Source of the DNA: an uncultured delta proteobacterium
GTDB lineage: Bacteria > Desulfobacterota > Binatia > Binatales > Binataceae
Reading direction: 5' to 3'
Length of the DNA stretch: 64,000 nt
NCBI GenBank assembly: GCA_963832395.1
Contig: CAWHTV010000004.1
Coordinates: 1,780 to 65,779 of the forward strand
In this document: piece by piece, positions 1 through 64,000 of the stretch
Numbering within the stretch: position 1 is the stretch's first letter
How the letters are laid out: the number at the start of each line of letters is the position of its first letter
Made by a program: the position numbers and the translations under genes
Notes under the pieces: model-generated
Told to the model about the DNA's origin: nothing
Databases searched by the model: none
The model's input: the letters and a program-made list of their open reading frames with translations, nothing else

Positions 1-5
1 TCACA

Positions 6-587
6 ATGGACATCCTTGAAAAGAAACCCGGCACCAAGCGGCCGGTCATCGTACGGGCCGCAACTTTGCTCTTTGCCGAGAAAGGAATCGATGCGGCCAG
101 CATGCGGGAGATAGCTCAGGCGGCTGGGGTACGAGAAGCGGCCATATACCGTCACTTTGCGGGCAAGGATGATCTCGCCCGCGAAATTTTTGCGAGTTGG
201 TATGGCTGGCACTGCCGGGAGCTTCAGCAAATCGTCAGCGGACCGGGTGGGACTCTGGACAAGCTACGTCGGATTGTTCGTCACGAGTTCGCGGCCGTGA
301 CGGATCACGGCGAGGCTTTTGTGTATTTCTGCAAGAACGAAGTGCGATTCATGCAGACCCTTCCACCGGAGATCGTGAGCGCCCGGCGTGTGCTTACCAT
401 GTTCGTCAAGGCAGGGCAGGCTCAGGGAGAGATACGGACCGGAAGTCCCGATCTGCTGGCGGACATGCTAAACGGCGCATTATGCGCGGTCGGAGTGACG
501 TGGCTTCGATCGGGGCGGCGGAAAAAGCTGAGTGCGCAGTTTGCCGAAGTAGTGAAAGCTTGTTGGCACATGCTCGCGTCACAGTAA
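6..587 (+). CDS. TetR/AcrR family transcriptional regulator
   Basis: N-terminal HTH 'FAEKGIDAASMREIAQAAGVREAAIYRHFAGKDDL'; 193 aa. Confidence 0.93.
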   Translation: MDILEKKPGTKRPVIVRAATLLFAEKGIDAASMREIAQAAGVREAAIYRHFAGKDDLAREIFASWYGWHCRELQQIVSGPGGTLDKLRRIVRHEFAAVTDHGEAFVYFCKNEVRFMQTLPPEIVSARRVLTMFVKAGQAQGEIRTGSPDLLADMLNGALCAVGVTWLRSGRRKKLSAQFAEVVKACWHMLASQ

Positions 588-626
588 AACGCTGCTTCGC
601 TCGCGTTCGACACGAGAAGAGGTTTA

Positions 627-1604
627 ATGGGTAGTCTGGCGCTGGTTGACAAGATCGAAATTCAGGTTCTGGTCGATAATGCGACCGATAGCCTCTCGAC
701 CATCCCCGCCCACGCCGAGTCGGAGTTCGCCTATCTGGAGCGGCACGGGATGCGGGAACTATCCGGTGACTCGCTTTGCTGCGCCTGTCACGGGCTTTCC
801 CTCCTTATAACGGCTACCCGGGGGGCGCGCCGGCACACGGTTCTTTTCGACAGCGGACCGGAGGAATATGCGTTCGAGCGCAATGCCGGGCGGCTCGGCG
901 TCGATCTGAGCATCGTCGAGAGCGTCGTGCTGTCCCACGGACACTGGGATCATGCCGGAGGAATGCTGAAGGCGCTCGACCTTGTTCGCAGCCACAATGG
1001 AGGCCGGTCGATCCCGTACTATGCACATCCTGGGATGTTCCGCTCACGGGCCCGTCGACTGCCGAACGGCGATTTGATGCCCATGAAGGACGTACCAGGT
1101 ATCGAGGCTTTGACGGCGCACGGCGCGCAGGTCACCTGCACCGGAGAGCCCCAGGTCTTTCTCGACGACATGTTTTATCTCAGTGGCGAAATTCCGCGGG
1201 TGACGCCGTTCGAACGCGGCCTGCCGGCGCATTATCAAAAGAACGCGGACGGGAATTGGATGCCCGACCCATTGCTGATGGACGAGCGGTTTTTGATGGT
1301 AAAGGTCGAAGGAAAGGGGCTGATAGTGTTTACGGCATGCTCGCACGCCGGAGTGGTAAACGTATTGAAGCATGCTCGCGAGTGCGCTCCCGATACGCCG
1401 ATCCACGCGGTGATGGGCGGTTTCCATCTTTCCGGCGCCAACGAGGAAATCATACCTGAGACGGTTGCGGCCCTGTCGGAATTAGAGCCACGCACTATCG
1501 CCGCCGGACATTGCACCGGCTGGCGAGCGATCAAGGCGCTTGCCAACGCTTTCGGAGACGGCGCGTTAGACCCCCTGGCCGTCGGCAAACGCTATACGTT
1601 CTGA
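627..1604 (+). CDS. MBL-fold metallo-hydrolase (COG1237-like)
   Basis: Motifs 'VLFDSG', 'LSHGHWDH', 'ACSHAGVVN', 'GGFHL', 'GHCTG'. Confidence 0.88.
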   Translation: MGSLALVDKIEIQVLVDNATDSLSTIPAHAESEFAYLERHGMRELSGDSLCCACHGLSLLITATRGARRHTVLFDSGPEEYAFERNAGRLGVDLSIVESVVLSHGHWDHAGGMLKALDLVRSHNGGRSIPYYAHPGMFRSRARRLPNGDLMPMKDVPGIEALTAHGAQVTCTGEPQVFLDDMFYLSGEIPRVTPFERGLPAHYQKNADGNWMPDPLLMDERFLMVKVEGKGLIVFTACSHAGVVNVLKHARECAPDTPIHAVMGGFHLSGANEEIIPETVAALSELEPRTIAAGHCTGWRAIKALANAFGDGALDPLAVGKRYTF

Positions 1605-1654
1605 ACACGCGGCTTCGCGGAGAAGCGCGTTTAACGTCGATCAGGAGTAGGAAC

Positions 1655-2548
1655 ATGCCAGAGGAAACTATCGCATACCGCGATCCCAATGCGCTGGTGC
1701 AGACCGATTGGCTCGAGGCGCATCGCGGCGATACCAACTTGCGCATCTTCGATTGCACTACGCATTTGCAGCCTGCCGAACCCGGCAGCGATATTCCTTA
1801 TCGCATCGTCAGCGGCAAGGCGGACTATGACGCAGGGCATATTCCCGGCGCGGGGTTTCTCGACATCCAGGGGGAACTGTCGGACAACACCACGAAGTTA
1901 CGGTTCATGCTGCCATCCGCCGAGGAGTTCGCCGCAGTCATGTCGCGCCACGGCGTCGGTGAAGGAACCAGGGTCGTGTTGTACAGCGCGGGCAATATCA
2001 TGTGGGCGACGCGTGTCTGGTGGATGTTGCGGGCGTTCGGCTTCGATAACGCGGCGGTCCTCGATGGTGGTTGGGAGAAATGGCGGGCGGAGGGCCGCCC
2101 GGTTTCGACCGGGCCTTGCACGTATCCTGCGGCTAAATTCATTGCACGACCTCATGCCGGATTGTTCGTCGGCAAAGAGCAGGTGCGGGCGGCGCTCGGG
2201 GATTCCCGCACGATTATCGTCAACGCGTTGTCGCCTGATCTGCATCGCGGCAAGCGCCCCAGCCGCTATGGCCGTCCGGGCAGGGTTCCGGGCAGTGTGA
2301 ATGTGCCGGCGGCGACCTTGCTCGATTCCGAGACCAAGGCGTTCGTGCCGTTGGCCGACGCGCGCACAAAATTCGATGCGACCGGTGTTGAGAAATCCAA
2401 GAACGTAATCTGCTACTGCGGAGGAGGGATTTCAGCCACGGTCGATTTGTTCATGTTGTACCAACTCGGATACCAGAATCTCACCCTGTATGACGGCTCG
2501 ATGGGCGAGTGGGCAAGGGATGATTCGCTGCCGATCGAAACGGACTGA
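1655..2548 (+). CDS. Tandem-domain rhodanese / sulfurtransferase (SseA-like)
   Basis: AGGAG RBS then ATG at 1655; 'GHIPGA', 'ATRVWWML', 'LDGGWEKW', active loop 'YCGGGISA', 'LYDGSMGEW'. Confidence 0.9.
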   Translation: MPEETIAYRDPNALVQTDWLEAHRGDTNLRIFDCTTHLQPAEPGSDIPYRIVSGKADYDAGHIPGAGFLDIQGELSDNTTKLRFMLPSAEEFAAVMSRHGVGEGTRVVLYSAGNIMWATRVWWMLRAFGFDNAAVLDGGWEKWRAEGRPVSTGPCTYPAAKFIARPHAGLFVGKEQVRAALGDSRTIIVNALSPDLHRGKRPSRYGRPGRVPGSVNVPAATLLDSETKAFVPLADARTKFDATGVEKSKNVICYCGGGISATVDLFMLYQLGYQNLTLYDGSMGEWARDDSLPIETD

Positions 2549-2585
2549 GCGTTTGCTATTGACTGTTAGGTTCCGCATCGGCGGC

Positions 2586-3980
2586 TCAAAGCGCGAGGTT
2601 ATCGGGACAGAACAGCGACTTTGGGTCGAGGCTCCGTTTGAGTGTGCGCAGCGTCCGGTAGTAACTGCCGAATCGATCCATCAGGGGCGCCCACATCTTG
2701 CCGACCTTGTAAGGAACGCAGCCGATCGCCAGCAACTCGGCGCAGGTGGCGGATGCGGCGGCCTGCGCGGCGGGCCATTGATGCTGTTCGTCGTAGAACA
2801 TTATCACCGCGCCATGAACGCCACGTCGGCAGAGCACGGTCCCGCCGGCCCAGACGAAATCGGAATGCAGTGCACGCATTCGATCGACCAGCGCGAAAAA
2901 GCGCGGCGATGTCTCGGTCGGCATCGAGGTCATCAGCAGGGCGCACATCGAGCGCGAGAAATAACCCGCGTAGCCGTACCAGAAGCTGAAATCGCGCCTG
3001 AGCTTGCTGAAAAAGATTTCGTCGAAAGGCGCGAACTCGCCTCCCGCAAAACGGCCGGCCTCGTCGATAAGGCGCAGGCGATCGGCAGCAACCTCCCGTG
3101 GATCGCCCCGAAGGTCGAGGCCGAGACAAAAACCCGGCATCGAGCTCCCGTCGAGATCGGGACGTGCCGCGTTGACGCGCGCGGCCACCGCCTTGTCCTC
3201 GTAGCCGGCGCCGTACCAGACGTTGCGAAACATTTCGTGCAGTTGCGCATGGGCGGTAAAGCGCGCGCCCGCCGCGTAATCGGAAAAGCCCAGCGTCAGG
3301 GTTTCCTGATGGGGCGGCAGCGGATGGACCCACAGCGCCAGTTTCGTAATGACGCCCAGCGTGCCGTTGGCGCCCAGGAAAAGTCCGGTCAGGTCGGGGC
3401 CGATCGCATAGCGATGAAAGAAGCCCGCGCCGGCCAGTGCCGCGCTGCCGGTCCTGAGCAGTTCGCCGTCGGGTAAAATGACTTCGAGGCCTGCGACCTC
3501 GTCACCCGTGCTCTGATATTTCGGCGACCCGGTTCCAAGTCCATGCGAAGCGATGGCGCCACCGATAGTCCCCGACGCTCCCGTAAGCGGCACGATACCG
3601 ACCGTCAGACCGTCGCGCCCGAGCACCGCGAGTAGTTCGCCGTAGGTCACGCCCGGCTCGACGATCACCAGGCCGCGGCCGCGGTCGATCTCGACAATCC
3701 GGTTCATCGGCGAAACGTCGATCACGACGCCGCCGCGGGTCGGGTTGGCGCCACCGGCGTACGTCGATCCGGCGCCCCGGATATAGATCGGCTGATCGGC
3801 TTCGCGGGCCGCCTTGACGACTCGCACGATCTCGTCCGCGCTGCTGACCAGGACCGCGGCGGCCGGATCGCCAGCCGCACAGACCGAGGCGTCGCGCCGA
3901 TAGTTGAGCAGATCGATCTGATCTTCGAGCACCACTGCGGAAGTGCCCGCGAGTTCGTTGGTGAGTGAATGCTTCTCCAT
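2586..3980 (-). CDS. FAD-binding oxidoreductase (VAO/GlcD-like FAD_binding_4)
   Basis: 'IRGAGST', 'VEPGVT', 'GTIGG', 'GPDLTGLFLGANGTLGVITK', 'LDPKSLFCPDNL'; start taken at MEKHSL. Confidence 0.85.
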   Translation of the reverse strand: MEKHSLTNELAGTSAVVLEDQIDLLNYRRDASVCAAGDPAAAVLVSSADEIVRVVKAAREADQPIYIRGAGSTYAGGANPTRGGVVIDVSPMNRIVEIDRGRGLVIVEPGVTYGELLAVLGRDGLTVGIVPLTGASGTIGGAIASHGLGTGSPKYQSTGDEVAGLEVILPDGELLRTGSAALAGAGFFHRYAIGPDLTGLFLGANGTLGVITKLALWVHPLPPHQETLTLGFSDYAAGARFTAHAQLHEMFRNVWYGAGYEDKAVAARVNAARPDLDGSSMPGFCLGLDLRGDPREVAADRLRLIDEAGRFAGGEFAPFDEIFFSKLRRDFSFWYGYAGYFSRSMCALLMTSMPTETSPRFFALVDRMRALHSDFVWAGGTVLCRRGVHGAVIMFYDEQHQWPAAQAAASATCAELLAIGCVPYKVGKMWAPLMDRFGSYYRTLRTLKRSLDPKSLFCPDNLAL

Positions 3981-3988
3981 GATTCGAT

Positions 3989-5221
3989 TTACCCGCGCGC
4001 TTCGAAATGAGTCATTATGAACTCGCACAGGCCGTAAACCGGGGTTGTGCCGCCGTCGCGCGACCGTTCGAGGTGACTCGCACAGAGCGGACTCGCCGAG
4101 ACGATCGCGCCGGCTCCCAGCTCGCGCAACGATTCGAGTTTCCCCAGCGCCATCCGCCGCGCCGAGTCCGGATGGATCTGCGCCATGCCGCCCGCCGCGC
4201 CGCAACAAAGCGCAAAGCGCGCGGCCGACTCATCCGGCACGACTCGGCATCCGAGCGCGGCGAGAATCGTGCGAGCGAGCCGTGGGTATCCGGTCTCAGC
4301 CAGGCCGCCGTGTCCCTTCTTGCTGAGATGGCAGCTATCCAGCATCGCAACCGCGGCCGGCGGTGGCGAATCCTTGCGCGCGGCTAATTTCAGGCGATGG
4401 GTTGAAATTCGATCGGCGAGCAGCTCCAGCGGATGCATCGCGGCAACCGCTTCGTCCGCTTGCAGATGTTGCGAATAGTGGTGACGGAGGCTCTCGAGAC
4501 ATTCCGCGCCCGAGGTCAGCACTGCCGACAAGCCCGAGTCGCGGATCGCTTCGAGCAGCTCGATTCCCTGCCGACGGCCCGCGGCGAGCTGGCCGGTTTC
4601 GAACAGCGGCGCGCCGCAGCATCGATCGCGATCGCCTGCGAGCATCGCGACGCGCACCCCGGCGGCGGTCAGCAGGGCCACCGTGGCGCGCGCTTCGGCG
4701 GGTTTGCCGTAGCAAGCGGCGCAGCCGGGCAAATATAGAAATTCCGGTGCGGAGCCGGAGTCAGTCTGAAGCCCGCTGGCCCATGCGTAGCGCTCAGCGC
4801 CGGGCAAGCCATCCGGGTTGCCAGTGCTGGCGATGTTGGCTGCGATCTCGAGGACGCTGTCGGGGGCAAGGCCGTGATCGACGAGGTCGGCGCGCATCGC
4901 CTTGACCAGTTGCGCGGGCCGCAGCCCGATCGGACAGGCTTCCTCGCAATTGCCGCAGGTGGTGCAGGCAAAGACCCGATCCGCCACAGTGGCCGCGGAC
5001 AGTTCTTCGCCGTCGGCTAGCGCGCGCGCCGTCGCGAGATACCCTTTGCCCGAGTAGCTGAGCGCCGGGCTATGATAGAGCAAGGTGGGGCATACATGGC
5101 GCAGCCCCTTTTCCTCCCACGACGCCTCGACGCAGTAGTTGCAACGCGAGCAGTGATAAAGATTCTCGGTGAACTGCCGCGCCGCCGCGAGGAAGGAGCC
5201 CTTTACGGTTGCGGTCGCCAT
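3989..5221 (-). CDS. (Fe-S)-binding protein, GlcF/HdrD-like with CCG domains
   Basis: 'CSRCNYC', 'CTTCGNCEEACP', 'CCGAP', 'CCGAAGG'; adjacent to the FAD subunit. Confidence 0.85.
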   Translation of the reverse strand: MATATVKGSFLAAARQFTENLYHCSRCNYCVEASWEEKGLRHVCPTLLYHSPALSYSGKGYLATARALADGEELSAATVADRVFACTTCGNCEEACPIGLRPAQLVKAMRADLVDHGLAPDSVLEIAANIASTGNPDGLPGAERYAWASGLQTDSGSAPEFLYLPGCAACYGKPAEARATVALLTAAGVRVAMLAGDRDRCCGAPLFETGQLAAGRRQGIELLEAIRDSGLSAVLTSGAECLESLRHHYSQHLQADEAVAAMHPLELLADRISTHRLKLAARKDSPPPAAVAMLDSCHLSKKGHGGLAETGYPRLARTILAALGCRVVPDESAARFALCCGAAGGMAQIHPDSARRMALGKLESLRELGAGAIVSASPLCASHLERSRDGGTTPVYGLCEFIMTHFEARG

Positions 5222-5392
5222 CTCATACTAGCCTTTGCGCTGATGTTAGGACCCGTTCGTGCGGTGATGCTCTTGCCGAGTCGCAGGATGAGAGCTTGGA
5301 CCACCACAAAGATCAAGCATCACCCAAGCTCCTAACACATCAGGCGCCGCGCCGCGACGGTCGCGCGCGCGTCCGTGTTTTTGCGAAGGCTG

Positions 5393-5845
5393 CTATTTCT
5401 TTGCCTTGAGCGGGTCGGCGAACTCGGTGGTGAAGCCGCACGCCCTGAGCGCCTCGACACAGCAGGCGATGTCTTCCTCTATGGTGCCGCCGCTGGCGCC
5501 CACGGCTCCCAAAAATTCTCCCTTCTCCACGATCGGCAGGCCGCCCGACACGATACAGATGCGCGAGTCGGTATGCTGCAGGCCGTAGGCGATAGCGTCG
5601 GGCATCATGATCGCCCGTACCATCTCGGTGGGCCGCTTGAACGCGATCGCGGTCCAAGCCTTCTTGATTGCAATATCGACGTTGGCGATTCGCCCGCCCT
5701 CGGGCCGCTCCAGCCCGCGCAGATGGCCGCCGAAATCGACGATCGCGATCGTGCTCGGTTTGCCCACTTCATTCGCCTTGCGATTCGCCGCCTGTAGCAT
5801 CTTGCGGATTTCTTCGAGTGTCAGTTCGCGCATTTGCTTACTCAA
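5393..5845 (-). CDS. GlcG/HbpS family heme-binding protein
   Basis: 'IAIVDFGGHL', 'IAIKKAWTA', 'GGLPI...GAVGASGG..EED'. Confidence 0.88.
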   Translation of the reverse strand: MSKQMRELTLEEIRKMLQAANRKANEVGKPSTIAIVDFGGHLRGLERPEGGRIANVDIAIKKAWTAIAFKRPTEMVRAIMMPDAIAYGLQHTDSRICIVSGGLPIVEKGEFLGAVGASGGTIEEDIACCVEALRACGFTTEFADPLKAKK

Positions 5846-5890
5846 TCTCCTCGATGATTGCGTCTTTACGTTAACCGTGAACCGTTGCCT

Positions 5891-6469
5891 CTAGCGAGCC
5901 TGGCTGTGGTACTCGGGGTTGGGCATCATGTCCGTCGCCACCGCCATCCTGTTGGACATATTGAAGAATGAGGTCACCGCGGCGATGTCCCAGATATCGG
6001 CATCGCTAAAGCCAGCGTCGCGCAGAGCCTGGCGATCGCTCTCGACGATTCTGTCTGGAGTCTCGGTGAGTTTGGCGGCGAAGTCCAACATCGCGCGCTG
6101 TCGCGTTGCAAGCTCGGCGGCACGATAGTTCATCACCATCAACTCGCCCAGTTTGGGATCGCCCGAAAGCTGGCGCACGGCGGCGCCATGGGCGGTCAGG
6201 CAGTAGAAACAATGGTTGATGGATGAGGCCACAACCGCGATCATTTCACGCTCGAGCTTGCTCAATCCCGACGGCCCAAGCATCAGCTCGTTATACATCG
6301 TCATGAAATTGGCCAGCTTGTCCGAGTTGAAGCTGTAAGCGCGCAGCACGTTGGGTACGAAGCCCAGCTTCTCTTCGCACTTGGCAAAATATTTTTGGAT
6401 GTCGGGTTTGAGATTTTCCCGTCGAAGCTCAGGCAAGTGGAGAGCACAGATATGCTGGGGTTGGGACAA
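5891..6469 (-). CDS. Peroxidase-related AhpD/CMD family protein
   Basis: 'LGFVPNVL', 'EREMIAVVASSINHCFYCLTAHG' CxxC motif, 'FFNMSNR'. Confidence 0.88.
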   Translation of the reverse strand: MSQPQHICALHLPELRRENLKPDIQKYFAKCEEKLGFVPNVLRAYSFNSDKLANFMTMYNELMLGPSGLSKLEREMIAVVASSINHCFYCLTAHGAAVRQLSGDPKLGELMVMNYRAAELATRQRAMLDFAAKLTETPDRIVESDRQALRDAGFSDADIWDIAAVTSFFNMSNRMAVATDMMPNPEYHSQAR

Positions 6470-7262
6470 TTTCTTTACCTCGCAATTAAATCGGAATTTT
6501 CATTTCGCTCTCGGATTTCAATCCGCCTTGTAAACCAAGCGGCCTTCCTCTGCAAGGTTTAACCGAGCAGCAGAAGCCAGTTAACTCGCCGAGGTGAAAA
6601 GGGGTTCCTCAGAGAACTGAAACAGGAGCCCTTCAGGGGGATTTGGGCGATGTCGAAACCAGAAGTGGTTGAGTGCCGTTTGAAGTCGGCGATGGCTACG
6701 GCATACAATCAGAGGCAGGAGCAAGGTGAAGTTGTCCTCTTCCAGATGGTGCGGTAGTCCGATCGAATATGCTAAAGCGCGAAAATATGGGTCGCAAGAA
6801 CGTAGTCCTGTTAGCCAGCTGCTTTTGCCTCTTTACGCTCGCGCAGACTGCTCGCCCACTCGAGTCGATAGCCTTCTTTTCGCACCCTGGGGTTGCTGCC
6901 AAGTACCAGCAACTTACGCGCCATACCCTGGAGGAAATCGGCGGTAGAGTCGCGGACCTCTCGGCCGGCGCGACGCTCGAATTCGGAATCCTGACAGCGA
7001 AAGCTCCGGTGCGGAGCTCGCGCGTGAACCAGGTCAACGTACCGGTCTGGCCCGTCGACAGGGTGGTTCATCGCCGAATCCTGCCATCCGCGCCCGACGG
7101 CGCCCACTAGCATTCTCCACACCGAGCTGCGCGCGCGAGCGGAACCCCGGATGGATCCGGCGGATCCGTTTCGCTCGAAGGGCCCCGCTGCCTGTGAGGC
7201 GGCCGGGCACATCAGCTTTCCCCCTTAGTGAAAATGGGGCCGTGAAGAGACAGGGTAGAGAC

Positions 7263-7853
7263 ATGCTTAGGAAATATATAAGCGCAGACCAAAAGGTCTT
7301 CGGGCTGAAATTCCAGGAACGGCTGTTTCGCAAGCGCACGCAAATTCCTTCGGCGAGCCGCACCAGGATTTTGCGAAGCATGTTGTTGCAGTTGCGAGAC
7401 CAGGAACTCCGCAGACTAAAGGAGCTCGTCCGCAATGAGGCGCGGCAGAAGGGATCCGTACCCGGCGACGAGTCGGATCATGCCCGCTTGCACGAGGATA
7501 TGGAGTTAAATGTCAGCCTGATTGACCTCACCGAACGCCGTCTGTCCGCGATTCTGGCTGCGCTCGAGCGGCTCGAAGAGGGCCGCTACGGAATATGTGG
7601 ACAGTGTGGCGACGAGATCCTATTCGAGCGGCTGCGGGCTATGCCGGAGGCCGTTTACTGTGTCGACTGCCAGGCGGATTCGGAGGCTGCCGACGGTGGC
7701 AGAGGCTCCGCCGGATGGGCTATGGAGAACACCTTCATGATCTCCGGTATTGCCAACTCCGGCGCTCCGCTTGAACGCTACAGCAATCCCGTACAGACCG
7801 ACGACCTGGGATTAAGGGCTCGCCCCCATCGGCGCAGGCGCGAAACGCACTAG
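7263..7853 (+). CDS. TraR/DksA family C4 zinc-finger protein
   Basis: 'GDESDHA', 'ALERLEEGRYGICGQCGDEI..ERLRAMPEAVYCVDCQ'; start uncertain. Confidence 0.8.
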   Translation: MLRKYISADQKVFGLKFQERLFRKRTQIPSASRTRILRSMLLQLRDQELRRLKELVRNEARQKGSVPGDESDHARLHEDMELNVSLIDLTERRLSAILAALERLEEGRYGICGQCGDEILFERLRAMPEAVYCVDCQADSEAADGGRGSAGWAMENTFMISGIANSGAPLERYSNPVQTDDLGLRARPHRRRRETH

Positions 7854-7966
7854 GTAGACACCCGGACGCGACCGTATCACACTCCCGGCCGGCTGTGCGC
7901 TGCGGCAGCCGGCGGGAGGAACGGCAGCCGGCGGAGGAACGACCCAGGCGATCAACAGGAGTAGCC

Positions 7967-8410
7967 GTGCCAAGATTCCGTAATATCCTGTGTCCGATAG
8001 ATTTCGAGAAGAATTCGATCGCCGCGCTCGAGATCGCGTGCGAACTTGCCGAGGAGCGGGGCGCGACCATCCACCTTCTTCACGTGGCAAGGGTACCATC
8101 GCAGGACATGGACGTACCGCTGCCGTTCGACGCAGACCCCAGATGGGAGCGAGCGGCAAGAGCCAGGCTCGAGCAGGTCGCCCGCGAACAGTTGCAAGGG
8201 CGGGTACGCTACAAGGTTCACGTAATCAGCGGCACGCCGGATGATGACGTGGTGCGCATGGCCCATGAGTTAAACGCCGAACTGGTCGTGATGGCGACGC
8301 ATGGGCGCAAGGGGCTGAGCCATTTCGTGCTCGGCAGCGTGGCGGAGCGCGTGATGCGCGAGGTCGATTGCCCGGTTCTTACTGTGCGGACGAAAGCCAA
8401 GTCCGCCTAA
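7967..8410 (+). CDS. Universal stress protein (UspA family)
   Basis: AGGAG RBS then GTG; 'ILCPIDF', 'LVVMATHGRKGLSHFVLGSVAERVMR..CPVL'. Confidence 0.92.
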   Translation: MPRFRNILCPIDFEKNSIAALEIACELAEERGATIHLLHVARVPSQDMDVPLPFDADPRWERAARARLEQVAREQLQGRVRYKVHVISGTPDDDVVRMAHELNAELVVMATHGRKGLSHFVLGSVAERVMREVDCPVLTVRTKAKSA

Positions 8411-9085
8411 GCTCGTGGAGTAGACGATGGACCCCGCAACACTATCTTAAGCAATCTGTCAGCCAGACAGCTCCCTGTGTTGCTGGGCGACCAGCGGTCG
8501 ATATGGCAGGGCGCACCTGATTCATTTCCGTGGCAGGCGATCTCCACGCATGAACCACAGGCTGGCGCTAATTACGAACACGCCGACTATTACCGGTGAA
8601 TATGGCGCGCACCGGTCTGGAGCGACCGCAGATAACGATCAAGCAGCAATGATTGCGCGGACGTCGCGCCGAGGACCTCGGCACGCTACTGAGCGAAAAC
8701 TATAAGGAGCGCGAGAGTAGGTCCACCGGTACCATCAATACGATCACATCTCCCGGCACCGGGATCAGCCGCTACACGAAAAGAAAAAGCCATAGCGCCA
8801 TCATCGACGAGGTCATTAACTGAGCATCACGCACCGACACTTGTCCGAGCCGCTTGGAAAGTTCACCCGCGATATTTTAGCTCGGCAGTAGAGCATCTGA
8901 TGTTAATTCAGACGCGCTCAACGCGATAAATACTTGTGAAAATGAGGCTTTTTGTGCTGGACAGTCAAGCTGTCCGAGAAGTCTTGATGGCATTCAGGAG
9001 GTCGCGCGTTCGATCCGCGTCAGCTCCACCAATAAAATCGATGGTTGGGCCTGTTCTCTAAGGTGTATAGTGCGGCCCATGACCA

Positions 9086-9099
9086 TTGAATCAAATCAA
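9086..9099. promoter_or_regulatory. FNR/CRP-family-like box
   Basis: TTGAA-TCAA-ATCAA, one mismatch to TTGAT-N4-ATCAA, about 80 bp upstream of the ATG at 9181. Confidence 0.35.
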
Positions 9100-9180
9100 T
9101 CAGTGTTTGATTGTCCGCCGGATGGGGGTTCATAGTAACGCATCGTGGTAGCGGGCGCTCTCGGCGCCTGAAGGCAGCGC

Positions 9181-10179
9181 ATGGAAGATTCACGCTCGGG
9201 TCACCGCGAGGTGACCGTCATGACCTTGAATGTCTATTTCGGAACCCTACTGGCTCCCCTGTTCGTCGCTAAAGATTTGCCGGAGTTGATCGAGGCGGTC
9301 GCGAAAGCGTGGGCCGGGGTTCAAGCTACGGATATTCCTGCCCGCGCCACTAGCATCGCGCGTCAGATAGCCGCAGCCAAGCCAGATCTGGTGGGTTTGC
9401 AAGAGGTGGCGCAATGGTCCACCGGGGCGCCTGGCGCAATGTCCTCCAGCTACGATTTTCTACTGCTTATTCTTGAAGCGCTTCGGAAGGAGAGCTGCTT
9501 TTACGCGCCGATCGCAATCAGGAAGGATCTCGATCAGGCCGGGCCGCTCGATATGAATGGTAATTTCGTGCGGTTCGAGGATCGTCATGCGGTGCTAATT
9601 AGAATCGAGCCGCTTCCGACACAAGTGCGACCATATAACATTCAGGCGGAAACTTTCTCGACGCTTTTTGAAATCGCGAGCCCGCTCATCGGATCGGTGA
9701 CGGTCCCTCGTAGCTGGATTGCTGTCGACGCAATACTCGGAGACAAGAAATTCCGCTTCATCGAAACTCACGTCGAATCCATGGATGAAGCCGTGCAGCT
9801 AGCACAGGGTAAGGAGTTGACCGCCGCGCTCGAAAAGACGGCGTTACCTATCGTCATGGTGGGCGACTTCAATTCGAACGCAAATCAGCAATCCGGCGTA
9901 CCTGACAATACTGCAACCTATCCTGAAATAGTCGCCGCTGGATTTCAGGATGCCTGGGCCGCTGTGCATCGCGACGATCCCGGCAACACCTGTTGCCATG
10001 CGGCAGACCTGCGCAATCCCGTCACGGAACTCAACCGCCGAGTCGATCTAATCCTCACGCGCGGTGCGATTGCGCCGATCTCGGCGAAGCTGGTGGGAAC
10101 GGAACCGGCTGCCCGCACACCTTCGAGACTGTGGCCCACGGACCACGCCGGCGTGCTTGCGACGCTGCGAATCCAGTAG
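9181..10179 (+). CDS. Endonuclease/exonuclease/phosphatase (EEP) family protein
   Basis: 'VMTLNV', 'PDLVGLQEV', 'VGDFNS', 'RVDLIL', 'PTDHAGV'. Confidence 0.88.
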   Translation: MEDSRSGHREVTVMTLNVYFGTLLAPLFVAKDLPELIEAVAKAWAGVQATDIPARATSIARQIAAAKPDLVGLQEVAQWSTGAPGAMSSSYDFLLLILEALRKESCFYAPIAIRKDLDQAGPLDMNGNFVRFEDRHAVLIRIEPLPTQVRPYNIQAETFSTLFEIASPLIGSVTVPRSWIAVDAILGDKKFRFIETHVESMDEAVQLAQGKELTAALEKTALPIVMVGDFNSNANQQSGVPDNTATYPEIVAAGFQDAWAAVHRDDPGNTCCHAADLRNPVTELNRRVDLILTRGAIAPISAKLVGTEPAARTPSRLWPTDHAGVLATLRIQ

Positions 10180-10277
10180 CATCATCGCGCGGCCGTGGCG
10201 TGCTGATAGTCGTGATTCCGTGATACCCGCGGCCGCTCAGTTCTCCGCGCATTGGAGTTGTTAGTACCACACGACAA

Positions 10278-13200
10278 TTATCCAAGCACGACGCGCACGC
10301 GATGGGTAACTCCATCGTCGGTCAGCGGAATTTGCCGGGAAGTCTCTGGCAGCGCCTCGCCATCGAGCTCCAGGTGAGTCACTCCGCGGCTGACTCTACG
10401 CGGATTTTCGACCGAGATCTCGTAGCGCGTGGAGTGGTACCTGAAAGTGATCTCGTAGCCTCGCCAGCTAGCCGGTATGCAGGGATCGAAGATTAGCGTT
10501 TCGCCCCGCAAACGAAATCCGAGTATCCACTCGAGCCCCGCCCGATACATCCATCCGGCGGAGCCCGTGTACCAGGTCCATCCGCCGCGCCCTGTGTGCG
10601 GAGGCATCGAGTAAACGTCGGCGCAGGCGACGTACGGCTCGACCTTATAGCGATGAATGCCGGCACGCGTGCTTGAATGATTGATGGGATTCAAGATTGA
10701 GAACAGCTCGGCGGCTTTGTCGCCGTCGCCGAGCATCGCGAAGGCGATTACCGACCATACCGCCGCGTGCGTGTATTGGCCGCCGTTCTCTCGTATGCCG
10801 GGCGGGTATCCTTTGATATATCCCGGGTCGAGCGGCGTCTGATCGAACGGCGGGGTGAAGAGCAGGACCAGGCCTTCATCGCGGCGAACGAGGTATTCGT
10901 CCACCGCCGCCATCGCGAGCGCGGCGCGAACTGGATTCGCGGCGCCGGAGATCACACCCCAGGATTGCGCGATCGAATCAATGCGGCATTCAAGGCTGGA
11001 GGCCGAACCCAGCGGCGTTCCGTCATCGAAATACCCGCGCCGATACCAACTGCCATCCCATCCTTCCCGCTCGAGCGATTCCCGCAACCCGGCCGCATGA
11101 TGCCGCCAGAGCGTGGCACGGGCCGTGCTCTCCGCGATCATCCGCCAACCGCGCGAAAGCCGAAAGCGCCGCGTGAAGGAACCAGCCGAGCCAAATGCTC
11201 TCGCCGCGGCCACCTTCGCCGACCCGGTTCATGCCGTCATTCCAATCTCCCGAGCCAATCAGCGGCAGGCCATGACTGCCGACCGCCAAACTGAGGTCGA
11301 GCGCGCGCGCGCAGTGTTCGTACAGAGAGCCGTGCTCTTCGGAGACCGTCGGCAGAAAGTACGATTCAGCTTCGCCCGTCGCCGAGAGCGGGGCCCTCGA
11401 GAAACGGAACCGTCTCGTCGAGCACGGCGAGATCGTTGGTGACCTCGACATATTGAGCGGCGGTAAACGGCAACCATACGCGGTCGTCGGAGACTCGAGT
11501 GCGCACTCCTTGTCCCGACGGCGGAAGCCACCAGTGCTGAACGTCGCCGGCGACGAACTGGCGCGCGGCGGCACGCAGCAGATGCTCTCGCGCGATGTCG
11601 GGCTTCGATACCGCCAGCGCCATCACGTCCTGAAGCTGATCGCGAAAGCCGTACGCGCCGCTGGCCTGGTAGAATGCCGAGCGGGCCCACACGCGGCAGG
11701 CGAGAGTCTGATAGAGCAGCCAGCGGTTGAGCATGATGTCGATGGAACGATCGGGCGTTTTCACCTGAACCGTGCCGAGGACGTCGTCCCATCGACGCGT
11801 CGTCGCGGCGAGGACCGCGTCGAGGTCGGCGGTTCGGTATTTTGCGACCATGGAAAGCGCCTGCGCCCTGTTCGCCGCCTCGCCGAGAAAGAAAACGATT
11901 TCGGTCGCGCCGTTCGGCTTGAGCTCGAGACGGGTCTGCAGGGCGCCGCAGGGATCGAGCGCGGCGCCGGCCCGATTCGAGAGCGGCGCGGCGCCGGCGA
12001 GCGCGGCCGGATTGTCGAGACTCCCGTTGCGGCCGAGAAACTCAGTGCGGTCGCCGGTCCATGAGAGTTGCTGGCCGCTCAAGTCCGCGAATGCCACGCG
12101 ACCGCCATACTCGGTGTTAAAGGAGTTCCGTGCGAGCATCGCGCGGGTATCAGAATCGATCTCGGTCACAATGAACGGCGCGGACGCGCCGCGCGAAGTG
12201 CCGAGCACCCATTCGACGTACGCGGTGACCGAGAGGCGCCGCGAGCGCGTCGAGAGGTTGCGGATCTTCAGGCGCGAAATTTTGATCGAGTCTTCGAGCG
12301 GCACGTACTGCTCGAGTTCGAGCGAAATTCCGTGCGAGGTGTGCTCGAAAACGCTGTAGCCCTGGCCGTGACGAACCGAGTAAGGCGCGGCATCCTCGCG
12401 AATCGGCAACGCGGTAGGGCCCCAAAGTTCGTTGGTGTCTTCGTCGCGAACGTAGATCACTTCACCGGGCCGGTCGCTGACCGGATCGTTCGACCACGGA
12501 GTGATTTGATTTTCGCGACTGTTGATCGACCAGGTGTAGCCCGCGCCCTCGACCGAGACCTGGAAGCCGAACGAGGGATTGGCGATCACGTTGATCCATG
12601 GCGCCGGCGTCCACTGTCCCTCGCCGAGAATCGTCACGTATTCGCGACCGTCAGCGGCAAAGCCGCCGAGGCCGTTGAAAAACTCCAGTGCGGGCCGCGC
12701 CGAGGCGGTCGTCTGGCGGACGAATCACCGGCGCGCGGCGCGGCGGCGGCGCGGCGGCGGGCTCGATTACCTCCAGGCGTTTGACTTGCTCAGACGAGGG
12801 TTCCGCGCCGGCCGAGCAGCACCGCTCGCGCCACGGCCTGGAGGAGGCTTCGCACCTCGACCGAAACCAGGTCGGCGCGCAGCACGAACACGTCTCCGCG
12901 GGCGCCTTCCTGCGTCGGAATGCGGCCGCGCCTGATTCGCACGTGCCAGCGCCTCCAGCGCGGTCTGCAAATCCTGATCGTAGGACGGAGGCCGCTCGTT
13001 CAGAATCACGAGATCGACGTCGAAGCGTTTCATCCGCCAATATTCGTGGGCGCGCACCAGCTCGCGAACGATTTCCAGGTCTTCGGCCTCATCGATCCGA
13101 ACCAGCACGATCGGCAGGTCGCCGGAGATTCCGTTGGCCCAAAGCTTCGATGGTCCGCCCTCGCTTCGCTCCAGCACGTCGGGCGAGGGCCGCAGCGTCG

Positions 13201-16200
13201 GATCGGAGTAGAGCACGCGATTGGCGAGACGCTGGAAGAGATGCGCTTCGTCGGGGCCGACGCCGAGGTGATGGAGCTGCACTTGCGCCTGGGTCCAGGC
13301 GAGCGTCACCGCCCGCTCGAAGGCGGTGGGGTCGTGATGCTTGTCCACCAGGTCGAGTGCTTCGGCGCGAGTGGGTGCGATCATCGTCCAGAACGCGACG
13401 CGTGCGGTGGCGCCCGCCGGCTATTCGCACGCGGCGGCGAAGACTAAAAATCGGATCGAGTACGGTACCGACCGTATTGGAGAGCGGCTGGCCGTCGATT
13501 ACCGAGATCGGCGTGCGAATGGCGCGCCCGCGCCCAAGGAAACGTGCGCGGTCCGTCTCGAATTGTACGTCGCCCGCGGACTCACCTTCGACGACCGCGA
13601 GATGCGCCGCCCAGACGCTGGGACGTCGGCGGTCGAGCGCGGCCGGCGCGTGGCCAGCAGCGCGCCGACGTCGGCCTCGAACTCCGTCTGCACGAACATC
13701 TTGGAGAAGGCTGGATGGGCGGCGTCGGCCGCGTCGGGCGCCAACACGATTTCGGCGTAGGAGGTCAGCTCGATCTCGCGCGTGCGGTTGCCGAGATTCG
13801 AGATCGACACGCGGCGGACTTCGGCGTCATCCTCGGGCGAGACCGCCACTTCGAGCGTCGTCCTGATCGTGCCGTCGCGTCTCACGATCTCGGCGCGATC
13901 CTCCGAAAACTCCACTTCATAGCTGTCCGCCTCGACGCTGCTCGGCTGGTACCCGGCCGACCAGACCTTGGCGCTGTGTACGTCGCGCAGGAAAATGTAC
14001 GTGCCCCACGAATCGCAAGTGACGTCCTCGCGCCATCGCGTGACCGCCAGGTCCCGCCAGCGGCTGAAGCCCGAGCCGGCCGCCGTGATCATCACCGTGT
14101 ACCTGCCGTTCGACAGCAGATGCGTGCGGGGAATCAGATCGTGCGGTGAATGAAACCGGCGGATCGTGGGCGGAGTAATCTCACGAACGTTGGCGTCGGC
14201 CTTGACCTCTTCGGCGCGCGGGCGGGCAACCGCGACACCGCGCGGAGTCCGCTCCTGCAGCAGAAGCTCCGTCGCCTGGATGATGGGCTCGGCGTGAAAG
14301 CGCGTGCGCATCGCGCCGCCGTGGAGCGCGTCGGTCGATCGCTACCAGGGTCATCCCCTGATGATGCGCCATGTAAGCGCGCACGATCGCGACCGTCTCG
14401 CCCTCGGGAACGCGCGACGGGGTATAGTCCAGAGCCTCATACCAGCCGAATCGGCCGAGGCCGCCGGCGGCACGGAGCCGCGAGAAATTCTGCGCCGCGG
14501 CTTCCGGATCGACCATCGCCGCCAGCGCCGTCGCGTAGGGCGCGATGACCGCGTTCTCTCTCAGTCCCCGCTTCAGCCCCAGACCGGGCACGCCGAAATT
14601 CGAGTACTGATAGGTGAGTTCGAGATCTCTCGCGTTGTATGCGGATTCCGAGATGCCCCACGGCACGCCAAGCTGGGCGCCATATTTAATCTGGCGCCGC
14701 ACCACGAGGCGGTTGGTTTGCTCCAGCAGGCTCCCCGCTGGCGCGCGCATCACCAGCGACGGCATCAGGTACTCGAACATCGATCCCGACCATGAGATCA
14801 ATGCCGAACCGCGATCCACCGGCGTCAGGCCGCGCCCCAGGCGAAACCAGTGCAGGGCCGGCACGTCACCCTTGGCAATTGCGACAAAGCTCGCAAGGCG
14901 CGCCTCGGAGGCGAGCAGGTCGTAACAGTTGGGGTCGAGACTGCCGTCGGCGACGCGGTAGCCGATCGAGAACAGGTGGCGCGCGGGATCGAAGAGAAAG
15001 TCGAATTTCATCGCGTCGAACATCTTGCCCGCGATGGCGCCGAGTGCCGTCAGCCTTCGCTCGAGCGCGCGGGCCGCGTCGGCAGAGCGCGCGAGGGCCT
15101 CGGCAATCGTCGTCGATTCGCGCGGACGAGCCGGCTGTCGCACCGGTCTCGCCGGTCTCACCGACCTGGCCGATCTTGGCCGCGAGCTCGGCTCTTGCGA
15201 CATGCGAGGATGCCGATTGCCTCCGCGCAGCGGTCAGGCAGATCGCCCAAGGTCGGTATCGAATCGAACAGCGTGCCGAACAAGCGTGTCTTGAGAAATT
15301 CCGTTCGCCTCTTTCGCGACCAGCGCGCGTTCCCGCGTCGAGTAGTGAGGAGACTCGCCCAGGGCATAAGCAGTTCGACCTCGCGCCGCTGACTGTCGAT
15401 GGAGGCGCGTATGGCGCCCGCCCAAGCGAGCAACTCCGCACCGGCGCCATCGCCGCGTTCAGTGGTCAGCGTTTGCGCAATGTCGATGACGGAGTCGGCG
15501 TGGAGCCCAAGTTCCGCCAACTGCGCGGCCAGACCCGCAGGAGTTCGCGGATCCGACTGGAGCACGGCGGAAAGCGCGTCGAGCGCCTCGTCCAGTTGTT
15601 TCGGAGTGACGGTGTGAGCGCGCAGGTCGCCGGCGAGCGCGGGAAGTGACTCGCGAGTGAGCGCGACCGCGTCTTGAATCCCGGACCGCCATGACGAATC
15701 CGCGATCGGACGGCCTATGATCTCGCGGCACGCGCTTGCGAACGCAATCAGATGTCCGGCGAGATTCCCGCTATCCACCGAAGAGACGTACTTCGGGTCC
15801 AGCGGACGCAAATCGCGTGTGTCGTACCAATTGTAGAAATGTCCGCGAAAAAGTTCGAGCCGGCTCATCGTCTCGAATGTCGCTTCCATCCGGTCCACGG
15901 TCTCGTGCGCACCGATCCAGCCGAAATCGTGCGCTGCTATCGCGGACAGCAGGTACAGCCCAAGGTTGGTGGGGGACGTTCGATGAGCCAGTACGGGCTT
16001 CGGGTCTTCCTGAAAGTTGTCGGGCGCAAGCATGTTATCTTCCGCCGTCACAAACGTCTCGAAGAAGCGCCAGGTGCGGCGCGCGATCAGTCTGAGGGCT
16101 AGTGCGTCCGCGAGAGGGAGCGGTTTGGACCCGGCAGATTGTGGCGGAAGACTCGCCCACCGCGCGACGGCTGGCGAAAGTATCCACAGGAAGACGAACG

Positions 16201-19167
16201 GAGCGGCGATAAACCCGGCGCCGTGTCCTGCGAACCCGACGAAAACAGCAGCCGCCGCGCCCAGCGCGACGCCGCCGGCCATCCTGCCATAGAACCCTCG
16301 AAGATCGAGGTGAGTCGTCAACTTGGCCTGCGCGGCAGTCACCCACTCGAGCATCAGCCGATGACTCACGAACAGACGGTACAGTGTTCGTACGATCGCG
16401 TCGCTCATCAGCCACGCCTGATGCGCGAGCAGCGTAACGAGCATCGCGATCTGCGACGCCGGCAGCGGCGAGGTCCGCGCCCACCGCACGCACATGACTG
16501 CGCTTGGAAATATCGAGGCGCCGCGGCACGAGCCCGGTGAGGAACGGCAGCATCGGCGGCAAAGCAAGCGTCGCGAGAACGAATCCCGTCCAGATCCAGG
16601 CGCAAGCGGGAGCGAGGGTCCATCCCGCGATCAATGCAAGGAAGGCGGCCGGCGCCGACAGCGTGCGGCGCAGATTGTCGATCATTTTCCAGCGGCCGAT
16701 CAGCGGAATCGCAGCTCGGGTGTCGGGAATCGCGGTTGCGCTCCGGTCACGGCCCGAGCCGTGCCCGCGGCCGAAAATCCAGGGGAGCAATTGCCAATCG
16801 CCGCGCGCCCATCGATGCTGGCGGGCGGCGGCGACGTCATAGCGTGACGGAAACTCCTCGACGACCTCGATGTCGGAGACCAATCCAGCGCGCGCGAAGA
16901 TTCCCTCGAACAGGTCGTGACTCAAAAGTGTGTTGTCGGGAACGCGGGCACTCAGCGCGGCCTCGAAAATATCGACGTCGTAGATTCCCTTCCCGCTGTA
17001 CGAACCTTCGCCGAACAAATCCTGGTACACGTCGGAAACCGCGAACGCGTACGGGTCGATGCCACTCGCGCTGGAGAAGACGCGCTGAAAGACCGACCCC
17101 TCGCGACCCGTCGGCAGCGAGGGCGTGACTCGCGGCTGAAGCACCCCGTAACCCTCGACCACGCGACCGCGACGCGCGTCGAACCGCGGACCGTTGAGCG
17201 CGTGAGCCATCTTGCCGACCAGCCGTTTGGCGGCTCCGCGCGGCAGGCGGGTATCGGCATCGAGGGTGATCACGTAGCGGACCCCGGCAGGCACGACCAG
17301 GGCTGGTCCGCCATCTTTGCAACGAAGGTCGTGTCGGTCGCGCCGCGGAGCAAGCGATTCAACTCGTGAAGTTTTCCGCGCTTGCGTTCCCACCCCATCC
17401 ACTTTCCCTCCGCCTCGTTCCAGCTTCGCCGGCGATGCAGCAGGAGAAATCTCTCCCCATCCGGCGCGAGTCCGTGGCGCTGGTTCAAGCGCGCGATCGC
17501 GGCAGCGGCCGCGCCGAGAAGCTCTTCGTCACCTGGCGCATTTTCGGTTGCGGAATCGGTCCAGTCCGAGAGCAGCGCGAAACGAAGGTCGCCGTCCTGA
17601 CTCGCCAGATAGTGAACCTCCAGGCGCTCGACTTGCTCCTCGAGCTCCGCTCGCGTTGTCAGAAGAGTGGGCATCACGACAATCGTGCGCAAACCGGCCG
17701 GTACTCCGTCGTGAAGCTCCAAACCAGGCAGGGTTGCCGGGCCGATACAGATCGTGACGGCCCGGTTCACCAACGACACGGCCGCGTCCATCGCGGGGAT
17801 GACCGCGAGCATCGCGAGCATGAAGCACGTCCGTCCGCTGACGCCGGACTCCACCAGAGCGAGCAACGGCAAGGCGAGGATGGTCGCGCTGACGGCAGCG
17901 ATCATTCCGAGATAACCCAGGATTCCGGCTGCGGCGTTGGCGCGAACAATCCAGTCGCGAAAGGGCGCACGAAATCCGAGTTCCGTCTCGAGCGCATGAC
18001 GCCCCCGCGAGATGAGGTAATAGCCGGGATCATGCTCGCGGCGAGCAGTTGCGCCGTCGCGGTTCGGGCCCTCGGGGGCTGCGCGCTTGGCGGCCGCGAT
18101 TGCAAGTTGGGCGACCTCGAGTCTCGGTGTGGCCCGAACCTCGTGCGAGTTCTTCTATCGCGTGCCGATAGCGATCGCGGGTTGGGAAATCCATCGCGGC
18201 GAAGTCGCTGCCCGCGCGCAGCACCGCGTCTACGTGACTGACGCTCTCGAAGAACTCGGCCCAATCGACGGCGGATATGAGGCGCATGCTCGTGATCACG
18301 TTGCGTACGGTCACGTTCATCGCGCCTTGCCCGTGATGCTCGTCGCGGACGAGCTCGTCGGCCGTCGTTCCCTGGGCCAGCAGGCGTCGGTCGAGCCACA
18401 GCAGCGCCGGCGTCACCTTAGGATCCTGATCGCGCAAGCGCTGAACCAGCTGGACCGCGAAGGCCCTGGGTAAAGGCGTTTGTTCGAAGCCTTTGAGAGC
18501 GGTTTCAGGGCGCTCCGCTTCGCGCCCGCCAACTCCCAGCAGCCGGTTGGCCAAAGCGTCGGCCTCCTGTCGCGCCGCGCGGCCGCTGACGATGCGTTCA
18601 GTGCAGCGCCGCAAGTTTTCCACCAGGACGATTCTGAGCGTAATCGCAACCGCCCAGAGCTCACCGATTGTCAGCGGCTGCACGCACTGGTACGCCTGCA
18701 CGAACTTGCCAAGCATTTGCGAGTCGAAACGACTGTCGGTATGCGCGACAAAGGCCCAGGCGATGCCGAATACGCGCGGATAGCCCTCGAGAGGCCCATC
18801 GGCAAGTTTGGGCAGTTGACGGTAGAAGCCGCGCGGGAGGTCGTCGCGGATTTCGCGAATCTGTTCCTCGACTACATGGAAGTTGTCAACGAGCCACTCG
18901 GCTGCGGGCGTGATGGAACGTTCCTCGCGAATTGCGACTGCGATCGCGCGATACGCGTCGAGCAAGACCCGGCCGTTTTCCCGCAGCCGCGTCGCTAACC
19001 GCCGTCCAGTCTTCGGCTCTCGTCGTGACCGGCTGCGCGGCGGCGAGACTCTCAGCATGCTGCTCGAGGCGCTCGATACTGAACAGTTCCGCGCGGATCG
19101 GTTCTTCGGTGTTGGCGGCAAAAGTTGCGGATGGAGCCTTCAGCGCACGAAGAAACACGAGATTCAC
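10278..19167 (-). CDS. ndvB: Cyclic beta-1,2-glucan synthase (GT84 + GH94 phosphorylase), split by about 10 frameshifts
   Basis: Consecutive fragments carry 'AAEWLVDNFHVVEEQIRE', 'MGWERKRGKLHELN', 'YVITLDADTRLP', 'LLSHDLFEG', 'RQHRWARGDWQL', 'RTSPTNLG', 'YDLLASEARL', 'LISWSGSMFEYLMP', 'FYQASGAYGFRDQLQD', 'GSGDWNDGMN', 'RENGGQYTHA', 'GGWTWYTGSAGW'. Confidence 0.9.
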
Positions 19168-19796
19168 ACTTGCCTCTCAGTTTAGTAAATGCGCCAAAAG
19201 CGATGGGCGGGATGGTTCATCGTTGGTTTCATCTCATTCACTCGCGGACAGTGCACTGTCGCTATCAGCCCGTCGAAGGCGGTTGTGTCCGTGCGAGCGC
19301 ACGCTTCCGTCAGGGCCTGGTGTATTGACCTTAACACACTGGACTCGACCTTCCGCGATTCGACGAAGATCCGACGAATCTCAAGCCAAACCTTCTGTGA
19401 CGTTCAGCGCTGGGCCCTATTGGTCATCCCCCATGTGTCCCTGTGAGGAGGTCTGAACGTGCGCGAACAGTCCATGGGGGCGAGATTCGAAACGAGGCCG
19501 CAGCGGGCAGAGAGCCAAACGGTGACCGGCGTCCGGCGTGGCGAATAGTCAGTCTGAAGGTCGGGGCATTGGGACCGGCGGAAGAAACCCTCGGCCGCTG
19601 ATTGATGGTGCAAGATCCCGCTAGCCGAGCTTTGCAAAAAGGCTCGTCGGTCTGGATAATGTTGACGACCGTTCGGAATTTCGAGGTCGCCGAAGGTCAA
19701 TCAGTGGATTTCGGAACGTCCCGGAGCTTCCATTGTGGCCGGGAGCTGGATTCACGGCTGCGCGGCCGAGGAAAACGGCCCGGGGGATGGATTCAA

Positions 19797-20907
19797 GTGA
19801 TTAAGAGAAACGCTCGGCATCCGCAACTGCTTTGCGCGTGGATTCTCGGGCTTGCCCTGACTATGTGGGCCACAAGTGCGTCGGCCAAGTGGTACGTGGT
19901 CGTCGGCACGCTGCCCAACAACATCGAGGTCGTCGACACCACCACCGACAAAGTGGTCAAGACCATCGCGCTGGAGGGCCAAGGACCGGTGCTCTCGGTC
20001 GCCACCGACCCGACCATGCCTCGCTACGCCTATGCAACGACCAATCTTGACCAGGCCATCGCGGTCGTCGACCTGGAACAGGGTAAGCAGGTCGCGACCT
20101 ACAAGCTCTCCAGCGATACCGAGATCGTACGGGTCGAGGCAACCAACCTGAATCCGAAGGGCGATCGGCTTTACGTCTACGAGCTGCCGCTGAAACAGAG
20201 TCTCGGCCGCTATCAGCACGAAGCGCCGCGGTTTCGCGTGTTCGACACCACTACCAACAAGGTGGTGAAGACGTTTCCCGCGCCTGAACAAAGCCTGTCG
20301 TTCGCGTTCTCGCCCGATGGCAAGCGGATATACACCTTCTGCATCGGCCAGGACATCATCGTACTCGATTCGGAAGACGGCCATGTTCTGGGCTCGATTC
20401 CACTCGCCCATCGGAACATTACGGGGATTCGCGCCACCTACGGCTTACCGGTACTAGCGAATTACCAGGAGCAGGATTACTTGCTCACCTTCGCGATAAT
20501 CGTCGAAGACTCGATAACCGACACCGATACTCTGTCGCTTGGGATTATCGACCTCAAACAGCAGAACCCGGAGTTGCAGGTTGTCGAGCTCGAACCCTTC
20601 GTCGAAGACTGGTACACGGTCGAAGGAATCGGCACCGCGCCTGACCTGCATAAGGCGTTCTTTGTGTGGAATGACCTGTGGAAGGTTGACTACAAGACCG
20701 GAAAAGAGAGAGGCGGTGGCTACATTGGCGAATAGTCAGGCGGTGCCGCTGATTCATCCCGACGGCAAGAAGCTGTACTGCGGCGGCCAATGGCACTCGC
20801 TCAACGTATATGACACCGAGACCCTGAAGCACATCACCGACGTCGAGCTCGGCCATTCGATGGCTGCGTCAGGGATGAGATTCATCAGGAGCGACAAGGA
20901 TCTGTAG
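19797..20907 (+). CDS. qhpB: QHNDH beta-subunit paralog (signal peptide + beta-propeller), frameshift near 20710
   Basis: Near-identical blocks with the in-cluster beta subunit at 37965-39108 (e.g. 'VVDLEQGKQVATYKLSSDTE', 'RNITGIRATYGLP', 'FAIIVEDSITDTDTLSLG', 'YCGGQWH'); signal peptide ends in ASA. Confidence 0.75.
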
Positions 20908-21087
20908 CGCGGCGGCGAAAATGCGCGCCGGCAAGTGGCTCAGCTCGACGTCCTGGCTGATTGCTCCGTCCACCCCCGCGCATTCTCGAGAACCGAGTAA
21001 CCTCCACGAACGCGTCCCGCGGATCCCACCTGACGCCATCGGAGCGAGCGTGCTGCGACAAGGTGTGCGTTTTCCCGAGGCGGCAAG

Positions 21088-22111
21088 GTGAACTGCGGTT
21101 CCGCGCCGGAGCCTGCTTCCTCGCCGGAGCAGAGACCGCCGGTGCCGGCCAACGCGCTCTGGAAAAGGGCGCTTCCGTATTTCGGGACACTGGTCATCTT
21201 CGCGCTCATCTTTTGGCGTATTCCGATCGCCAAAGTCGGTGAAGCGCTCGAGCATGTGCCAGTACTGAAGTTCTTCGGTGTATTCCTTCCCTTCTGCGTG
21301 CTCTACTGGATAATCGATTCCTTGTGTTTGACCTGGGTCGTTCGCCGATTCAACGCAGCACTGCGATTGCGCGACATCATGCCCATCCGCGCGAGCATGT
21401 ACCTGCTGTCGCTAATCAATAGCAATCTCGGGCAGGGCGGTGTCGCCTGGTACCTGCATCGCAAGACCGCGGTTCCGTTCCTCGAGATGCTGAGCTCGAT
21501 CCTGTTCATCGCCCTGATGGAGATATATCAGCTCTTCCTTTTCTCCACGCTGGGTGTGATTTTATATTCGCCGAATTCCCCCGCGCAGCTGGAGATCGTG
21601 CGTGTTCTCCGGGTTGCATACGTCATAGCATGGCTTGTGCTGGCCACGGTGATTTCTTTCTTCGCATATGCGCGTCGGAGCGATCGTGCGCGCGGCTGGA
21701 TCACCCGCGGCAGGGCCGGCTGCTATCACCACGACTTTTATGGCGGCCCGGCCTCTCGACTACGCGATCGTGCTCGGAATCAAAGCTCCCAGTTTTATGC
21801 TGTCAGTGATGACGCAATACTTCGCGCTCTCGCTGTATAGCATCCCGATTCCATTCGCCCAGTTGGTGCTGTTTCTTCCACTTGTGTTTCTCGCCGCGGC
21901 GCTACCGATCTCGGTTGCCCATCTGGGCACCAGCCAGGCGGCCTGGCTGCTTTTCTTTTCAGGTAGTGCGCCAGCGGCGAAAATCCTCGCGTACAGCCTC
22001 GCCGCGCATTTTACCTTCATGTTCTGCAATGGGTTGATCGGACTGTTCTATCTGCCGCGCGCGAGCCGCGAACTGACTACGCTCGGTGCAATAGCGCCGG
22101 GTGATGGATAA
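21088..22111 (+). CDS. Lysylphosphatidylglycerol synthase TM / flippase-like membrane protein, frameshift near 21720
   Basis: Multi-TM protein; 'SNLGQGGVAWYL', 'LPISVAHLGTSQAAW' resemble the LPG_synthase_TM family. Confidence 0.65.
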
Positions 22112-22243
22112 CTGCGGGCTGGGCAATTCGTCTGGCTAATCATGTCGTCAAAAGGACAGCACAAAAAACACAAACGGGAGTGTGAGAATAGGAGGCCGAA
22201 CAGCGTCCTTGACAGCGGCCTCCCGCTGATCGATAAACCGTGC

Positions 22244-22510
22244 ATGAAGCTCCAACATACCGCAGCGCTGGCGCTAACCGGCTGGTTTCTGATCACACCG
22301 CCGCCGCAGGCCAATGGTCACTACGACACCTCGGCGCCCTTGTCCCGGTGGAAAATCGAAGGAGGAGCCGGTACACGCAAAGAATGCAAGGAGACGCAAG
22401 CTCTTCTCACTTCCCGCGCCACTAAGGAGAGCCGCCCGAGCGATGTCGAAGCGGTAAAGGACGCCCAGTGCGTCCCGATGGATGATCCGCGCCTTCTAGG
22501 AAAACCGTAG
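22244..22510 (+). CDS. Small secreted hypothetical protein (WFLITPP...APLSxW domain, 2 Cys)
   Basis: Short N-terminal hydrophobic stretch; homologous to the C-terminus of 23374-24232. Confidence 0.6.
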   Translation: MKLQHTAALALTGWFLITPPPQANGHYDTSAPLSRWKIEGGAGTRKECKETQALLTSRATKESRPSDVEAVKDAQCVPMDDPRLLGKP

Positions 22511-22557
22511 ACGGATGCGATTCACGCAAAGAAATAGTATCGACGGAAGGAGAACCA

Positions 22558-23187
22558 GTGAATCGAACGCTCATTGGAATCAGTCGCAGCAAACAAGTGG
22601 CTATCGGGCATATATTCACGCGGCGGCAAATGATCGCCTGGAGTGCGATTGCGCTCGGTGGTTTGGCAATGGCGCCTACCGTGGCATTGGCGGATGCTTC
22701 CGCGGAATCGAATCCGGGTGGTAGAAAAACGGACGCTCAAGTTTCTCAACGCGACCTCGACGCGCTTTCAAAGGCCAGTGTTCTTTATATCGCCACCGTC
22801 CGCAAAGACGGTAACCAGAGCACGCCGGCACCGGTCTGGTTCACGGTCGCACCCGACAACGCGGTGCTTATTCAGACGCAGCCCACGACGTGGAAAGCCA
22901 AGCGGATTCGCCGTGGCAGTCCCGTGATCGTCTGGATAGGCAAGAAGAACGGTTCGGCATTCATCGGCAAAGCGGAAATAACCAACGATCCGGCAGTATC
23001 GCGCCAAATAGTCGAAGAGTTTCCGAAACGGTACTTAATGGCGCGGCTCGGGCTATATCGGCCGACCCAGGAGATGTTTGCCAAGGGCCAGATTCTCCCC
23101 ATAAAGATCACGCCGGTTCGCGATCTGTCTGAAGGATTCGCGTCTAACCCCGGCACTCCCGCTCCGAGCCTGGCCGGAGAACATTAA
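22558..23187 (+). CDS. PPOX/split beta-barrel (flavin/F420-binding) family protein with Tat-like signal
   Basis: 'YIATVRKDGNQSTPAPVWF', 'WKAKRIRRGSPV'; 'TRRQMI' then hydrophobic stretch then ALA. Confidence 0.75.
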   Translation: MNRTLIGISRSKQVAIGHIFTRRQMIAWSAIALGGLAMAPTVALADASAESNPGGRKTDAQVSQRDLDALSKASVLYIATVRKDGNQSTPAPVWFTVAPDNAVLIQTQPTTWKAKRIRRGSPVIVWIGKKNGSAFIGKAEITNDPAVSRQIVEEFPKRYLMARLGLYRPTQEMFAKGQILPIKITPVRDLSEGFASNPGTPAPSLAGEH

Positions 23188-23373
23188 CCGCCATAAGTGC
23201 CCGCCGCTATAGGATGCGACATCTGGATCCTAGAGACATGTAGTCGCCCGGGCCTCTCGAATCCGTGCCAGCTTTTTTTTGGGATCGGGCAACTGGGAGT
23301 GCGCAAAGTGAAAGCTTCTGGTATGTTGTTGTAAACATAGAATCGGTACTTACCTTCGGCTGGACGGCATTCG

Positions 23374-24232
23374 ATGAACCCTTCATTTCTCAGACACGTT
23401 TCCTGCGCCGGTCATCGACTCCGCGGATGGGCGGGAGTCTGGGTCAAAGCGTTACTTTTGTGCTATCTGCTGACGTTCGCGCGGCCTTTGACCATCGTGG
23501 CCGCCCCGGCCGGCGGCATGGCAGAACCGCAGAGCGGTCAACTAAGCCTCCCGCAGGGGATGGGCTGGGACGATTGGCAAGTGGTTCGCGACCAGCACTC
23601 CCAACGCGGAACGGTTAGGGTTCTCGTGCCCAAAGGCGAGGCAGCCGCCACTGCGAAAGTACGCGTGGTGCTTGTGCAGGGGCCAAAGCCGAGCTTTCGA
23701 TTCGCCTCAGGCGATCCTCGATAACATCGTTCAGACGGCGAAGCAGCAGTGTGAGAAGGTCAGCGCGCATTCGATCCGTAAAAGCGATGAGGATCTGATC
23801 TACGAACTACGGGGTTATGGGTGCGCGGGCCAAAAGGGCGAGCGCTATCTGCTGCAACGGATCGCCTTCATCAAAGAATGGGAGCTCCGAGTGACTTACG
23901 CCTCGATGAGCCCGACCGACGACTTGCCTTCTCCCGAAAAGGCGCAAGCCATCAAACTCCTGTCGTCGGTCACGATCGTAGCTGCTTCGAGTCCTAAGGC
24001 CTCTGCAGGCTGGTTTCTAATCACCCCGCCAAAAGCCAGTAGTCACTACGACACTTCGGCTCCCTTGTCGAAATGGAAAATCGAAGAGGGAGCAGGCTCG
24101 TTTGAAAAATGCAAAGAGCTTCAATCGTTTTTGAGCTCTCTCGTCCTCAAACAAGGCAACCCAAGCGACATCGAACAGGTAAAGGACGCTCGTTGTATCT
24201 CGATGGACGATCCAGTCCTCGAAGGAAACTAG
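23374..24232 (+). CDS. Secreted hypothetical protein with C-terminal WFLITPP domain, frameshift near 23695
   Basis: ORFs 23374-23724 and 23672-24232 join; C-terminus 'GWFLITPP..SHYDTSAPLSKWKIE...ARCISMDDP'. Confidence 0.55.
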
Positions 24233-24335
24233 GAACCCAGTCCAACACTGACGCGGCGAATGCCGTGGTATCATTGAGCGACTGCGGCGTCTTCCTCATG
24301 ACATACCTGCCCGAGCAGCAACCGAAGGAGAAGCA

Positions 24336-24971
24336 GTGAATCGGACACCCCCTGTAAGCGACCGCAGCGCGGCAGAGGTTATCGGCTACGCACTCACACG
24401 GCGGCAAATGATCGGCTTGGGCGCGATCGTGCTGAGCGGTTTGGCGATGGCACGCGGCGTCGCCCTGGCGGATCCTTCTGCTGAATCGAATCCGGATGGC
24501 ACGCAGACTGGTGTCTCGTTCCAGCGCGATATCGACGCACTCTCAAGTGCCAGCGTTCTTTATATCGCCACGGTCCGCAAAGACGGCAACCAGAGCACGG
24601 CGGCGCCAGTATGGTTCACCCTCGCGCCAGATCACCTGGTGCTTATTCAGACGCAGCCCACGACGTGGAAGGCAAAACGCATTCGCCGCGGCAGCCCTGT
24701 AATCGTCTGGATAGGCAAGAAGCACGGTCCGGCGTTTATCGGTAAGGCGGAAATAACCCACGATCCGGCAGTCGGCCACCAAATAGTGGAAGACTATCCC
24801 AAGAAGTATTTGATGGCGCGATTGGGGTTGAATCGCCCGACCCAGGAGATGTTCGACAAGGGTCAGGTCATTTCAATAAAAATCACGCCGGTTCGCGATT
24901 TACCTGACGGATTCGCTTCCGCGCCCGGCACGCCCGCGCCGAGCGTAGATGGCGAACACCAAAAACCCTGA
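24336..24971 (+). CDS. PPOX/split beta-barrel family protein with Tat-like signal (paralog 2)
   Basis: Highly similar to 22558-23187; 'TRRQMIGLGAIVLSGLAMARGVALA'. Confidence 0.75.
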   Translation: MNRTPPVSDRSAAEVIGYALTRRQMIGLGAIVLSGLAMARGVALADPSAESNPDGTQTGVSFQRDIDALSSASVLYIATVRKDGNQSTAAPVWFTLAPDHLVLIQTQPTTWKAKRIRRGSPVIVWIGKKHGPAFIGKAEITHDPAVGHQIVEDYPKKYLMARLGLNRPTQEMFDKGQVISIKITPVRDLPDGFASAPGTPAPSVDGEHQKP

Positions 24972-25019
24972 CGCGCGCCCTTCCGCGATGCCGCTTCCGA
25001 AATACTAGAGATTAGAGGA

Positions 25020-25611
25020 ATGCGGCAAACGCAGTGGCTATCGGACGTGAGGTACGTCGCGGAGCCTGCACGAATCGCGAACCTGCTTAGTGCGTCGCGA
25101 TTCGTACTTGGCGCCGCGTGGTTGGTCGCTTTTGTATATGGCGCCCGGCGTCCCGAAATTCTCGGCTCAATTGCTCTGAGCGCCGCAATTTCCGATTTCG
25201 TCGACGGCCGCGTCGCGCGCCGGACGCACTCCACTGACGCTTTCGGACGCTGGCTCGACAACCTGGCCGACGTTATTCTTCGTCCTGACGGCTCTCACGT
25301 GTGAGGTCTTGGCGGGAGCAATCCCCGCTTACATACCTGCTTTGATCGCCGCTTCGTTTGTTCAATATGCAATCGATTCGGTACTGATTAGCGGCTCTTC
25401 CGCTCCAGTGAAAAGCCGACTCGGGCATTGGGGTGGTGTTGTCAATTTTGCCCTGGTCCTTCTGCTCGCGTTCGCTCCATATCCTCGATGGCCTGGCATG
25501 CTGGTCCGCGAAGCGTCGCCGCTTATCGCCATTTTCTATCTGCTCGCGATTCTCGAGCGTACGTTCAAGGCTACGGCCGGTGCGGATCGAAACGATCCGA
25601 GAAACGTCTAA
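25020..25611 (+). CDS. CDP-alcohol phosphatidyltransferase family protein, frameshift near 25280
   Basis: 'ANLLSASR', signature 'SDFVDGRVARR....FGRWLDNLAD'. Confidence 0.82.
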
Positions 25612-25647
25612 ATGTTGATTGTCTAACTAACTCTGTGACTGGCGTTT

Positions 25648-25693
25648 AAAAAGCGACCGGGCAGCGGAGCTTCCTTCGCTCCGCTGCCCGGTC
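25648..25693 (-). terminator. Intrinsic terminator of the DUF1329-DUF1302 operon
   Basis: Perfect 16-bp stem gaccgggcagcggagc / gctccgctgcccggtc, 7-nt loop, then a U-tract on the minus strand (aaaaa at 25648-25652). Confidence 0.8.
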
Positions 25694-25775
25694 CAATGCT
25701 TCGGCGTCGAATGTCCAGAGCTTACAGCGCCGTTGCTCTCGTCGACTTTACTGTTTTCCCTTGGCCAGGATGAAA

Positions 25776-27544
25776 TTATATTGGAACGACATATACAACA
25801 TACTCTTGCCCTTGAAACCGCCGCCGGCAAAGTGAGTTAAGCCGGTCGTTCCCGAGAATACCAATATAGCCGAGTGTCGCGAAGTATTTGTTAGTCCACG
25901 GCGGCGTCATCATCAAAGTGGGGAACAGCAGCGTCGTGTTGCCCGAGGGATTCCAGATCATCGTGTAGGTCGGCAGGATGGCGCCCCACCACAAGCTGGT
26001 GTTGGCGCTGAACAGAATCTGTTCCTCGTTGTGGCGCCAGCGTTCGGCATAGGTGTCAGTAGACCAGGTTTTTCCGTAGCCAACGATAGTATACTGATTC
26101 CACTCCAGATTGGTGGTCAACGTGCCGGTGCTGGTCAGCCAGGGGACATAGAGACCGTCCATGTCGAGCGCGACCAGTGTGTTGATCGTGCTCTTGTCGA
26201 CCACGCGCGTTCTGAACATCTATGTCGGTGGTGTTGATCGGCGTCCGGTCCTGAAACATCCCTTCGGTCCGGAGCACGAAAGGCACGTTGGAGAGAATCG
26301 CTCCCGGCAGATAGATCGGCCGGTTCAGCGTCGCGCCGATATCGTTGAACTGCGGAAATCCGAATTGCAGATATTGAGGGTCGCCCGAGCATTGCCTACC
26401 ACGTAACCCGGCGCGCCCGGCGTGCTGAACCTTCGTTGAACTGGTGGCCATGCCAAGTATATCATCGGTGATTTCGGCGTTCTCCACCAACGTATGAATG
26501 CGGAAGCCCTCGGTCGAACTGCCCAACTGGTCGCCCGGCAGGCGGTAGCTAAAGAAGGGCGACGCGAAGTTGCCCGGCGCTACGCAGCGGCTCTGCACAA
26601 CTTGCCCGCACAATTGAGGAAAGGAGGTCATGTTGTTCGGCACCCCGGGCGTTCCGAACGAGACGGAGTTGGTTGCGTCTCGAAAGCGGCCCGACGATAC
26701 CAGAGTGAATGGCGCAGATCAGCGAAACCGACCCGGCGACGTCGTGCTGTCCGTCGTACCAGTTGCTGTGCGGATTTGAGGATCCTGGTTCGGGGTGTCA
26801 ACCGAGGGGTTGTACATCGGCTGCCAGGCTGGCGTCCAAACTCCTTCGACGAAGTTCGCAGTGAGTGGCCCGAAATCGGGGAACTTGTATATCGGATGCA
26901 CCATCCACAGAGGCATCCGCGACTGCTCGAGGTTGGCGAAGCCGAAGTTCCAGGTGAAATCCTGCGGGTTGATCACGTCGCCTACGCGGAAGGCCAGCGA
27001 CTCACCCCAAGTCACGATCTGGCGGCCCAACGAACAGCGTGAGTGGTCCAGTCGTGTTTTTCCAGTACGCGTCCCTGACGATGTACGGGTTGTAGTAATC
27101 CCCATGTCTGTCAGGCCGGCTCTGTACTCGTACGGGTAGGACGGCTCGTAGACTCCCCAGCCGCGAACAAAGAATCGATTGTTGCCGTTCAGGATGTAGT
27201 TGATGTCTACCTGCAGCCAGTTACGTTCGATCGCCAGCGAGTTCTTGCTCCTGTTGTAGCGGATGTTGTTGGATTGGACCCACATCCCGGTGGTATTGCT
27301 AATGAAGCCCGAGACCGATAGTCCCTTGATGCGGTCCCGGCGTCTCGCTGAAATCAACCACGGCATGTTGCTGCCATACTACCGCGTCATGAAAGACGCC
27401 GGTGAATCCCGATTCCTGCGTCTGGTCCTGCGCGAGGACTCCACTCGCCGAAAGGCCAGCCATCGCGAGGAATGCCAAGGCGATCACACCCAACCCCTCG
27501 ATTATTCGTCCTGTCTTTTTCATAGCCTCATGCCCCGCCAACAC
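25776..27544 (-). CDS. DUF1302-family outer-membrane beta-barrel protein (frameshifted)
   Basis: Signal peptide; 'ERNWLQVDINY', 'GRQIVTWGESLAFRVGDVINPQD', 'LEQSRMPLWM'; C-terminal aromatic barrel strand; usual synteny with MMPL/YCF48/DUF1329. Confidence 0.7.
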
Positions 27545-27602
27545 GTTGGTTAATCCAGGAGTGCACTTGATCCCGATGACGGCACACGCCGTATCGGTGC
27601 TA

Positions 27603-30000
27603 CTAGTCCACTGCCACTTGCTCCTTGTGACGCCCTACGTCTTCCACGCCGCCAAAAATGAACCGCGGCCGAGCCCACGCTATATAAGCAGGAAGTATCG
27701 AAAGTCCCATGATCACGTTGGTGAACATCAGGATGATTAGCAGCACGCTCATTTCGTTATGGAATAGCACGGGCGAGAATACCCATGGTGCGAGTCCACC
27801 GATGATGACCGAGAACGTCGCGAGCACCGCCGCCCCCGTCCCTCTAAGGGCAGTTGTTATTGCATCCTCGAGGGTCTTGCCTTCCATGCACTCATCCATG
27901 ATCCGCGAGACCGTGTAAATTCCATAGTCAACGCCAAGGCCGATTCCAAGAGAAATGACCGGAATCGTATCGATGGTGATGCCGATGTCCATCGCCCTCA
28001 TGTAGATGAACGCGGCGAAATTCGCCGCGATACACGAGATCACGAACAGCAGCCCGGCGACGATCGAACGATAGGTAATCGCGCAGAACAGGAATACCAC
28101 TCCGAGCACGAAGGTTATGTTGAGAAAGTCGATTTCGTAGAGTACGTCATTGGCGGATGCATAGAGACCCGCGATTCCGCCGAGATACAGCACCTCGATC
28201 TTATCGAAGGCCGGGTCCGTGTGTTTCCGGCTGTTGACGAAATCCGCAAGTTGTTCCTGTACGCGGGTCAGAGTCGAATAGGTATGGTCGCGCAAGCAGC
28301 ACTCGCATGCATGCGTCGTTGTTCGTCAACGATAGCCAGGCATCAGCTTCACCTGGCGCGGTTCCGGCGACGAAATAGCGTGAAGAGTGCGAACGAGTCA
28401 TCGGTGCTAGCCGGGATGGTCCGATATTTCGGCTGGCCGTAATGAAACATCCGGTTGAAGGGCTCGATGATGTCGGGCACGACCGAGATTACTCTGTCTA
28501 CATCCGGGTCCTGCAGCAGATGATTGGTCAGATCACGCTGAACGCGCAGCACGTCGGGCGACATGATATCGCCCGCTTCTCTGAACAGATGTTTTGCGTT
28601 CTCCTTGGCGCGAATGATGACCCAGCCTTCGTCGAGGGGAAAGACGCGCCTTACGGCATTGATATCCTGGTTGACCTTGGCGTCCTGGCGATACAGCGGC
28701 GTTCCGGGTTGGCTGTATCCAATCTTGGCGCGTACTCCCGCAATGAACCCGACCACGATGACCAGGCCGACTCCTGCCAGTGCCCCTTCTCGTGCAAGTC
28801 CGGGGGTGACGGGGAAGTCCACCGACCAATCCGCCAATTTGTCCAGCCACGGCCAGCTGCTTGCCCTGCTCGCTTGCCTTCAGCGGCGGCGGGGTCTTGA
28901 GATAGCTCATCATGATCGGCTGGAAAATGAACACCATCGTGAGACTGCCGCCCAGCCATACGGCGCCCGACGAAGCGACGTGCTGCAACGACGGAATACC
29001 GCCAAATGAGATGAACACGATGCCGGCGATATCCGCGAGAATCGAAAGCATTCCCGGCGGCAACATCAGAGTAGTAGTGGCCGCGATGGAGCTGTGCTTG
29101 TCGTAGTTGCGCGCCTCCAACTCGTCGTAATAGCGTCCCTGCCACTGGATGCCATGGCTCATATCGCGCGCGGTCAATATGAAGCGAATCACCAGCATCA
29201 CGGGGTCGAACTCGAACCCTTCGAGCCCGATAAATCCAAGACCCCAGACTGTCGCCAGGGTGCCGGTCACCAGTGGCGCCCACCAGGTGCTGCGACCTCG
29301 AAAGAAGGCATACAGGATGAGAATCATGATGCCGTCGGAGATGAAGAAAATCGTGACCAGCGTGGGCAGATAGTAATACCCATAGCCGCGAATCATCGGC
29401 TCGCCGGCGGCAAAGACATCCGTGTTGCTATCCGAGTATTTTTTTACGATCTCCTGAACTTTATTGAACAGCTCGTGATAGCTTAGCCGTCCTTCCGTAA
29501 AGGAGGCGACGATCGCGGCGCTGCGGCCGTCATCGCTTACGAGATATCTGATTTCCTGCCGATGGATGTTTATCTGACGGCGAAGCTCGTCGATATCAGC
29601 CTTGGTCTTAGGCACATCCGGATACATGTAGGTCTTGGAGACCAGATTGCCCGGAAGCGCGGTGACGTAGGTGACGCGATAGGAAGACAACGAACGGATC
29701 GACTGATGGATTACGGCGGGAAGCAGATCGACGTCGAGACTGATATCCTGGATTTTCTTCAGGGTTTTCTCATTGTAGATGTCACCTTGCTTGACCTGCA
29801 CCATCAAGGTCAGCGTCTGCGCGCCGCCGTATCGGCCATAGTCATGGTAGAGCCGGACGTAGGGATGATTGCGCGGGAAAAAGTCGACAAAACTGGTGGC
29901 GATGGTAAGTTTACTTACGCCGTAGCCGAAGTAGGCGGTAATGGCCAGGAGAAAGTATGCCAATCGACGCCCGATGCTTTAATATAAATTCGCCGATCAC
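27603..30000 (-). CDS. MMPL/RND-family transporter (frameshifted), paralog of 47668-50070
   Basis: 'FVDFFPRNHPYV', 'AGEPMIRG', 'ILTARDMSH', 'ISLGIGLGVDYGIY'; GTG start overlaps the upstream TGA. Confidence 0.85.
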
Positions 30001-31002
30001 TCTTGACTAACCTTTTTCCAATGGCCGCCGCCATCATCCGTTCTCAGGATCGTTCCGTTAAATCCGACGGCAATTCCCGTCTGACCTGAAAATGCCACGT
30101 CGTTAAGGACCGAGAAGGTGGGCTGCACCGAGGCGGCCTTTCCGCTGCCATCCAAACTCGCGTTGAGCAACACGCCATCATCACCCGCCATCCAGAAGCC
30201 GCGTCGGTAAAGACCATCCCAAACATCGAGGATTTCGTCGGCGAAGACTACCGACTGCCAGGTTTTTCCACCGTCCGAAGTGACGAGGATCGTCGCCCCC
30301 TGACCGGTGACCCAGCCATGCATGACTGTCGCGAAAGCGAACCGAGAAGTAAGCCGGTTGACGGAAATTCCCTCGATTGCCGCCGCTCTGAGCCGTCCAG
30401 GTTTTGCCGCCGTCGGTCGAGTGCAGAATTGTCTCGAACTCTCCGACCACCCACGCGTTAGTTAGCGTCCGTAGCAGCAACGTCAAAGAAGGCAAAGCCG
30501 TTCTTCTGTCGTGCCAGTTGCCAGCTCTGCCCACCATCCTGCGTGGACAGGAGCGTCCCATTCACGCCGGACGCAACGGCATTTTTCGCGTCCGTCGGCG
30601 CGACGCGATATATATTGTCGAGTCACCCCGGACTGTTGCTTCTCCCAGGTTTTGCCGGCATCCGTTGTTCGCAGGATTAGACCCTGTTCGCCCGAAATCC
30701 ATCCGTTGACCCGGTCGGGAGCGAATCGAATGCTGAACAGATCAAGCCAGCTAAAGGGGTAGATCTTTGCAAGCTGTGAGCGCGTCCAGGTCTTTCCATT
30801 GTCATCCGAGGTCAGAAACACCCCGGACGCGCCCACCACGAGCCATCTGACCGGACGGAAGGCTCGCCACACTGTAGAACGCGTCGGTAGGACCGAAGAC
30901 CTTGGAGGAACTTCGGCCGGTCGCGCCCGTGACGGCAAGGCTTACGACCGCAATCATCAACAACGCCAGTGTCCGCCGCACGTTTCCCCTCACACTACTC
31001 AA
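29997..31002 (-). CDS. YCF48-related / BNR (Asp-box) repeat beta-propeller (frameshifted)
   Basis: Repeated Asp-boxes 'TSDDNGKTW', 'TTDAGKTW', 'STDGGKTW', 'TSDGGKTW', 'TDDGGGHW'; signal peptide. Confidence 0.82.
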
Positions 31003-31083
31003 GCCGGCCTCCTTGATATCCGACTAACCATCGCTTGCACGATTTCCTTGGGATCGGTCTCGCCGTTGGCGTCATCGCTTCGG

Positions 31084-32433
31084 CTATTGAGCGATTTTCA
31101 TCAGGCCATCAGCGGTCCCGTACCTGGCGATGTTAGTCCATCCACCAGCGTCGCAGTCGTGATCGATACAAGGGATCGTGCCGATATACGTGCTGGCATG
31201 CTCGTCTTGGAAATTGGCCGCGTATCCGGCGGCCGGCGCCAGAGTCAGCAACTTGTCCTGCGTGTTAGGAATACCGACGACCAGATTGAAGAGCAAAATC
31301 ATCTTGTACAGTTTTCCGCCAGCGTCATAGAGATCGAAAGCCAGCGGGAACAGCGAATCCTTGTCCACGTAGAGAACGCGTTTGCCATAGCAGTAACCCG
31401 TGGAGTATTGCGGCAGCCGCGTGTACTCGATTACGTAGACGTCCCTGAGCTCCCAGTTACCGGACGCCCTGGTAGGAAAGGACAAAACCTGCTTGCCGGC
31501 ATTTTCGTAATATTCAGGCGGTAGACCAGTGGAAGTGCCGCAACTCGCATAGGCCTTGGGGTTCTGATGCACCAGCGCCAGCAGTTTCATGCTTTTGATG
31601 TATCTAATCTTGAAAAGCTGCGGCAGACCCGGAGGGCCTCCGTCGAGGTCTTCCCAGGTGAAATCACTGCCGAAAAGCGGAGCGCAACGGGCCGCTTCAG
31701 AAAGCCGCAGTGAACGTCTGAGACTGGGCACATAGGAGTACAGCTCGTCGATCTTGGTCGGATCGTTCGGTGCCAGCAGCAAGGTTGCGGTGTACTTGCC
31801 CTGCTCGGGCGCCGTCTGCTCGATGTACGCGGCCCGGTAATAGCCACCGTTGTCGGGAAGCTCGACGGGATAGGTGGGAGAGCTCAGATGAGTCATCTGG
31901 GTAAACACCACGTTGGTATCGGAGGTGCGGGTCATGTTCCCGTATCGGTCGACCGCCGTGGTGCAATTGGGTGCGAATTCGGTGCGGGCCTGCGGGCGAT
32001 AGTAAGCATCGTAGTGAATTTCCTGGCCGATGAGAGCGGGGTTTTTCTCGCTCAAAGGATCCGGGAACGGAGCGCCCGCCGTATAGTTCTGGACGGTATA
32101 GCCGCCATCACTTCCGGTGGGAACTACCCTGGTCTGATTGCCATATTTTTCGGTGTTCTCGATGTACAGCTTCGGTCGCCCAATCGGCATAGTGGGGCCG
32201 ACTACGATCTCAGCGTTCTTGGGAAACGACCAGAAATGGTCGCCCTTGAAAGAGCGTGACCATGCCGACCGTCATGAAGTCTTGGTACTTCTGCCAGTTT
32301 GAGAAATTGACCACTGTCCCTGGCGGGATAGTAGCGTCAGCCGCCATTGCCTTCCCTATGGGCAGGAGAAGAAGAAAACCCGCCGCCAGCAGCAACCCCG
32401 CAACCAGCTAATCGGAGCTTCATGTTGGCTCAT
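31084..32433 (-). CDS. DUF1329 family periplasmic protein (LolA-like), frameshifts near the 5' end
   Basis: GAGG RBS then ATG at 32433; 'IPPGTVVNFSNWQKY', 'NYTAGAPFPDP', 'YVPSLRRSLRLS', 'YGKRVLYVDK', 'DLYDAGGKLYK'. Confidence 0.78.
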
Positions 32434-32580
32434 GACGCACCTCTGTATTTTTAAGCTTTCGCGCATCTCTCCATCCTTAATCTTCGACCTTTAGAATTCG
32501 AAAACGTAACGCAATCGTCAGAATCGACACACGGAAAACCCGTCCGCGTTTTATGTGGATACTCCTCTTTCGACCGACAA

Positions 32581-32596
32581 AGCAAGGACGGTGCCA
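32581..32596 (-). promoter_or_regulatory. Sigma54 (-24/-12) promoter for the DUF1329-YCF48-MMPL-DUF1302 operon
   Basis: Minus strand TGGCAC-CGTCC-TTGCT, an exact match to TGGCAC-N5-TTGCW, about 150 bp upstream of the ATG. Confidence 0.75.
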
Positions 32597-32778
32597 TGGA
32601 AATTGCAGCGTGTTTTTCCTCTGTGGGGATGCGCTCCGATGCACGCGCGAAGGGCATCCGCTGAAGATTTGAACATCATGGCCCCGCATCTTTTGACCGT
32701 CATGGTCCGAATCTTTGAGCCATAGCAGTATTAGCCGGATGCTTTGCACTGCGCATCATGAATGCGTAGGATTCTTGC

Positions 32779-34266
32779 GTGGCAACGAAGCCCGACGTCG
32801 TCATCGCCGGCGCAGGTCCGGCCGGAAGCACCGCCGGATATCTGCTCGCGGGGCTCGGCTTTCGAGTGCTGCTGCTGGAAAAAAGTCGAGTTTCCCCGCT
32901 ATCGGATCGGCGAGTCGCTAACCCCAAGCATCCTGCCGGTCCTGGATTTTATCAAGTTGCGCCAGCCGGTGGAGAGCGGCGGGTTTCATGCGCATGCCCG
33001 GTCATACCGTATGCTGGGGCAGCCCGGAGCCGCGCACCGGGTACTACAGTCCGGACAAATCCAGAATGGGCTTCCAGGTCTGGCGCGAAAGCTTCGACAC
33101 GCTGTTGCTGGAGAATGCGCGCCGCCAGAAAGGGATTGAAGTCAAGCTCGGAGTGGGCGTCAACGAAGTCGTCATTGACCGGCGTGGCGTGACCGTACAT
33201 GCCGCGCGCCAAGGGCCAATCAGGACGCGATTCTTCGTCGACGCGAGCGGCCATGCCGGGGTTCTCGCGCGTCAGGATTTTCGCCAGCGCGACCCGGACT
33301 TCAAGACGCTCGCGGTAACCGGCTACTGGCGCGATGCCGCGGCGCCCGCGGGCGATGATTTCGGCAATACCCTGCTCGAGGCGTATGAAAACGGCGTGGT
33401 ATGGTCTGTCCCGCTGCAAAACGGACTGCGCAACGTCACCGTGCTGGTCGATTGGAGCCAGGGCCGGCGCATCCGCGAGCTCGGACTGCGCGATTTCTAC
33501 CTGTCCGAAATGAACAAGCTTTCCTACGTCTCGAAATTTCTTTCCACGGCCAGCCTGCCCGCCGCGCCCAGGGTCTCGGACGCGACCCTGTATACCGCCC
33601 GTCAGTTCGCTGGCGAACGCTTCCTGCTTCTGGGCGACGCTGGCCTGTTCATCGATCCTCTGTCTTCGGAGGGCGTGCAGACCGCGATGGCGTCGGCGAT
33701 CACCGGCGCCGCGGTGATAAACACGATCTTGAATCGTCCGGCGGCCGCCGCAAGCGCCCTTATTTTTTATCGCGACGCACAGAATAACGCCTACTCGACG
33801 CACTACCGCCAATCCGCCGAGTACTACGACCAGGAACGAAGATGGCCGGATTCGATTTTCTGGCGCAGGCGCAGCGGCCTGCTGGCCTCCGCTCAGGCCG
33901 CGGGCGCAAACGGCAACGGCGCGAGCGCCGCGCTCAAGCCGCCGACCGAGGTGTCGCACGTGCGCGTGGCCCCGAACGTCCGAATCGAGCGGCGGCCGGT
34001 GCTGGAATGGCCCTACGTGGGGACGCGCGAAGTCCTCGTCAACGAGAGCAACGCGCGCGGACTTCGATACCTTCATAACGTATGCGTGCCGTCTCTGCTC
34101 AAAGAGATAAGGAAAAAGCCCGCGATAGTCGACATCGTGGCCGGTTATCTGAATCGGCGCGAGGCAAGGAACGCCGGATTCCGGGATGGTGCGAGCCGCC
34201 CTGGTCCGGCTCTACCGGGAAGGCGCTCTCATAGCGATCGAGCCACGCGAAATCCAATCAGGCTAG
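32779..34266 (+). CDS. qhpG: FAD-dependent monooxygenase (Trp halogenase/hydroxylase family), probable QhpG; frameshifted
   Basis: 'GAGPAGS' Rossmann motif, 'FPRYRIGESL', 'FFVDASG', 'GDAGLFIDPLSSEGV'; C-terminus 'LVRLYREGALI...SG*'; lies in the qhp cluster. Confidence 0.75.
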
Positions 34267-34975
34267 CGCGAAAATTGGGGCTGTTCCTGAACCGGTACGA
34301 AATTCGGCAGTATCGCGCAAAAAGCATCCACGAGCCTCCGCGCAGCACGCGCGATGAACCCTGCTCCGGTCCGCCGGGATCGCGCGGCGGCGAGCGGGAA
34401 TAGTATTTCGCGTCATAGTAGTCGGCCACCCACTCCCACGCATTGCCCACCATATCGTAAAGACCATAGCCATTGGGCGGATAGGCGCCCACCGGCGTCG
34501 TGCCTTCCTGATTGTCATAGTTGGCGAGCTCGTGCGAGATTTCCTCATCTCCCCACGGAAAGAGCTTACCCTCCAGGCCGCCGCGCGCCGCCCTTTCCCA
34601 CTCGGCTTCGGTAGCCAGTCTGGTCCCCGCCCATTCGCAATAGGCCATCGCGTCAACCCATCCGGTAAGCACCACCGGATGGTTTTCATGGCCGGCGCGG
34701 AAGCTCTTGCTGTCCCGGTCCCAGTTCGCCCACTCGGCCCTGGGATCGTCCATGTACGGCACCGCATATCCGGTCTCCAGGACGAAGCGCCGATACTGGG
34801 AATTGGTGACGAGGTTCTTTGCGATATAGAAAGCGCTCACGAACACTCGATGAGCCGGGCGCTCGCTGGGATAACCCTCGTCGCTGCCCATCAGAAACTC
34901 GCCCTCGGGAATCAGCACCAGCTGCGAGCCGTCCTTTTCGTTGGTAATCTCAGTCAGTTTTTCCATCAGGTTCAA
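34229..34975 (-). CDS. Formylglycine-generating enzyme (SUMF1/PvdO) fold protein
   Basis: 'IPEGEFLMGS', 'RLATEAEWERAARGG', 'PNGYGLYDMVGNAWEWVAD', 'RGGSW', 'IGFRVA'. Confidence 0.9.
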   Translation of the reverse strand: MNLMEKLTEITNEKDGSQLVLIPEGEFLMGSDEGYPSERPAHRVFVSAFYIAKNLVTNSQYRRFVLETGYAVPYMDDPRAEWANWDRDSKSFRAGHENHPVVLTGWVDAMAYCEWAGTRLATEAEWERAARGGLEGKLFPWGDEEISHELANYDNQEGTTPVGAYPPNGYGLYDMVGNAWEWVADYYDAKYYSRSPPRDPGGPEQGSSRVLRGGSWMLFARYCRISYRFRNSPNFRASLIGFRVARSL

Positions 34976-35162
34976 TTCCGCCCGGCCAGTCTTCCGAATC
35001 TTGCTCTAACTTGCTTTCCCGCCAACCGGATTACTATCATTGCGCACGCGAAAGTCGATGGCTGCATCAGGGTGGCCCGGCCGGATTGCGAGTCCGGCAC
35101 CGAATTTCGCGGACACCGGGCTATGGACTGCTGCGCCTCATAGCTTGAGGAGACGGAGTTGA

Positions 35163-36910
35163 ATGAGGCCGCTCAGCAAAGTCAGCCTGTCACGAGTCCG
35201 CCGCCTGCTGCCGTTCATCTCGGGATTTCGCTACAAGCTCGCCATCATTTTCGTTTTATCGTTTTCCAACACGATTTTGGGCCTGCTCGGGCCCATTTTT
35301 ACCAAGATTCTTATCGATGACGTCCTTCAGGCGCGCAATCTGCGCCTGCTCTGGATCCTGAGCGGCATAATGATCGCCGTCACCCTAGTGAGCTATGTGC
35401 TCGGCGCATTCAACCGCTACTACTACACCAGCGTCACCGCGCGCGTGCTCTTCAATCTGCGCCAGCATCTGTTCGAGCATCTGCAGGCGCTGCCGATGCG
35501 TTTTCACGTCCGGGCCAAGGTCGGCGACCTGCTCTCGCGGCTCAACACCGACATCGCTGAAGTGCAATCGATGCTGACCGACGCCGGCTTCAACTTCATC
35601 GCAAACATATTCACGCTGTTCGCCGCGACCGGATTTCTCCTGTGGCTGAACTGGAAGCTGTTTCTCCTCAGTCTGGCCCTGGTGCCGCTGCAACTGTACG
35701 GGGTGGCGAAGTTCCGGCCGTTGATCGTCAGCCAGACTCGCGCCGTGCGCGAGCTCAACGCGGCGATTTCGTCCTTCCTGGTGGAGTCGCTGTCGGCGAT
35801 AAAGTTCGTGAAGCTTTTCGTTGCCGAAAAAGTCCAGCACGCCCGGCTTTCCGCCCTGGGCGTCGCCTTCGTCAAATCCGTCACGCGGCTCGAGATGCTC
35901 TCGTACCTCGGCAGCAGCGCATCGGCCGCCAGCACCTTTCTCGGCTCCGCACTGGTGACGCTCTACGGCGGATACATGGTGATCGAAGGGCGAGATGACG
36001 ATTGGCAGCCTGGTCGCATTCTCGGCCTATCAGATGCGCGCGTTCAGTCCGTTGCAGGCGCTGATCGATCTCTATCTGCGCCTGCAGCGCGCGGGCGTAT
36101 CGGTGGACCGCATCTTCGAGTTCCTGGACCTGCCGACCGAGAGCGACAGCGCGCCGGGAACCGTCCGGCTGCCCGAGGTTCGCGGAGAGATCGAGTTTCG
36201 TCACGTTTCATTCAGCCATGATCCGGCCGTGCCGATCCTCGACGATCTGAGCTTCAAAATTCCCGCCGGCGGAAGACTCACAATTGTCGGTCCAAGCGGC
36301 GCCGGCAAAACCTCGATCGTCGACCTCATGACCCGGCTGATCGAACCTCGCGCCGGATCGATCCTGCTCGACGGTCACGATCTGCGCGCGCTCGACCTGG
36401 TTTGGCTCCGGAGCCAACTGGTGGTCACGGGGCATCAGGCCTTCGTGTTTCACGCGCCGATGATCGAAAATCTCCGCTACGCCTGCCCCGGACGCCTCGC
36501 TGGAGCAGGTGATCGCCGCGGCGCGCGCGGTCGGTCTGCACGATTTCATAAGCTCGCTGCCCGATGGCTACGACAACCCGGTCGGCGAGCACGGCGCGAC
36601 GCTCTCGGACGGCCAGCGGCAGCGCATCTCGATCGCGCGCGCGCTGCTCAAGGATCCTAAAATCCTGGTTCTCGATGAGGCGCTCTCCGCCCTGGACGTA
36701 GTCAGCGAAGCTGAAATCCGGTCCGCGGTGGAACGGGCGCTGCCCGGCCGCACGGTGATAATGATTACGCATCGGCTGTCCTCGATCCGGCAGGACGACC
36801 AGGTGATGGTGCTCGACCAGGGCCGCGTGCTGTGGAGCGGCCGCTACGGCGACCATCCGGACGGCCTGTCACAGAAGATCATTCAACCGCCGCAGGAACG
36901 CGTCGCTTAG
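35163..36910 (+). CDS. qhpF: Type IV ABC exporter (permease + ATPase), probable QhpF; frameshifts near 35990 and 36490
   Basis: '[10 protein letters not shown]', Walker A 'GPSGAGKTS', '[16 protein letters not shown]...[11 protein letters not shown]'; adjacent to qhpE. Confidence 0.8.
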
Positions 36911-36967
36911 AGTTCGCGAGCGTAACTGACTGCGTCGCGTTCGCATGGTTCGCGGGCGGATGCTTCA

Positions 36968-37855
36968 TCAGGGTTTCTTCAACGGCAGCGGGACTCCAGC
37001 GCTTTTGATAAGGCGCTCGCGGGCGTCCGCGAATCCCAGCTCCGGGCGATCCTGAATCAGCAGCGCCAGCAGCGCGCTCAGATGCGCCGAGGCGAAGCTG
37101 TGCCCGCGATAGTTGCGCGACTGGTCCAGGCCGGGCAGCGGGCGCGGCGAAGGATGAGCCCTGAAATGAATCGTGTCCTCCGAAATATATCGATACTCAC
37201 TCCACGAGCAGTCGTCGCTGGCGGCCACGCCGAAAACTCCATCGAGCGCCGCGGGAAGCATGTCCGCCCGCTCCGGTGGAGACGACGCCGCGATCAAGGT
37301 CCCGGCGCGCTTTGCCCGTGGCCGCTATCCTGGCCATCCGCGCGCGATGCTCGGGATTGGCCGTCCCCAGGCTCAGATTGACCACGTGCATTTTCTGCTC
37401 TATCGCCCAACGGAGAGCCGCTTCGAGAATTTCAATCGAGGTCACGAGGCGGTCGGTGAAAATCTTCACCGCAAACACCGTCGCCTCGGGCGCTTTGAAT
37501 TTCAGGATTCCGGCGAGCGCGGTGCCGTGTCCGAGGGAGTCTCGATAGTCGGAGGTCTGCAGCACCTCGCCCTTCGGACCGATGCTCGAACGCCACTCCG
37601 CCGGCGATCGGGCCGACGTGGGAATGGCCGGCGTTGATGCCGCTGTCGATAAGCGCGATGCGGACGCCCTCGCCGGTGCGAGTGCTTAAAGATTCGGGAT
37701 CGAACTCCGTCGAGGCGGGAGGCGAGCGGCGACTCGCGCGCGTCGCGGCGCATCCTTCGGCGCGCGCAGGTTCGCCTGCTCTCGGCCAGTACTTCAGCCT
37801 CGGTACTTGCTCGGCCGTGACCGCCGCCGGAACCTCGGCCCTCTGCCTTACTCAC
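36968..37855 (-). CDS. qhpE: Subtilisin-like S8 serine peptidase, probable leader peptidase QhpE (frameshifted; start uncertain, possibly 37965)
   Basis: 'GEGVRIALIDSGIN', 'DSLGHGTALAG', 'VVNLSLG', 'GHSFASAH'; follows qhpB. Confidence 0.78.
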
Positions 37856-37964
37856 CGGTCGCGTATTTTCGCGGCCTTTGTTGCAGAGACCTGCCGAGAC
37901 ATCTCTGCCGCGACGCGACCGCTTTCGGAATCCGTCTTAGACTCCCAGCGTACGGATCCTGACA

Positions 37965-39108
37965 TCACGGATCAACGCTTGTGGATGCCGGTGCTGACAG
38001 ATCCTTGTCGGTGCTGACGAATCTCATCCCTATCCCAGCCATCGAATGACCCATCTCGACGTCATCGATGTGCTTGAGAGTGTCGGCGTCGTACACATAC
38101 AGCGCGTGCCACTGGCCGCCGCAGTACACTTTCTTGCCGTCAGGCGAAGCAGCGGCACCGCCTGGCTGTTCGGCAGCACGGACCTGGCTTCTCTCTTCCT
38201 GCGTCACGTAATCGATCTTCCACAGGTCATTCCACACAAAGTATGCCTTATGAATATCGGGCGGGGCGGCGATGCCCTCGACCGTGTACCAGTCCTCGAC
38301 AAAGGGTTCGGTCTCGATGACGTCGAGATGTGGGATGCTCCTGCTTGAGGTCGAGAAGGCCAAGCGAAAGAGTATCCGTGTCGGTTATCGAGTCTTCAAC
38401 GATTATCGCGAACGTGATCAGGTAATTCTGTTCCTGATAGTTCGCCAGCAGCGGCAGGCCGTAGGTCGCACGAATGCCGGTGATATTCCGATGGGCCAGC
38501 GGGATCGTGCCCAGCACGTGGCCGTCGTTCGAATCGAGCACCATGATGTCCTGGCCGACGCAGAATGTGTACATCTTCGTGCCATCCGGCGAGAACGCAA
38601 ACGACAAGGTCTGTGCGGGCGCCGGGAACGATTTCACCTGCGTGTTGGTGGCGGTGTCGTATAACGACGAAACCGCTGCTCTTCGTGCTCGATAGCGACC
38701 GGGGCTCAGCTTCAAGCGGCAGCTCGCTGATATAAAGCCGATCGCCCTTCGGATTAAGGTTGGTCGCCGAGACCCGCACGGTCTCAGTATCGCTCGACAG
38801 CTTGTACGTCGCGACCTGCTTGCCCTGTTCCAGGTCGACGACGGCCACTGCCTGATCCAGATTGGTCGTCACATAGGCGAAGCGCGGAGTCGCCGGGTTG
38901 GTGGAGATCTGCGAGAATCGGCCCTGCCCCTCCAGCGGGATAGTCTTGACCACTTTGTCAGTGGTGGTGTCGACGATCTGGACGAGGTTGGGCAAGGTAC
39001 CGACGACCATGTACCACTTGGCCGACGCGTTCCTGCCCACATCGTCAGGGCGAGCCCAAAAATCCACGAACAGCACAGACGCAGATACCAACCGTCCCTC
39101 TTACTCAT
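37965..39108 (-). CDS. qhpB: Quinohemoprotein amine dehydrogenase beta subunit (frameshifted)
   Basis: Signal peptide plus beta-propeller repeats ('PNLVQIVDTTTDKVVKTI', 'FSPDGTKMY', 'SPDGKKVYCGG'); directly downstream of qhpC. Confidence 0.82.
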
Positions 39109-39162
39109 AGCAATCCCCTCGTTGGGCGGCTCCTCGGCCTCACGGTCTCGAACTCTTGAGAT

Positions 39163-39227
39163 TCGGCCCTCCGAGCGGAGGAGAATGCCCGAGCGCACAG
39201 CTCCTGCCTTGACGCTCGGAGGCCCGA
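39163..39227. other. Intergenic stem-loop between qhpC and qhpB
   Basis: tcggccctccgagcg (39163-39177) pairs with cgctcggaggcccga (39213-39227), 14 of 15 bp. Confidence 0.55.
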
Positions 39228-39267
39228 CGTCTATCAGAAGACTAGAAACCTGCGAACGGACGAACCG

Positions 39268-39584
39268 CTACTTAACTTTCGGGAACTCGACGTTCAGGCT
39301 TCTCCAGTCTTCCATGTTCACGCCGGAGCATCCCTTCGCCCATTCCGGATAGTTCTGCAAGCTGTCCGGCACCTGGGCCGGCCACCAACAGACGCCCGAA
39401 CAACCCGCCAGGTCAGCTTCGGTCGGACTGCACATCGCGTGCGCGCCGCCCCATGGGTCGGCTTCCCAGCCGGGATTGAAAATCGTGGTACAGCCCATCG
39501 GCTGAACCATTCCGACTACATCCCCCCCGTGCGCACAGCTTCGACCGCATGTGCCTTTCGATTCGCCGCCTTCAAGTGCTTCAT
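39268..39584 (-). CDS. qhpC: QHNDH gamma subunit / CTQ precursor peptide, 1-nt frameshift in a G7 run at 39522-39528
   Basis: GGAGGAG RBS; leader 'MKHLKAANRKA...DVVG'; core 'MVQPMGCTTIFNPGWEAD...CSPTEADLAGCSGVCWWPAQVPD' with C7/E16, C27/D33, C37/W43, C41/D49 in canonical register. Confidence 0.93.
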
Positions 39585-39636
39585 GTTCTCCTCCTGCCAC
39601 GAGCGCGAGCCGCACCATGCGGCTTCGCGCCCGCTG

Positions 39637-41121
39637 TCAATCTGCTAACTCAGTTCCTTGGGCACATCCCCCCGGCTTCGTACGATGTATTTCTCGACGA
39701 AACCCAGGGTTCTTCTGCTCGAGCTCAGTAAATACTCCGATACCGTATTCCGTCCATTCGCGCAGAAATACGCAATAATGGAGGTTGGGCAACGCGGCCT
39801 CGCCGAATTCCTGGAGCGCCTCGTGATAACAGCCGCCGCCGCAGATTCCGCGGATCCAGCAGGTCTGGCAGACCGGCTTGTTGCCCACCTGAACGCTGTT
39901 GACGAATTCGGTCAGGCGCCCGTACTCGATCCCTTGCTTCACGTTGCCGTACTTGTGTTCCTCGACTGCCCGGAAACCGATGACACAGATACACGTCGCC
40001 ATTGCCGTCGACATCCAGCAATCCGAGCCCCGCGCCGCACGGAAACATCTTGTTGGTTCCCAGATGCAGGTCCGTCAGCATCGTGCTCAGGTTGGAGAAC
40101 CCCGTGTACTGGTTGTTCAGCGCGCGGTCGACGTAGATGCCCGCCAAGTTCCTTGAACCCGGCGATAACCTCTCTCAGATCGGCCGCGTCCAGGCCGTAG
40201 TCGAGGCCCGGCTTCGCGGTCACCGGGGAGAAGCCGACTTCAAAGAATCCGAGGCCGCGCAGATGTTCGTAGATCCGAACGATCTCGACGGCACCCTTGG
40301 TAACCGTGACGCGCGCGACGATCGGGCGCGCCGTGTAGCGCTCGCAGCAGGCGTTCCACGCGGCTCATGATCTGGTCGTATGAGCCCTTCTTTTCGCCGC
40401 TATTGCTGAGAAAGAAGCGTCGGCGGTCGTGGATGTCCTTGGGGCCGTCGATACTGATAGTCACGCCGAAAAGATGCTGCTTGCAGAAAATCGATTATCT
40501 CGTCGACCAGCAGCGTCCCGTTGGTGGTGATCGAAAAATCGACCTTCTTGCCCACCGCCGCGCCTTTGTTCTCGGCATACTCGACGACCTGCTTCATCAA
40601 CTTGAAGTTGAGCAGCGCCTCGCCGCCGAAGAAGACGATATTGACCTCGCGATTTTTACCCGCCTTCTCGAAACAGGAAATCGACGCTGGTTCGGGCCGT
40701 CTCCCATTCCATCCGAACCGGCGCGGGTCCATATTTCGCCCCGTCCGGCTCGTAGCAGTAGGTGCAGTGGAGATTGCACTTGTTGGTGACGTTGAGGACC
40801 AGCGAGCTCATCGGAAAGTGCTCGGTGTCCACGAACGGAAGCGCCACCGCGCCGCTGTTCTGATGGCCGACCAGCACCTCGACGTTCATGAATTCCCTGA
40901 TGACGTGGGCGACATCTTCACCGACGAAGTCGCTCGAAAGCTGATTGACAGACCTCCTCCAGCGTGAAGCGCCGCTTGTTCTCGCAATACTGGAGCACCG
41001 CCTCCGAGAGCGGGTCCATCGTGAACAGCGACATGGTCTTCGCCGCCACCAGCACGGTCATCCCGCTGTGGTTGACCACATGCGCGTTCTCGGGCCGGAA
41101 TTCCAGTTCGTCAGGTCTCAC
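39637..41121 (-). CDS. qhpD: Radical SAM/SPASM thioether-forming maturase (frameshifted)
   Basis: 'CNLHCTYC', 'FFGGEALLN', 'ITTNGTLL', 'ISIDGP', 'CGAG...DVYLCHRF', SPASM 'CQTCWIRGICGGGCYHEA'; lies between qhpA and qhpC. Confidence 0.9.
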
Positions 41122-41149
41122 AGATTTTAAGCCTCTGAGCGATCACTTA

Positions 41150-42781
41150 TCAGTTTATAGGCATGAATACGAACTTCGGCGGCATCAGCAACATAAAGGC
41201 CCGCGCGCCCATCGGAGGCTTTGACGGGTCGGGCTTGTACCACGCCTCGACCCAAACGTCGCCGACGTTGGATTCGCTATGGATGCGCTCCGGGTTCGGC
41301 CCATCGGTGGCCGCGATAAAGGTCCCGTATGGGTCGACCTTCCCGACGTACAGCACGTCGTCGTCGCTGATCCTGCTGACGCGCTCCGCCACGTCCCAGG
41401 TGAGCGGCCCCACCCGGCCGATATTCACCGGCTTGCCGTCGGGCCCATGGGTGAACCCGAAAGCCTCAAATTGCTGGTTAACCTTGGGTCCGCGAGTGCC
41501 TCCGGGGCGTCCATAGCCCCGTTCGGGAGTGATGCTGATGTAGTCGACGGTCTTATACAGGTAGAAGGGCTGCTCGCCCTCGACGCCGGCGATTTTGATG
41601 CTTCGCGGTCCTACCTTGGCGTCCGCGTCGGCCACGATCTCTGCAACCACGGTGTTATCACCGGACTGGCTGACCGATTGGACCTTAAGCCCGTCGCCAA
41701 CGCCGATCGCGTCCGCGCTGATGTTCGCCGGCAGGTTCATCCCGAATAGCCGCACTTTGACCGTCTTGCCGGCCTGGATCGACTTGGGAATGGCCGTCAG
41801 AAGCTGAGCTCCACCGCCGACCTTGTACAGGGTCTCGTCCATCCCCAGGTCGCCAACCGGCGTCAGCAGGCGCCGCCCATGCATCTCGGTGCCGTTTTCG
41901 TTTCCGAAGAAGATCTCCACTTCCTGTTTGTCTGCTACCTGCGCCCTGCCCGCGCCACTGGAATTTCGCGTAGAGGACCGCCTCCGTGGTGCCCGAGACC
42001 GAGGAGCCGTCCGCGAAGTCATGGGTGAACTTGCCGCTGTACTGATCGTCACCCGACGAGGTCACAGTCAGGAGCCCCGTGTAGTCTCCGCCCTTGGCTG
42101 GGTCGTGGCCGACCACCAGCCATTTTCCGGAGTAGTCCGGCTTGGCGGACCAGCCTGCCATTCCTTCCACGCCGCGGTCTGGAACGGGAACCGTTTGGCG
42201 AAGTACGGTATCGCCTCTCCGGTGGCGACCTGACGCCAAGGATCGATCAGGTTTCCGGCCGACGAGGTGTCCGAGGCGACGAACGGCACGAAGTACTCGT
42301 GCAGGTCAGGCAGCCGCTTCCACATCTCCGGCGTGCGGCGCTGCAGGCCGATACGCGCGAAGGAGTGACACTGGACGCAGGCGCCGACCACATTGGGCGG
42401 CAAGCCCGCCCTGTCGTCGCTCCTGCAAGCGTGCTGTTGCGCTCTTCCAACGCGTATTCGAACGGGGTGACCTCCGAAGGCGCCAATCCATAGTTATCGC
42501 TGAGGTACTTGAGGATCTTGTGAGCCTCGTCCTCTTTGAGCTGCAGGCCATGGTTGCGAATCATCCGGCTGAGCGTCATCCGCCAGCCCTCCGGCGTCAT
42601 GCGCACGGATTCGATCGAGTCGAGCTTACCGTCCTTCGGAATGTGACACGCGGTGCAGACCAGCAGCGTATTGTTCGCCGCGCTTCTGCTGGGCGCCGGC
42701 CCTGCCACTGAAAAAACAGAGAAATGAGAAGACGAGAATAAATGTGACAGCAGTTGAGTCCGGTGCTCGACGCGCGCCCAT
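41150..42781 (-). CDS. qhpA: QHNDH alpha subunit (di-heme c), frameshifted
   Basis: GGAGG RBS; signal peptide; 'CTACH', 'TPEGWRMTLSRM', 'KYLSDNYGLAPSE', 'CVQCHSFARIGLQRRT', 'QFEA', 'DGPNPER...NVGD'. Confidence 0.9.
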
Positions 42782-42993
42782 TCGATGCAGCCTCCCTTGC
42801 TCGTTCGGAAACTCATCCCTAGCGCGAACCAAAAAAAAAGAAAAGCGAATTCGCTAGGATTGTCTCAACTCCGCCCGCGAGCCCATCGACCCGTGCAACC
42901 TGCCGGCCGATAAGTCGGCGCTCAGTGACTAACTGTCCTGACTAACTTCCCTGTCTCTTCATCGCCCGGCGGGCGGAAATTCTTGGAAGTCGA

Positions 42994-43009
42994 AGCAATT
43001 GTTGCGCCA
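42994..43009 (-). promoter_or_regulatory. Sigma54 (-24/-12) promoter candidate upstream of qhpA
   Basis: Minus strand TGGCGC-AACAA-TTGCT, about 210 bp upstream of the qhpA ATG. Confidence 0.6.
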
Positions 43010-43028
43010 AAATTTCGCGGCCGGCCGT

Positions 43029-44513
43029 TTAGAACATCTCGAAGTACTCGCGATGCTCCCAATCGGTCACGTGCGAAAGGAAGCGGGAGATCTCGAATTC
43101 TTTCAGCGCAACTATGTAATCGATGAAATCGTTACCCATCTTCTCGCGGAACAGCGCGCTGTTCTTGAGCGCGGCTCACCGCGTCCATCAGCGACCGCGG
43201 CAGTACCGCTCGATCGGTGTCGGCGTAGGGATCGCTGGTCGGTCGGCCCGGGATCGAGCGCCTTCTCGATTCCGTCCATGCCGGCGATCAGGTTCGCCGC
43301 CAGGTACAGGTAAGGATTGGCGGACGGCTCACCAAGCCGGTTTTCGAGGTGCGTGCCGGGATCGGTCGGCCTGCCAATCACGCGGATCATCGCACCGCGA
43401 TTCTCGGTCGCCCAGTTGGCGCGATGCGGCGCCAGCGAATTGGGGCGCAGCCGCTTGTAGCCGTTGATGGTCGGATTGCTGAAGACGCAGCCGGCGGCCG
43501 CATGATGCAGCAGTCCGCCGACGAAGTTGCGGCCGGCCGCCGACAGCAGTCTGCGAGGCGTCCGGCGCGACAAACGCGTTTTCGCCGGTCGCCAGCGAAT
43601 ACAGCGACTGATGCAAATGCCAGCCGCTCGCATAGACGTTTTGCACCGCCGGCCAGCACATGAATGTCGCATGGCATCCGTGGCGCCGGCAGATCTGCTT
43701 CACCGCGCTCCTGAACAGCAGCATGTCGTCGGCGGGTGCGAGCCCCGTTTCGGGCTCGAACGTCACTTCACACTGGCTGGGGCCCCATTCGGTCTCCAGG
43801 CTGCGGATCGGAAGTCCCAGCGCTTCGAGATTTTCGCGCAACGTCTCGAGGATCGGCTGCATCTCGTCGATCTTCTGCTCGGCCAGGTGCTGGAAACCAT
43901 GCGCCAGCAGACTTACCTGCGGCGGATCGGGCGGCTGCGCGGATTGCTCGGGACGAAGACGGGCGTCTTCGAGCTTCATCACGTAAAACTCGACCTCGAG
44001 GCCCGCCAGCGACCCGAAGCCCTTGCGGCGCAACTCCTCGAGCGCTCGCCGATAGATGTAACGCGGCGCGATAGTTACCGGGCCGCCGTCGGGAAGATAC
44101 AGGTCGGACAATATCCAGGCCGTGGCGGGAACCCATGGCAGCACGCGGAAGGTCTCCGGATCGGGAACCATCAGAAGGTCGCCGGAACCGCCGGCAACGC
44201 CCAGCGGCAGGCCGCCTTCCCTGGTGAAAACCGGGAAGGCGACATGGTTGGAGGTGTCGAAGGCGAACAGCGTGCTGACGACGGCGTGGCCGCGCTCGAG
44301 CGCGGCGAGAAAGTTTCGCGCGGTCAGCGTTTTGCCGCGCGCGATTCCGTGTTGGTCGGCGAACACGACCCGCACCGAGCTTATCCGGTCGCGCTCGATC
44401 GTGTCGCGGACCGACCGCGCGCTATCTTTTTGCGCCTCTGTCCAAAGTCCGTGGCGCTCGACAAATCCCGGGCGCGAGAGGCCCGACGGCTTGAGCTCAT
44501 CCGATCTAGCCAA
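43029..44513 (-). CDS. Glutamine-synthetase-like gamma-glutamyl-arylamine ligase (AtdA1/TdnQ type), frameshifted
   Basis: 'FVERHGLWTEAQ', 'ADQHGIARGK', 'MVPDPETFRVLPW', 'GLEVEFY', 'EWGPSQCE', 'SGWHLHQSL', 'ENRLGEPSANPYLY', 'WEHREYFEMF*'; matches AtdA1/TdnQ as recalled. Confidence 0.82.
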
Positions 44514-44578
44514 TTGTCACCTCCACTGCCGAAGAAATATCGCACAGCCTGGCGTCGCCCGGACGAACCCGCGAACCG

Positions 44579-45172
44579 TCACAGAAAAAAGGAGTTGTTC
44601 TCCTGGCCCTCGTCGCAGTCGATCAGGTTGATTTGTTTCAGCGCAATCTTCCAGGCGCCATCCTCTTGCACAAAAAGGTATCCGCACCAGCCGGCCAGCG
44701 CGCGATGAACGCCGAGCCGGTAGGTCTGAATCACGAAATTCGCCCGCGCCGCCAGTTCGTCCGCGCCGCTCGCGAAAATCTCGAGGTTGCTCAGCAGATG
44801 ACAGGTGCGGGTGGGCGGGATTTGCGAGTAGGCGTTGCCGGTGCGCAGCCGCGCGACGCGATCCGCGAGCCGGCGCCGGTCATGAAACTCGACCGTCACC
44901 TCGCGCCGGGGATCATTGCCGCGGCCAAGCGGTATCCAATAGATACATTCGCGGCTGAAAAGCTCGATCCAGCGCTCGAATTCACCGTCGTCCAGCAGCC
45001 GCGCCTCGCGCTTGATCAGCCGCTCGCAAGCCTCCGCGAGTTCCCGCGCCGGCGGATCTCCGGGCTGCCTCCACAGGCGGTCGAGCGCCACTCAGCCGCT
45101 CGTAGAGCGCATCGTTGACGTAGAGCGAGGGCTCAACCGCGCCTGCGATTCGTGCTTCGTCACGAAAGCCAA
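44579..45172 (-). CDS. Ring-hydroxylating dioxygenase beta subunit (AtdA4/TdnA2-like); 5' part frameshifted
   Basis: 'REARLLD', 'YWIP', 'EFHDRRRL.DR..RL.TG.AYSQ', 'KQINLIDCD..Q.NNSFFL'. Confidence 0.85.
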
Positions 45173-45176
45173 TCTC

Positions 45177-46486
45177 CTATCCCACCGAGAGATTCAGCTC
45201 CGCACTCATCAGCCGCTTCCATTCCTGATAGTAGGCCCGGAAGTGGAGGTCGTCGCTTATCGGGCCGGTAACGACGCCCTGCGCGTCGGTCCGCTCCGCG
45301 GCCCGTGTGCAGATGGCGGCTGATATCGATCCACTCGAGCTCCGGAATCGCCAGGCCCTGCTGGCAGGCCTCGAAGTTCGCGGCAATCGTCGACCTCGCC
45401 GAAATTTGGAAAATCCTCCTGCGTTCGCATTCGCAGCACGTTGATTTCCTCCGGCACGCCGCTCAAGCGTGGTCGCGTACCACGTCACCTGGACGCGGTC
45501 GACCGCCAGCGGCTCGACCACCTGGATCTGGTTGCCGATGATCAGGAGGTTGGGAAAGACGTTGAGGTTCATCCCGGAGCCGACCGCCACCTCCAGCAGC
45601 CGGTTGGCTTCCTCGTCGCCTAGCCGCTGGCGAAGTTGAGCTTCGTAGGTTTCGCGCCCGGGCTGCGGCCGCTGGCGCTTCCAGGCGGAATCCGCATGCA
45701 TCTCGGGCCGCTGATCGATAAAGGTATGGCCGTTGCCGAGCGACTGCGTGTACATCGCGCAATCGTCGGGGTCGCTCGTTCCATAGTACGACATGTCGCG
45801 GTCGGGCCCATGGCGCCGCGCGGTCATCAATAGCAGCGAGCGATGCGAAAAGGGCGGATGATAACCGTCGCCCGCGTTGTCGTAGACCATTTTCCAGTTG
45901 GCCCGCATGACCATCCGATGAGCGGAGCTGCGCACCACCACCTCCGCGCGCGGATAGCGATCCAGCCATTGGTCGATGAGCAGGCGCGCCGCGCCCAGGT
46001 GCTCCACCAGGTCCGGCGCCTCGCGATTCAACGTGCCGAAAATAAATCCGCGGTAGGTCTCCAGGCGCGCAATCCTCGCCAGATCATAGCTGGCCAAGCT
46101 TAAAGCCGGGCCCGTAAGCGTCGTCGCCTGGCACGGAGACGCATTGCCCGCTATTGCTGTACGTCCATCCGTGATAGCCGCAGGTGAAATACCGCGCCGA
46201 GCCTTCGCGCAGGCGGCACACCGTCGCGGCACGATGCGAGCATCGGTTCAGCAGCGCATTGATTTTGCCGCTGCCATCGCGGGTCAGGATGATCGGCCGG
46301 AGACCCAGATTGCGCGACGACGAAATCATTAGGCTTGCTGATTTCGCTCTCGTGGCCCAGGTAGACCCACGTGCCGCCGAAAATCTTGATCATCTCCTCG
46401 GCAAAGATCGAGGGGTCGGTGTAGAGCGAGCGATGCACCCGCCCTTCCTGCACCAGGTGATCCCATTGGGAGGCCGCGCTATGCAT
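45177..46486 (-). CDS. Rieske ring-hydroxylating dioxygenase alpha subunit (AtdA3/TdnA1-like), frameshifted
   Basis: Rieske 'NRCSHR...FTCGYHGW'; 'NWKMVYDNAGDGYHPPFSH', 'DQRPEMH...QRPQPGRE', 'GMNLNVFPNLLIIGNQIQV', 'RMRTQEDFP..GEVDD'. Confidence 0.88.
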
Positions 46487-46558
46487 ACGCTCCTGATGCG
46501 TTGGATGAACCAGTCTGCGAGAGCGCTCCGCTCACGTTCTCCGCGCTCCGCTTGGACC

Positions 46559-47086
46559 CTACGCCGATGCCCTGATGACGTTGCCCTGCGCGTCGAGCTT
46601 GAGCCCGGTCTGTTTCGCCTTCTCCAGCACTTCGGGCTGCCATGACACCCGGCCGGCATCGGTGCCGCCCAGAATTGCCATCAGGTGAGCATCCTCCGTG
46701 CCAGCGTTGCGAAAACCGCGCATAATCCCCGGCGGCACCGAAATGGTGTCCCACGCCTCGAGAATCAGCTCGTTCTCGCCATGATCGCCCCAGATGATTG
46801 CCCATCGGCCCGACAACGGCGTGAAGACCTCGACCGTCGTATGGCTGTGCAATGCCGCGCCCTTGCCTGGTTCGGCCTTGACGTAAGTCAGGTTGAAGTC
46901 GCGCGCGTCGGCGATGGCCGGTTTGAGTGATGGATCCTCGGTCACGCCGGCGCCGATCACGTTGTAGATGAGGCGCTCATGGCCGGGAATCTTGCTGTCG
47001 ACAAAGGCTTGCTCGCTGGGCCGCAATTGTTTGAAGCGCGCAACCCGCTTGAGCATCTCTTCTTTCGAGACTTGCAGCTTAGCCAT
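46559..47086 (-). CDS. Cupin domain protein
   Basis: 'PGKGAALHSHTTVEVF', 'DTISVPPGIMRGFRN'. Confidence 0.85.
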   Translation of the reverse strand: MAKLQVSKEEMLKRVARFKQLRPSEQAFVDSKIPGHERLIYNVIGAGVTEDPSLKPAIADARDFNLTYVKAEPGKGAALHSHTTVEVFTPLSGRWAIIWGDHGENELILEAWDTISVPPGIMRGFRNAGTEDAHLMAILGGTDAGRVSWQPEVLEKAKQTGLKLDAQGNVIRASA

Positions 47087-47667
47087 ACCGCTTTCTCCTT
47101 TTCATGACCGGAATACCGCGCGGAGCGAAACGGCTTCGATGTCGCCTCATTGCGCCCTGGCGCCCCGCACGCCAGCTCAAGCGATAACTCCAAGCATGCT
47201 CCGCGTCAAACAGGACTGACGCTCTCGGCATGGCCGCCGCGCCCACTCGCGTTCGCCGGCGGCTGCCAAGTTCGAACCGTCACGAAAAAACAGCGACGGT
47301 CGGTGGCGGCTCAGATTTTCGTTTTTTGTTCTTACGCACGGTCAGGCCATGAACCCGCATCGCGCTCTCCAGCCTCTTGGCAGGACGAGCTTCGTTTTCT
47401 ATATTTCAGGGTGCCCAAGAGAACGGGTGGCGTACGACGGTCCGCTTCGCTTTTCCGTGCATCCCTGAGATCAAGTCGAAAGAAGCTGGTTTGATTTTTG
47501 CACTCCGGGCTTTGTTGCAGTGACCTGCGCAACGAATCAGGGGATCTGCACTTGGCCGTAACCGAAACTATGCGGCTTGATGACCGCGCGCATCGGACGA
47601 AAGGTGTTCAGGCGACAAGGATTCCGGCGACAAGCATTGAGGCGGGTCTTCAGGCAGGTGTTAAGGA

Positions 47668-50070
47668 ATGATCGGCGACAAGATACTCAAGTACCGCGCA
47701 CCGATAGGCATTCTGCTGCTAGCGGTCACGGCTTACTTTGGCTACGGGATTAGCAAGCTCACGATCGGCACCAGCTTCGTCGATTTCTTTCCGCGCAATC
47801 ATCCTTACGTCCAGCTCTATCATACCTACAACCGCTACGGTGAGGCGCAGACCCTCACCCTGATGATGCAGGTCAAGCATGGCGACATTTACAATGAAAA
47901 AATCCTGAAGAAAATCCAGGATCTCACTTTTGAAGTTGACTTGCTGCCCGCAGTCATCCATCAGTCCGTCCGTTCGCTGGCCTCATATCGGGTCACCTAC
48001 GCGTCGCCGGTACCCGGCAACCTGATCTCGCAGACCTATATGTATCCGAATGTGCCGACGACGCAGGTCGGGATCGACGAGCTTAAGCGCCAACTCGATA
48101 TTCATCGGCAGGAGATCAGATACCTCGTCAGCGACGACGGCCGCAGTGCCGCCGTGGTCGCTTCGTTCACTGAGAGCCGTCTTAACTACCACGATTTGTT
48201 TTATGCGGTTCAGCGGCTGGCCAAAAAGTACTCGAATAACGATACGAATGTATACCTTGCCGGCGAGCCGGTGATCCGGGGCTATGGGTATTACTACCTG
48301 CCTGTGATTATCGCGATCTTCTTCATCTCCGACGGCATTATGATTCTGGTTCTGTATATCTTCTTCAGAAACCGCAGCACCTGGTGGGCGCCATTGGTGA
48401 CCGGCACCCTGGCGACGGTCTGGGGTCTCGGGTTCATCGGACTCGAAGGCTTTGAGTTCGACCCTGTGATGCTGGTGATTCGTTTCGTGCTGACCGCGCG
48501 CGACATGGGGCATGCTATCCAGTGGCAAGGCCGCTACTACGATGAACTCGAGGCGCGCGGCTACGACAAGCACGGCGCCATCGCCGCGACGACCACGCTG
48601 ATGCTCGCGCCGGGCTTGCTTTCGATCCTGGCCGACATCGCGGGCATCGTTTTCATCTCCTTTGGCGGCATTCCGTCCCTGCAGCACGTGGCGTCTTCGG
48701 GCGCGGTATGGCTCGGTGGCAGTCTCACGATGGTGTTTATTTTTCAGCCCATCATGATGAGCTACCTCCCGACCCCGCAGCCTCGCAGGATAGTGCGTGG
48801 GCGAGAGGCCGCATCACGAACATGGATGCAACACCTGGTCGACTCGCTAGTGACGTTTCCGGTAGCCTCCGGACCCGCGCGGGGCTGGGCGCTCGGAGCC
48901 GTGGGCCTTCTGATCGTGACGGGACTCGTCGCAGGCCTGCGGGCCAAAATCGGGTACAGCCAGCCAGGCACGCCGCTCTACAGGCAAAGCGCCAAAGTAA
49001 ATCGGGACATGGAAGCCGTGAGCCGCGTGTTCCCAATCGACGAGGGCTGGGTCATCATCCGGGCCCGGCAAGATACCAAGGACACTTTCAAGGAAGTCGG
49101 CGATATCCTTTCGCCTGAAGCAATTCGTGTTCAGCGCGACCTAGTGAACTACCTGATGCTCGACACAGAGGTGGACCGGGTCATCTCAGTGGTCCCGGAC
49201 ATCATCGAGCCTTTCAACCGGATGTTTCATTACGCCGAGCCCAGGTATCGAACGGTTCCCGCGACGGTCGACGACGCATACGGGCTGTTCACACTGTTCG
49301 TGATGGGCACAGCGCCGGGTGAGGCCGACTGGTGGCTCTCGATGTTGAACAACGATGCGTGCATGCGAGTGCTGCTGCGCGACCACACCTATGAGACATT
49401 GAGCCGTCTGCAGCGGCGGCTGGACGAGTTTGTAACTGAGCGAAGCCGTTCAGATCCGGCCTTCCGGCATATCGATGTCCTCTATCTGGGCGGCATCGCG
49501 GGACTTTACGCGGCGGCCAACGACGTCCTTTATCAGATTGATTTTCTGAATATCACGTTTGTGCTGGCAGTGGTGTTCCTGTTCTGCGCAGTGACCTACC
49601 GCTCGATAGTGGCGGGTCTGCTGTTCGTAACCTCCTGCATCGCGGCGAATTTCGCCGCCTTCATATATATGCGCGTGATGGATATAGGCATCACGATCTA
49701 TACCATTCCTGTCATTTCACTGGGTATCGGACTGGGTGTCGATTATGGAATATATACAATATCGCGAGTCGTCGACGAGTGCGCCAAGGGACGGGATCTC
49801 GAAGACGCAATCACGACCGCGCTCAGGGGTACCGGCGCCGCGGTGCTGGCGACGTTCTCGGTGATTGTGGGCGGACTGGCGCCGTGGATGTTCTCGCCGG
49901 TGCTGTTCCATCACCAGATGGCGGTGCTTCTGATTATATTGATGTTCACCAACCTGGTAATGGGGCTTTCGATATTACCCGCATACGTCGCCTGGGCGCG
50001 GCCGCGCTTTATTTTCGCAGGCGGAGCTACGGAGGAACCGGGACCAAGGGAGCACATAGCCGTGGATTGA
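47668..50070 (+). CDS. MMPL/RND-family transporter (intact, 800 aa)
   Basis: Two-repeat multi-TM architecture; 'FVDFFPRNHPYV', 'ISLGIGLGVDYGIY'; close paralog of 27603-30000. Confidence 0.9.
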   Translation: MIGDKILKYRAPIGILLLAVTAYFGYGISKLTIGTSFVDFFPRNHPYVQLYHTYNRYGEAQTLTLMMQVKHGDIYNEKILKKIQDLTFEVDLLPAVIHQSVRSLASYRVTYASPVPGNLISQTYMYPNVPTTQVGIDELKRQLDIHRQEIRYLVSDDGRSAAVVASFTESRLNYHDLFYAVQRLAKKYSNNDTNVYLAGEPVIRGYGYYYLPVIIAIFFISDGIMILVLYIFFRNRSTWWAPLVTGTLATVWGLGFIGLEGFEFDPVMLVIRFVLTARDMGHAIQWQGRYYDELEARGYDKHGAIAATTTLMLAPGLLSILADIAGIVFISFGGIPSLQHVASSGAVWLGGSLTMVFIFQPIMMSYLPTPQPRRIVRGREAASRTWMQHLVDSLVTFPVASGPARGWALGAVGLLIVTGLVAGLRAKIGYSQPGTPLYRQSAKVNRDMEAVSRVFPIDEGWVIIRARQDTKDTFKEVGDILSPEAIRVQRDLVNYLMLDTEVDRVISVVPDIIEPFNRMFHYAEPRYRTVPATVDDAYGLFTLFVMGTAPGEADWWLSMLNNDACMRVLLRDHTYETLSRLQRRLDEFVTERSRSDPAFRHIDVLYLGGIAGLYAAANDVLYQIDFLNITFVLAVVFLFCAVTYRSIVAGLLFVTSCIAANFAAFIYMRVMDIGITIYTIPVISLGIGLGVDYGIYTISRVVDECAKGRDLEDAITTALRGTGAAVLATFSVIVGGLAPWMFSPVLFHHQMAVLLIILMFTNLVMGLSILPAYVAWARPRFIFAGGATEEPGPREHIAVD

Positions 50071-50153
50071 TCGCGCGTATCGCGACCGAACTCCAGTCGG
50101 GTTCCTGGCTGACCGGATTCCAGCCGATCTCAACAGGATGGAGAAAGCACGAG

Positions 50154-50621
50154 ATGGACGTAGAGAACATGTTGCGAGACTTTTGCGGCGCGGTTGAACA
50201 CCATGATGGCCAGCGTCTGGCGCAATTGTTCTGCGAGGACGGTGTCTATCATGACGTCTTTTACGGCGCATTCGCCGGCAGAGAACGGATCGCCGAATTG
50301 ATCGACGTATGGTTCTACAAGGATGCCGACGACTTTCGCTGGGACATGGTGGACACCGTCTTCGACGGTCAGACGCTCTATACGCGCTACCTCTTCAGCT
50401 TCAGGTCTTTGATGCCGCAAGCGCAACATGCTCGTGCCATGTTCGAAGGCGTATCGGTCATGAAGATCCGTGATGGTCGCATCGCCGAATATCGTGAGAT
50501 CGCGAATGTCGCTCCTGCCTTCGTCGACATGAATTTCGCTCCGGAACGAATTGCAAAGTTAGCTGCACGGCAGGGTGACGAGCTGAAGAAACGCCCCGAG
50601 ATGGCACGACATTTGGTTTAG
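50154..50621 (+). CDS. NTF2/SnoaL-like protein
   Basis: 'LAQLFCEDGVYHD.FYG.F.GRE.I', 'GVSVMKIRDGRIAEYRE'. Confidence 0.82.
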   Translation: MDVENMLRDFCGAVEHHDGQRLAQLFCEDGVYHDVFYGAFAGRERIAELIDVWFYKDADDFRWDMVDTVFDGQTLYTRYLFSFRSLMPQAQHARAMFEGVSVMKIRDGRIAEYREIANVAPAFVDMNFAPERIAKLAARQGDELKKRPEMARHLV

Positions 50622-50694
50622 CGCGCGAACGTGGAAGACGGTTCGCGAGTAAGCCACGAAAACCCGCGCTCGCAGGTCGATGGCAAATCGATCG

Positions 50695-52143
50695 TCAACC
50701 GAGCAAGGGCGGGCGCCGCAAATGGAGCGGCCGACTGCGCTCGATAACTGCCGCGGCACGCAATAGCTGAGCCTCGCTTCCCATCCATCCGATGATCTGG
50801 ACGCCGACCGGAAGACCACTTCCGGTAAAGCCAATCGGCACGGAAACCGCCGGCTGTCCCGTCATGTTCCACGGGTAGGTGTACGGACACCATCGCCAGT
50901 CCTCGTCGGCAAACCCTTCTGGGACATAGCGCTGCACCGCGTAGGGCGGCACCGGCATGACCGGTCCAACAAGCAGGTCGAAGCGGTTGAAGAATGCCTT
51001 CGCCGCGACTGCGATCGCCATGCGCTGTTCCTGAGCATGGCAGTAAGCGGCGAGCGACGTCGTCCGGCCCGAGGCGGCCACGCTCAGCAGCAAGGGATCG
51101 AGCAAGACGTGTTTCTCGGCGTCAAACCCGTCGACGGTTGCTGCGCATCCAGTCTCCCAAAAGACCTGGAACGGTTCGAAGGGATCGACAGGCCATTTCG
51201 GGCTCTCGTCCATAACTTCGGCGCCGGCATCCGCCAGAATCGGACCCGCTTCGGCGACCAACGCGTCGACTTCTCGATTCACCAGCGGTGCTGTGCAGCC
51301 AAGTCTCGCCGAGGTCGCAATCCGTAGGCCGGACAGATCGGACGCACCCAGGTCCTTCGGCATCGCGAAAGGAACCGGCCAAGCGAACGGATCCCGAGGC
51401 TCTGGGCGGGCCATCACCTCGAGCATGAGCGCAGCGTCGGCGACCGTCCGAGACATCGGGCCGACGACCGAGTGGGGCATATCGACATCCGGCGGGAATG
51501 CCGGTACCCGGCCGAAACCAGGCTTTAGACCAAAAACATTGGTGTATGAGGCCGGAATGCGGATCGAGCCGGCGCCGTCACTGCCGACCGCCAATGGGCC
51601 GAAACCCAAAGCGAGCGCTGCTGCCGCGCCACCCGACGACCCTCCAGGAGTCTTCGTTAGATCATAGGGATTCGCGGTTACGCCATGGACGCGGCTGCGA
51701 GTGACGAGCCTGCAACCGGCCTCCGGTGTCGCCGTCTTGGCAAGGAATACGGCACCAGCTTCCCGCAGGCGCGCGACACAGGGTGTGTCTTCCGCCGCAG
51801 GTTTGACCGGATCGAGCGCGAGCGATCCCCGGCGGCGCGGCCAGCCCGCAACGGCAGACAGGTCCTTGATCGTAACCGGCACGCCATCAAGCGTCGAAAG
51901 GGGGGCTCCTGCCGCGTAACGGGCCTCCGCCGCCTTAGCCTGGGCAAGAGTTAGTACCGGATCGACAAAAACAATCGCATTGACGGGAGGACCGAGGGCT
52001 TCGATGCGCGAGATTAAGGCCCGCGCCACCTCGACCGGCGACAAGCTCCGGCGGCGAAAGGCCTCGGCCAACACGACGACGTCGAGAAACGCGACGTCAT
52101 CTCCGGGCGCTACTACCGCAGGTGATCGATCTGACGTCGGCAC
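50695..52143 (-). CDS. Amidase signature family enzyme
   Basis: 'GVPVTIKD', 'PGGSSGGAAAA', 'GSDGAGSIRIPAS', 'GLKP'. Confidence 0.92.
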   Translation of the reverse strand: MPTSDRSPAVVAPGDDVAFLDVVVLAEAFRRRSLSPVEVARALISRIEALGPPVNAIVFVDPVLTLAQAKAAEARYAAGAPLSTLDGVPVTIKDLSAVAGWPRRRGSLALDPVKPAAEDTPCVARLREAGAVFLAKTATPEAGCRLVTRSRVHGVTANPYDLTKTPGGSSGGAAAALALGFGPLAVGSDGAGSIRIPASYTNVFGLKPGFGRVPAFPPDVDMPHSVVGPMSRTVADAALMLEVMARPEPRDPFAWPVPFAMPKDLGASDLSGLRIATSARLGCTAPLVNREVDALVAEAGPILADAGAEVMDESPKWPVDPFEPFQVFWETGCAATVDGFDAEKHVLLDPLLLSVAASGRTTSLAAYCHAQEQRMAIAVAAKAFFNRFDLLVGPVMPVPPYAVQRYVPEGFADEDWRWCPYTYPWNMTGQPAVSVPIGFTGSGLPVGVQIIGWMGSEAQLLRAAAVIERSRPLHLRRPPLLG

Positions 52144-52154
52144 GAACTGACTCT

Positions 52155-53540
52155 TTAATATAGTTCGAAATATTCGGCGATTTCGGCTGCCGGAATCTCA
52201 TCGCGCAGACGTGCCGCCTCTTGCCGCTTCATCGCGAGATAGACGCGAACGAATTCCTCGCCGAGCGTTTCGCGCAACGCCCCATCCGCCTCGAAGGCAT
52301 CGAGCGCATCGTCAATTTCCGTCGGCAGTTTGGCGTAGCGCGAATCGTCTTCCTTCGGACCGGAGCCGGCCGGCAGAAGCTCCCGCCTTTGCCCAACCCC
52401 CAGCAAACCAGCGGCGATTGTCACCGCTGCAACGAGATAAGGATTCGAAAGCGCGGAAGGCACTCTGACCTCCATATGGGTCGACTGGTCGCGGCTCGCC
52501 TTGACGCGCACGCTCGCCGACCGGTCCTGTATGCCCCAGGAAATGTTGGATGGTGCATAAGTTCGAGGCCGGATCCGGCGGTAGCAATTCGGCGTCGGGC
52601 TCCAAATAGCCATCGCTGCGGGCGCATGGTCGAGGACGCCCTGGATGAAACTCCTGAACGTAGTCGAGAGGCCGTTTTCCTGGTTGTTATCCAGAAAAAC
52701 GTTGGAGTCCGCGTATTTATCGAGCAAGGAGAGGTGGAAATGGGCGCAACTTCCGGAGATGCCCTTGTAGGGCTTCGTCATGAAGGTGGCGAGGAGCCCG
52801 TGCTTCGCAAGATACTCTTTCACGGTGCCCTTGAAGACAAAGGCGCGGTCCGAAGCAGCTACGCCATCAAGAGGCCCATAGTTGATCTCGACCTGTCCAG
52901 GTCCGTGCTCGACATTGTAAGTAATAATGTCGATGCCTTGAGCCTGGAGTACTCTGATCAAACTGTCTATAGCCGGAAACTGGTGAGTCCGCGCGGTAGC
53001 GAAGATCGGCTGCCCGCCGTAAATCGGCTTACGTGTCGCCGCATCGACCACATAGAACTCGTACTCGTGCCCCATTTTCACGACGTAGCCGAGAGAATCG
53101 GCCAGCGCTAGCATCTTCTTCAAGACAAGACGCGGTGCCGCCATCTGAGGGCGCCCATCGTACCACATGGTATCGCAGATGACCCTGCCGGTCTTTTCCA
53201 GCCAGGGAACCGGAGACAAAGTGTCCTGGTCGGGGATCATCACGCAGTCTTGATAGTTCATTTCCTCGTTGTAACCGGAATTGCGGATCGGAATCGAATA
53301 GCTATCGAGCGCGACCGCGCCGCCGTAGAGATTGAGGCCGGTGCACAGATAATCGGCGATGTGGTTAACCGGGACCGTCTTGCCCCGGCTCATCCCCGCC
53401 ATATCCGCCAGCTCGAAACGGACAAAGTCGAGGCCGGCCGTCTTGACCTTTTCGACGAAGGCGCTGGCCTCGTCCGGCGTGGCGAGCGCGACCTTTGGCG
53501 TGATATCGACTTTAGCACTATCTTCCCCGGTCGTCGGCAT
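52155..53540 (-). CDS. Glutamine-synthetase-like gamma-glutamyl-amine ligase (PuuA/GlnA3-4-like)
   Basis: 'DMAGMSRGK', 'GHEYEFY', 'EHGPGQVEIN', 'TFMTKP', 'NCYRRI', 'EVRVP..LSNPYL'. Confidence 0.88.
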   Translation of the reverse strand: MPTTGEDSAKVDITPKVALATPDEASAFVEKVKTAGLDFVRFELADMAGMSRGKTVPVNHIADYLCTGLNLYGGAVALDSYSIPIRNSGYNEEMNYQDCVMIPDQDTLSPVPWLEKTGRVICDTMWYDGRPQMAAPRLVLKKMLALADSLGYVVKMGHEYEFYVVDAATRKPIYGGQPIFATARTHQFPAIDSLIRVLQAQGIDIITYNVEHGPGQVEINYGPLDGVAASDRAFVFKGTVKEYLAKHGLLATFMTKPYKGISGSCAHFHLSLLDKYADSNVFLDNNQENGLSTTFRSFIQGVLDHAPAAMAIWSPTPNCYRRIRPRTYAPSNISWGIQDRSASVRVKASRDQSTHMEVRVPSALSNPYLVAAVTIAAGLLGVGQRRELLPAGSGPKEDDSRYAKLPTEIDDALDAFEADGALRETLGEEFVRVYLAMKRQEAARLRDEIPAAEIAEYFELY

Positions 53541-53579
53541 TTGAAGGCTTCCCTCTTTGAATAACAGAGACCAACATCG

Positions 53580-54314
53580 TCAGCCGGCTGCCGGGGAGGT
53601 ATTCGCGAGAATGGCCGAAAGGTTCTCGTTCATCCGCCTCGCCGCGGCGCGGAAAATGGGGAGCTTGGGCACAACCACGCTGGAAAGGCGCGCCGCTTCC
53701 TCTGCGCCCAGCGCCTGCTCGAGGCTCGCCTTGTATTCTGGAATTTTTTCCCAGTCGGACACGGTCGTAGTTGTAAGTTCGCAATGATATTGGAAGCCAT
53801 ACGCATAGCGGCCCCAACGGATGGCCTGCACCGGACACGCAGCGTTGGTGGCAAGAATCTCCGCGCCGTCGGGTAGTCTGGAAACCTCGGCTCCGTGCCA
53901 TTGAAAGCTTTCGATCCGGGGGCTGAAGCCAGCAAGGATCGGGTCTCTTTGTCCAGCGGGTCTGAGTTCGACCTCCGCCAGACCGACCTCCGGCCGGGCC
54001 ATCGGGGTCACCTTGCCTCCCAGAGCCTCGGCGAGCAGCTGATGCCCCAAACAAATTCCCAGGAAGGGCCGACCGAGATCCTTAACCCAATGACGGATAG
54101 TGGCCTTTTCAGAAATTAACCAGGGATGGAGGTCCTCCTGCCATACATCCATCGGGCCGCCCATCACGACCAGCAGATCGAAACCCTCCAGCGACGGAAT
54201 CGAATCTCCCGCGTCAAGTTCGACAGCCACCCACTCGTGGCCACTCTCGGCCCAGAATTCGCGAAAAACGCCCGGATGCTCTACTTTGACATGTTGGAAA
54301 ACTAGGATGCGCAT
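53580..54314 (-). CDS. Class I glutamine amidotransferase (gamma-glutamyl hydrolase-like)
   Basis: 'QHV..EHPG', 'MGGPMDV', 'LGICLGHQL', 'FQYHCE'. Confidence 0.88.
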   Translation of the reverse strand: MRILVFQHVKVEHPGVFREFWAESGHEWVAVELDAGDSIPSLEGFDLLVVMGGPMDVWQEDLHPWLISEKATIRHWVKDLGRPFLGICLGHQLLAEALGGKVTPMARPEVGLAEVELRPAGQRDPILAGFSPRIESFQWHGAEVSRLPDGAEILATNAACPVQAIRWGRYAYGFQYHCELTTTTVSDWEKIPEYKASLEQALGAEEAARLSSVVVPKLPIFRAAARRMNENLSAILANTSPAAG

Positions 54315-54448
54315 TGTCGGTCCTTCGTAAACCATCGACGAGCCAACATGATGCTGGCAAGAATAGCCGTCTTCGTATCTCGCTTACAACGCATCGGACC
54401 GCGGCAGACTACTATCGCCAAGGCAATCGACAGCCGGCGACCGGCGAC

Positions 54449-56017
54449 TCACCAGCGGTTGCGAACTTCCGCAGCGAGCTCAACCATATCCAGTTCGGCT
54501 TCCAATTGCTGATAGGCCACGTCTCCTATTGCACCTGTGAGTCGAAGCACGTTGAGCGCCTCGCGCGCGGCGGTTCGAGCGGCGGTGCGCAGGGCGATCT
54601 CGGTTTGACGTGCTTTCGGCACCAATCCGGCGGAGACCCCGTCGACCCGTTCCAAAAGCTCGGAATATTCACGACGAAGCGCTGCTGCGACCTCTGTGTC
54701 ATGTTCGCCCAGGCTCTCGAGCGCCGCGCTGAACATCTCCCTTCGGCCAGTACGGATCTCGCTTTCGACGGGGCCGTCGTCATCCAGTCCCAACATCATC
54801 ACGAGTGGACGGAGCGTCAGACCTTGGATAATGAGGGTGCCCAGAACGACCGAGAAAGCTGTTAGCACGATCAGGTCACGATATGGGAAAGCCGGCGCGA
54901 TCCCCGATCCGTCAGGCAACGCAAGCGCGGCAGCGAGCGTCACGATGCCGCGCATGCCGCACCATGCGACCAATAGACTGCGCTTGAACGGCGGCGGCGC
55001 CATCGCTCGCGGAGTGTGTTTTCCGAGGACTCGGTTCGTCAGCCGCAGCGCAATGTTATAGGTCATCACCCAGCCCGTGCGCGCGAGTATGACCGTCGCC
55101 AAAATTGCGATCGCGAAGGCGAAGTATTGAATATGGTGTGCACGACCCAGCCGGTCCATGATCGGCCCGAGTTCCAATCCCACCAGAATGAAAGCTAACG
55201 CATTGAGGACGAAAACCGCCGCCTCCCACACCGCATATGAGGGAACCCGGACGGCGGCGGGCATCGCCGAGCGGCGCGAAAGGACGATTGCAAAGGTCAC
55301 GGTCACGAGCACGCCCGACAGGGCGAGCTGATCCGCCAGAATCCATATTCCGAACGTGCCGATGAATTGCAAAACGATCGAGCTAGGCACGTGAGAAAAG
55401 CGGTGTATGACGTTGCCGAAGACGAACGCGAACAGAACGCCCAGCGTGACGCTCCCGAGCAGGACAAACGCCAACGTTGATGCCGCTCCGAGCGCGTCGT
55501 CGGCATGTGCGAATGCCGCCCCAATGGCTAGCCGATAGATGAGCAGCGCGCTGGCGTCGTTGAGCAGACTCTCACCTTCCAGAATGACCAGAAGTCGATA
55601 CGGAAGCCTTACCTCCCTGAGGACGGCGGTCGCGGCCGCCGCGTCCGGCGGCGCTACCGCGGCGCCCAACGTAACCGCGACGGCCCACGGCATGGCGGGG
55701 ACGAGCCAGTGGGCGACTAAGGCCACGGCCGACGTAGTCACTGCCACCGCAATGAAGACCAGGCAGGTAACCGGAAGCCAGTTCTCACGGAGATCCCGTA
55801 ACGAGCTGTCAAACGCCGCGTCCAGGAGGACGGGCGCGACGAACAGGGCGAGGGCCAGATCAGGTTCGAGAGAGATTCGCGGGCCGTGCGGTAGAAGCGC
55901 GACGACCACGCCGCCCAGCGCGAGCAACGATGGAGAGGGCGCTCCGATCCGGCGCGCGACCGCGGCCAACAGCACAGCGCCCAGGAGCAAAGCTAAAGTC
56001 CACAGCAGAATACTCAT
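54449..56017 (-). CDS. CPA1 family Na+/H+ antiporter
   Basis: 'APPDAAAA', 'LEGESLLNDASAL', 'WCGMRGIVTLAAALALP'. Confidence 0.92.
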   Translation of the reverse strand: MSILLWTLALLLGAVLLAAVARRIGAPSPSLLALGGVVVALLPHGPRISLEPDLALALFVAPVLLDAAFDSSLRDLRENWLPVTCLVFIAVAVTTSAVALVAHWLVPAMPWAVAVTLGAAVAPPDAAAATAVLREVRLPYRLLVILEGESLLNDASALLIYRLAIGAAFAHADDALGAASTLAFVLLGSVTLGVLFAFVFGNVIHRFSHVPSSIVLQFIGTFGIWILADQLALSGVLVTVTFAIVLSRRSAMPAAVRVPSYAVWEAAVFVLNALAFILVGLELGPIMDRLGRAHHIQYFAFAIAILATVILARTGWVMTYNIALRLTNRVLGKHTPRAMAPPPFKRSLLVAWCGMRGIVTLAAALALPDGSGIAPAFPYRDLIVLTAFSVVLGTLIIQGLTLRPLVMMLGLDDDGPVESEIRTGRREMFSAALESLGEHDTEVAAALRREYSELLERVDGVSAGLVPKARQTEIALRTAARTAAREALNVLRLTGAIGDVAYQQLEAELDMVELAAEVRNRW

Positions 56018-56137
56018 GCATTTGCAGGCTAAGCCATTACTGGCAATCCTAGTTGTCCGGTCTTTGAGTCACAACCAATTGTCGGGCTACCCAGCTCTCA
56101 ACGACCGTTGCTTGCATATAAGCCGGCAACAACCAAA

Positions 56138-56860
56138 TCAAAAGCTTCGGAGCATCCGGGTAGCCAGATAAATTGCGAGCATGCCCATGGCTGTAGCCAC
56201 TCCGACCAACGGCGAATCGTGCTCCTTGGCTTCTGGCAGAAGATCCGAGGCTCCAATGTAGAGAAACGACCCCGCAAAGAAGGCAAGTATCCACGGCAAG
56301 AGTCCCTGCAGATTGATAAGCAGCGCGCTGGCGGCACCAAGGACCGGGGCAATCATGTCCGCCGCGAGCCAGAACATCGCGCGCTTGCGCGCATTGCCGT
56401 GGGCTAAAACGACAGTCACCGTATTCAGGCCATCGCTCAGATCATGCACAATGATTCCCAGAGCGATAAGCACTCCAATTTTCGTGCTGGTTTGAAAGCC
56501 CACTCCGATAGCGACGCCATCGAGGAAACTGTGAAAAGTCAATCCGGCGGCGGACAGCGTCCCCAGTTCCTGCTCGTGAGCTGTCGCGGCGTGGACGTGT
56601 TCACGAGAGCGGTGGAGCGCGGTGTAGCGCTCCAGCCCGAAGAAGGCCAGGAATCCTATCGCGGCGAACGGCATGTATGAGGACCCGCGGTCCAGCGCGA
56701 AAACCTCCGGCAGTATATCGAAGAGGGCCACGGCCATTACGGCTCCCGAACTGAATCCGAGCAAGAGGTGAAGGTGATCGCGAAACCGCAGGGCTGCCAT
56801 TCCACCAAGCCCGGTGGAGATGAGCGTGACCGAGGCCAGAGCTATCGGCATGAAACGCAT
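56138..56860 (-). CDS. ZIP family metal transporter
   Basis: 'GFSSGAV', 'HSFLDGVAIG', 'HDLSDG', 'FLYIGASDLLPEA'. Confidence 0.9.
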   Translation of the reverse strand: MRFMPIALASVTLISTGLGGMAALRFRDHLHLLLGFSSGAVMAVALFDILPEVFALDRGSSYMPFAAIGFLAFFGLERYTALHRSREHVHAATAHEQELGTLSAAGLTFHSFLDGVAIGVGFQTSTKIGVLIALGIIVHDLSDGLNTVTVVLAHGNARKRAMFWLAADMIAPVLGAASALLINLQGLLPWILAFFAGSFLYIGASDLLPEAKEHDSPLVGVATAMGMLAIYLATRMLRSF

Positions 56861-57041
56861 GCAGCATCGTTTAGCAGCTAGGGGCTGATTCCGAAATCGA
56901 CCACCATGAGATAGGATGAAATGGTGGTCGGAGTAGTTCCTCTCAAGCCGGTAAAACGGGTTCAAATCCGGTGTCGTTGAACCCGCCGGCCTTTCCGTGT
57001 CTCCAATCTCCTCTATCGATCTGCGCGCCGAGGCAACCTCT

Positions 57042-57995
57042 ATGCGCCTTTTCACCGTGAGGCACGCCACCGTGTATCGCTATTCGGAACCGGTGGGATT
57101 GGGCGAACATCGGATGATGTTCCGGCCGCGGGCGAGCCACGATCTGCGGCTCGTCAAGACGAGGCTCTCGATCATCCCGCGACCGGCCAGTATTCAATGG
57201 ATTAACGATGCTTTCGATAACTCGATCGCGGTGGCCACGTTCTCCGGAGAGACCACCGAGCTTCGATTCGAGAGCGTCGTCACGCTTGAACACATCGAAT
57301 CGGTGAATCCGGAATACCGGCTCGAAACCGAAGCAAGAACCTATCCGTTTACGTATTCGAGCGACGAGCGCGCCGACCTCGCGCCAGGCATCGAGCGATG
57401 CTATCCGACCGAGGATGTGCGGCAGTGGGCGGCTCGCTTTCTGGCCTCGTCCGGAGCGATGGACACGATGTCCTTGCTGCGATCGATGACCGCGGGGATC
57501 AACGAACAATTCGACTACAGGCGTCGCGTCGAGCGCGGCGTGCAAACCCCAAGCGACACACTCCAACGCGGGCATGGGACCTGCCGTGATTTTGCTCTCT
57601 TGATGATTGAGGGAGTCCGATCCCTTGGCTTGGCCGCCCGGTTCGTGAGCGGCTACATCTTCGTACCCGACGCCGAGCCGACGCTGGCCGTCGGGCGAGG
57701 CGCGACCCATGCGTGGCTGCAGGTGTACCTTCCAGGGGTTGGGTGGGTCGATTTCGACCCGACCAACAAGATCGTCGGCAACCGCAATCTTATCCGCGTC
57801 GCGGTGGCATGGGACCATTCCCAAGTCCTGCCGCTTTGGGGAACGTTTATTGGCAGGCGGTCAGCTTTCCTGGGTATGGAGGTCGCCGTGAGCGTTCTCG
57901 AAGAGACCCGTTCATCAAGAGAACCGTCGAACAGCGAGCAAGGGCTTCAAGAGTTTTCCGCCGTCGATCCGGCTCGCACGGGACTGCGGCAATAG
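57042..57995 (+). CDS. Transglutaminase-like protein with N-terminal Bact_transglu_N domain
   Basis: 'VRHATVYRY', 'GTCRDFA', 'ARFVSGY', 'THAW', 'FDPTN'. Confidence 0.88.
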   Translation: MRLFTVRHATVYRYSEPVGLGEHRMMFRPRASHDLRLVKTRLSIIPRPASIQWINDAFDNSIAVATFSGETTELRFESVVTLEHIESVNPEYRLETEARTYPFTYSSDERADLAPGIERCYPTEDVRQWAARFLASSGAMDTMSLLRSMTAGINEQFDYRRRVERGVQTPSDTLQRGHGTCRDFALLMIEGVRSLGLAARFVSGYIFVPDAEPTLAVGRGATHAWLQVYLPGVGWVDFDPTNKIVGNRNLIRVAVAWDHSQVLPLWGTFIGRRSAFLGMEVAVSVLEETRSSREPSNSEQGLQEFSAVDPARTGLRQ

Positions 57996-58008
57996 AGAGG
58001 ACCCGAGC

Positions 58009-58821
58009 ATGCAAATCCGAGTCGGCTATGAACTGATCTATGATTGTCCGCAGCCCACTCCCATGATTCTCACCTTAAACATCCACTACACGCGTGCGTC
58101 CGATATCGTCATTCCCGATTTCATGACGACCGACCCGCGCGTGCCGATTACCGCCTATCGCGACGGGTTCGGGAACTGGTGCACCAGGATCGTAGCTCCC
58201 AAGGGGCGCCTTCGAATCGCCAGCACCGGCGTCGTCCGGGACACCGGCGAGCCGGACGAAGTCGCCCCGTCGGCTTGTCAGCACCCCGTCCAGGACCTGC
58301 CCGAGGAAACCTTGGTTTTTCTTCTGGGCAGCCGTTATTGCGAGACGGATCGTCTGTCCCAAGTCGCTTGGGACCTGTTCGAGCGATCTCCGCCCGGATG
58401 GGAGCGGGTTCAGGCGATCTGCGACTTCGTCCATCGTCATATCGCCTTCGGCTATGAGCACGCCCGCCCCAGTAAAACGGCCGAGCAGGCGTTCGAGGAA
58501 CGTCAGGGCGTATGCCGTGACTTTGCCCATCTAGCCATCGCATTCTGCCGCTGCATGAACATTCCCGCGCGCTATTGCGCAGGCTATCTCGGCGACATCG
58601 GCATCCCGCCACCTTATGGACCGATGGACTTCGCCGGTTGGATCGAGGTGTATCTCGGCGGCCGATGGTACACCTTCGATCCACGCAATAGCATTCCACG
58701 GATCGGGCGGGTGCTCATCGCCCGCGGGCGCGATGCCGCCGATGTCGCCATCAGCCACGCGTTCGGTTCCAATACACTGGTCAGCTTCAAAGTTTATACG
58801 GACGAGATCCCCGAACTCTGA
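58009..58821 (+). CDS. Transglutaminase-like protein
   Basis: 'SRYCETD', 'GVCRDFAHL', 'PARYCAGYLGD', 'GRDAADVA'. Confidence 0.88.
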   Translation: MQIRVGYELIYDCPQPTPMILTLNIHYTRASDIVIPDFMTTDPRVPITAYRDGFGNWCTRIVAPKGRLRIASTGVVRDTGEPDEVAPSACQHPVQDLPEETLVFLLGSRYCETDRLSQVAWDLFERSPPGWERVQAICDFVHRHIAFGYEHARPSKTAEQAFEERQGVCRDFAHLAIAFCRCMNIPARYCAGYLGDIGIPPPYGPMDFAGWIEVYLGGRWYTFDPRNSIPRIGRVLIARGRDAADVAISHAFGSNTLVSFKVYTDEIPEL

Positions 58822-59597
58822 AGCAGATCTTCGGCTCGGCCAAGGGCGCGCACCAGGCGTTGCGCCCAGGCCGTCTGGCCGGACTCGTCAGCCAGGAAAT
58901 CCTGGCGTATTTCGAGCTCGACATGAGGAATCGCGCGCCGCTCGCCGTAGGTCGGAATGGCGTAGTCACTTTCGTCATTGACCGAGTAGGGTTGGTTGTC
59001 TCCCACGACGAGCCCGCGCTCCTCCCGGAAGAGCTCGAGCAGAATGCGAGCAAGCCGGGCGTCCCGGTTGTAGAGAACTCCGACGTGCCATGGCCGGCTT
59101 TCGCCCTTGAACTCCGGGGTGAAGCTGTGAACCGCGACCAGGATCGTCGGCCGCCCTAAAGCCTTCCTCACGTCCAGTTCGGCGCCGATACGGTCGTGAT
59201 AAGGCTGGAAAATCTCGCGCCGGCGGGCGTCGGTGTCCGCCGGGCCGACCTGCTGGTTGCCGGGAATCGGAGTCGACTCGCTTAACGGCGTGATGGAGGA
59301 CGGCGAATGCAGTGGACGATTACAGTCGATCGCCAGCCGCGAGTAGGTCTGCACGATCAGAAAAGCATCGAGCGCCTCGGCCAATTGTCTGGCGAGCGCC
59401 GCCGCGCCAAGGTCCCAGGCGATGTGGCGCTGCAACTCGAGCGGGCTGAGACCCAAAGTGCCCAGGGCTCGCGGCAGTAGATTTCCGCCGTGGTCGCAAG
59501 TGAAAAAATACGCCGAGCGTCCTTGCTCACGAACAATTTGAAACGCAGGCGGTTCATCGGGGCCAAGCACACTCTCGTTTCTCACTTCAAACCTCAT
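58794..59597 (-). CDS. N-formylglutamate amidohydrolase family protein
   Basis: 'TCDHGG', 'HIAWDLG', 'YSRLAIDCNR', 'HSFTP', 'ELEIRQD'. Confidence 0.88.
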   Translation of the reverse strand: MRFEVRNESVLGPDEPPAFQIVREQGRSAYFFTCDHGGNLLPRALGTLGLSPLELQRHIAWDLGAAALARQLAEALDAFLIVQTYSRLAIDCNRPLHSPSSITPLSESTPIPGNQQVGPADTDARRREIFQPYHDRIGAELDVRKALGRPTILVAVHSFTPEFKGESRPWHVGVLYNRDARLARILLELFREERGLVVGDNQPYSVNDESDYAIPTYGERRAIPHVELEIRQDFLADESGQTAWAQRLVRALGRAEDLLQSSGISSV

Positions 59598-60399
59598 TCG
59601 AGCTCTCTGGAAACTCGGATTAGTGTGATCTCTCATTAGTAAGTTGCATTCACAAGCTTAGCATCCTGAGCGAAGCGCGTCTACGACACTGCTTGAGCTG
59701 CGTAAATGTATTTGCGCGACACCGAACTACTGTAACATCTCATTAATAAGTTGTATCCAAGCGCCTGTCAGTACCGAGTACCAACAATCTGCCCGGAGGC
59801 GACGTAGCGAGCCGTAGCGGCTGGGACGAAGATCTCTGATTTTTTGATCTTTGATTTTTTCTCTTGCAATTAAGGTTTTGAGCGCGCACAATGCGCGCGA
59901 GACGTTCTGCGGAAACGGCTCGAACTGCATAAAAAGGGGACCGTGAGATGCAGCATCAGCACAAGGGCCGCAGCGATTGGAATGGTCTTCGAGATGACCG
60001 GCGGAATGATCTGCGCAAGGATCTGAACGACCGCGAATTTCGGACAAGCGGCCACCTGACGGACTTCATTACAGTGCACACCTTCGGCGGGCGCGGCTCG
60101 CCCTCGTTCTAGGACTCCCGGACAAGAGCGTGGTCACGCGCCCCTGCGATCGGCGCTGACTTTTGCCCGTTTTCAGAACTCTCGTCGATGACGAGTGTTC
60201 TGGTACGGCGCAATCATAAACGTCGCGACGCTGGCCGATGGCTGGAGATGGAGAGCTTTGTGGCTACTCCAATCAATAGTCATCCACGGCAAGCGCTCTA
60301 ATCGCCATTACTACTACTGAAAAGTAGTGGAGTGGTTGGGGCCTGCTTTGGAACCGCCTGGCGTCGATTCAGCAAGCACGAAGGTGCGGAGAAAGAATC

Positions 60400-61814
60400 A
60401 TGCGCATACGATCGATTTTACTATTGATAGGTATTCTGAGTATTTCCGTGCAGATCGCAAACGCCGGGCCGGCAATAAAACCGCCAGCTTGGAGGCGGGA
60501 GGCCAGGCTAACGTGCCGATCAATCTGGACGGTTTCGGAGCGCCACTACCCGGATTGGCGCTAAATGGATCGGATCTGAATACTTTCGCAACCGGACAAA
60601 TGAATTTCAAAGAGGTCGAAACACTCCCACAGGTGGGACCGATCATGAATGGCGTGTCCTGCGCGGGGTGCCATTCGCAACCGGCGATCGGCGGAGGCGG
60701 ATTGTTCATCAACGAGATCCGGGTGCGCAACAACACTCAGCCGGGTCCCGTGCATATCTTCGCGGTGGACAATTTCCTGCGCAACGGTGCGCAGACCCAG
60801 GGCAACACCACGATTTTTCCGCAAGGAATCGAGGCGGAGCCGCTCGGCTGTCAGATAACCGTTCCTGGTTGTCAGCTATCGCCTTGTCAGCAGGAGGAGG
60901 AGGCGAAGACCACGTTTAGTACGAGTCTTGGGACCTGCGACCCGACAAGCGCCGATTTCCATAGCGGCGGGAATTGCGTCGTCGGACGTTCAGCGTTGGC
61001 GACCTTCGGTGACGGACTGGTCGAGGCGGTCTCGGATCAAACGTTGGAGCAGATCGCGGAGAACGAGCCACCTAAGATTCAAGGCACGGTCAAAATGGTG
61101 ACCGAGAATTTCACGACTACCGCACATGTCGGACGTTTCGGGTGGAAGGATGACCACGCATCGCTACGCGGATTTTCCGGCGACGCCTACCTGAACGAAA
61201 TGGGCATCACGAATCCCGACAATCAGCAGGAAGTCAGCGTATGCGCCGCGAACGAGACAGCTTATGGCGTGCAGCTCGAGGACACCGGGGTTGAAGATAC
61301 CACCGATCCGAATGGGCGAGCCGACATCGACCGTTTCTCGGACTTCATGCGCGGCTTGGCGCCGCCGCCGACGCTGCCTCAGAATGCCTCGGCACGCAAT
61401 GGGTCGGCCCTCTTCACCAGCATGGGTTGTGCCGGCTGCCATACGGCGAGCATGACAACTGCGGCAAATCCGACGTCGTTCATCGCCGCGGCCACGGGCG
61501 GCGCACCGATCAGCCAGACCCTGAACCAGACCCTCGCGAACAAGACGTTTCATCCGTATTCGGACTTTCTGCTGCACGACATGGGCTCGCTGGGCGACGG
61601 CATCACGTCGGGCGCCGCGGGGCCGACCATGATGCGAACGGTGCCTCTGTGGGGCCTCCGCGCGAAGTCACAACTACTGCATGATGGCCGCGCCGCGGAC
61701 ATCCCGACTGCGATCACGTTGCATGACGGGCAAGGCAAGCCGGCAGCGCGAGCCTTCGGGGCGCTGAGCGCGCAGCAACAGTTGGACGTTGTAAATTTTC
61801 TTAATACTCTCTGA
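60400..61814 (+). CDS. Di-heme oxidoreductase (DHOR) family periplasmic protein; signal peptide in another frame (frameshift near 60468)
   Basis: GGAG RBS then 'MRIRSILLLIGILSISVQIANAG'; two 'CAGCH' hemes; 'GRFGWK', 'YSDFLLHDMG', 'PLWG', 'LLHDGRA'. Confidence 0.85.
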
Positions 61815-61983
61815 CGAAACAAGCATCGCCGTGATTTGGCGATGCCTGCGGCAACACTCATCAAAGAGAGTCAACCTGGCGGCGGCGGCCATTGAATGGC
61901 CGCCGCCCGCCCCGTTCTGAGACGCGAGCCGCACCCCGATACCTGACGAGCGCTCGAGGCCGGCGGCGCGGCTCCCGTGCCGC

Positions 61984-62358
61984 CTATTCCTTGCGGCCGC
62001 AGTACGCTTCGATCCGGTTGCCGTCGGGATCGGTGACGAAGGCGGCGTAGTAGTTCTCGCCATAGTCGGCACGCAGTCCCGGCTGGCCGTTGTCGCGGCC
62101 GCCCGCGCGGACGGCTGCCGCATGAAACGCGTCCACCTGGGCGCGCTTGCCGGCCTCAAGACAGATGTGCAGGCCCGGGATGTCGCGCGGCACGGTGGCG
62201 CCGGCCGCCAACAGCCACAGGCGCGGCCCGTCGCCGCCATAACCGAGCGCACTTGCGTCTTCGCTCAGGCACTTGGCGCCAAGCGGCGCCAGGGCCGCAT
62301 CGTAGAACCTTCGCGCCGTGGCGATGTCGCTCACCCCAATCGATACGTGATGAATCAT
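61984..62358 (-). CDS. VOC/glyoxalase family protein
   Basis: 'HHVSIGVSD', 'VDAFHAAA..AGGRDNGQPGLR', 'YYAAFVTDPDGNRIEA'. Confidence 0.9.
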   Translation of the reverse strand: MIHHVSIGVSDIATARRFYDAALAPLGAKCLSEDASALGYGGDGPRLWLLAAGATVPRDIPGLHICLEAGKRAQVDAFHAAAVRAGGRDNGQPGLRADYGENYYAAFVTDPDGNRIEAYCGRKE

Positions 62359-62408
62359 GACCCCGCTCCTTTTTCCGTGGTGGGAGCGCTCGCGCAGCTC
62401 CCGGTTCC

Positions 62409-62492
62409 CTAACTGACTTACCGGTTGAATCAACCGGCATGATGGTTAGATAAACGATCGGTAGGTGGATTGTCAACCGCCATGGCGGTTAG
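62409..62492. promoter_or_regulatory. Three AAC(C/T)-N8-GGTT inverted-repeat operators between the divergent VOC and ABATE/CGNR genes
   Basis: ctaact-gacttacc-ggttga (62409), tcaacc-ggcatgat-ggttag (62430), tcaacc-gccatggc-ggttag (62473). Confidence 0.65.
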
Positions 62493-62507
62493 TATGGTGA
62501 AGGCCAG

Positions 62508-63140
62508 GTGACGATCCTTAAACGCATCGGACGGATGGGTGCTCTCGTCCTGACTCCCCGCCGCGACCTGTGCCTCGATTTCGCAAATACGCTGGCGTGG
62601 CGCGGCAGTGCGCCGAGCGAAAGTCTGCATGGATTGCCGGACCTGCTCCGATGGTGTGCGTCCTCGGGCAGCCTGCTAGCGGGCGCGATCGAGGGAAACG
62701 GGACCTGGGCGGAGCAGCATCCGGCACAGGCGGCGGCGATTTTTCGCGGCGCGATCGCGATCCGGGAAACGACCTACCGCATCTTCCATGCGGCCGCGAT
62801 CGGCAGCGTGCCGGCCGACGACGATTTGTCGGCGCTCAACCGCGCATTGAAGGAAACTCCGGCGCGGAGCGCCCTTCAGCGCGTCGGCACCGGCTTCGGA
62901 TGGCGAGTCGAGGAGATCGGCCTCGTAACCGCCGCGACGATACTCGCCCCGGCGTTATGGTCGGCGGGCGATTTGTTGACCGGGCCGCAACTGGCCCGGG
63001 TGCGCGAGTGCGCGAACGACAAGTGCCTGTGGCTATTCCTGGACGAGAGTAAAAACGGCACCCGGCGCTGGTGCTCGATGACCGCGTGCGGAAACCGCGC
63101 CAAAGCGCATCGCCACTACGCTCGCCTCAAGGGCGGTTGA
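62508..63140 (+). CDS. ABATE domain + CGNR zinc-finger regulator
   Basis: 'LCLDFANT', 'RECANDKCLWLFLD.SKNGTRRWCSMTACGNRAKA..HY'. Confidence 0.92.
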   Translation: MTILKRIGRMGALVLTPRRDLCLDFANTLAWRGSAPSESLHGLPDLLRWCASSGSLLAGAIEGNGTWAEQHPAQAAAIFRGAIAIRETTYRIFHAAAIGSVPADDDLSALNRALKETPARSALQRVGTGFGWRVEEIGLVTAATILAPALWSAGDLLTGPQLARVRECANDKCLWLFLDESKNGTRRWCSMTACGNRAKAHRHYARLKGG

Positions 63141-63228
63141 ACGGCGGCAGCTGTTGACGCGCGCGCGCCCGAACGCGCGCAACACGACACGACAACGGCC
63201 GCCGGGGCGCGGAGGTCAGTGCCGCTTT

Positions 63229-63779
63229 TCACTTCTCATCCAGCTTTTTTATCCAATCGGCCGTGTTCATCACTTTGCTGAACATCGACGCCTGCGTAAC
63301 CAGGACGGAGTTGTGCAAGTCCTTGTCGGCAACCTTGCCCGAGTCGTTGCCGACCGTGAGCGTGCCGGTAGCGTCGGAGAGAAATTCCACTTTGTAGCCG
63401 CGATGGAAGCCTTCGCGCGCGGTGCTGTCGCAGCACATCTGCGTCATGTAGCCGCTCACGGTCAAAGTGTCGATCTGGTTCTCGCGCAGCCATTTTTCCA
63501 GGTCGGTCCCGGCGAAGCTCGAGGGCAGGTTCTTGTCGACCAGCAAATCGGCGGGCCGGGCCGCGACGTCCTTGTGCAGGTTCCACCCCTCGGTTCCTTC
63601 CTTGAACACTCCGCGATCGCCCTTGGCCGCATGGCGCACCACGACCACCGGGACCTTATGCGCGCGCGCCGAATCCATCGCTTCAGGATGTTGTCGAGCG
63701 AGCCCGGCGGATAGCTGACCGGCATTTTACCGGTGAAATACTCATTTTGTACGTCGATAACCAAAAGTGCGCGTTTCAT
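63229..63779 (-). CDS. Isochorismatase / cysteine hydrolase family, frameshift near 63680
   Basis: '[12 protein letters not shown]', '[10 protein letters not shown]', '[13 protein letters not shown]', 'LSDATG'. Confidence 0.88.
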
Positions 63780-63821
63780 ATTATTTTCTCCTTGCGGATT
63801 CCGGATCGCACCCGGATGCGG

Positions 63822-64000
63822 CTATTTCATCACGCGCCGCGCGAAGCCCCTGCGCCGGCGCCGGGTCTTCACCTCTTCCATCTCGCGCTTTTCGACGATA
63901 TCGATCATCGCGAGCTGGCAGTTGTTCTTGGATTCTCCGGGCAGCCGCACGTAGCTGCCATCGGAACGCATCTCCCACGCCGCGTGATTGGGCTTGAGCT
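63822..64000 (-). CDS. ppk1: Polyphosphate kinase 1, C-terminal fragment (runs off the window)
   Basis: Translates as 'AWEMRSDGSYVRLPGE...CQLAMI...RRVMK*', resembling the PPK1 C-terminus. Confidence 0.55.
   Translation of the reverse strand, partial: LKPNHAAWEMRSDGSYVRLPGESKNNCQLAMIDIVEKREMEEVKTRRRRRGFARRVMK

Follow-up and report, generated by a model that had tools for sequence, protein, structure and literature searches.

Neighbouring amine-degradation and transport gene sets in a soil Binatia genome: probably separate modules rather than one pathway

In a soil bacterium of an uncultured Binatia group, amine-degrading and transport gene sets of several known kinds lie side by side, raising the question of whether they constitute a single new pathway or a group of neighbours. 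A preliminary description of the window, a stretch of 64,000 nucleotides containing this island, had argued for the former. It proposed one route by which amines of a hydrophobic or bifunctional kind (aminoalkyl-anilines, for instance) would be broken down, with uptake by an MMPL cassette and periplasmic deamination by a QHNDH, followed by glutamylation and ring dioxygenation of the arylamine. The genes that it named, from the cupin through the DUF1302 gene and on both flanks, were all recovered at the positions, in the order and with the borders that it gave, and its assignment of the qhp genes to a QHNDH set and of the Rieske pair and ligase to the aniline/naphthylamine dioxygenase family holds as well. 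The functional unity of these genes is a different matter, as detailed below.

As assembled, most of the island is out of frame. Alignment to the intact orthologous locus of the relative G001 (88% nucleotide identity), on which our annotation is based, revealed frameshifting indels in 13 of the 15 island genes, only the cupin and FGE-fold genes being free of indels; over all 15 genes, they amount to 45 insertions and 7 deletions, next to a single nonsense change. The DUF1302-like gene carries 10 frameshifting insertions and 3 deletions, qhpB 6 and 2, and the BNR/YCF48 gene 5 and 1. Frameshifting insertions number 7 in qhpD, 5 each in qhpA and the gene for the Rieske alpha subunit (RHOa), 4 in the island MMPL gene (where tblastn with the G001 protein gives 90-95% identity over four frames) and 3 each in qhpG, qhpF and the GS-like ligase gene. 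qhpE likewise changes frame relative to its G001 ortholog, a second qhpB-like gene (qhpB2) has a single frameshift near 20700, and qhpC and the gene for the Rieske beta subunit (RHOb) contain one indel each at the 5' end, leaving a long ORF. Genuine decay of the island in this strain, with real frameshifts and a set of pseudogenes, would agree with the confinement of the broken zone to about 10.3-46.5 kb of the window and with its long-ORF cover of 0.29, 0.62 and 0.39, compared to a genome median of 0.80. Nevertheless, we regard decay as very improbable. A 2953-aa cyclic glucan synthase within the zone is disrupted as well, by 17 insertions and no deletions, and a genome completeness of 76.9% in 13 contigs fits patchy consensus errors. 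Moreover, the extra bases of the window at 39703, 39964, 40139, 40344, 40479, 40671, 40952 and 41128 are absent from contigs of four soil metagenome runs (three studies), although these contigs, used for the comparison of qhpD (39703-41140), stem from relatives that are 90-95% alike and thus not the same strain. Given this absence, the strong insertion bias, the sole nonsense change and dN/dS values (0.06-0.20) like those of intact flank genes (0.09-0.32), we read the frame breaks as assembly consensus errors rather than gene decay.

The qhp genes comprise a minus-strand run of qhpA (41150-42781, dihaem alpha subunit), qhpD (39645-41140, radical SAM/SPASM maturase), qhpC (39268-39618, gamma subunit), qhpB (37965-39170, beta-subunit propeller) and qhpE (36968-37855, subtilisin-like protease), together with two plus-strand genes, one for an ABC exporter with permease fused to ATPase at the qhpF position (35073-36910; PF00664) and qhpG (32779-34263), encoding the flavin monooxygenase for CTQ formation. 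All seven of these genes have counterparts in Paracoccus denitrificans, with the gene order qhpADCBEFGR, and in Pseudomonas putida (QHNDH structures 1jju and 1jmx). Several products exceed their family cut-offs, including QhpA (TIGR03908, 366.8 bits against 274; also PF09100 and PF09099), which has a signal peptide and two CXXCH motifs, QhpD (TIGR03906, 541 against 453), QhpC (NF037958, 124.6 against 50; PF08992, 97.6 bits) and, in its G001 ortholog, QhpG (NF049967, 252.2 against 240). The mature part of QhpC is intact and identical to its G001 counterpart. Compared to 1jju_C, it keeps C7, E16, C27, D33, C37, C41, W43 and D49, which comprise all four cysteines, the CTQ tryptophan and the three acidic cross-link residues; the gamma subunit has thus lost none of its CTQ and thioether residues. 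The set differs from characterized loci in several respects. Against PF08992, QhpC reaches about 100 bits, compared to about 148 bits for the canonical-type loci of family f2; QhpB (TIGR03907 QH_beta, 155.6 bits) and QhpE (NF049966 QH_SP, 156.4 bits) have these families as best matches but stay below the NCBIfam cut-offs of 223.2 and 165; and qhpF and qhpG lie on the opposite strand, with the FGE-fold gene between them. The qhpF product gives type I secretion and MsbA-like NCBIfam matches, all below cut-off, and qhpR was not found among the island genes with Pfam and NCBIfam profiles. Judged by these sequence features, the qhp genes are a true and complete, if diverged, QHNDH set.

Their clade is shared with family f8, in which 16 genomes have two QhpC genes, and both two-QhpC loci of this family that we fetched contain a second qhpA-C-B set. 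In the window, the additional gene qhpB2 (19797-20904, plus strand) encodes a beta-propeller with a signal peptide and about 74% amino-acid identity to the island qhpB product; its G001 ortholog matches QH_beta (TIGR03907, 151 bits, below the cut-off of 223). An inverted repeat with 80-87% nucleotide identity joins it to 37997-39028. qhpB2 also occurs in G005 and G013, both of which lack QhpC.

The FGE-fold gene (34229-34966, minus strand) encodes an intact protein (PF03781, 221 bits) that shares the full FGE-sulfatase fold with FGE and with pFGE/SUMF2, PvdO and the EgtB C-terminal domain, which have the fold without FGE activity. Comparison with FGE chains of human and bacterial origin gives about 160 bits. 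Unlike formylglycine-generating enzyme, the protein has no signal peptide, and in the alignment to human FGE chains a leucine replaces the first cysteine of the catalytic pair (Cys336 and Cys341 in FGE numbering). Its conserved partner is qhpG, which it also adjoins in G031, G058, G085 and G250, and not a sulfatase.

Upstream of qhpA, the minus strand encodes RHOa (A1; about 45177-46500, PF00355 and PF00848 in the G001 ortholog), RHOb (A2; 44579-45091, PF00866, 96.8 bits) and a GS-like ligase of the Q/NpaA1/AtdA1 type (43029-44513). These proteins are 53%, 46% and 48% identical to A1, A2 and Q of plasmid pTB30, respectively. RHOa shares 53-58% identity with the large subunits of plasmid-encoded aniline/chloroaniline dioxygenases, the plasmid matches then dropping from 50-58% to a next tier at 37%, and a Q-type ligase gene is adjacent in all 16 loci whose RHOa is at least 54% identical. 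Compared to NpaA1 (PDB 8wwu), which it matches with 426 bits, the ligase retains the aromatic-amine tunnel residues F75', F86' and W235 as well as E232 and E234, with V201 replaced by His and M81 by Val; the NpaA1 report assigns roles to these residues, the two glutamates holding the amino group (PMC11335346). On this evidence, all three proteins are members of the aniline/naphthylamine dioxygenase family. The AtdA1-A5, TdnQTA1A2B, DcaQTA1A2B and NpaA1-A5 systems likewise combine genes for an alpha/beta Rieske oxygenase with one for a GS-like ligase. However, the order in the island is A1-A2-Q rather than the Q-T-A1-A2-B-R of pTB30, the locus has no reductase gene (B), LysR regulator or adjacent T-type GATase, and its host is an uncultured soil Binatia bacterium, whereas the known systems come from xenobiotic-degrading proteobacteria. 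A catechol 2,3-dioxygenase above the equivalog cut-off is encoded in all five genus genomes searched; in G000, its gene shares the contig of the island, at a distance of about 740 kb. The Cupin_2 gene preceding the trio (46559-47086, minus strand; PF07883) gives no NCBIfam match. Among trio loci, it adjoins RHOa only in G000 and G001, and it is located elsewhere in G007 and G004; given this variable adjacency, it probably does not belong to the dioxygenase module.

The envelope cassette, also on the minus strand, consists of genes for a DUF1329/LolA-like periplasmic protein (31084-32448; PF07044, 93.9 bits in the window and 111.3 bits in G001), a BNR/YCF48-like periplasmic propeller (29996-31002; PF14870, 110.5 bits in the G001 ortholog), an MMPL/HAE3 RND transporter (27606-29999; PF03176) and a DUF1302-like outer-membrane protein (25751-27544), which occupy the AmeB, AmeC, AmeD and AmeA positions, respectively. 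The assignment to DUF1302 is marginal, since the 579-aa full-length protein of G001 reaches 22.6 bits with PF06980 (E 6.6e-5), a little short of the Pfam cut-off of 23.2. A cassette of the same four genes, its RND protein likewise of the HAE3 type, is known from AmeABCD of Castellaniella defragrans and from the DUF1302-DUF1329-BNR-RND cofitness cluster of Shewanella, Kangiella and Pseudomonas, and the cassette type has already been described in catabolic islands. The island has a different gene order, DUF1329-BNR-RND-DUF1302. Published roles comprise efflux and tolerance, shown for AmeABCD as the one tested homologue, export of a cell-wall component, and ester hydrolysis, but not the uptake that the preliminary description proposed. 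A second HAE3/MMPL gene (47668-50070, plus strand; PF03176) is intact and solitary, without DUF1329, BNR or DUF1302 partners; its product is 77% identical to the island MMPL protein at the amino-acid level and matches TIGR00921 (HAE3) with 106 bits, below cut-off.

Do these modules, then, act together? In favour of a single pathway, the trio and qhpADCBE are adjacent, co-directional and unchanged in order in seven genomes of the genus (G000, G001, G002, G003, G008, G014 and G016), at a spacing of 110-530 nt, and in both G000 and G001 all modules fit into 35 kb; the genus genomes are kin, so that such counts are not independent. Among the loci examined, the trio adjoins qhp in this genus only: no qhp genes lie within 16-20 kb of the eight trio loci fetched from other genomes or from another contig of G009, and a trio ortholog is missing at all 18 of the qhp loci from other parts of the class. 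G007 has qhp without the trio. Within the genus itself, the qhp set of G009 is intact and the transporter cassette is present, but the trio lies on another contig, and beside qhpA there is only a decayed 3' ligase remnant (71% identical, 39 gaps, stops in all frames). The cassette adjoins qhp in three genomes only (G000, G001 and G009), and the GS2 and amidase genes of the flanking operon described below are deleted in G001. In the region between ligase and qhpA (42782-43028, minus strand), an alignment of nine loci shows that about 80 nt next to qhpA, with a T-rich tract, CGCTA and GGGAGG, are conserved with or without an upstream trio, which argues that qhp retains its own upstream element; in L013 and L015, an additional ORF interrupts this junction. 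With the export activity of AmeABCD also speaking against it, and with the modules unlinked in G009, G007 and all more distant genomes examined, an outcome that the preliminary description itself had named as refuting, the single pathway of the preliminary description appears improbable. Our literature search found no paper pairing "aniline dioxygenase" with "quinohemoprotein", and hence neither a precedent nor a published disproof.

A related possibility is that, in this genus, one class of amines (arylalkyl- or aryl-amines) enters metabolism by two co-regulated routes in parallel, one via periplasmic QHNDH and one via cytoplasmic glutamylation and dioxygenation. For methylamine, two routes are known. 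That the two modules keep their adjacency and orientation among genomes of the genus, and that both release nitrogen from amines, is in line with this idea, as is the broad substrate range of NpaA1-type ligases (PMC11335346). Yet the distribution that weakens the single pathway applies here, too: in G009, qhp has stayed in place while the adjacent trio was moved or lost, and profile searches of the island (Pfam, NCBIfam) found no shared regulator gene. We therefore consider two coupled routes unlikely.

Since the sets come and go independently in relatives, they are probably neighbours rather than one new pathway. The reading that we favour, with some confidence, is a variable neighbourhood of separately inherited amine modules, combined with consensus errors in the assembly, and each module most likely has the function typical of its family. 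Thus, the QHNDH encoded by qhpADCBE, F and G and the FGE-fold accessory gene would oxidize primary amines to aldehydes in the periplasm. In the cytoplasm, the GS-like ligase would gamma-glutamylate an arylamine, whose ring the Rieske oxygenase, with a reductase supplied from elsewhere, would then dihydroxylate to a catechol, for cleavage by the unlinked catechol 2,3-dioxygenase. The AmeABCD-type cassette may move a hydrophobic compound across the envelope, possibly outward, as its one tested homologue is an exporter. As neither a reductase nor a regulator gene was found in the island, it is the gene distribution alone that points to separate functions and, presumably, separate transcription of the trio and qhp. 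Conversely, the in-genus adjacency of the two could reflect co-transcription or shared regulation, and three amine-related modules within 35 kb look like more than a random gathering. A scan of the ligase-qhpA region, which performed at chance level overall, gave no promoter or terminator signal above chance, and so no terminator was detected that would part the two.

A further set, comprising minus-strand genes for a GATase (53580-54335), a GS-like ligase termed GS2 (52155-53540) and an amidase-signature enzyme (50695-52143), was assigned by Pfam, its NCBIfam matches all being below equivalog cut-offs; it might serve gamma-glutamyl-amide or amide turnover. The operon is present in G009, and GS2 and nearly all of the amidase gene are deleted in G001. 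Because a GATase gene follows the trio in six of eight loci of other lineages and an amidase gene precedes it in G270, the operon may be tied to the trio after all. At the other end of the island, the co-directional plus-strand genes after qhpB2 (21088-25700; Pfam and mapping to G001) show no amine-related function evident from Pfam. They encode an LPG_synthase_TM-like protein, an 87-aa ORF, a PNPOx-like protein, a 285-aa protein, a second PNPOx-like protein that represents a tandem duplicate, and a CDP-alcohol phosphatidyltransferase fragment, and direct repeats link 22536-23046 with 24314-24821.

On balance, the amine-related genes in this window appear to form a variable neighborhood of independently working modules in a genus of soil Binatia, a reading that builds on their distribution among relatives. 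The island genes lie mostly on the minus strand and run from a cupin gene (46559-47086) down to a DUF1302-like gene (25751-27544). An ORF listing and a GC3-based gene call both placed abundant short ORFs in the interval from about 20 to 47 kb and long ORFs to its left and right, and a Pfam scan of the ORF pieces recovered all families named in the preliminary description, but only as fragments, such as a 230-aa MMPL piece, a 300-aa QhpA piece comprising domains III and IV, and a Rieske alpha piece that retained the catalytic but not the Rieske domain. When 41 related genomes were searched at the DNA level, the whole 20-kb core was found to be colinear in two relatives, G001 (88% identity) and G009 (84%). 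All island genes are intact in the same-genus relative G001, and tblastn alignment of its proteins to the window gave 75-98% identity, with every gene spread over two to five reading frames. This tracing bore out the gene content, order, strands and outer borders (19797 and 54314) reported earlier; the family assignments were likewise right, but the frame breaks in most of the genes had gone unmentioned.

When the window is aligned pairwise with G001, nearly every break proves to be a one-base insertion on the window side. The 15 island genes carry 45 frameshifting insertions versus 7 deletions, together with a single nonsense substitution, and the extra base is identical to a neighboring base in 15 of the 45 insertions. 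With indel columns removed, dN/dS is 0.06-0.20 in the island genes, compared with 0.09-0.32 in the intact genes of the right flank. The insertion-dense zone covers about 36 kb (10281-46500), with 30 further insertions in its left part and a total of 10 frameshifting deletions. With 5 insertions and 2 deletions, the right flank is almost free of such changes. On the left, the zone ends near 10.3 kb, with a minus-strand gene for a cyclic beta-1,2-glucan synthase (10281-19013; 2953 aa in G001, with GH94 supersandwich, catalytic and glucoamylase-like domains) that contains 17 insertions and no deletion. The coverage by open frames of at least 250 codons is 0.29, 0.62 and 0.39 in three 10-kb bins of this zone, compared with a genome median of 0.80 and a 5th percentile of 0.46. 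Other patches of low ORF content lie on contigs C2 (near 220 kb) and C10 (near 10 kb) of the same genome (G000), whose completeness is 76.9%. Contigs from soil metagenomes (X1, X2, X4 and X5, from four runs in three studies) that are 90-95% alike to the window omit one base at positions 39703, 39964, 40139, 40344, 40479, 40671, 40952 and 41128 and add one at 39521, coinciding with sites at which the window differs from G001. These contigs served solely to establish whether relatives share the window's extra bases; all 20 public runs contain at most 0.13 of the sampled words, and no claim on habitat or strain is drawn from them. The strong purifying selection, the insertion bias and the restriction of the indels to this assembly point to a local consensus error, such that the break zone is probably a patch of poor consensus. 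The same observations count against the notion that the breaks are real and the island is pseudogenized in the window's strain, to which we assign only a faint likelihood. An alternative genetic code or programmed frameshifting was set aside as a cause, since relatives do not share the indels, which are single bases at scattered sites. Insertion errors on this scale would lead automatic annotation to label these genes as pseudogenes.

The Rieske alpha (A1, RHOa) and beta (A2) subunits and the adjacent GS-like ligase (Q) constitute a trio of the aniline-dioxygenase type. RHOa shares 50-58% identity with the large subunits from plasmids of chloroaniline, linuron, isoproturon and 1-naphthylamine degraders, with the next tier of matches at 37%. 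In G001, the trio shares 53% (A1), 46% (A2) and 48% (Q) identity with the cluster of plasmid pTB30, and both the Rieske and the catalytic domain are present. Whereas the gene order is Q-T-A1-A2-B-R on pTB30, it is A1-A2-Q without a reductase gene in the window. The best solved relative of the ligase is 8wwu (426 bits), which corresponds to NpaA1, a broad-range 1-naphthylamine/aniline gamma-glutamyl ligase (PMC11335346). With a numbering offset of +15, derived from four anchor residues, and residue roles taken from the same paper (PMC11335346), the tunnel aromatics F75', F86' and W235 are conserved, as are E232 and E234, whereas V201 is replaced by His and M81 by Val. As judged by these similarities, the trio falls into the A1/A2 clade with an adjacent arylamine ligase that typifies the AtdA/Tdn/Dca/Npa systems.

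The trio cluster contains no T-type GATase (T/A2), and pTB30 T had no tblastn match in G000 at E <=1e-10; a T-like protein from Corynebacterium matches the GATase in the flank of the island (36% over 161 aa). In the Npa system, NpaA2 is dispensable (PMC11335346). A B/A5-type reductase gene is missing from the cluster and also from 16 trio loci (L011-L026), and the sole reductase match in G000 is weak (35% identity, 100 bits, contig C9). A Q-type ligase gene adjoins the RHOa gene in 16 of 16 loci with at least 54% RHOa identity, which are labeled as Binatia, a 'Methylomirabilota' MAG, 'Aldehydirespirator', Gammaproteobacteria and Salinisphaerales MAGs. All five genus genomes searched encode, unlinked to the island, a catechol 2,3-dioxygenase that scores above its equivalog cut-off, and intradiol dioxygenases are present as well. 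The cupin, considered as a further member of the dioxygenase module, was rejected because it adjoins RHOa only in G000 and G001. A second, Q-type paralogue of the ligase (G000:C2:130522-131963; 44-48% identity to pTB30 Q) contains one frameshift and is not flanked by Rieske genes.

The quinohemoprotein amine dehydrogenase (QHNDH) module was scored on the G001 orthologs, using NCBIfam equivalog cut-offs. QhpA (TIGR03908; 366.8 bits, cut-off 274), which has two CXXCH motifs and a signal peptide, passes its threshold, as do QhpD (541 bits, cut-off 453), QhpC (124.6 bits, cut-off 50) and QhpG (252 bits, cut-off 240). The best match of QhpB (TIGR03907; 155.6 bits) lies under its cut-off of 223.2 and that of QhpE (156.4 bits) just under 165, while the assignment of QhpF relies solely on its position and its ABC exporter architecture; with these provisos for QhpE and QhpF, all of the maturation genes qhpD, qhpE, qhpF and qhpG are present at the locus. 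The mature QhpC peptide of the window is identical to that of G001, and its alignment to 1jju_C shows that C7, E16, C27, D33, C37, C41, W43 and D49 are all kept, residues that we take to be the Trp and Cys of CTQ and the three Cys-Asp/Glu thioether sites. Among the island ORFs scanned with Pfam and NCBIfam, none contains a regulator domain indicative of qhpR. In a sample of 301 genomes of the class, 54 encode QhpC, including 43 of the 48 members of family f8 and 5 of the 8 members of family f2, but no more than 3 of the 49 members of the family to which the window belongs. QhpC scores form two groups, one at around 148 bits, made up of f2 plus a few others, and one at around 100 bits, made up of f8 and the window's genus. 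Two QhpC matches were obtained in 17 of the 54 positive genomes, and in two f8 loci, L097 (G126) and L098 (G250), the full qhp locus is followed downstream, after 2-3 kb, by an additional qhpA-qhpC-qhpB set that has no separate qhpD.

In the f8 loci, the gene order is FGE-fold, qhpG(-), qhpF, qhpE(-), qhpADCB. The FGE-fold protein of the window (34229-34966, minus strand) spans the entire fold (221 bits) and lacks a signal peptide. Unlike formylglycine-generating enzyme, it lacks the two-cysteine active site, as the first of these cysteines aligns with a Leu while the second is kept. Its gene converges on qhpG and overlaps the qhpG 3' end in the window's genus, an arrangement shared by 4 of the 7 f8 loci in which this region is covered (L091, L092, L093 and L098). 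It adjoins qhpG in G031, G058, G085 and G250, was not found beside qhpG in G049, G142 and the second locus of G228, and is absent from the three f2 qhp loci examined. The window's QHNDH represents a diverged clade in which one additional gene recurs, rather than a novel type of enzyme; the FGE-fold protein may be an accessory factor of this clade. Within the searchable literature, mostly outside subscription journals, the only match that combined QhpG with formylglycine was a sactipeptide review.

Beyond these genes, towards lower coordinates, lies a contiguous, co-directional cassette of four genes that encode DUF1329 (111 bits), PSII_BNR (110 bits), MMPL (69 bits) and DUF1302 (22.6 bits, just under the cut-off of 23.2) proteins. 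It has the make-up of AmeABCD-type systems (DUF1302, DUF1329, BNR/COG4447 and HAE3 RND), with DUF1302 borderline. Envelope uptake, the role proposed for it in the preliminary description, finds no counterpart among the functions put forward in publications, which are monoterpene efflux and tolerance for AmeABCD (PMC6394551), export of a cell-wall component, proposed where the four-gene set is known from cofitness and its presence in catabolic islands was already described (10.1101/072470), and, alternatively, ester hydrolysis (10.1101/2020.07.04.188060). The second MMPL gene of the window is solitary and intact. BNR and HAE3/MMPL genes (27-30% identity) also lie 4-7 kb upstream of the trio in three gammaproteobacterial MAG loci (L021, L023 and L024), so that this transporter type recurs near the trio in unrelated lineages.

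Within the genus, the trio adjoins the qhp genes in G000, G001, G002, G003, G008, G014 and G016. In G009, by contrast with the intact G001 ligase gene, the cupin gene is followed by a decayed 3'-end remnant of the ligase gene (L003 1480-2260, on G009:C6; 71% identity to G001 in an alignment with 39 gaps, and stops in every frame) and then by intact qhp genes and the cassette, with the trio located on contig C3; on sequence grounds, this remnant marks a natural deletion of A1-A2-Q. The qhp locus of G007 (L104) reads qhpA-D-C-E and lacks both the trio and a qhpB gene after qhpC, so that its beta subunit may come from the unlinked qhpB2 paralogue. QhpC is absent from G005, G012 and G013. Outside the genus, 8 genomes of the class sample encode an RHOa ortholog with at least 54% identity, 5 of which are also QhpC-positive. 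The 16-20 kb around the trio, inspected in 7 of these 8 genomes (not G171) and on contig C3 of G009, contain qhp genes in 0 of 8 loci; a T-like GATase gene adjoins the trio in 6 of the 8, and an amidase gene does so in G270. Conversely, none of 18 qhp loci contains a trio ortholog, and L105 has no more than a 38% paralogue at a distance of about 10 kb; since the genomes compared are kin, such counts describe a pattern rather than statistics. G000, G001 and G009 are the only genomes in which the cassette lies beside qhpG; G002 has a 47%-identical DUF1329 gene there on the opposite strand, and the best match in G014 lies about 485 kb away. In G001, the ligase gene (GS2) and nearly all of the amidase gene of the flanking GATase-GS-amidase operon are deleted. 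Two genus-level loci have an extra ORF of about 100 codons between the ligase gene and qhpA (L013 13445-13975; L015 13444-13973).

These linkage patterns indicate that the modules were gained, lost and moved separately. The preliminary description had envisaged a single pathway and suggested a synteny search, with unlinked modules in relatives counting against it; the modules are indeed largely unlinked there, and the gene distribution makes this model very improbable. That the modules serve parallel, co-regulated routes is unlikely, although it retains some plausibility. Quite improbable is a further scenario, in which the trio, recruited before the variant qhp operon, forms one amine-induced unit with it that acts on both nitrogen groups of a natural aromatic diamine or on one amine class, and the FGE-fold protein paired with qhpG is a new maturation factor of the CTQ gamma subunit. 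About 80 nt preceding qhpA are conserved in nine loci, including those of G009 and G007, and scans of the intact locus yielded 4 promoter-like and 17 terminator-like sites, numbers at or below shuffle expectation that are uninformative on operon borders. We favor a neighborhood of independent modules, which provides a worked example of how natural loss and rearrangement in relatives can reveal a striking juxtaposition to be modular rather than a single pathway.

The searchable literature, which is mostly outside subscription journals and without supplements, contained no description of this juxtaposition, no report of QHNDH or another amine dehydrogenase in Binatota and none that pairs an aniline dioxygenase with a quinohemoprotein. 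Nothing in the island is categorically new; both the reductase-less A1-A2-Q arrangement and the qhp clade accompanied by an FGE-fold gene are variations on systems already known. According to our findings, uncultured soil Binatia harbor a gamma-glutamylation and dioxygenase module of the aniline/naphthylamine type as well as a diverged QHNDH clade. This hints at arylamine catabolism as a natural trait rather than one that arises solely in response to xenobiotics, and the trio and qhp genes are concrete candidates for expression.

In the flanks of the island, the GATase, GS2 and amidase match generic NCBIfam models only, all below cut-off. The repeat scan returned only paralogue pairs and one tandem duplication, with no flanking direct repeats that would mark a mobile island, and the tRNA scan found no tRNA genes and hence no clue to an integration site. 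The paralogue pairs are inverted repeats with 71-87% nucleotide identity, formed by the two MMPL genes (27647-29951 and 47716-50023) and by qhpB2 and qhpB (19878-20905 and 37997-39028). A single large inverted duplication was rejected as their origin because the mirror centers differ, which makes the equal 17.76-kb spacing of the two pairs (I1 and I2) a coincidence. The qhpB2 gene heads a co-directional run of lipid-type genes (19797-25700, plus strand) and is conserved, with 88-93% amino-acid identity, in G005:C12 and G013:C9 (L113 and L115); as both genomes lack QhpC, its status as a QHNDH-specific gene is doubtful. The tandem duplication (22536-23046 and 24314-24821; 73-83% nucleotide identity, spacing about 1776 nt) yields two PNPOx-like genes around an unknown 285-aa gene.

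Follow-up and report, generated by a model that had tools for sequence, protein, structure and literature searches.

The window, by which we mean the whole 64,000-nucleotide stretch of DNA analysed here, carries a qhp operon in the order qhpA-D-C-B-E together with an adjoining ABC exporter (Table 1). The genes were recognised by matches of NCBIfam equivalog models to protein fragments and by synteny with the intact locus of a relative (L018), and qhpD sits directly upstream of qhpC. The closest loci belong to metagenome-assembled genomes (MAGs) labelled Candidatus Binataceae, Binatia or "uncultured delta proteobacterium", and their QhpC cores are 98-100% identical to that of the window. One close relative, a short-read MAG (L016), has qhpE directly after qhpC (7305-8198), with qhpB and the exporter absent from the 7 kb downstream.

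The QhpC core was assigned to the Pfam family PF08992 (QH-AmDH_gamma) by profile search, scoring 97.6 bits against a cut-off of 25, and is the single match to this family across the whole genome. It also matches the solved chains 1JJU_C (3.8e-26) and 1JMX_G (1.4e-24), with query residues 5-80 corresponding to chain residues 5-79 and residues 5-60 aligning to both chains free of gaps. As the alignment runs residue for residue, the pairs C7/E16, C27/D33, C37/W43 and C41/D49 stand in canonical register, and the first-pass annotation of this DNA was therefore right in its numbering from Met1 and in its placement of the four canonical cysteines and their partners. It had further stated that the known gamma subunits of Paracoccus and Pseudomonas have four cysteines, which holds for both solved chains; each carries Ala in the column of C61, and the solved structures retrieved include no five-Cys enzyme. 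The translated window gene adds the fifth cysteine that had been read there, C61, which lies in a second GCSGV motif and is followed by E67-D68-W69. Relative to both solved chains, one residue is inserted between C61 and the D-W pair.

Table 1. Features of the qhp locus, in window coordinates.
Feature	Position	Strand	Basis or remark
ABC exporter, qhpF-like, fragmented	35163..36910	+	
qhpE, subtilisin-like leader protease, fragmented	36968..37855	-	NF049966
qhpB, beta-propeller subunit, fragmented	37965..39108	-	TIGR03907
QhpB Cys codon, KKVYCGGQW, Cys327 in L018 numbering	38121..38123	-	Only candidate disulfide partner; clade-specific
qhpC core, 80 codons and TAG	39268..39510	-	Translation, PF08992, alignment with solved chains
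E67, D68 and W69 codons	39304..39312	-	Candidate acceptors E67 (+6) and D68 (+7)
Second GCSGV, G60-V64	39319..39333	-	
Cys61 codon TGC, fifth cysteine	39328..39330	-	Invariant across six aligned loci
Four canonical Cys codons, whole span	39388..39492	-	C7 39490-39492; C27 39430-39432; C37 39400-39402; C41 39388-39390
First GCSGV, G36-V40	39391..39405	-	Around the CTQ cysteine C37
qhpC leader peptide frame (MKHLKAANRKAHAVEAVRTGGM*)	39516..39584	-	Out of frame with the core; leaders of relatives intact
G7 run	39522..39528	-	One base short of five relatives and of the relatives' short-read contigs
qhpD, radical SAM/SPASM thioether maturase, split into several frames	39637..41121	-	TIGR03906
qhpA, di-haem alpha subunit, fragmented	41150..42816	-	TIGR03908

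Compared with the L018 locus, positions 36881-42871 of the window are 84.3% identical over 6,010 columns and show 51 indel events, of which 29 are insertions and 8 deletions of a single base on the window side. The window's indels are mostly single-base insertions outside homopolymers. Seven of these insertions fall in qhpD and none in the qhpC core, which has zero indels relative to its relatives. The qhpC leader and core, which share a frame in five relatives and in the relatives' contigs, are read in different frames here because one base is missing from the G run between them.

All of the large operon genes being split, the number of indels and the out-of-frame leader could potentially indicate a decaying cluster of pseudogenes, in which C61 would be without function in this genome whatever its role elsewhere. 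Several observations argue against decay. The protein fragments between the breaks are 80-96% identical to intact relatives, with no in-frame stops noted, and the qhpC core is free of indels. A neighbour outside the operon (43112-44513) is likewise split. Logan contigs of at least 90% likeness from four coded metagenome runs, which represent relatives and not the same strain (in a search of sequencing runs, the best share of the window's words was 0.16 and none reached half), show one base more than the window, at 39521 or 39525, in each of the three runs that reach the G run; the additional bases that the window has at 39703 and 39964 are missing from all four runs. The genome, with 13 contigs and 76.9% completeness, fits an indel-rich long-read assembly; the number of long ORFs per Mb gave no discrimination as a gauge of assembly quality, because high G+C yields many spurious long ORFs. 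The frameshifts of the qhp locus are thus very likely to be assembly errors and not gene death, the window probably coming from an unpolished long-read assembly, and a pseudogene cluster is correspondingly improbable.

Conservation of C61 was followed through several samples of homologues. Among 44 near relatives, 39 of the 40 sequences that cover column 61 have Cys there, four do not cover the column, and one (P0032) has Lys. P0032 joins 49 N-terminal residues identical to the window type to a C-terminal part resembling four-Cys sequences ('AGKPSA-QNDW'), and is the product of either recombination or chimeric assembly. Of 77 aligned representatives of 50%-identity clusters, 49 cover the column, 38 with Cys and 11 with another residue. 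The genome loci inspected were the best 78 of 587 confirmed matches by similarity to the query, a biased sample, and these 78 hold 86 QhpC copies, 44 of them with Cys61: all 35 Binatia-type copies, 8 of the Acidobacteriota type and that of locus L044. The 42 copies without Cys61 in the same 78 loci are mostly proteobacterial; copies from five loci labelled Binatia or uncultured delta proteobacterium (L043, L046, L047, L050 and L054) are also without it. Same-genus copies have Cys61 in nine of nine cases. The window's own phylum was sampled evenly with 401 genomes, of which 15 gave 17 QhpC matches; Cys61 is present in all 17 (16 in the alignment; G000 and G031 included), among them a third distinct sequence type, 'DTGWETNPRP'. 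The Cys61 codon is TGC in 32 and TGT in 9 of the 41 five-Cys copies that could be read, out of 44; the other three were mis-indexed.

The first-pass annotation had named conservation of C61 in close homologues as one test of its proposal, and the residue proved to be strictly conserved, in close and distant homologues alike. Its view of the gene as a special variant with an extra cysteine has to be given up: across the homologues compared, a fifth cysteine is usual outside a single four-Cys clade and is not peculiar to the window gene. The latter is almost certainly a normal qhpC of canonical type from an uncultured member of the Binatia, in which C61 is an old residue, strongly conserved in most QhpC lineages.

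Two kinds of variant QhpC were met in the same searches. L095 (G317:C15:44400-44612), P0068, P0096 and P0114 have Thr in place of the CTQ cysteine C37 ('GTTDMYCWWPGQAPD') and keep C7, C27, C41 and C61. Eight Binatia loci (L022, L024, L025, L027, L028, L029, L031 and L042) have two qhpC copies within 14 kb, one after qhpD and the other after qhpA; both copies are five-Cys and their loops are distinct, AKGCSGMNQEDW and ASACSGVNAEDW.

The history of the cysteine was traced on unrooted trees of QhpD (59 rows, a quick IQ-TREE run) and QhpB (64 rows). In both, a branch with an SH-aLRT support of 99% sets the four-Cys Paracoccus/Pseudomonas type apart from all other sequences, and the Cys state needs one change only. 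The five-Cys sequences form three deep groups in the QhpB tree, namely Acidobacteriota, Binatia and L044, the last being sister to the four-Cys clade. Wherever the root is placed outside the four-Cys clade, Cys61 is ancestral and was lost once. A single change leaves no independent events over which co-variation could be tested statistically, and the correlations of C61 with E67, with the insertion and with the constraint on the loop that are described below may therefore all be due to shared ancestry.

Some records depart from this division by taxonomic label. A number of window-related genomes, or genomes labelled Binatia or uncultured delta proteobacterium (L043, L046, L047, L050 and L002-L004) harbour a four-Cys qhp operon of proteobacterial type; these operons are nested in the four-Cys clade of the QhpD tree, which suggests inter-phylum transfer. 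Conversely, Binatia-type operons were found under the labels Verrucomicrobiia, Thermodesulfobacteriota, Enterobacteriaceae and Methylomirabilota (L021, L025, L034 and L040), and these off-label records are likely to be mislabelled bins or transfers.

The sequence around C61 offers acidic residues at suitable distances. In the window, C61-x5-E67 and C61-x6-D68 both have spacings within the known QhpD range, and the x5 spacing is that of C27-D33, with Cys on the N-terminal side as in the three known links. Among the 38 Cys-bearing cluster representatives, the distance from Cys61 to Asp68 is 6 in 34 and 7 in three, two of the latter with Glu at +6 and one (P0097) with Gln; the remaining representative is truncated. 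E67 is present in all 35 insertion-bearing copies in the best 78 of 587 loci, a count to be read with the fact that E67 itself defined the insertion group in the loop comparison; no insertion-bearing copy without E67 was met elsewhere among the loci. Position 67 of the four-Cys group is R, N, K, D, E, G, H, Q or T. An acid at +6 from Cys61 is thus kept in both architectures, as Asp in most lineages and as Glu in the Binatia insertion clade, and the C27-D33-like spacing noticed in the first-pass annotation holds across lineages as Cys-x5-acid. As to the co-variation of C61 with E67/D68 that the annotation had put forward for checking, D68 and W69 are invariant in 78 of 78 alignment rows and in all three Cys-state groups, and so do not co-vary with Cys61, and fixation of E67 is confined to the Binatia clade that has the insertion.

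The loop itself differs between the groups. Identity over core residues 6-57 is 0.86, 0.89 and 0.87 across the three groups, whereas, averaged over pairs, identity in loop 58-67 is 0.73 in the Binatia five-Cys group, 0.66 in the Acidobacteriota five-Cys group and 0.28 in the four-Cys group. With core identity almost equal and loop identity unequal, the loop is held where the cysteine exists and relaxed where it has been lost. In the four-Cys group the loop is hydrophilic and gapped, and position 61 is Ala in 27 of 41 distinct sequences and K, V, S, R, I, D or T in the others.

Less can be drawn from the repeated motif. GCSGV occurs twice in QhpC (residues 36-40 and 60-64), and a search of the window with a degenerate DNA pattern for the motif hits these two sites and no other, against 0.05 expected, in a test devised post hoc. 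A true DNA duplication was considered and rejected, since four of the five third-codon positions differ between the copies and the first copy is not conserved outside a genus-level clade, reading GCAN, SCAN or GCSN in other Binatia. The repeat, to which the first-pass annotation had attached meaning as a duplication, is a genus-level coincidence and uninformative on function.

In the Paracoccus system, as set out in the portions of the literature consulted, QhpD introduces one Cys-Glu and two Cys-Asp thioethers into leader-bearing QhpC in the cytoplasm, QhpG hydroxylates W43, to which C37 adds to form CTQ, and QhpE cuts off the 28-residue leader, the peptide being carried to the periplasm by the ABC exporter (PMC7876137, PMC13692751, PMC11951088). 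C37 is left unlinked by QhpD in the enzyme studied and stays free until CTQ forms, and an iodoacetamide and MALDI assay has been published for the same system (PMC7876137, in the part consulted). The sections consulted of reviews and papers to 2026 describe three thioethers only (PMC7876137, PMC13692751, PMC11951088); no mention of a fifth cysteine or a fourth thioether was found in those parts of the QhpC/QhpD literature, and an alignment that shows the cysteine may have been published.

The best reading of C61, and a candidate only, is that it forms a fourth thioether made by QhpD, for which we would give a probability of roughly 0.4. It is favoured because of the conservation of C61, the acid spaced at +6, the constraint on the loop, the lack of a disulfide partner and the presence of qhpD upstream. 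QhpD would bind the leader of QhpC in the cytoplasm, make the C7-E16, C27-D33 and C41-D49 links, and also join the sulfur of C61 to a methylene carbon of the acid six positions downstream, namely E67 in the window and, where the one-residue insertion is lacking, Asp. The resulting link would close a small ring and pin the C-terminal loop 58-67. QhpG and C37 would then build CTQ on W43, after which QhpE would remove the leader, the exporter would move the peptide out, and QhpC would assemble with QhpA and QhpB. Points on the other side are that QhpD does not crosslink a cysteine automatically, as C37 remaining unlinked in the studied enzyme indicates, that the conservation of D68-W69 needs no crosslink, because the pair is invariant in four-Cys sequences too, and that P0097, an insertion-bearing representative, has Gln at +6. 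An AlphaFold2 model of the QhpC core built on the 78-row alignment reached a mean pLDDT of 50.6 and a pTM of 0.19, at which the geometry of the loop is unreadable. The extra thioether suggested in the first-pass annotation therefore keeps its support from conservation and from the Cys-x5-acid spacing, and loses that from co-variation with D68-W69, from the GCSGV signal and from the notion of a gene-specific variant.

Alternatively, C61 could be a conserved free thiol, packed within the gamma subunit or at a subunit interface, with a steric or hydrogen-bonding role, and replaced mostly by Ala in the clade that lost it. The prevalence of Ala at position 61 in the four-Cys group fits a small buried thiol, and the invariance of D68-W69 even without the cysteine and the absence of a conserved partner Cys in QhpA or QhpB also speak for a free one; C37, which is not touched by QhpD, offers an example of a thiol left free until CTQ formation (PMC7876137, in the part consulted). 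Tolerance of K, R and D at position 61, in a loop that is hydrophilic and variable in the four-Cys clade, suggests an exposed site instead. A lone exposed thiol is unusual in an exported protein, which argues against this explanation. Moreover, C61 is invariant across lineages whose QhpB subunits are only ~25% identical, which exceeds the usual demands of packing. We consider a free thiol somewhat less probable than the thioether.

C61 could also be modified or liganded in some other way, for example bonded to W57 or W69, converted to a persulfide, or in contact with a metal or a haem. Of the two tryptophans, which lie close in sequence, W69 is invariant and W57 nearly so, and the family already uses a Cys-Trp bond at C37-W43 (PMC7876137, in the part consulted). 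Both tryptophans are, however, equally conserved in four-Cys sequences, no extra maturation gene was seen to accompany the five-Cys state in the loci read, and no precedent was found in the portions consulted of the QhpC and quinohemoprotein amine dehydrogenase literature, so that chemistry of this kind is improbable. A few QhpC sequences (P0097, P0099 and L041/P0036) have six cysteines, with a further one near position 19 ('ETDCA'; 'GWEPTCGG' in L041) besides C61, and this residue might be bonded to C61 as a disulfide or enter a further link.

The least probable explanation, and a very doubtful one, is that in the Binatia clade C61 forms a disulfide with the single Cys of mature QhpB (KKVYCGGQW; Table 1), tying gamma to beta in the periplasm. 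The QhpB Cys, which the window also has, occurs in 15 of the 24 five-Cys loci and in none of the 40 four-Cys loci, and in 23 of 26 Binatia-type rows, being the sole cysteine of the mature region in 17; the five closest relatives have a second Cys in mature QhpB. All 15 carriers nevertheless belong to one clade, and C61 is retained in L040, L044 and the six Acidobacteriota loci, none of which has the QhpB Cys; the latter must therefore have arisen later than C61. Both solved beta subunits have Leu in this column, where V, L, I or T is found in other sequences, and the position lies inside strand 324-328 of a confident AlphaFold2 model (pLDDT 87.8), in a pattern typical of a buried propeller core; on this model it looks like a buried propeller position that became Cys by chance in one clade. 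A complex prediction of L018 QhpB (residues 30-378) with the QhpC core scored 0.02, where the mark is 0.32, and gave no contacts, an outcome that speaks neither for nor against a disulfide. QhpA conserves only its four haem-binding cysteines (24 of 24 five-Cys and 35 of 35 four-Cys rows) and offers no partner for C61. A QhpA or QhpB cysteine as the general partner of C61 was accordingly rejected, as QhpA has its haem cysteines only and QhpB has none in L040, L044 and the Acidobacteriota at the position concerned. Other QhpB cysteines occur as clade-specific pairs, 'AMCDV...PGCADQ' in 14 of 40 four-Cys loci and 'NKRCEFW...VPCRSRF' in 4 of 6 Acidobacteriota loci, and are probably intrachain disulfides.

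Returning to the fourth thioether, a more extended version can be put forward from the same alignments and trees, with a probability slightly lower still: QhpD may install the fourth link generally, the three-staple subunit of Paracoccus and Pseudomonas may be derived and reduced, and the Binatia insertion may have shifted the acceptor from Asp to a fixed Glu. If so, the gamma subunit would be held by four staples in most natural quinohemoprotein amine dehydrogenases, QhpD would handle one ring more and accept either Asp or Glu, and the model enzymes would represent an exceptional lineage. QhpC serves as a model for radical-SAM thioether formation within a whole protein. Should C61 instead be a free thiol, it would still be relevant to the heterologous expression and annotation of many non-proteobacterial enzymes. 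New here are the Binatia insertion with its fixed Glu at +6, the figures for the constraint on the loop, the single-change trees, and the rejection of the QhpB Cys as a general partner.

The QhpC of the window resembles those of Paracoccus denitrificans (1JJU/1PBY chain C) and Pseudomonas putida (1JMX/1JMZ chain G) in Pfam family, length and numbering, and has in common with them the pairs C7/E16, C27/D33, C37/W43 and C41/D49, the CWWPAQVPD core, D68-W69, the leader peptide and the operon partners. It differs from the solved chains in the fifth Cys (Ala there), in the one-residue insertion after it, in the invariant Glu at +6, and in a loop 58-67 that is conserved in the window type and variable in the Paracoccus/Pseudomonas four-Cys type. 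Five-Cys QhpC of the Acidobacteriota and of the 'DTGWETNPRP' type have Cys in the same column as the window, followed by the invariant D-W, but have no insertion, Asp at +6 and Lys or Arg at position 67, and their QhpB is without the Binatia Cys.

The thioethers made by QhpD are ranthionine links, which are also made by PapB/CteB-type maturases in ranthipeptides, and in the account consulted their Cys is N-terminal to the Asp or Glu, with x5, x7 or x8 between them (PMC13692751). The candidate site at C61 has a spacing within the ranthionine range, and a qhpD with radical SAM and SPASM domains directly upstream; its acceptor would be Glu in the Binatia clade and Asp elsewhere. A more distant parallel is the TTQ beta subunit of methylamine dehydrogenase, which like QhpC is small, exported, equipped with a quinone cofactor and held by many covalent staples, although, in the part of the source consulted, these are six disulfides made after export, where QhpC has thioethers made in the cytoplasm (PMC7876137).
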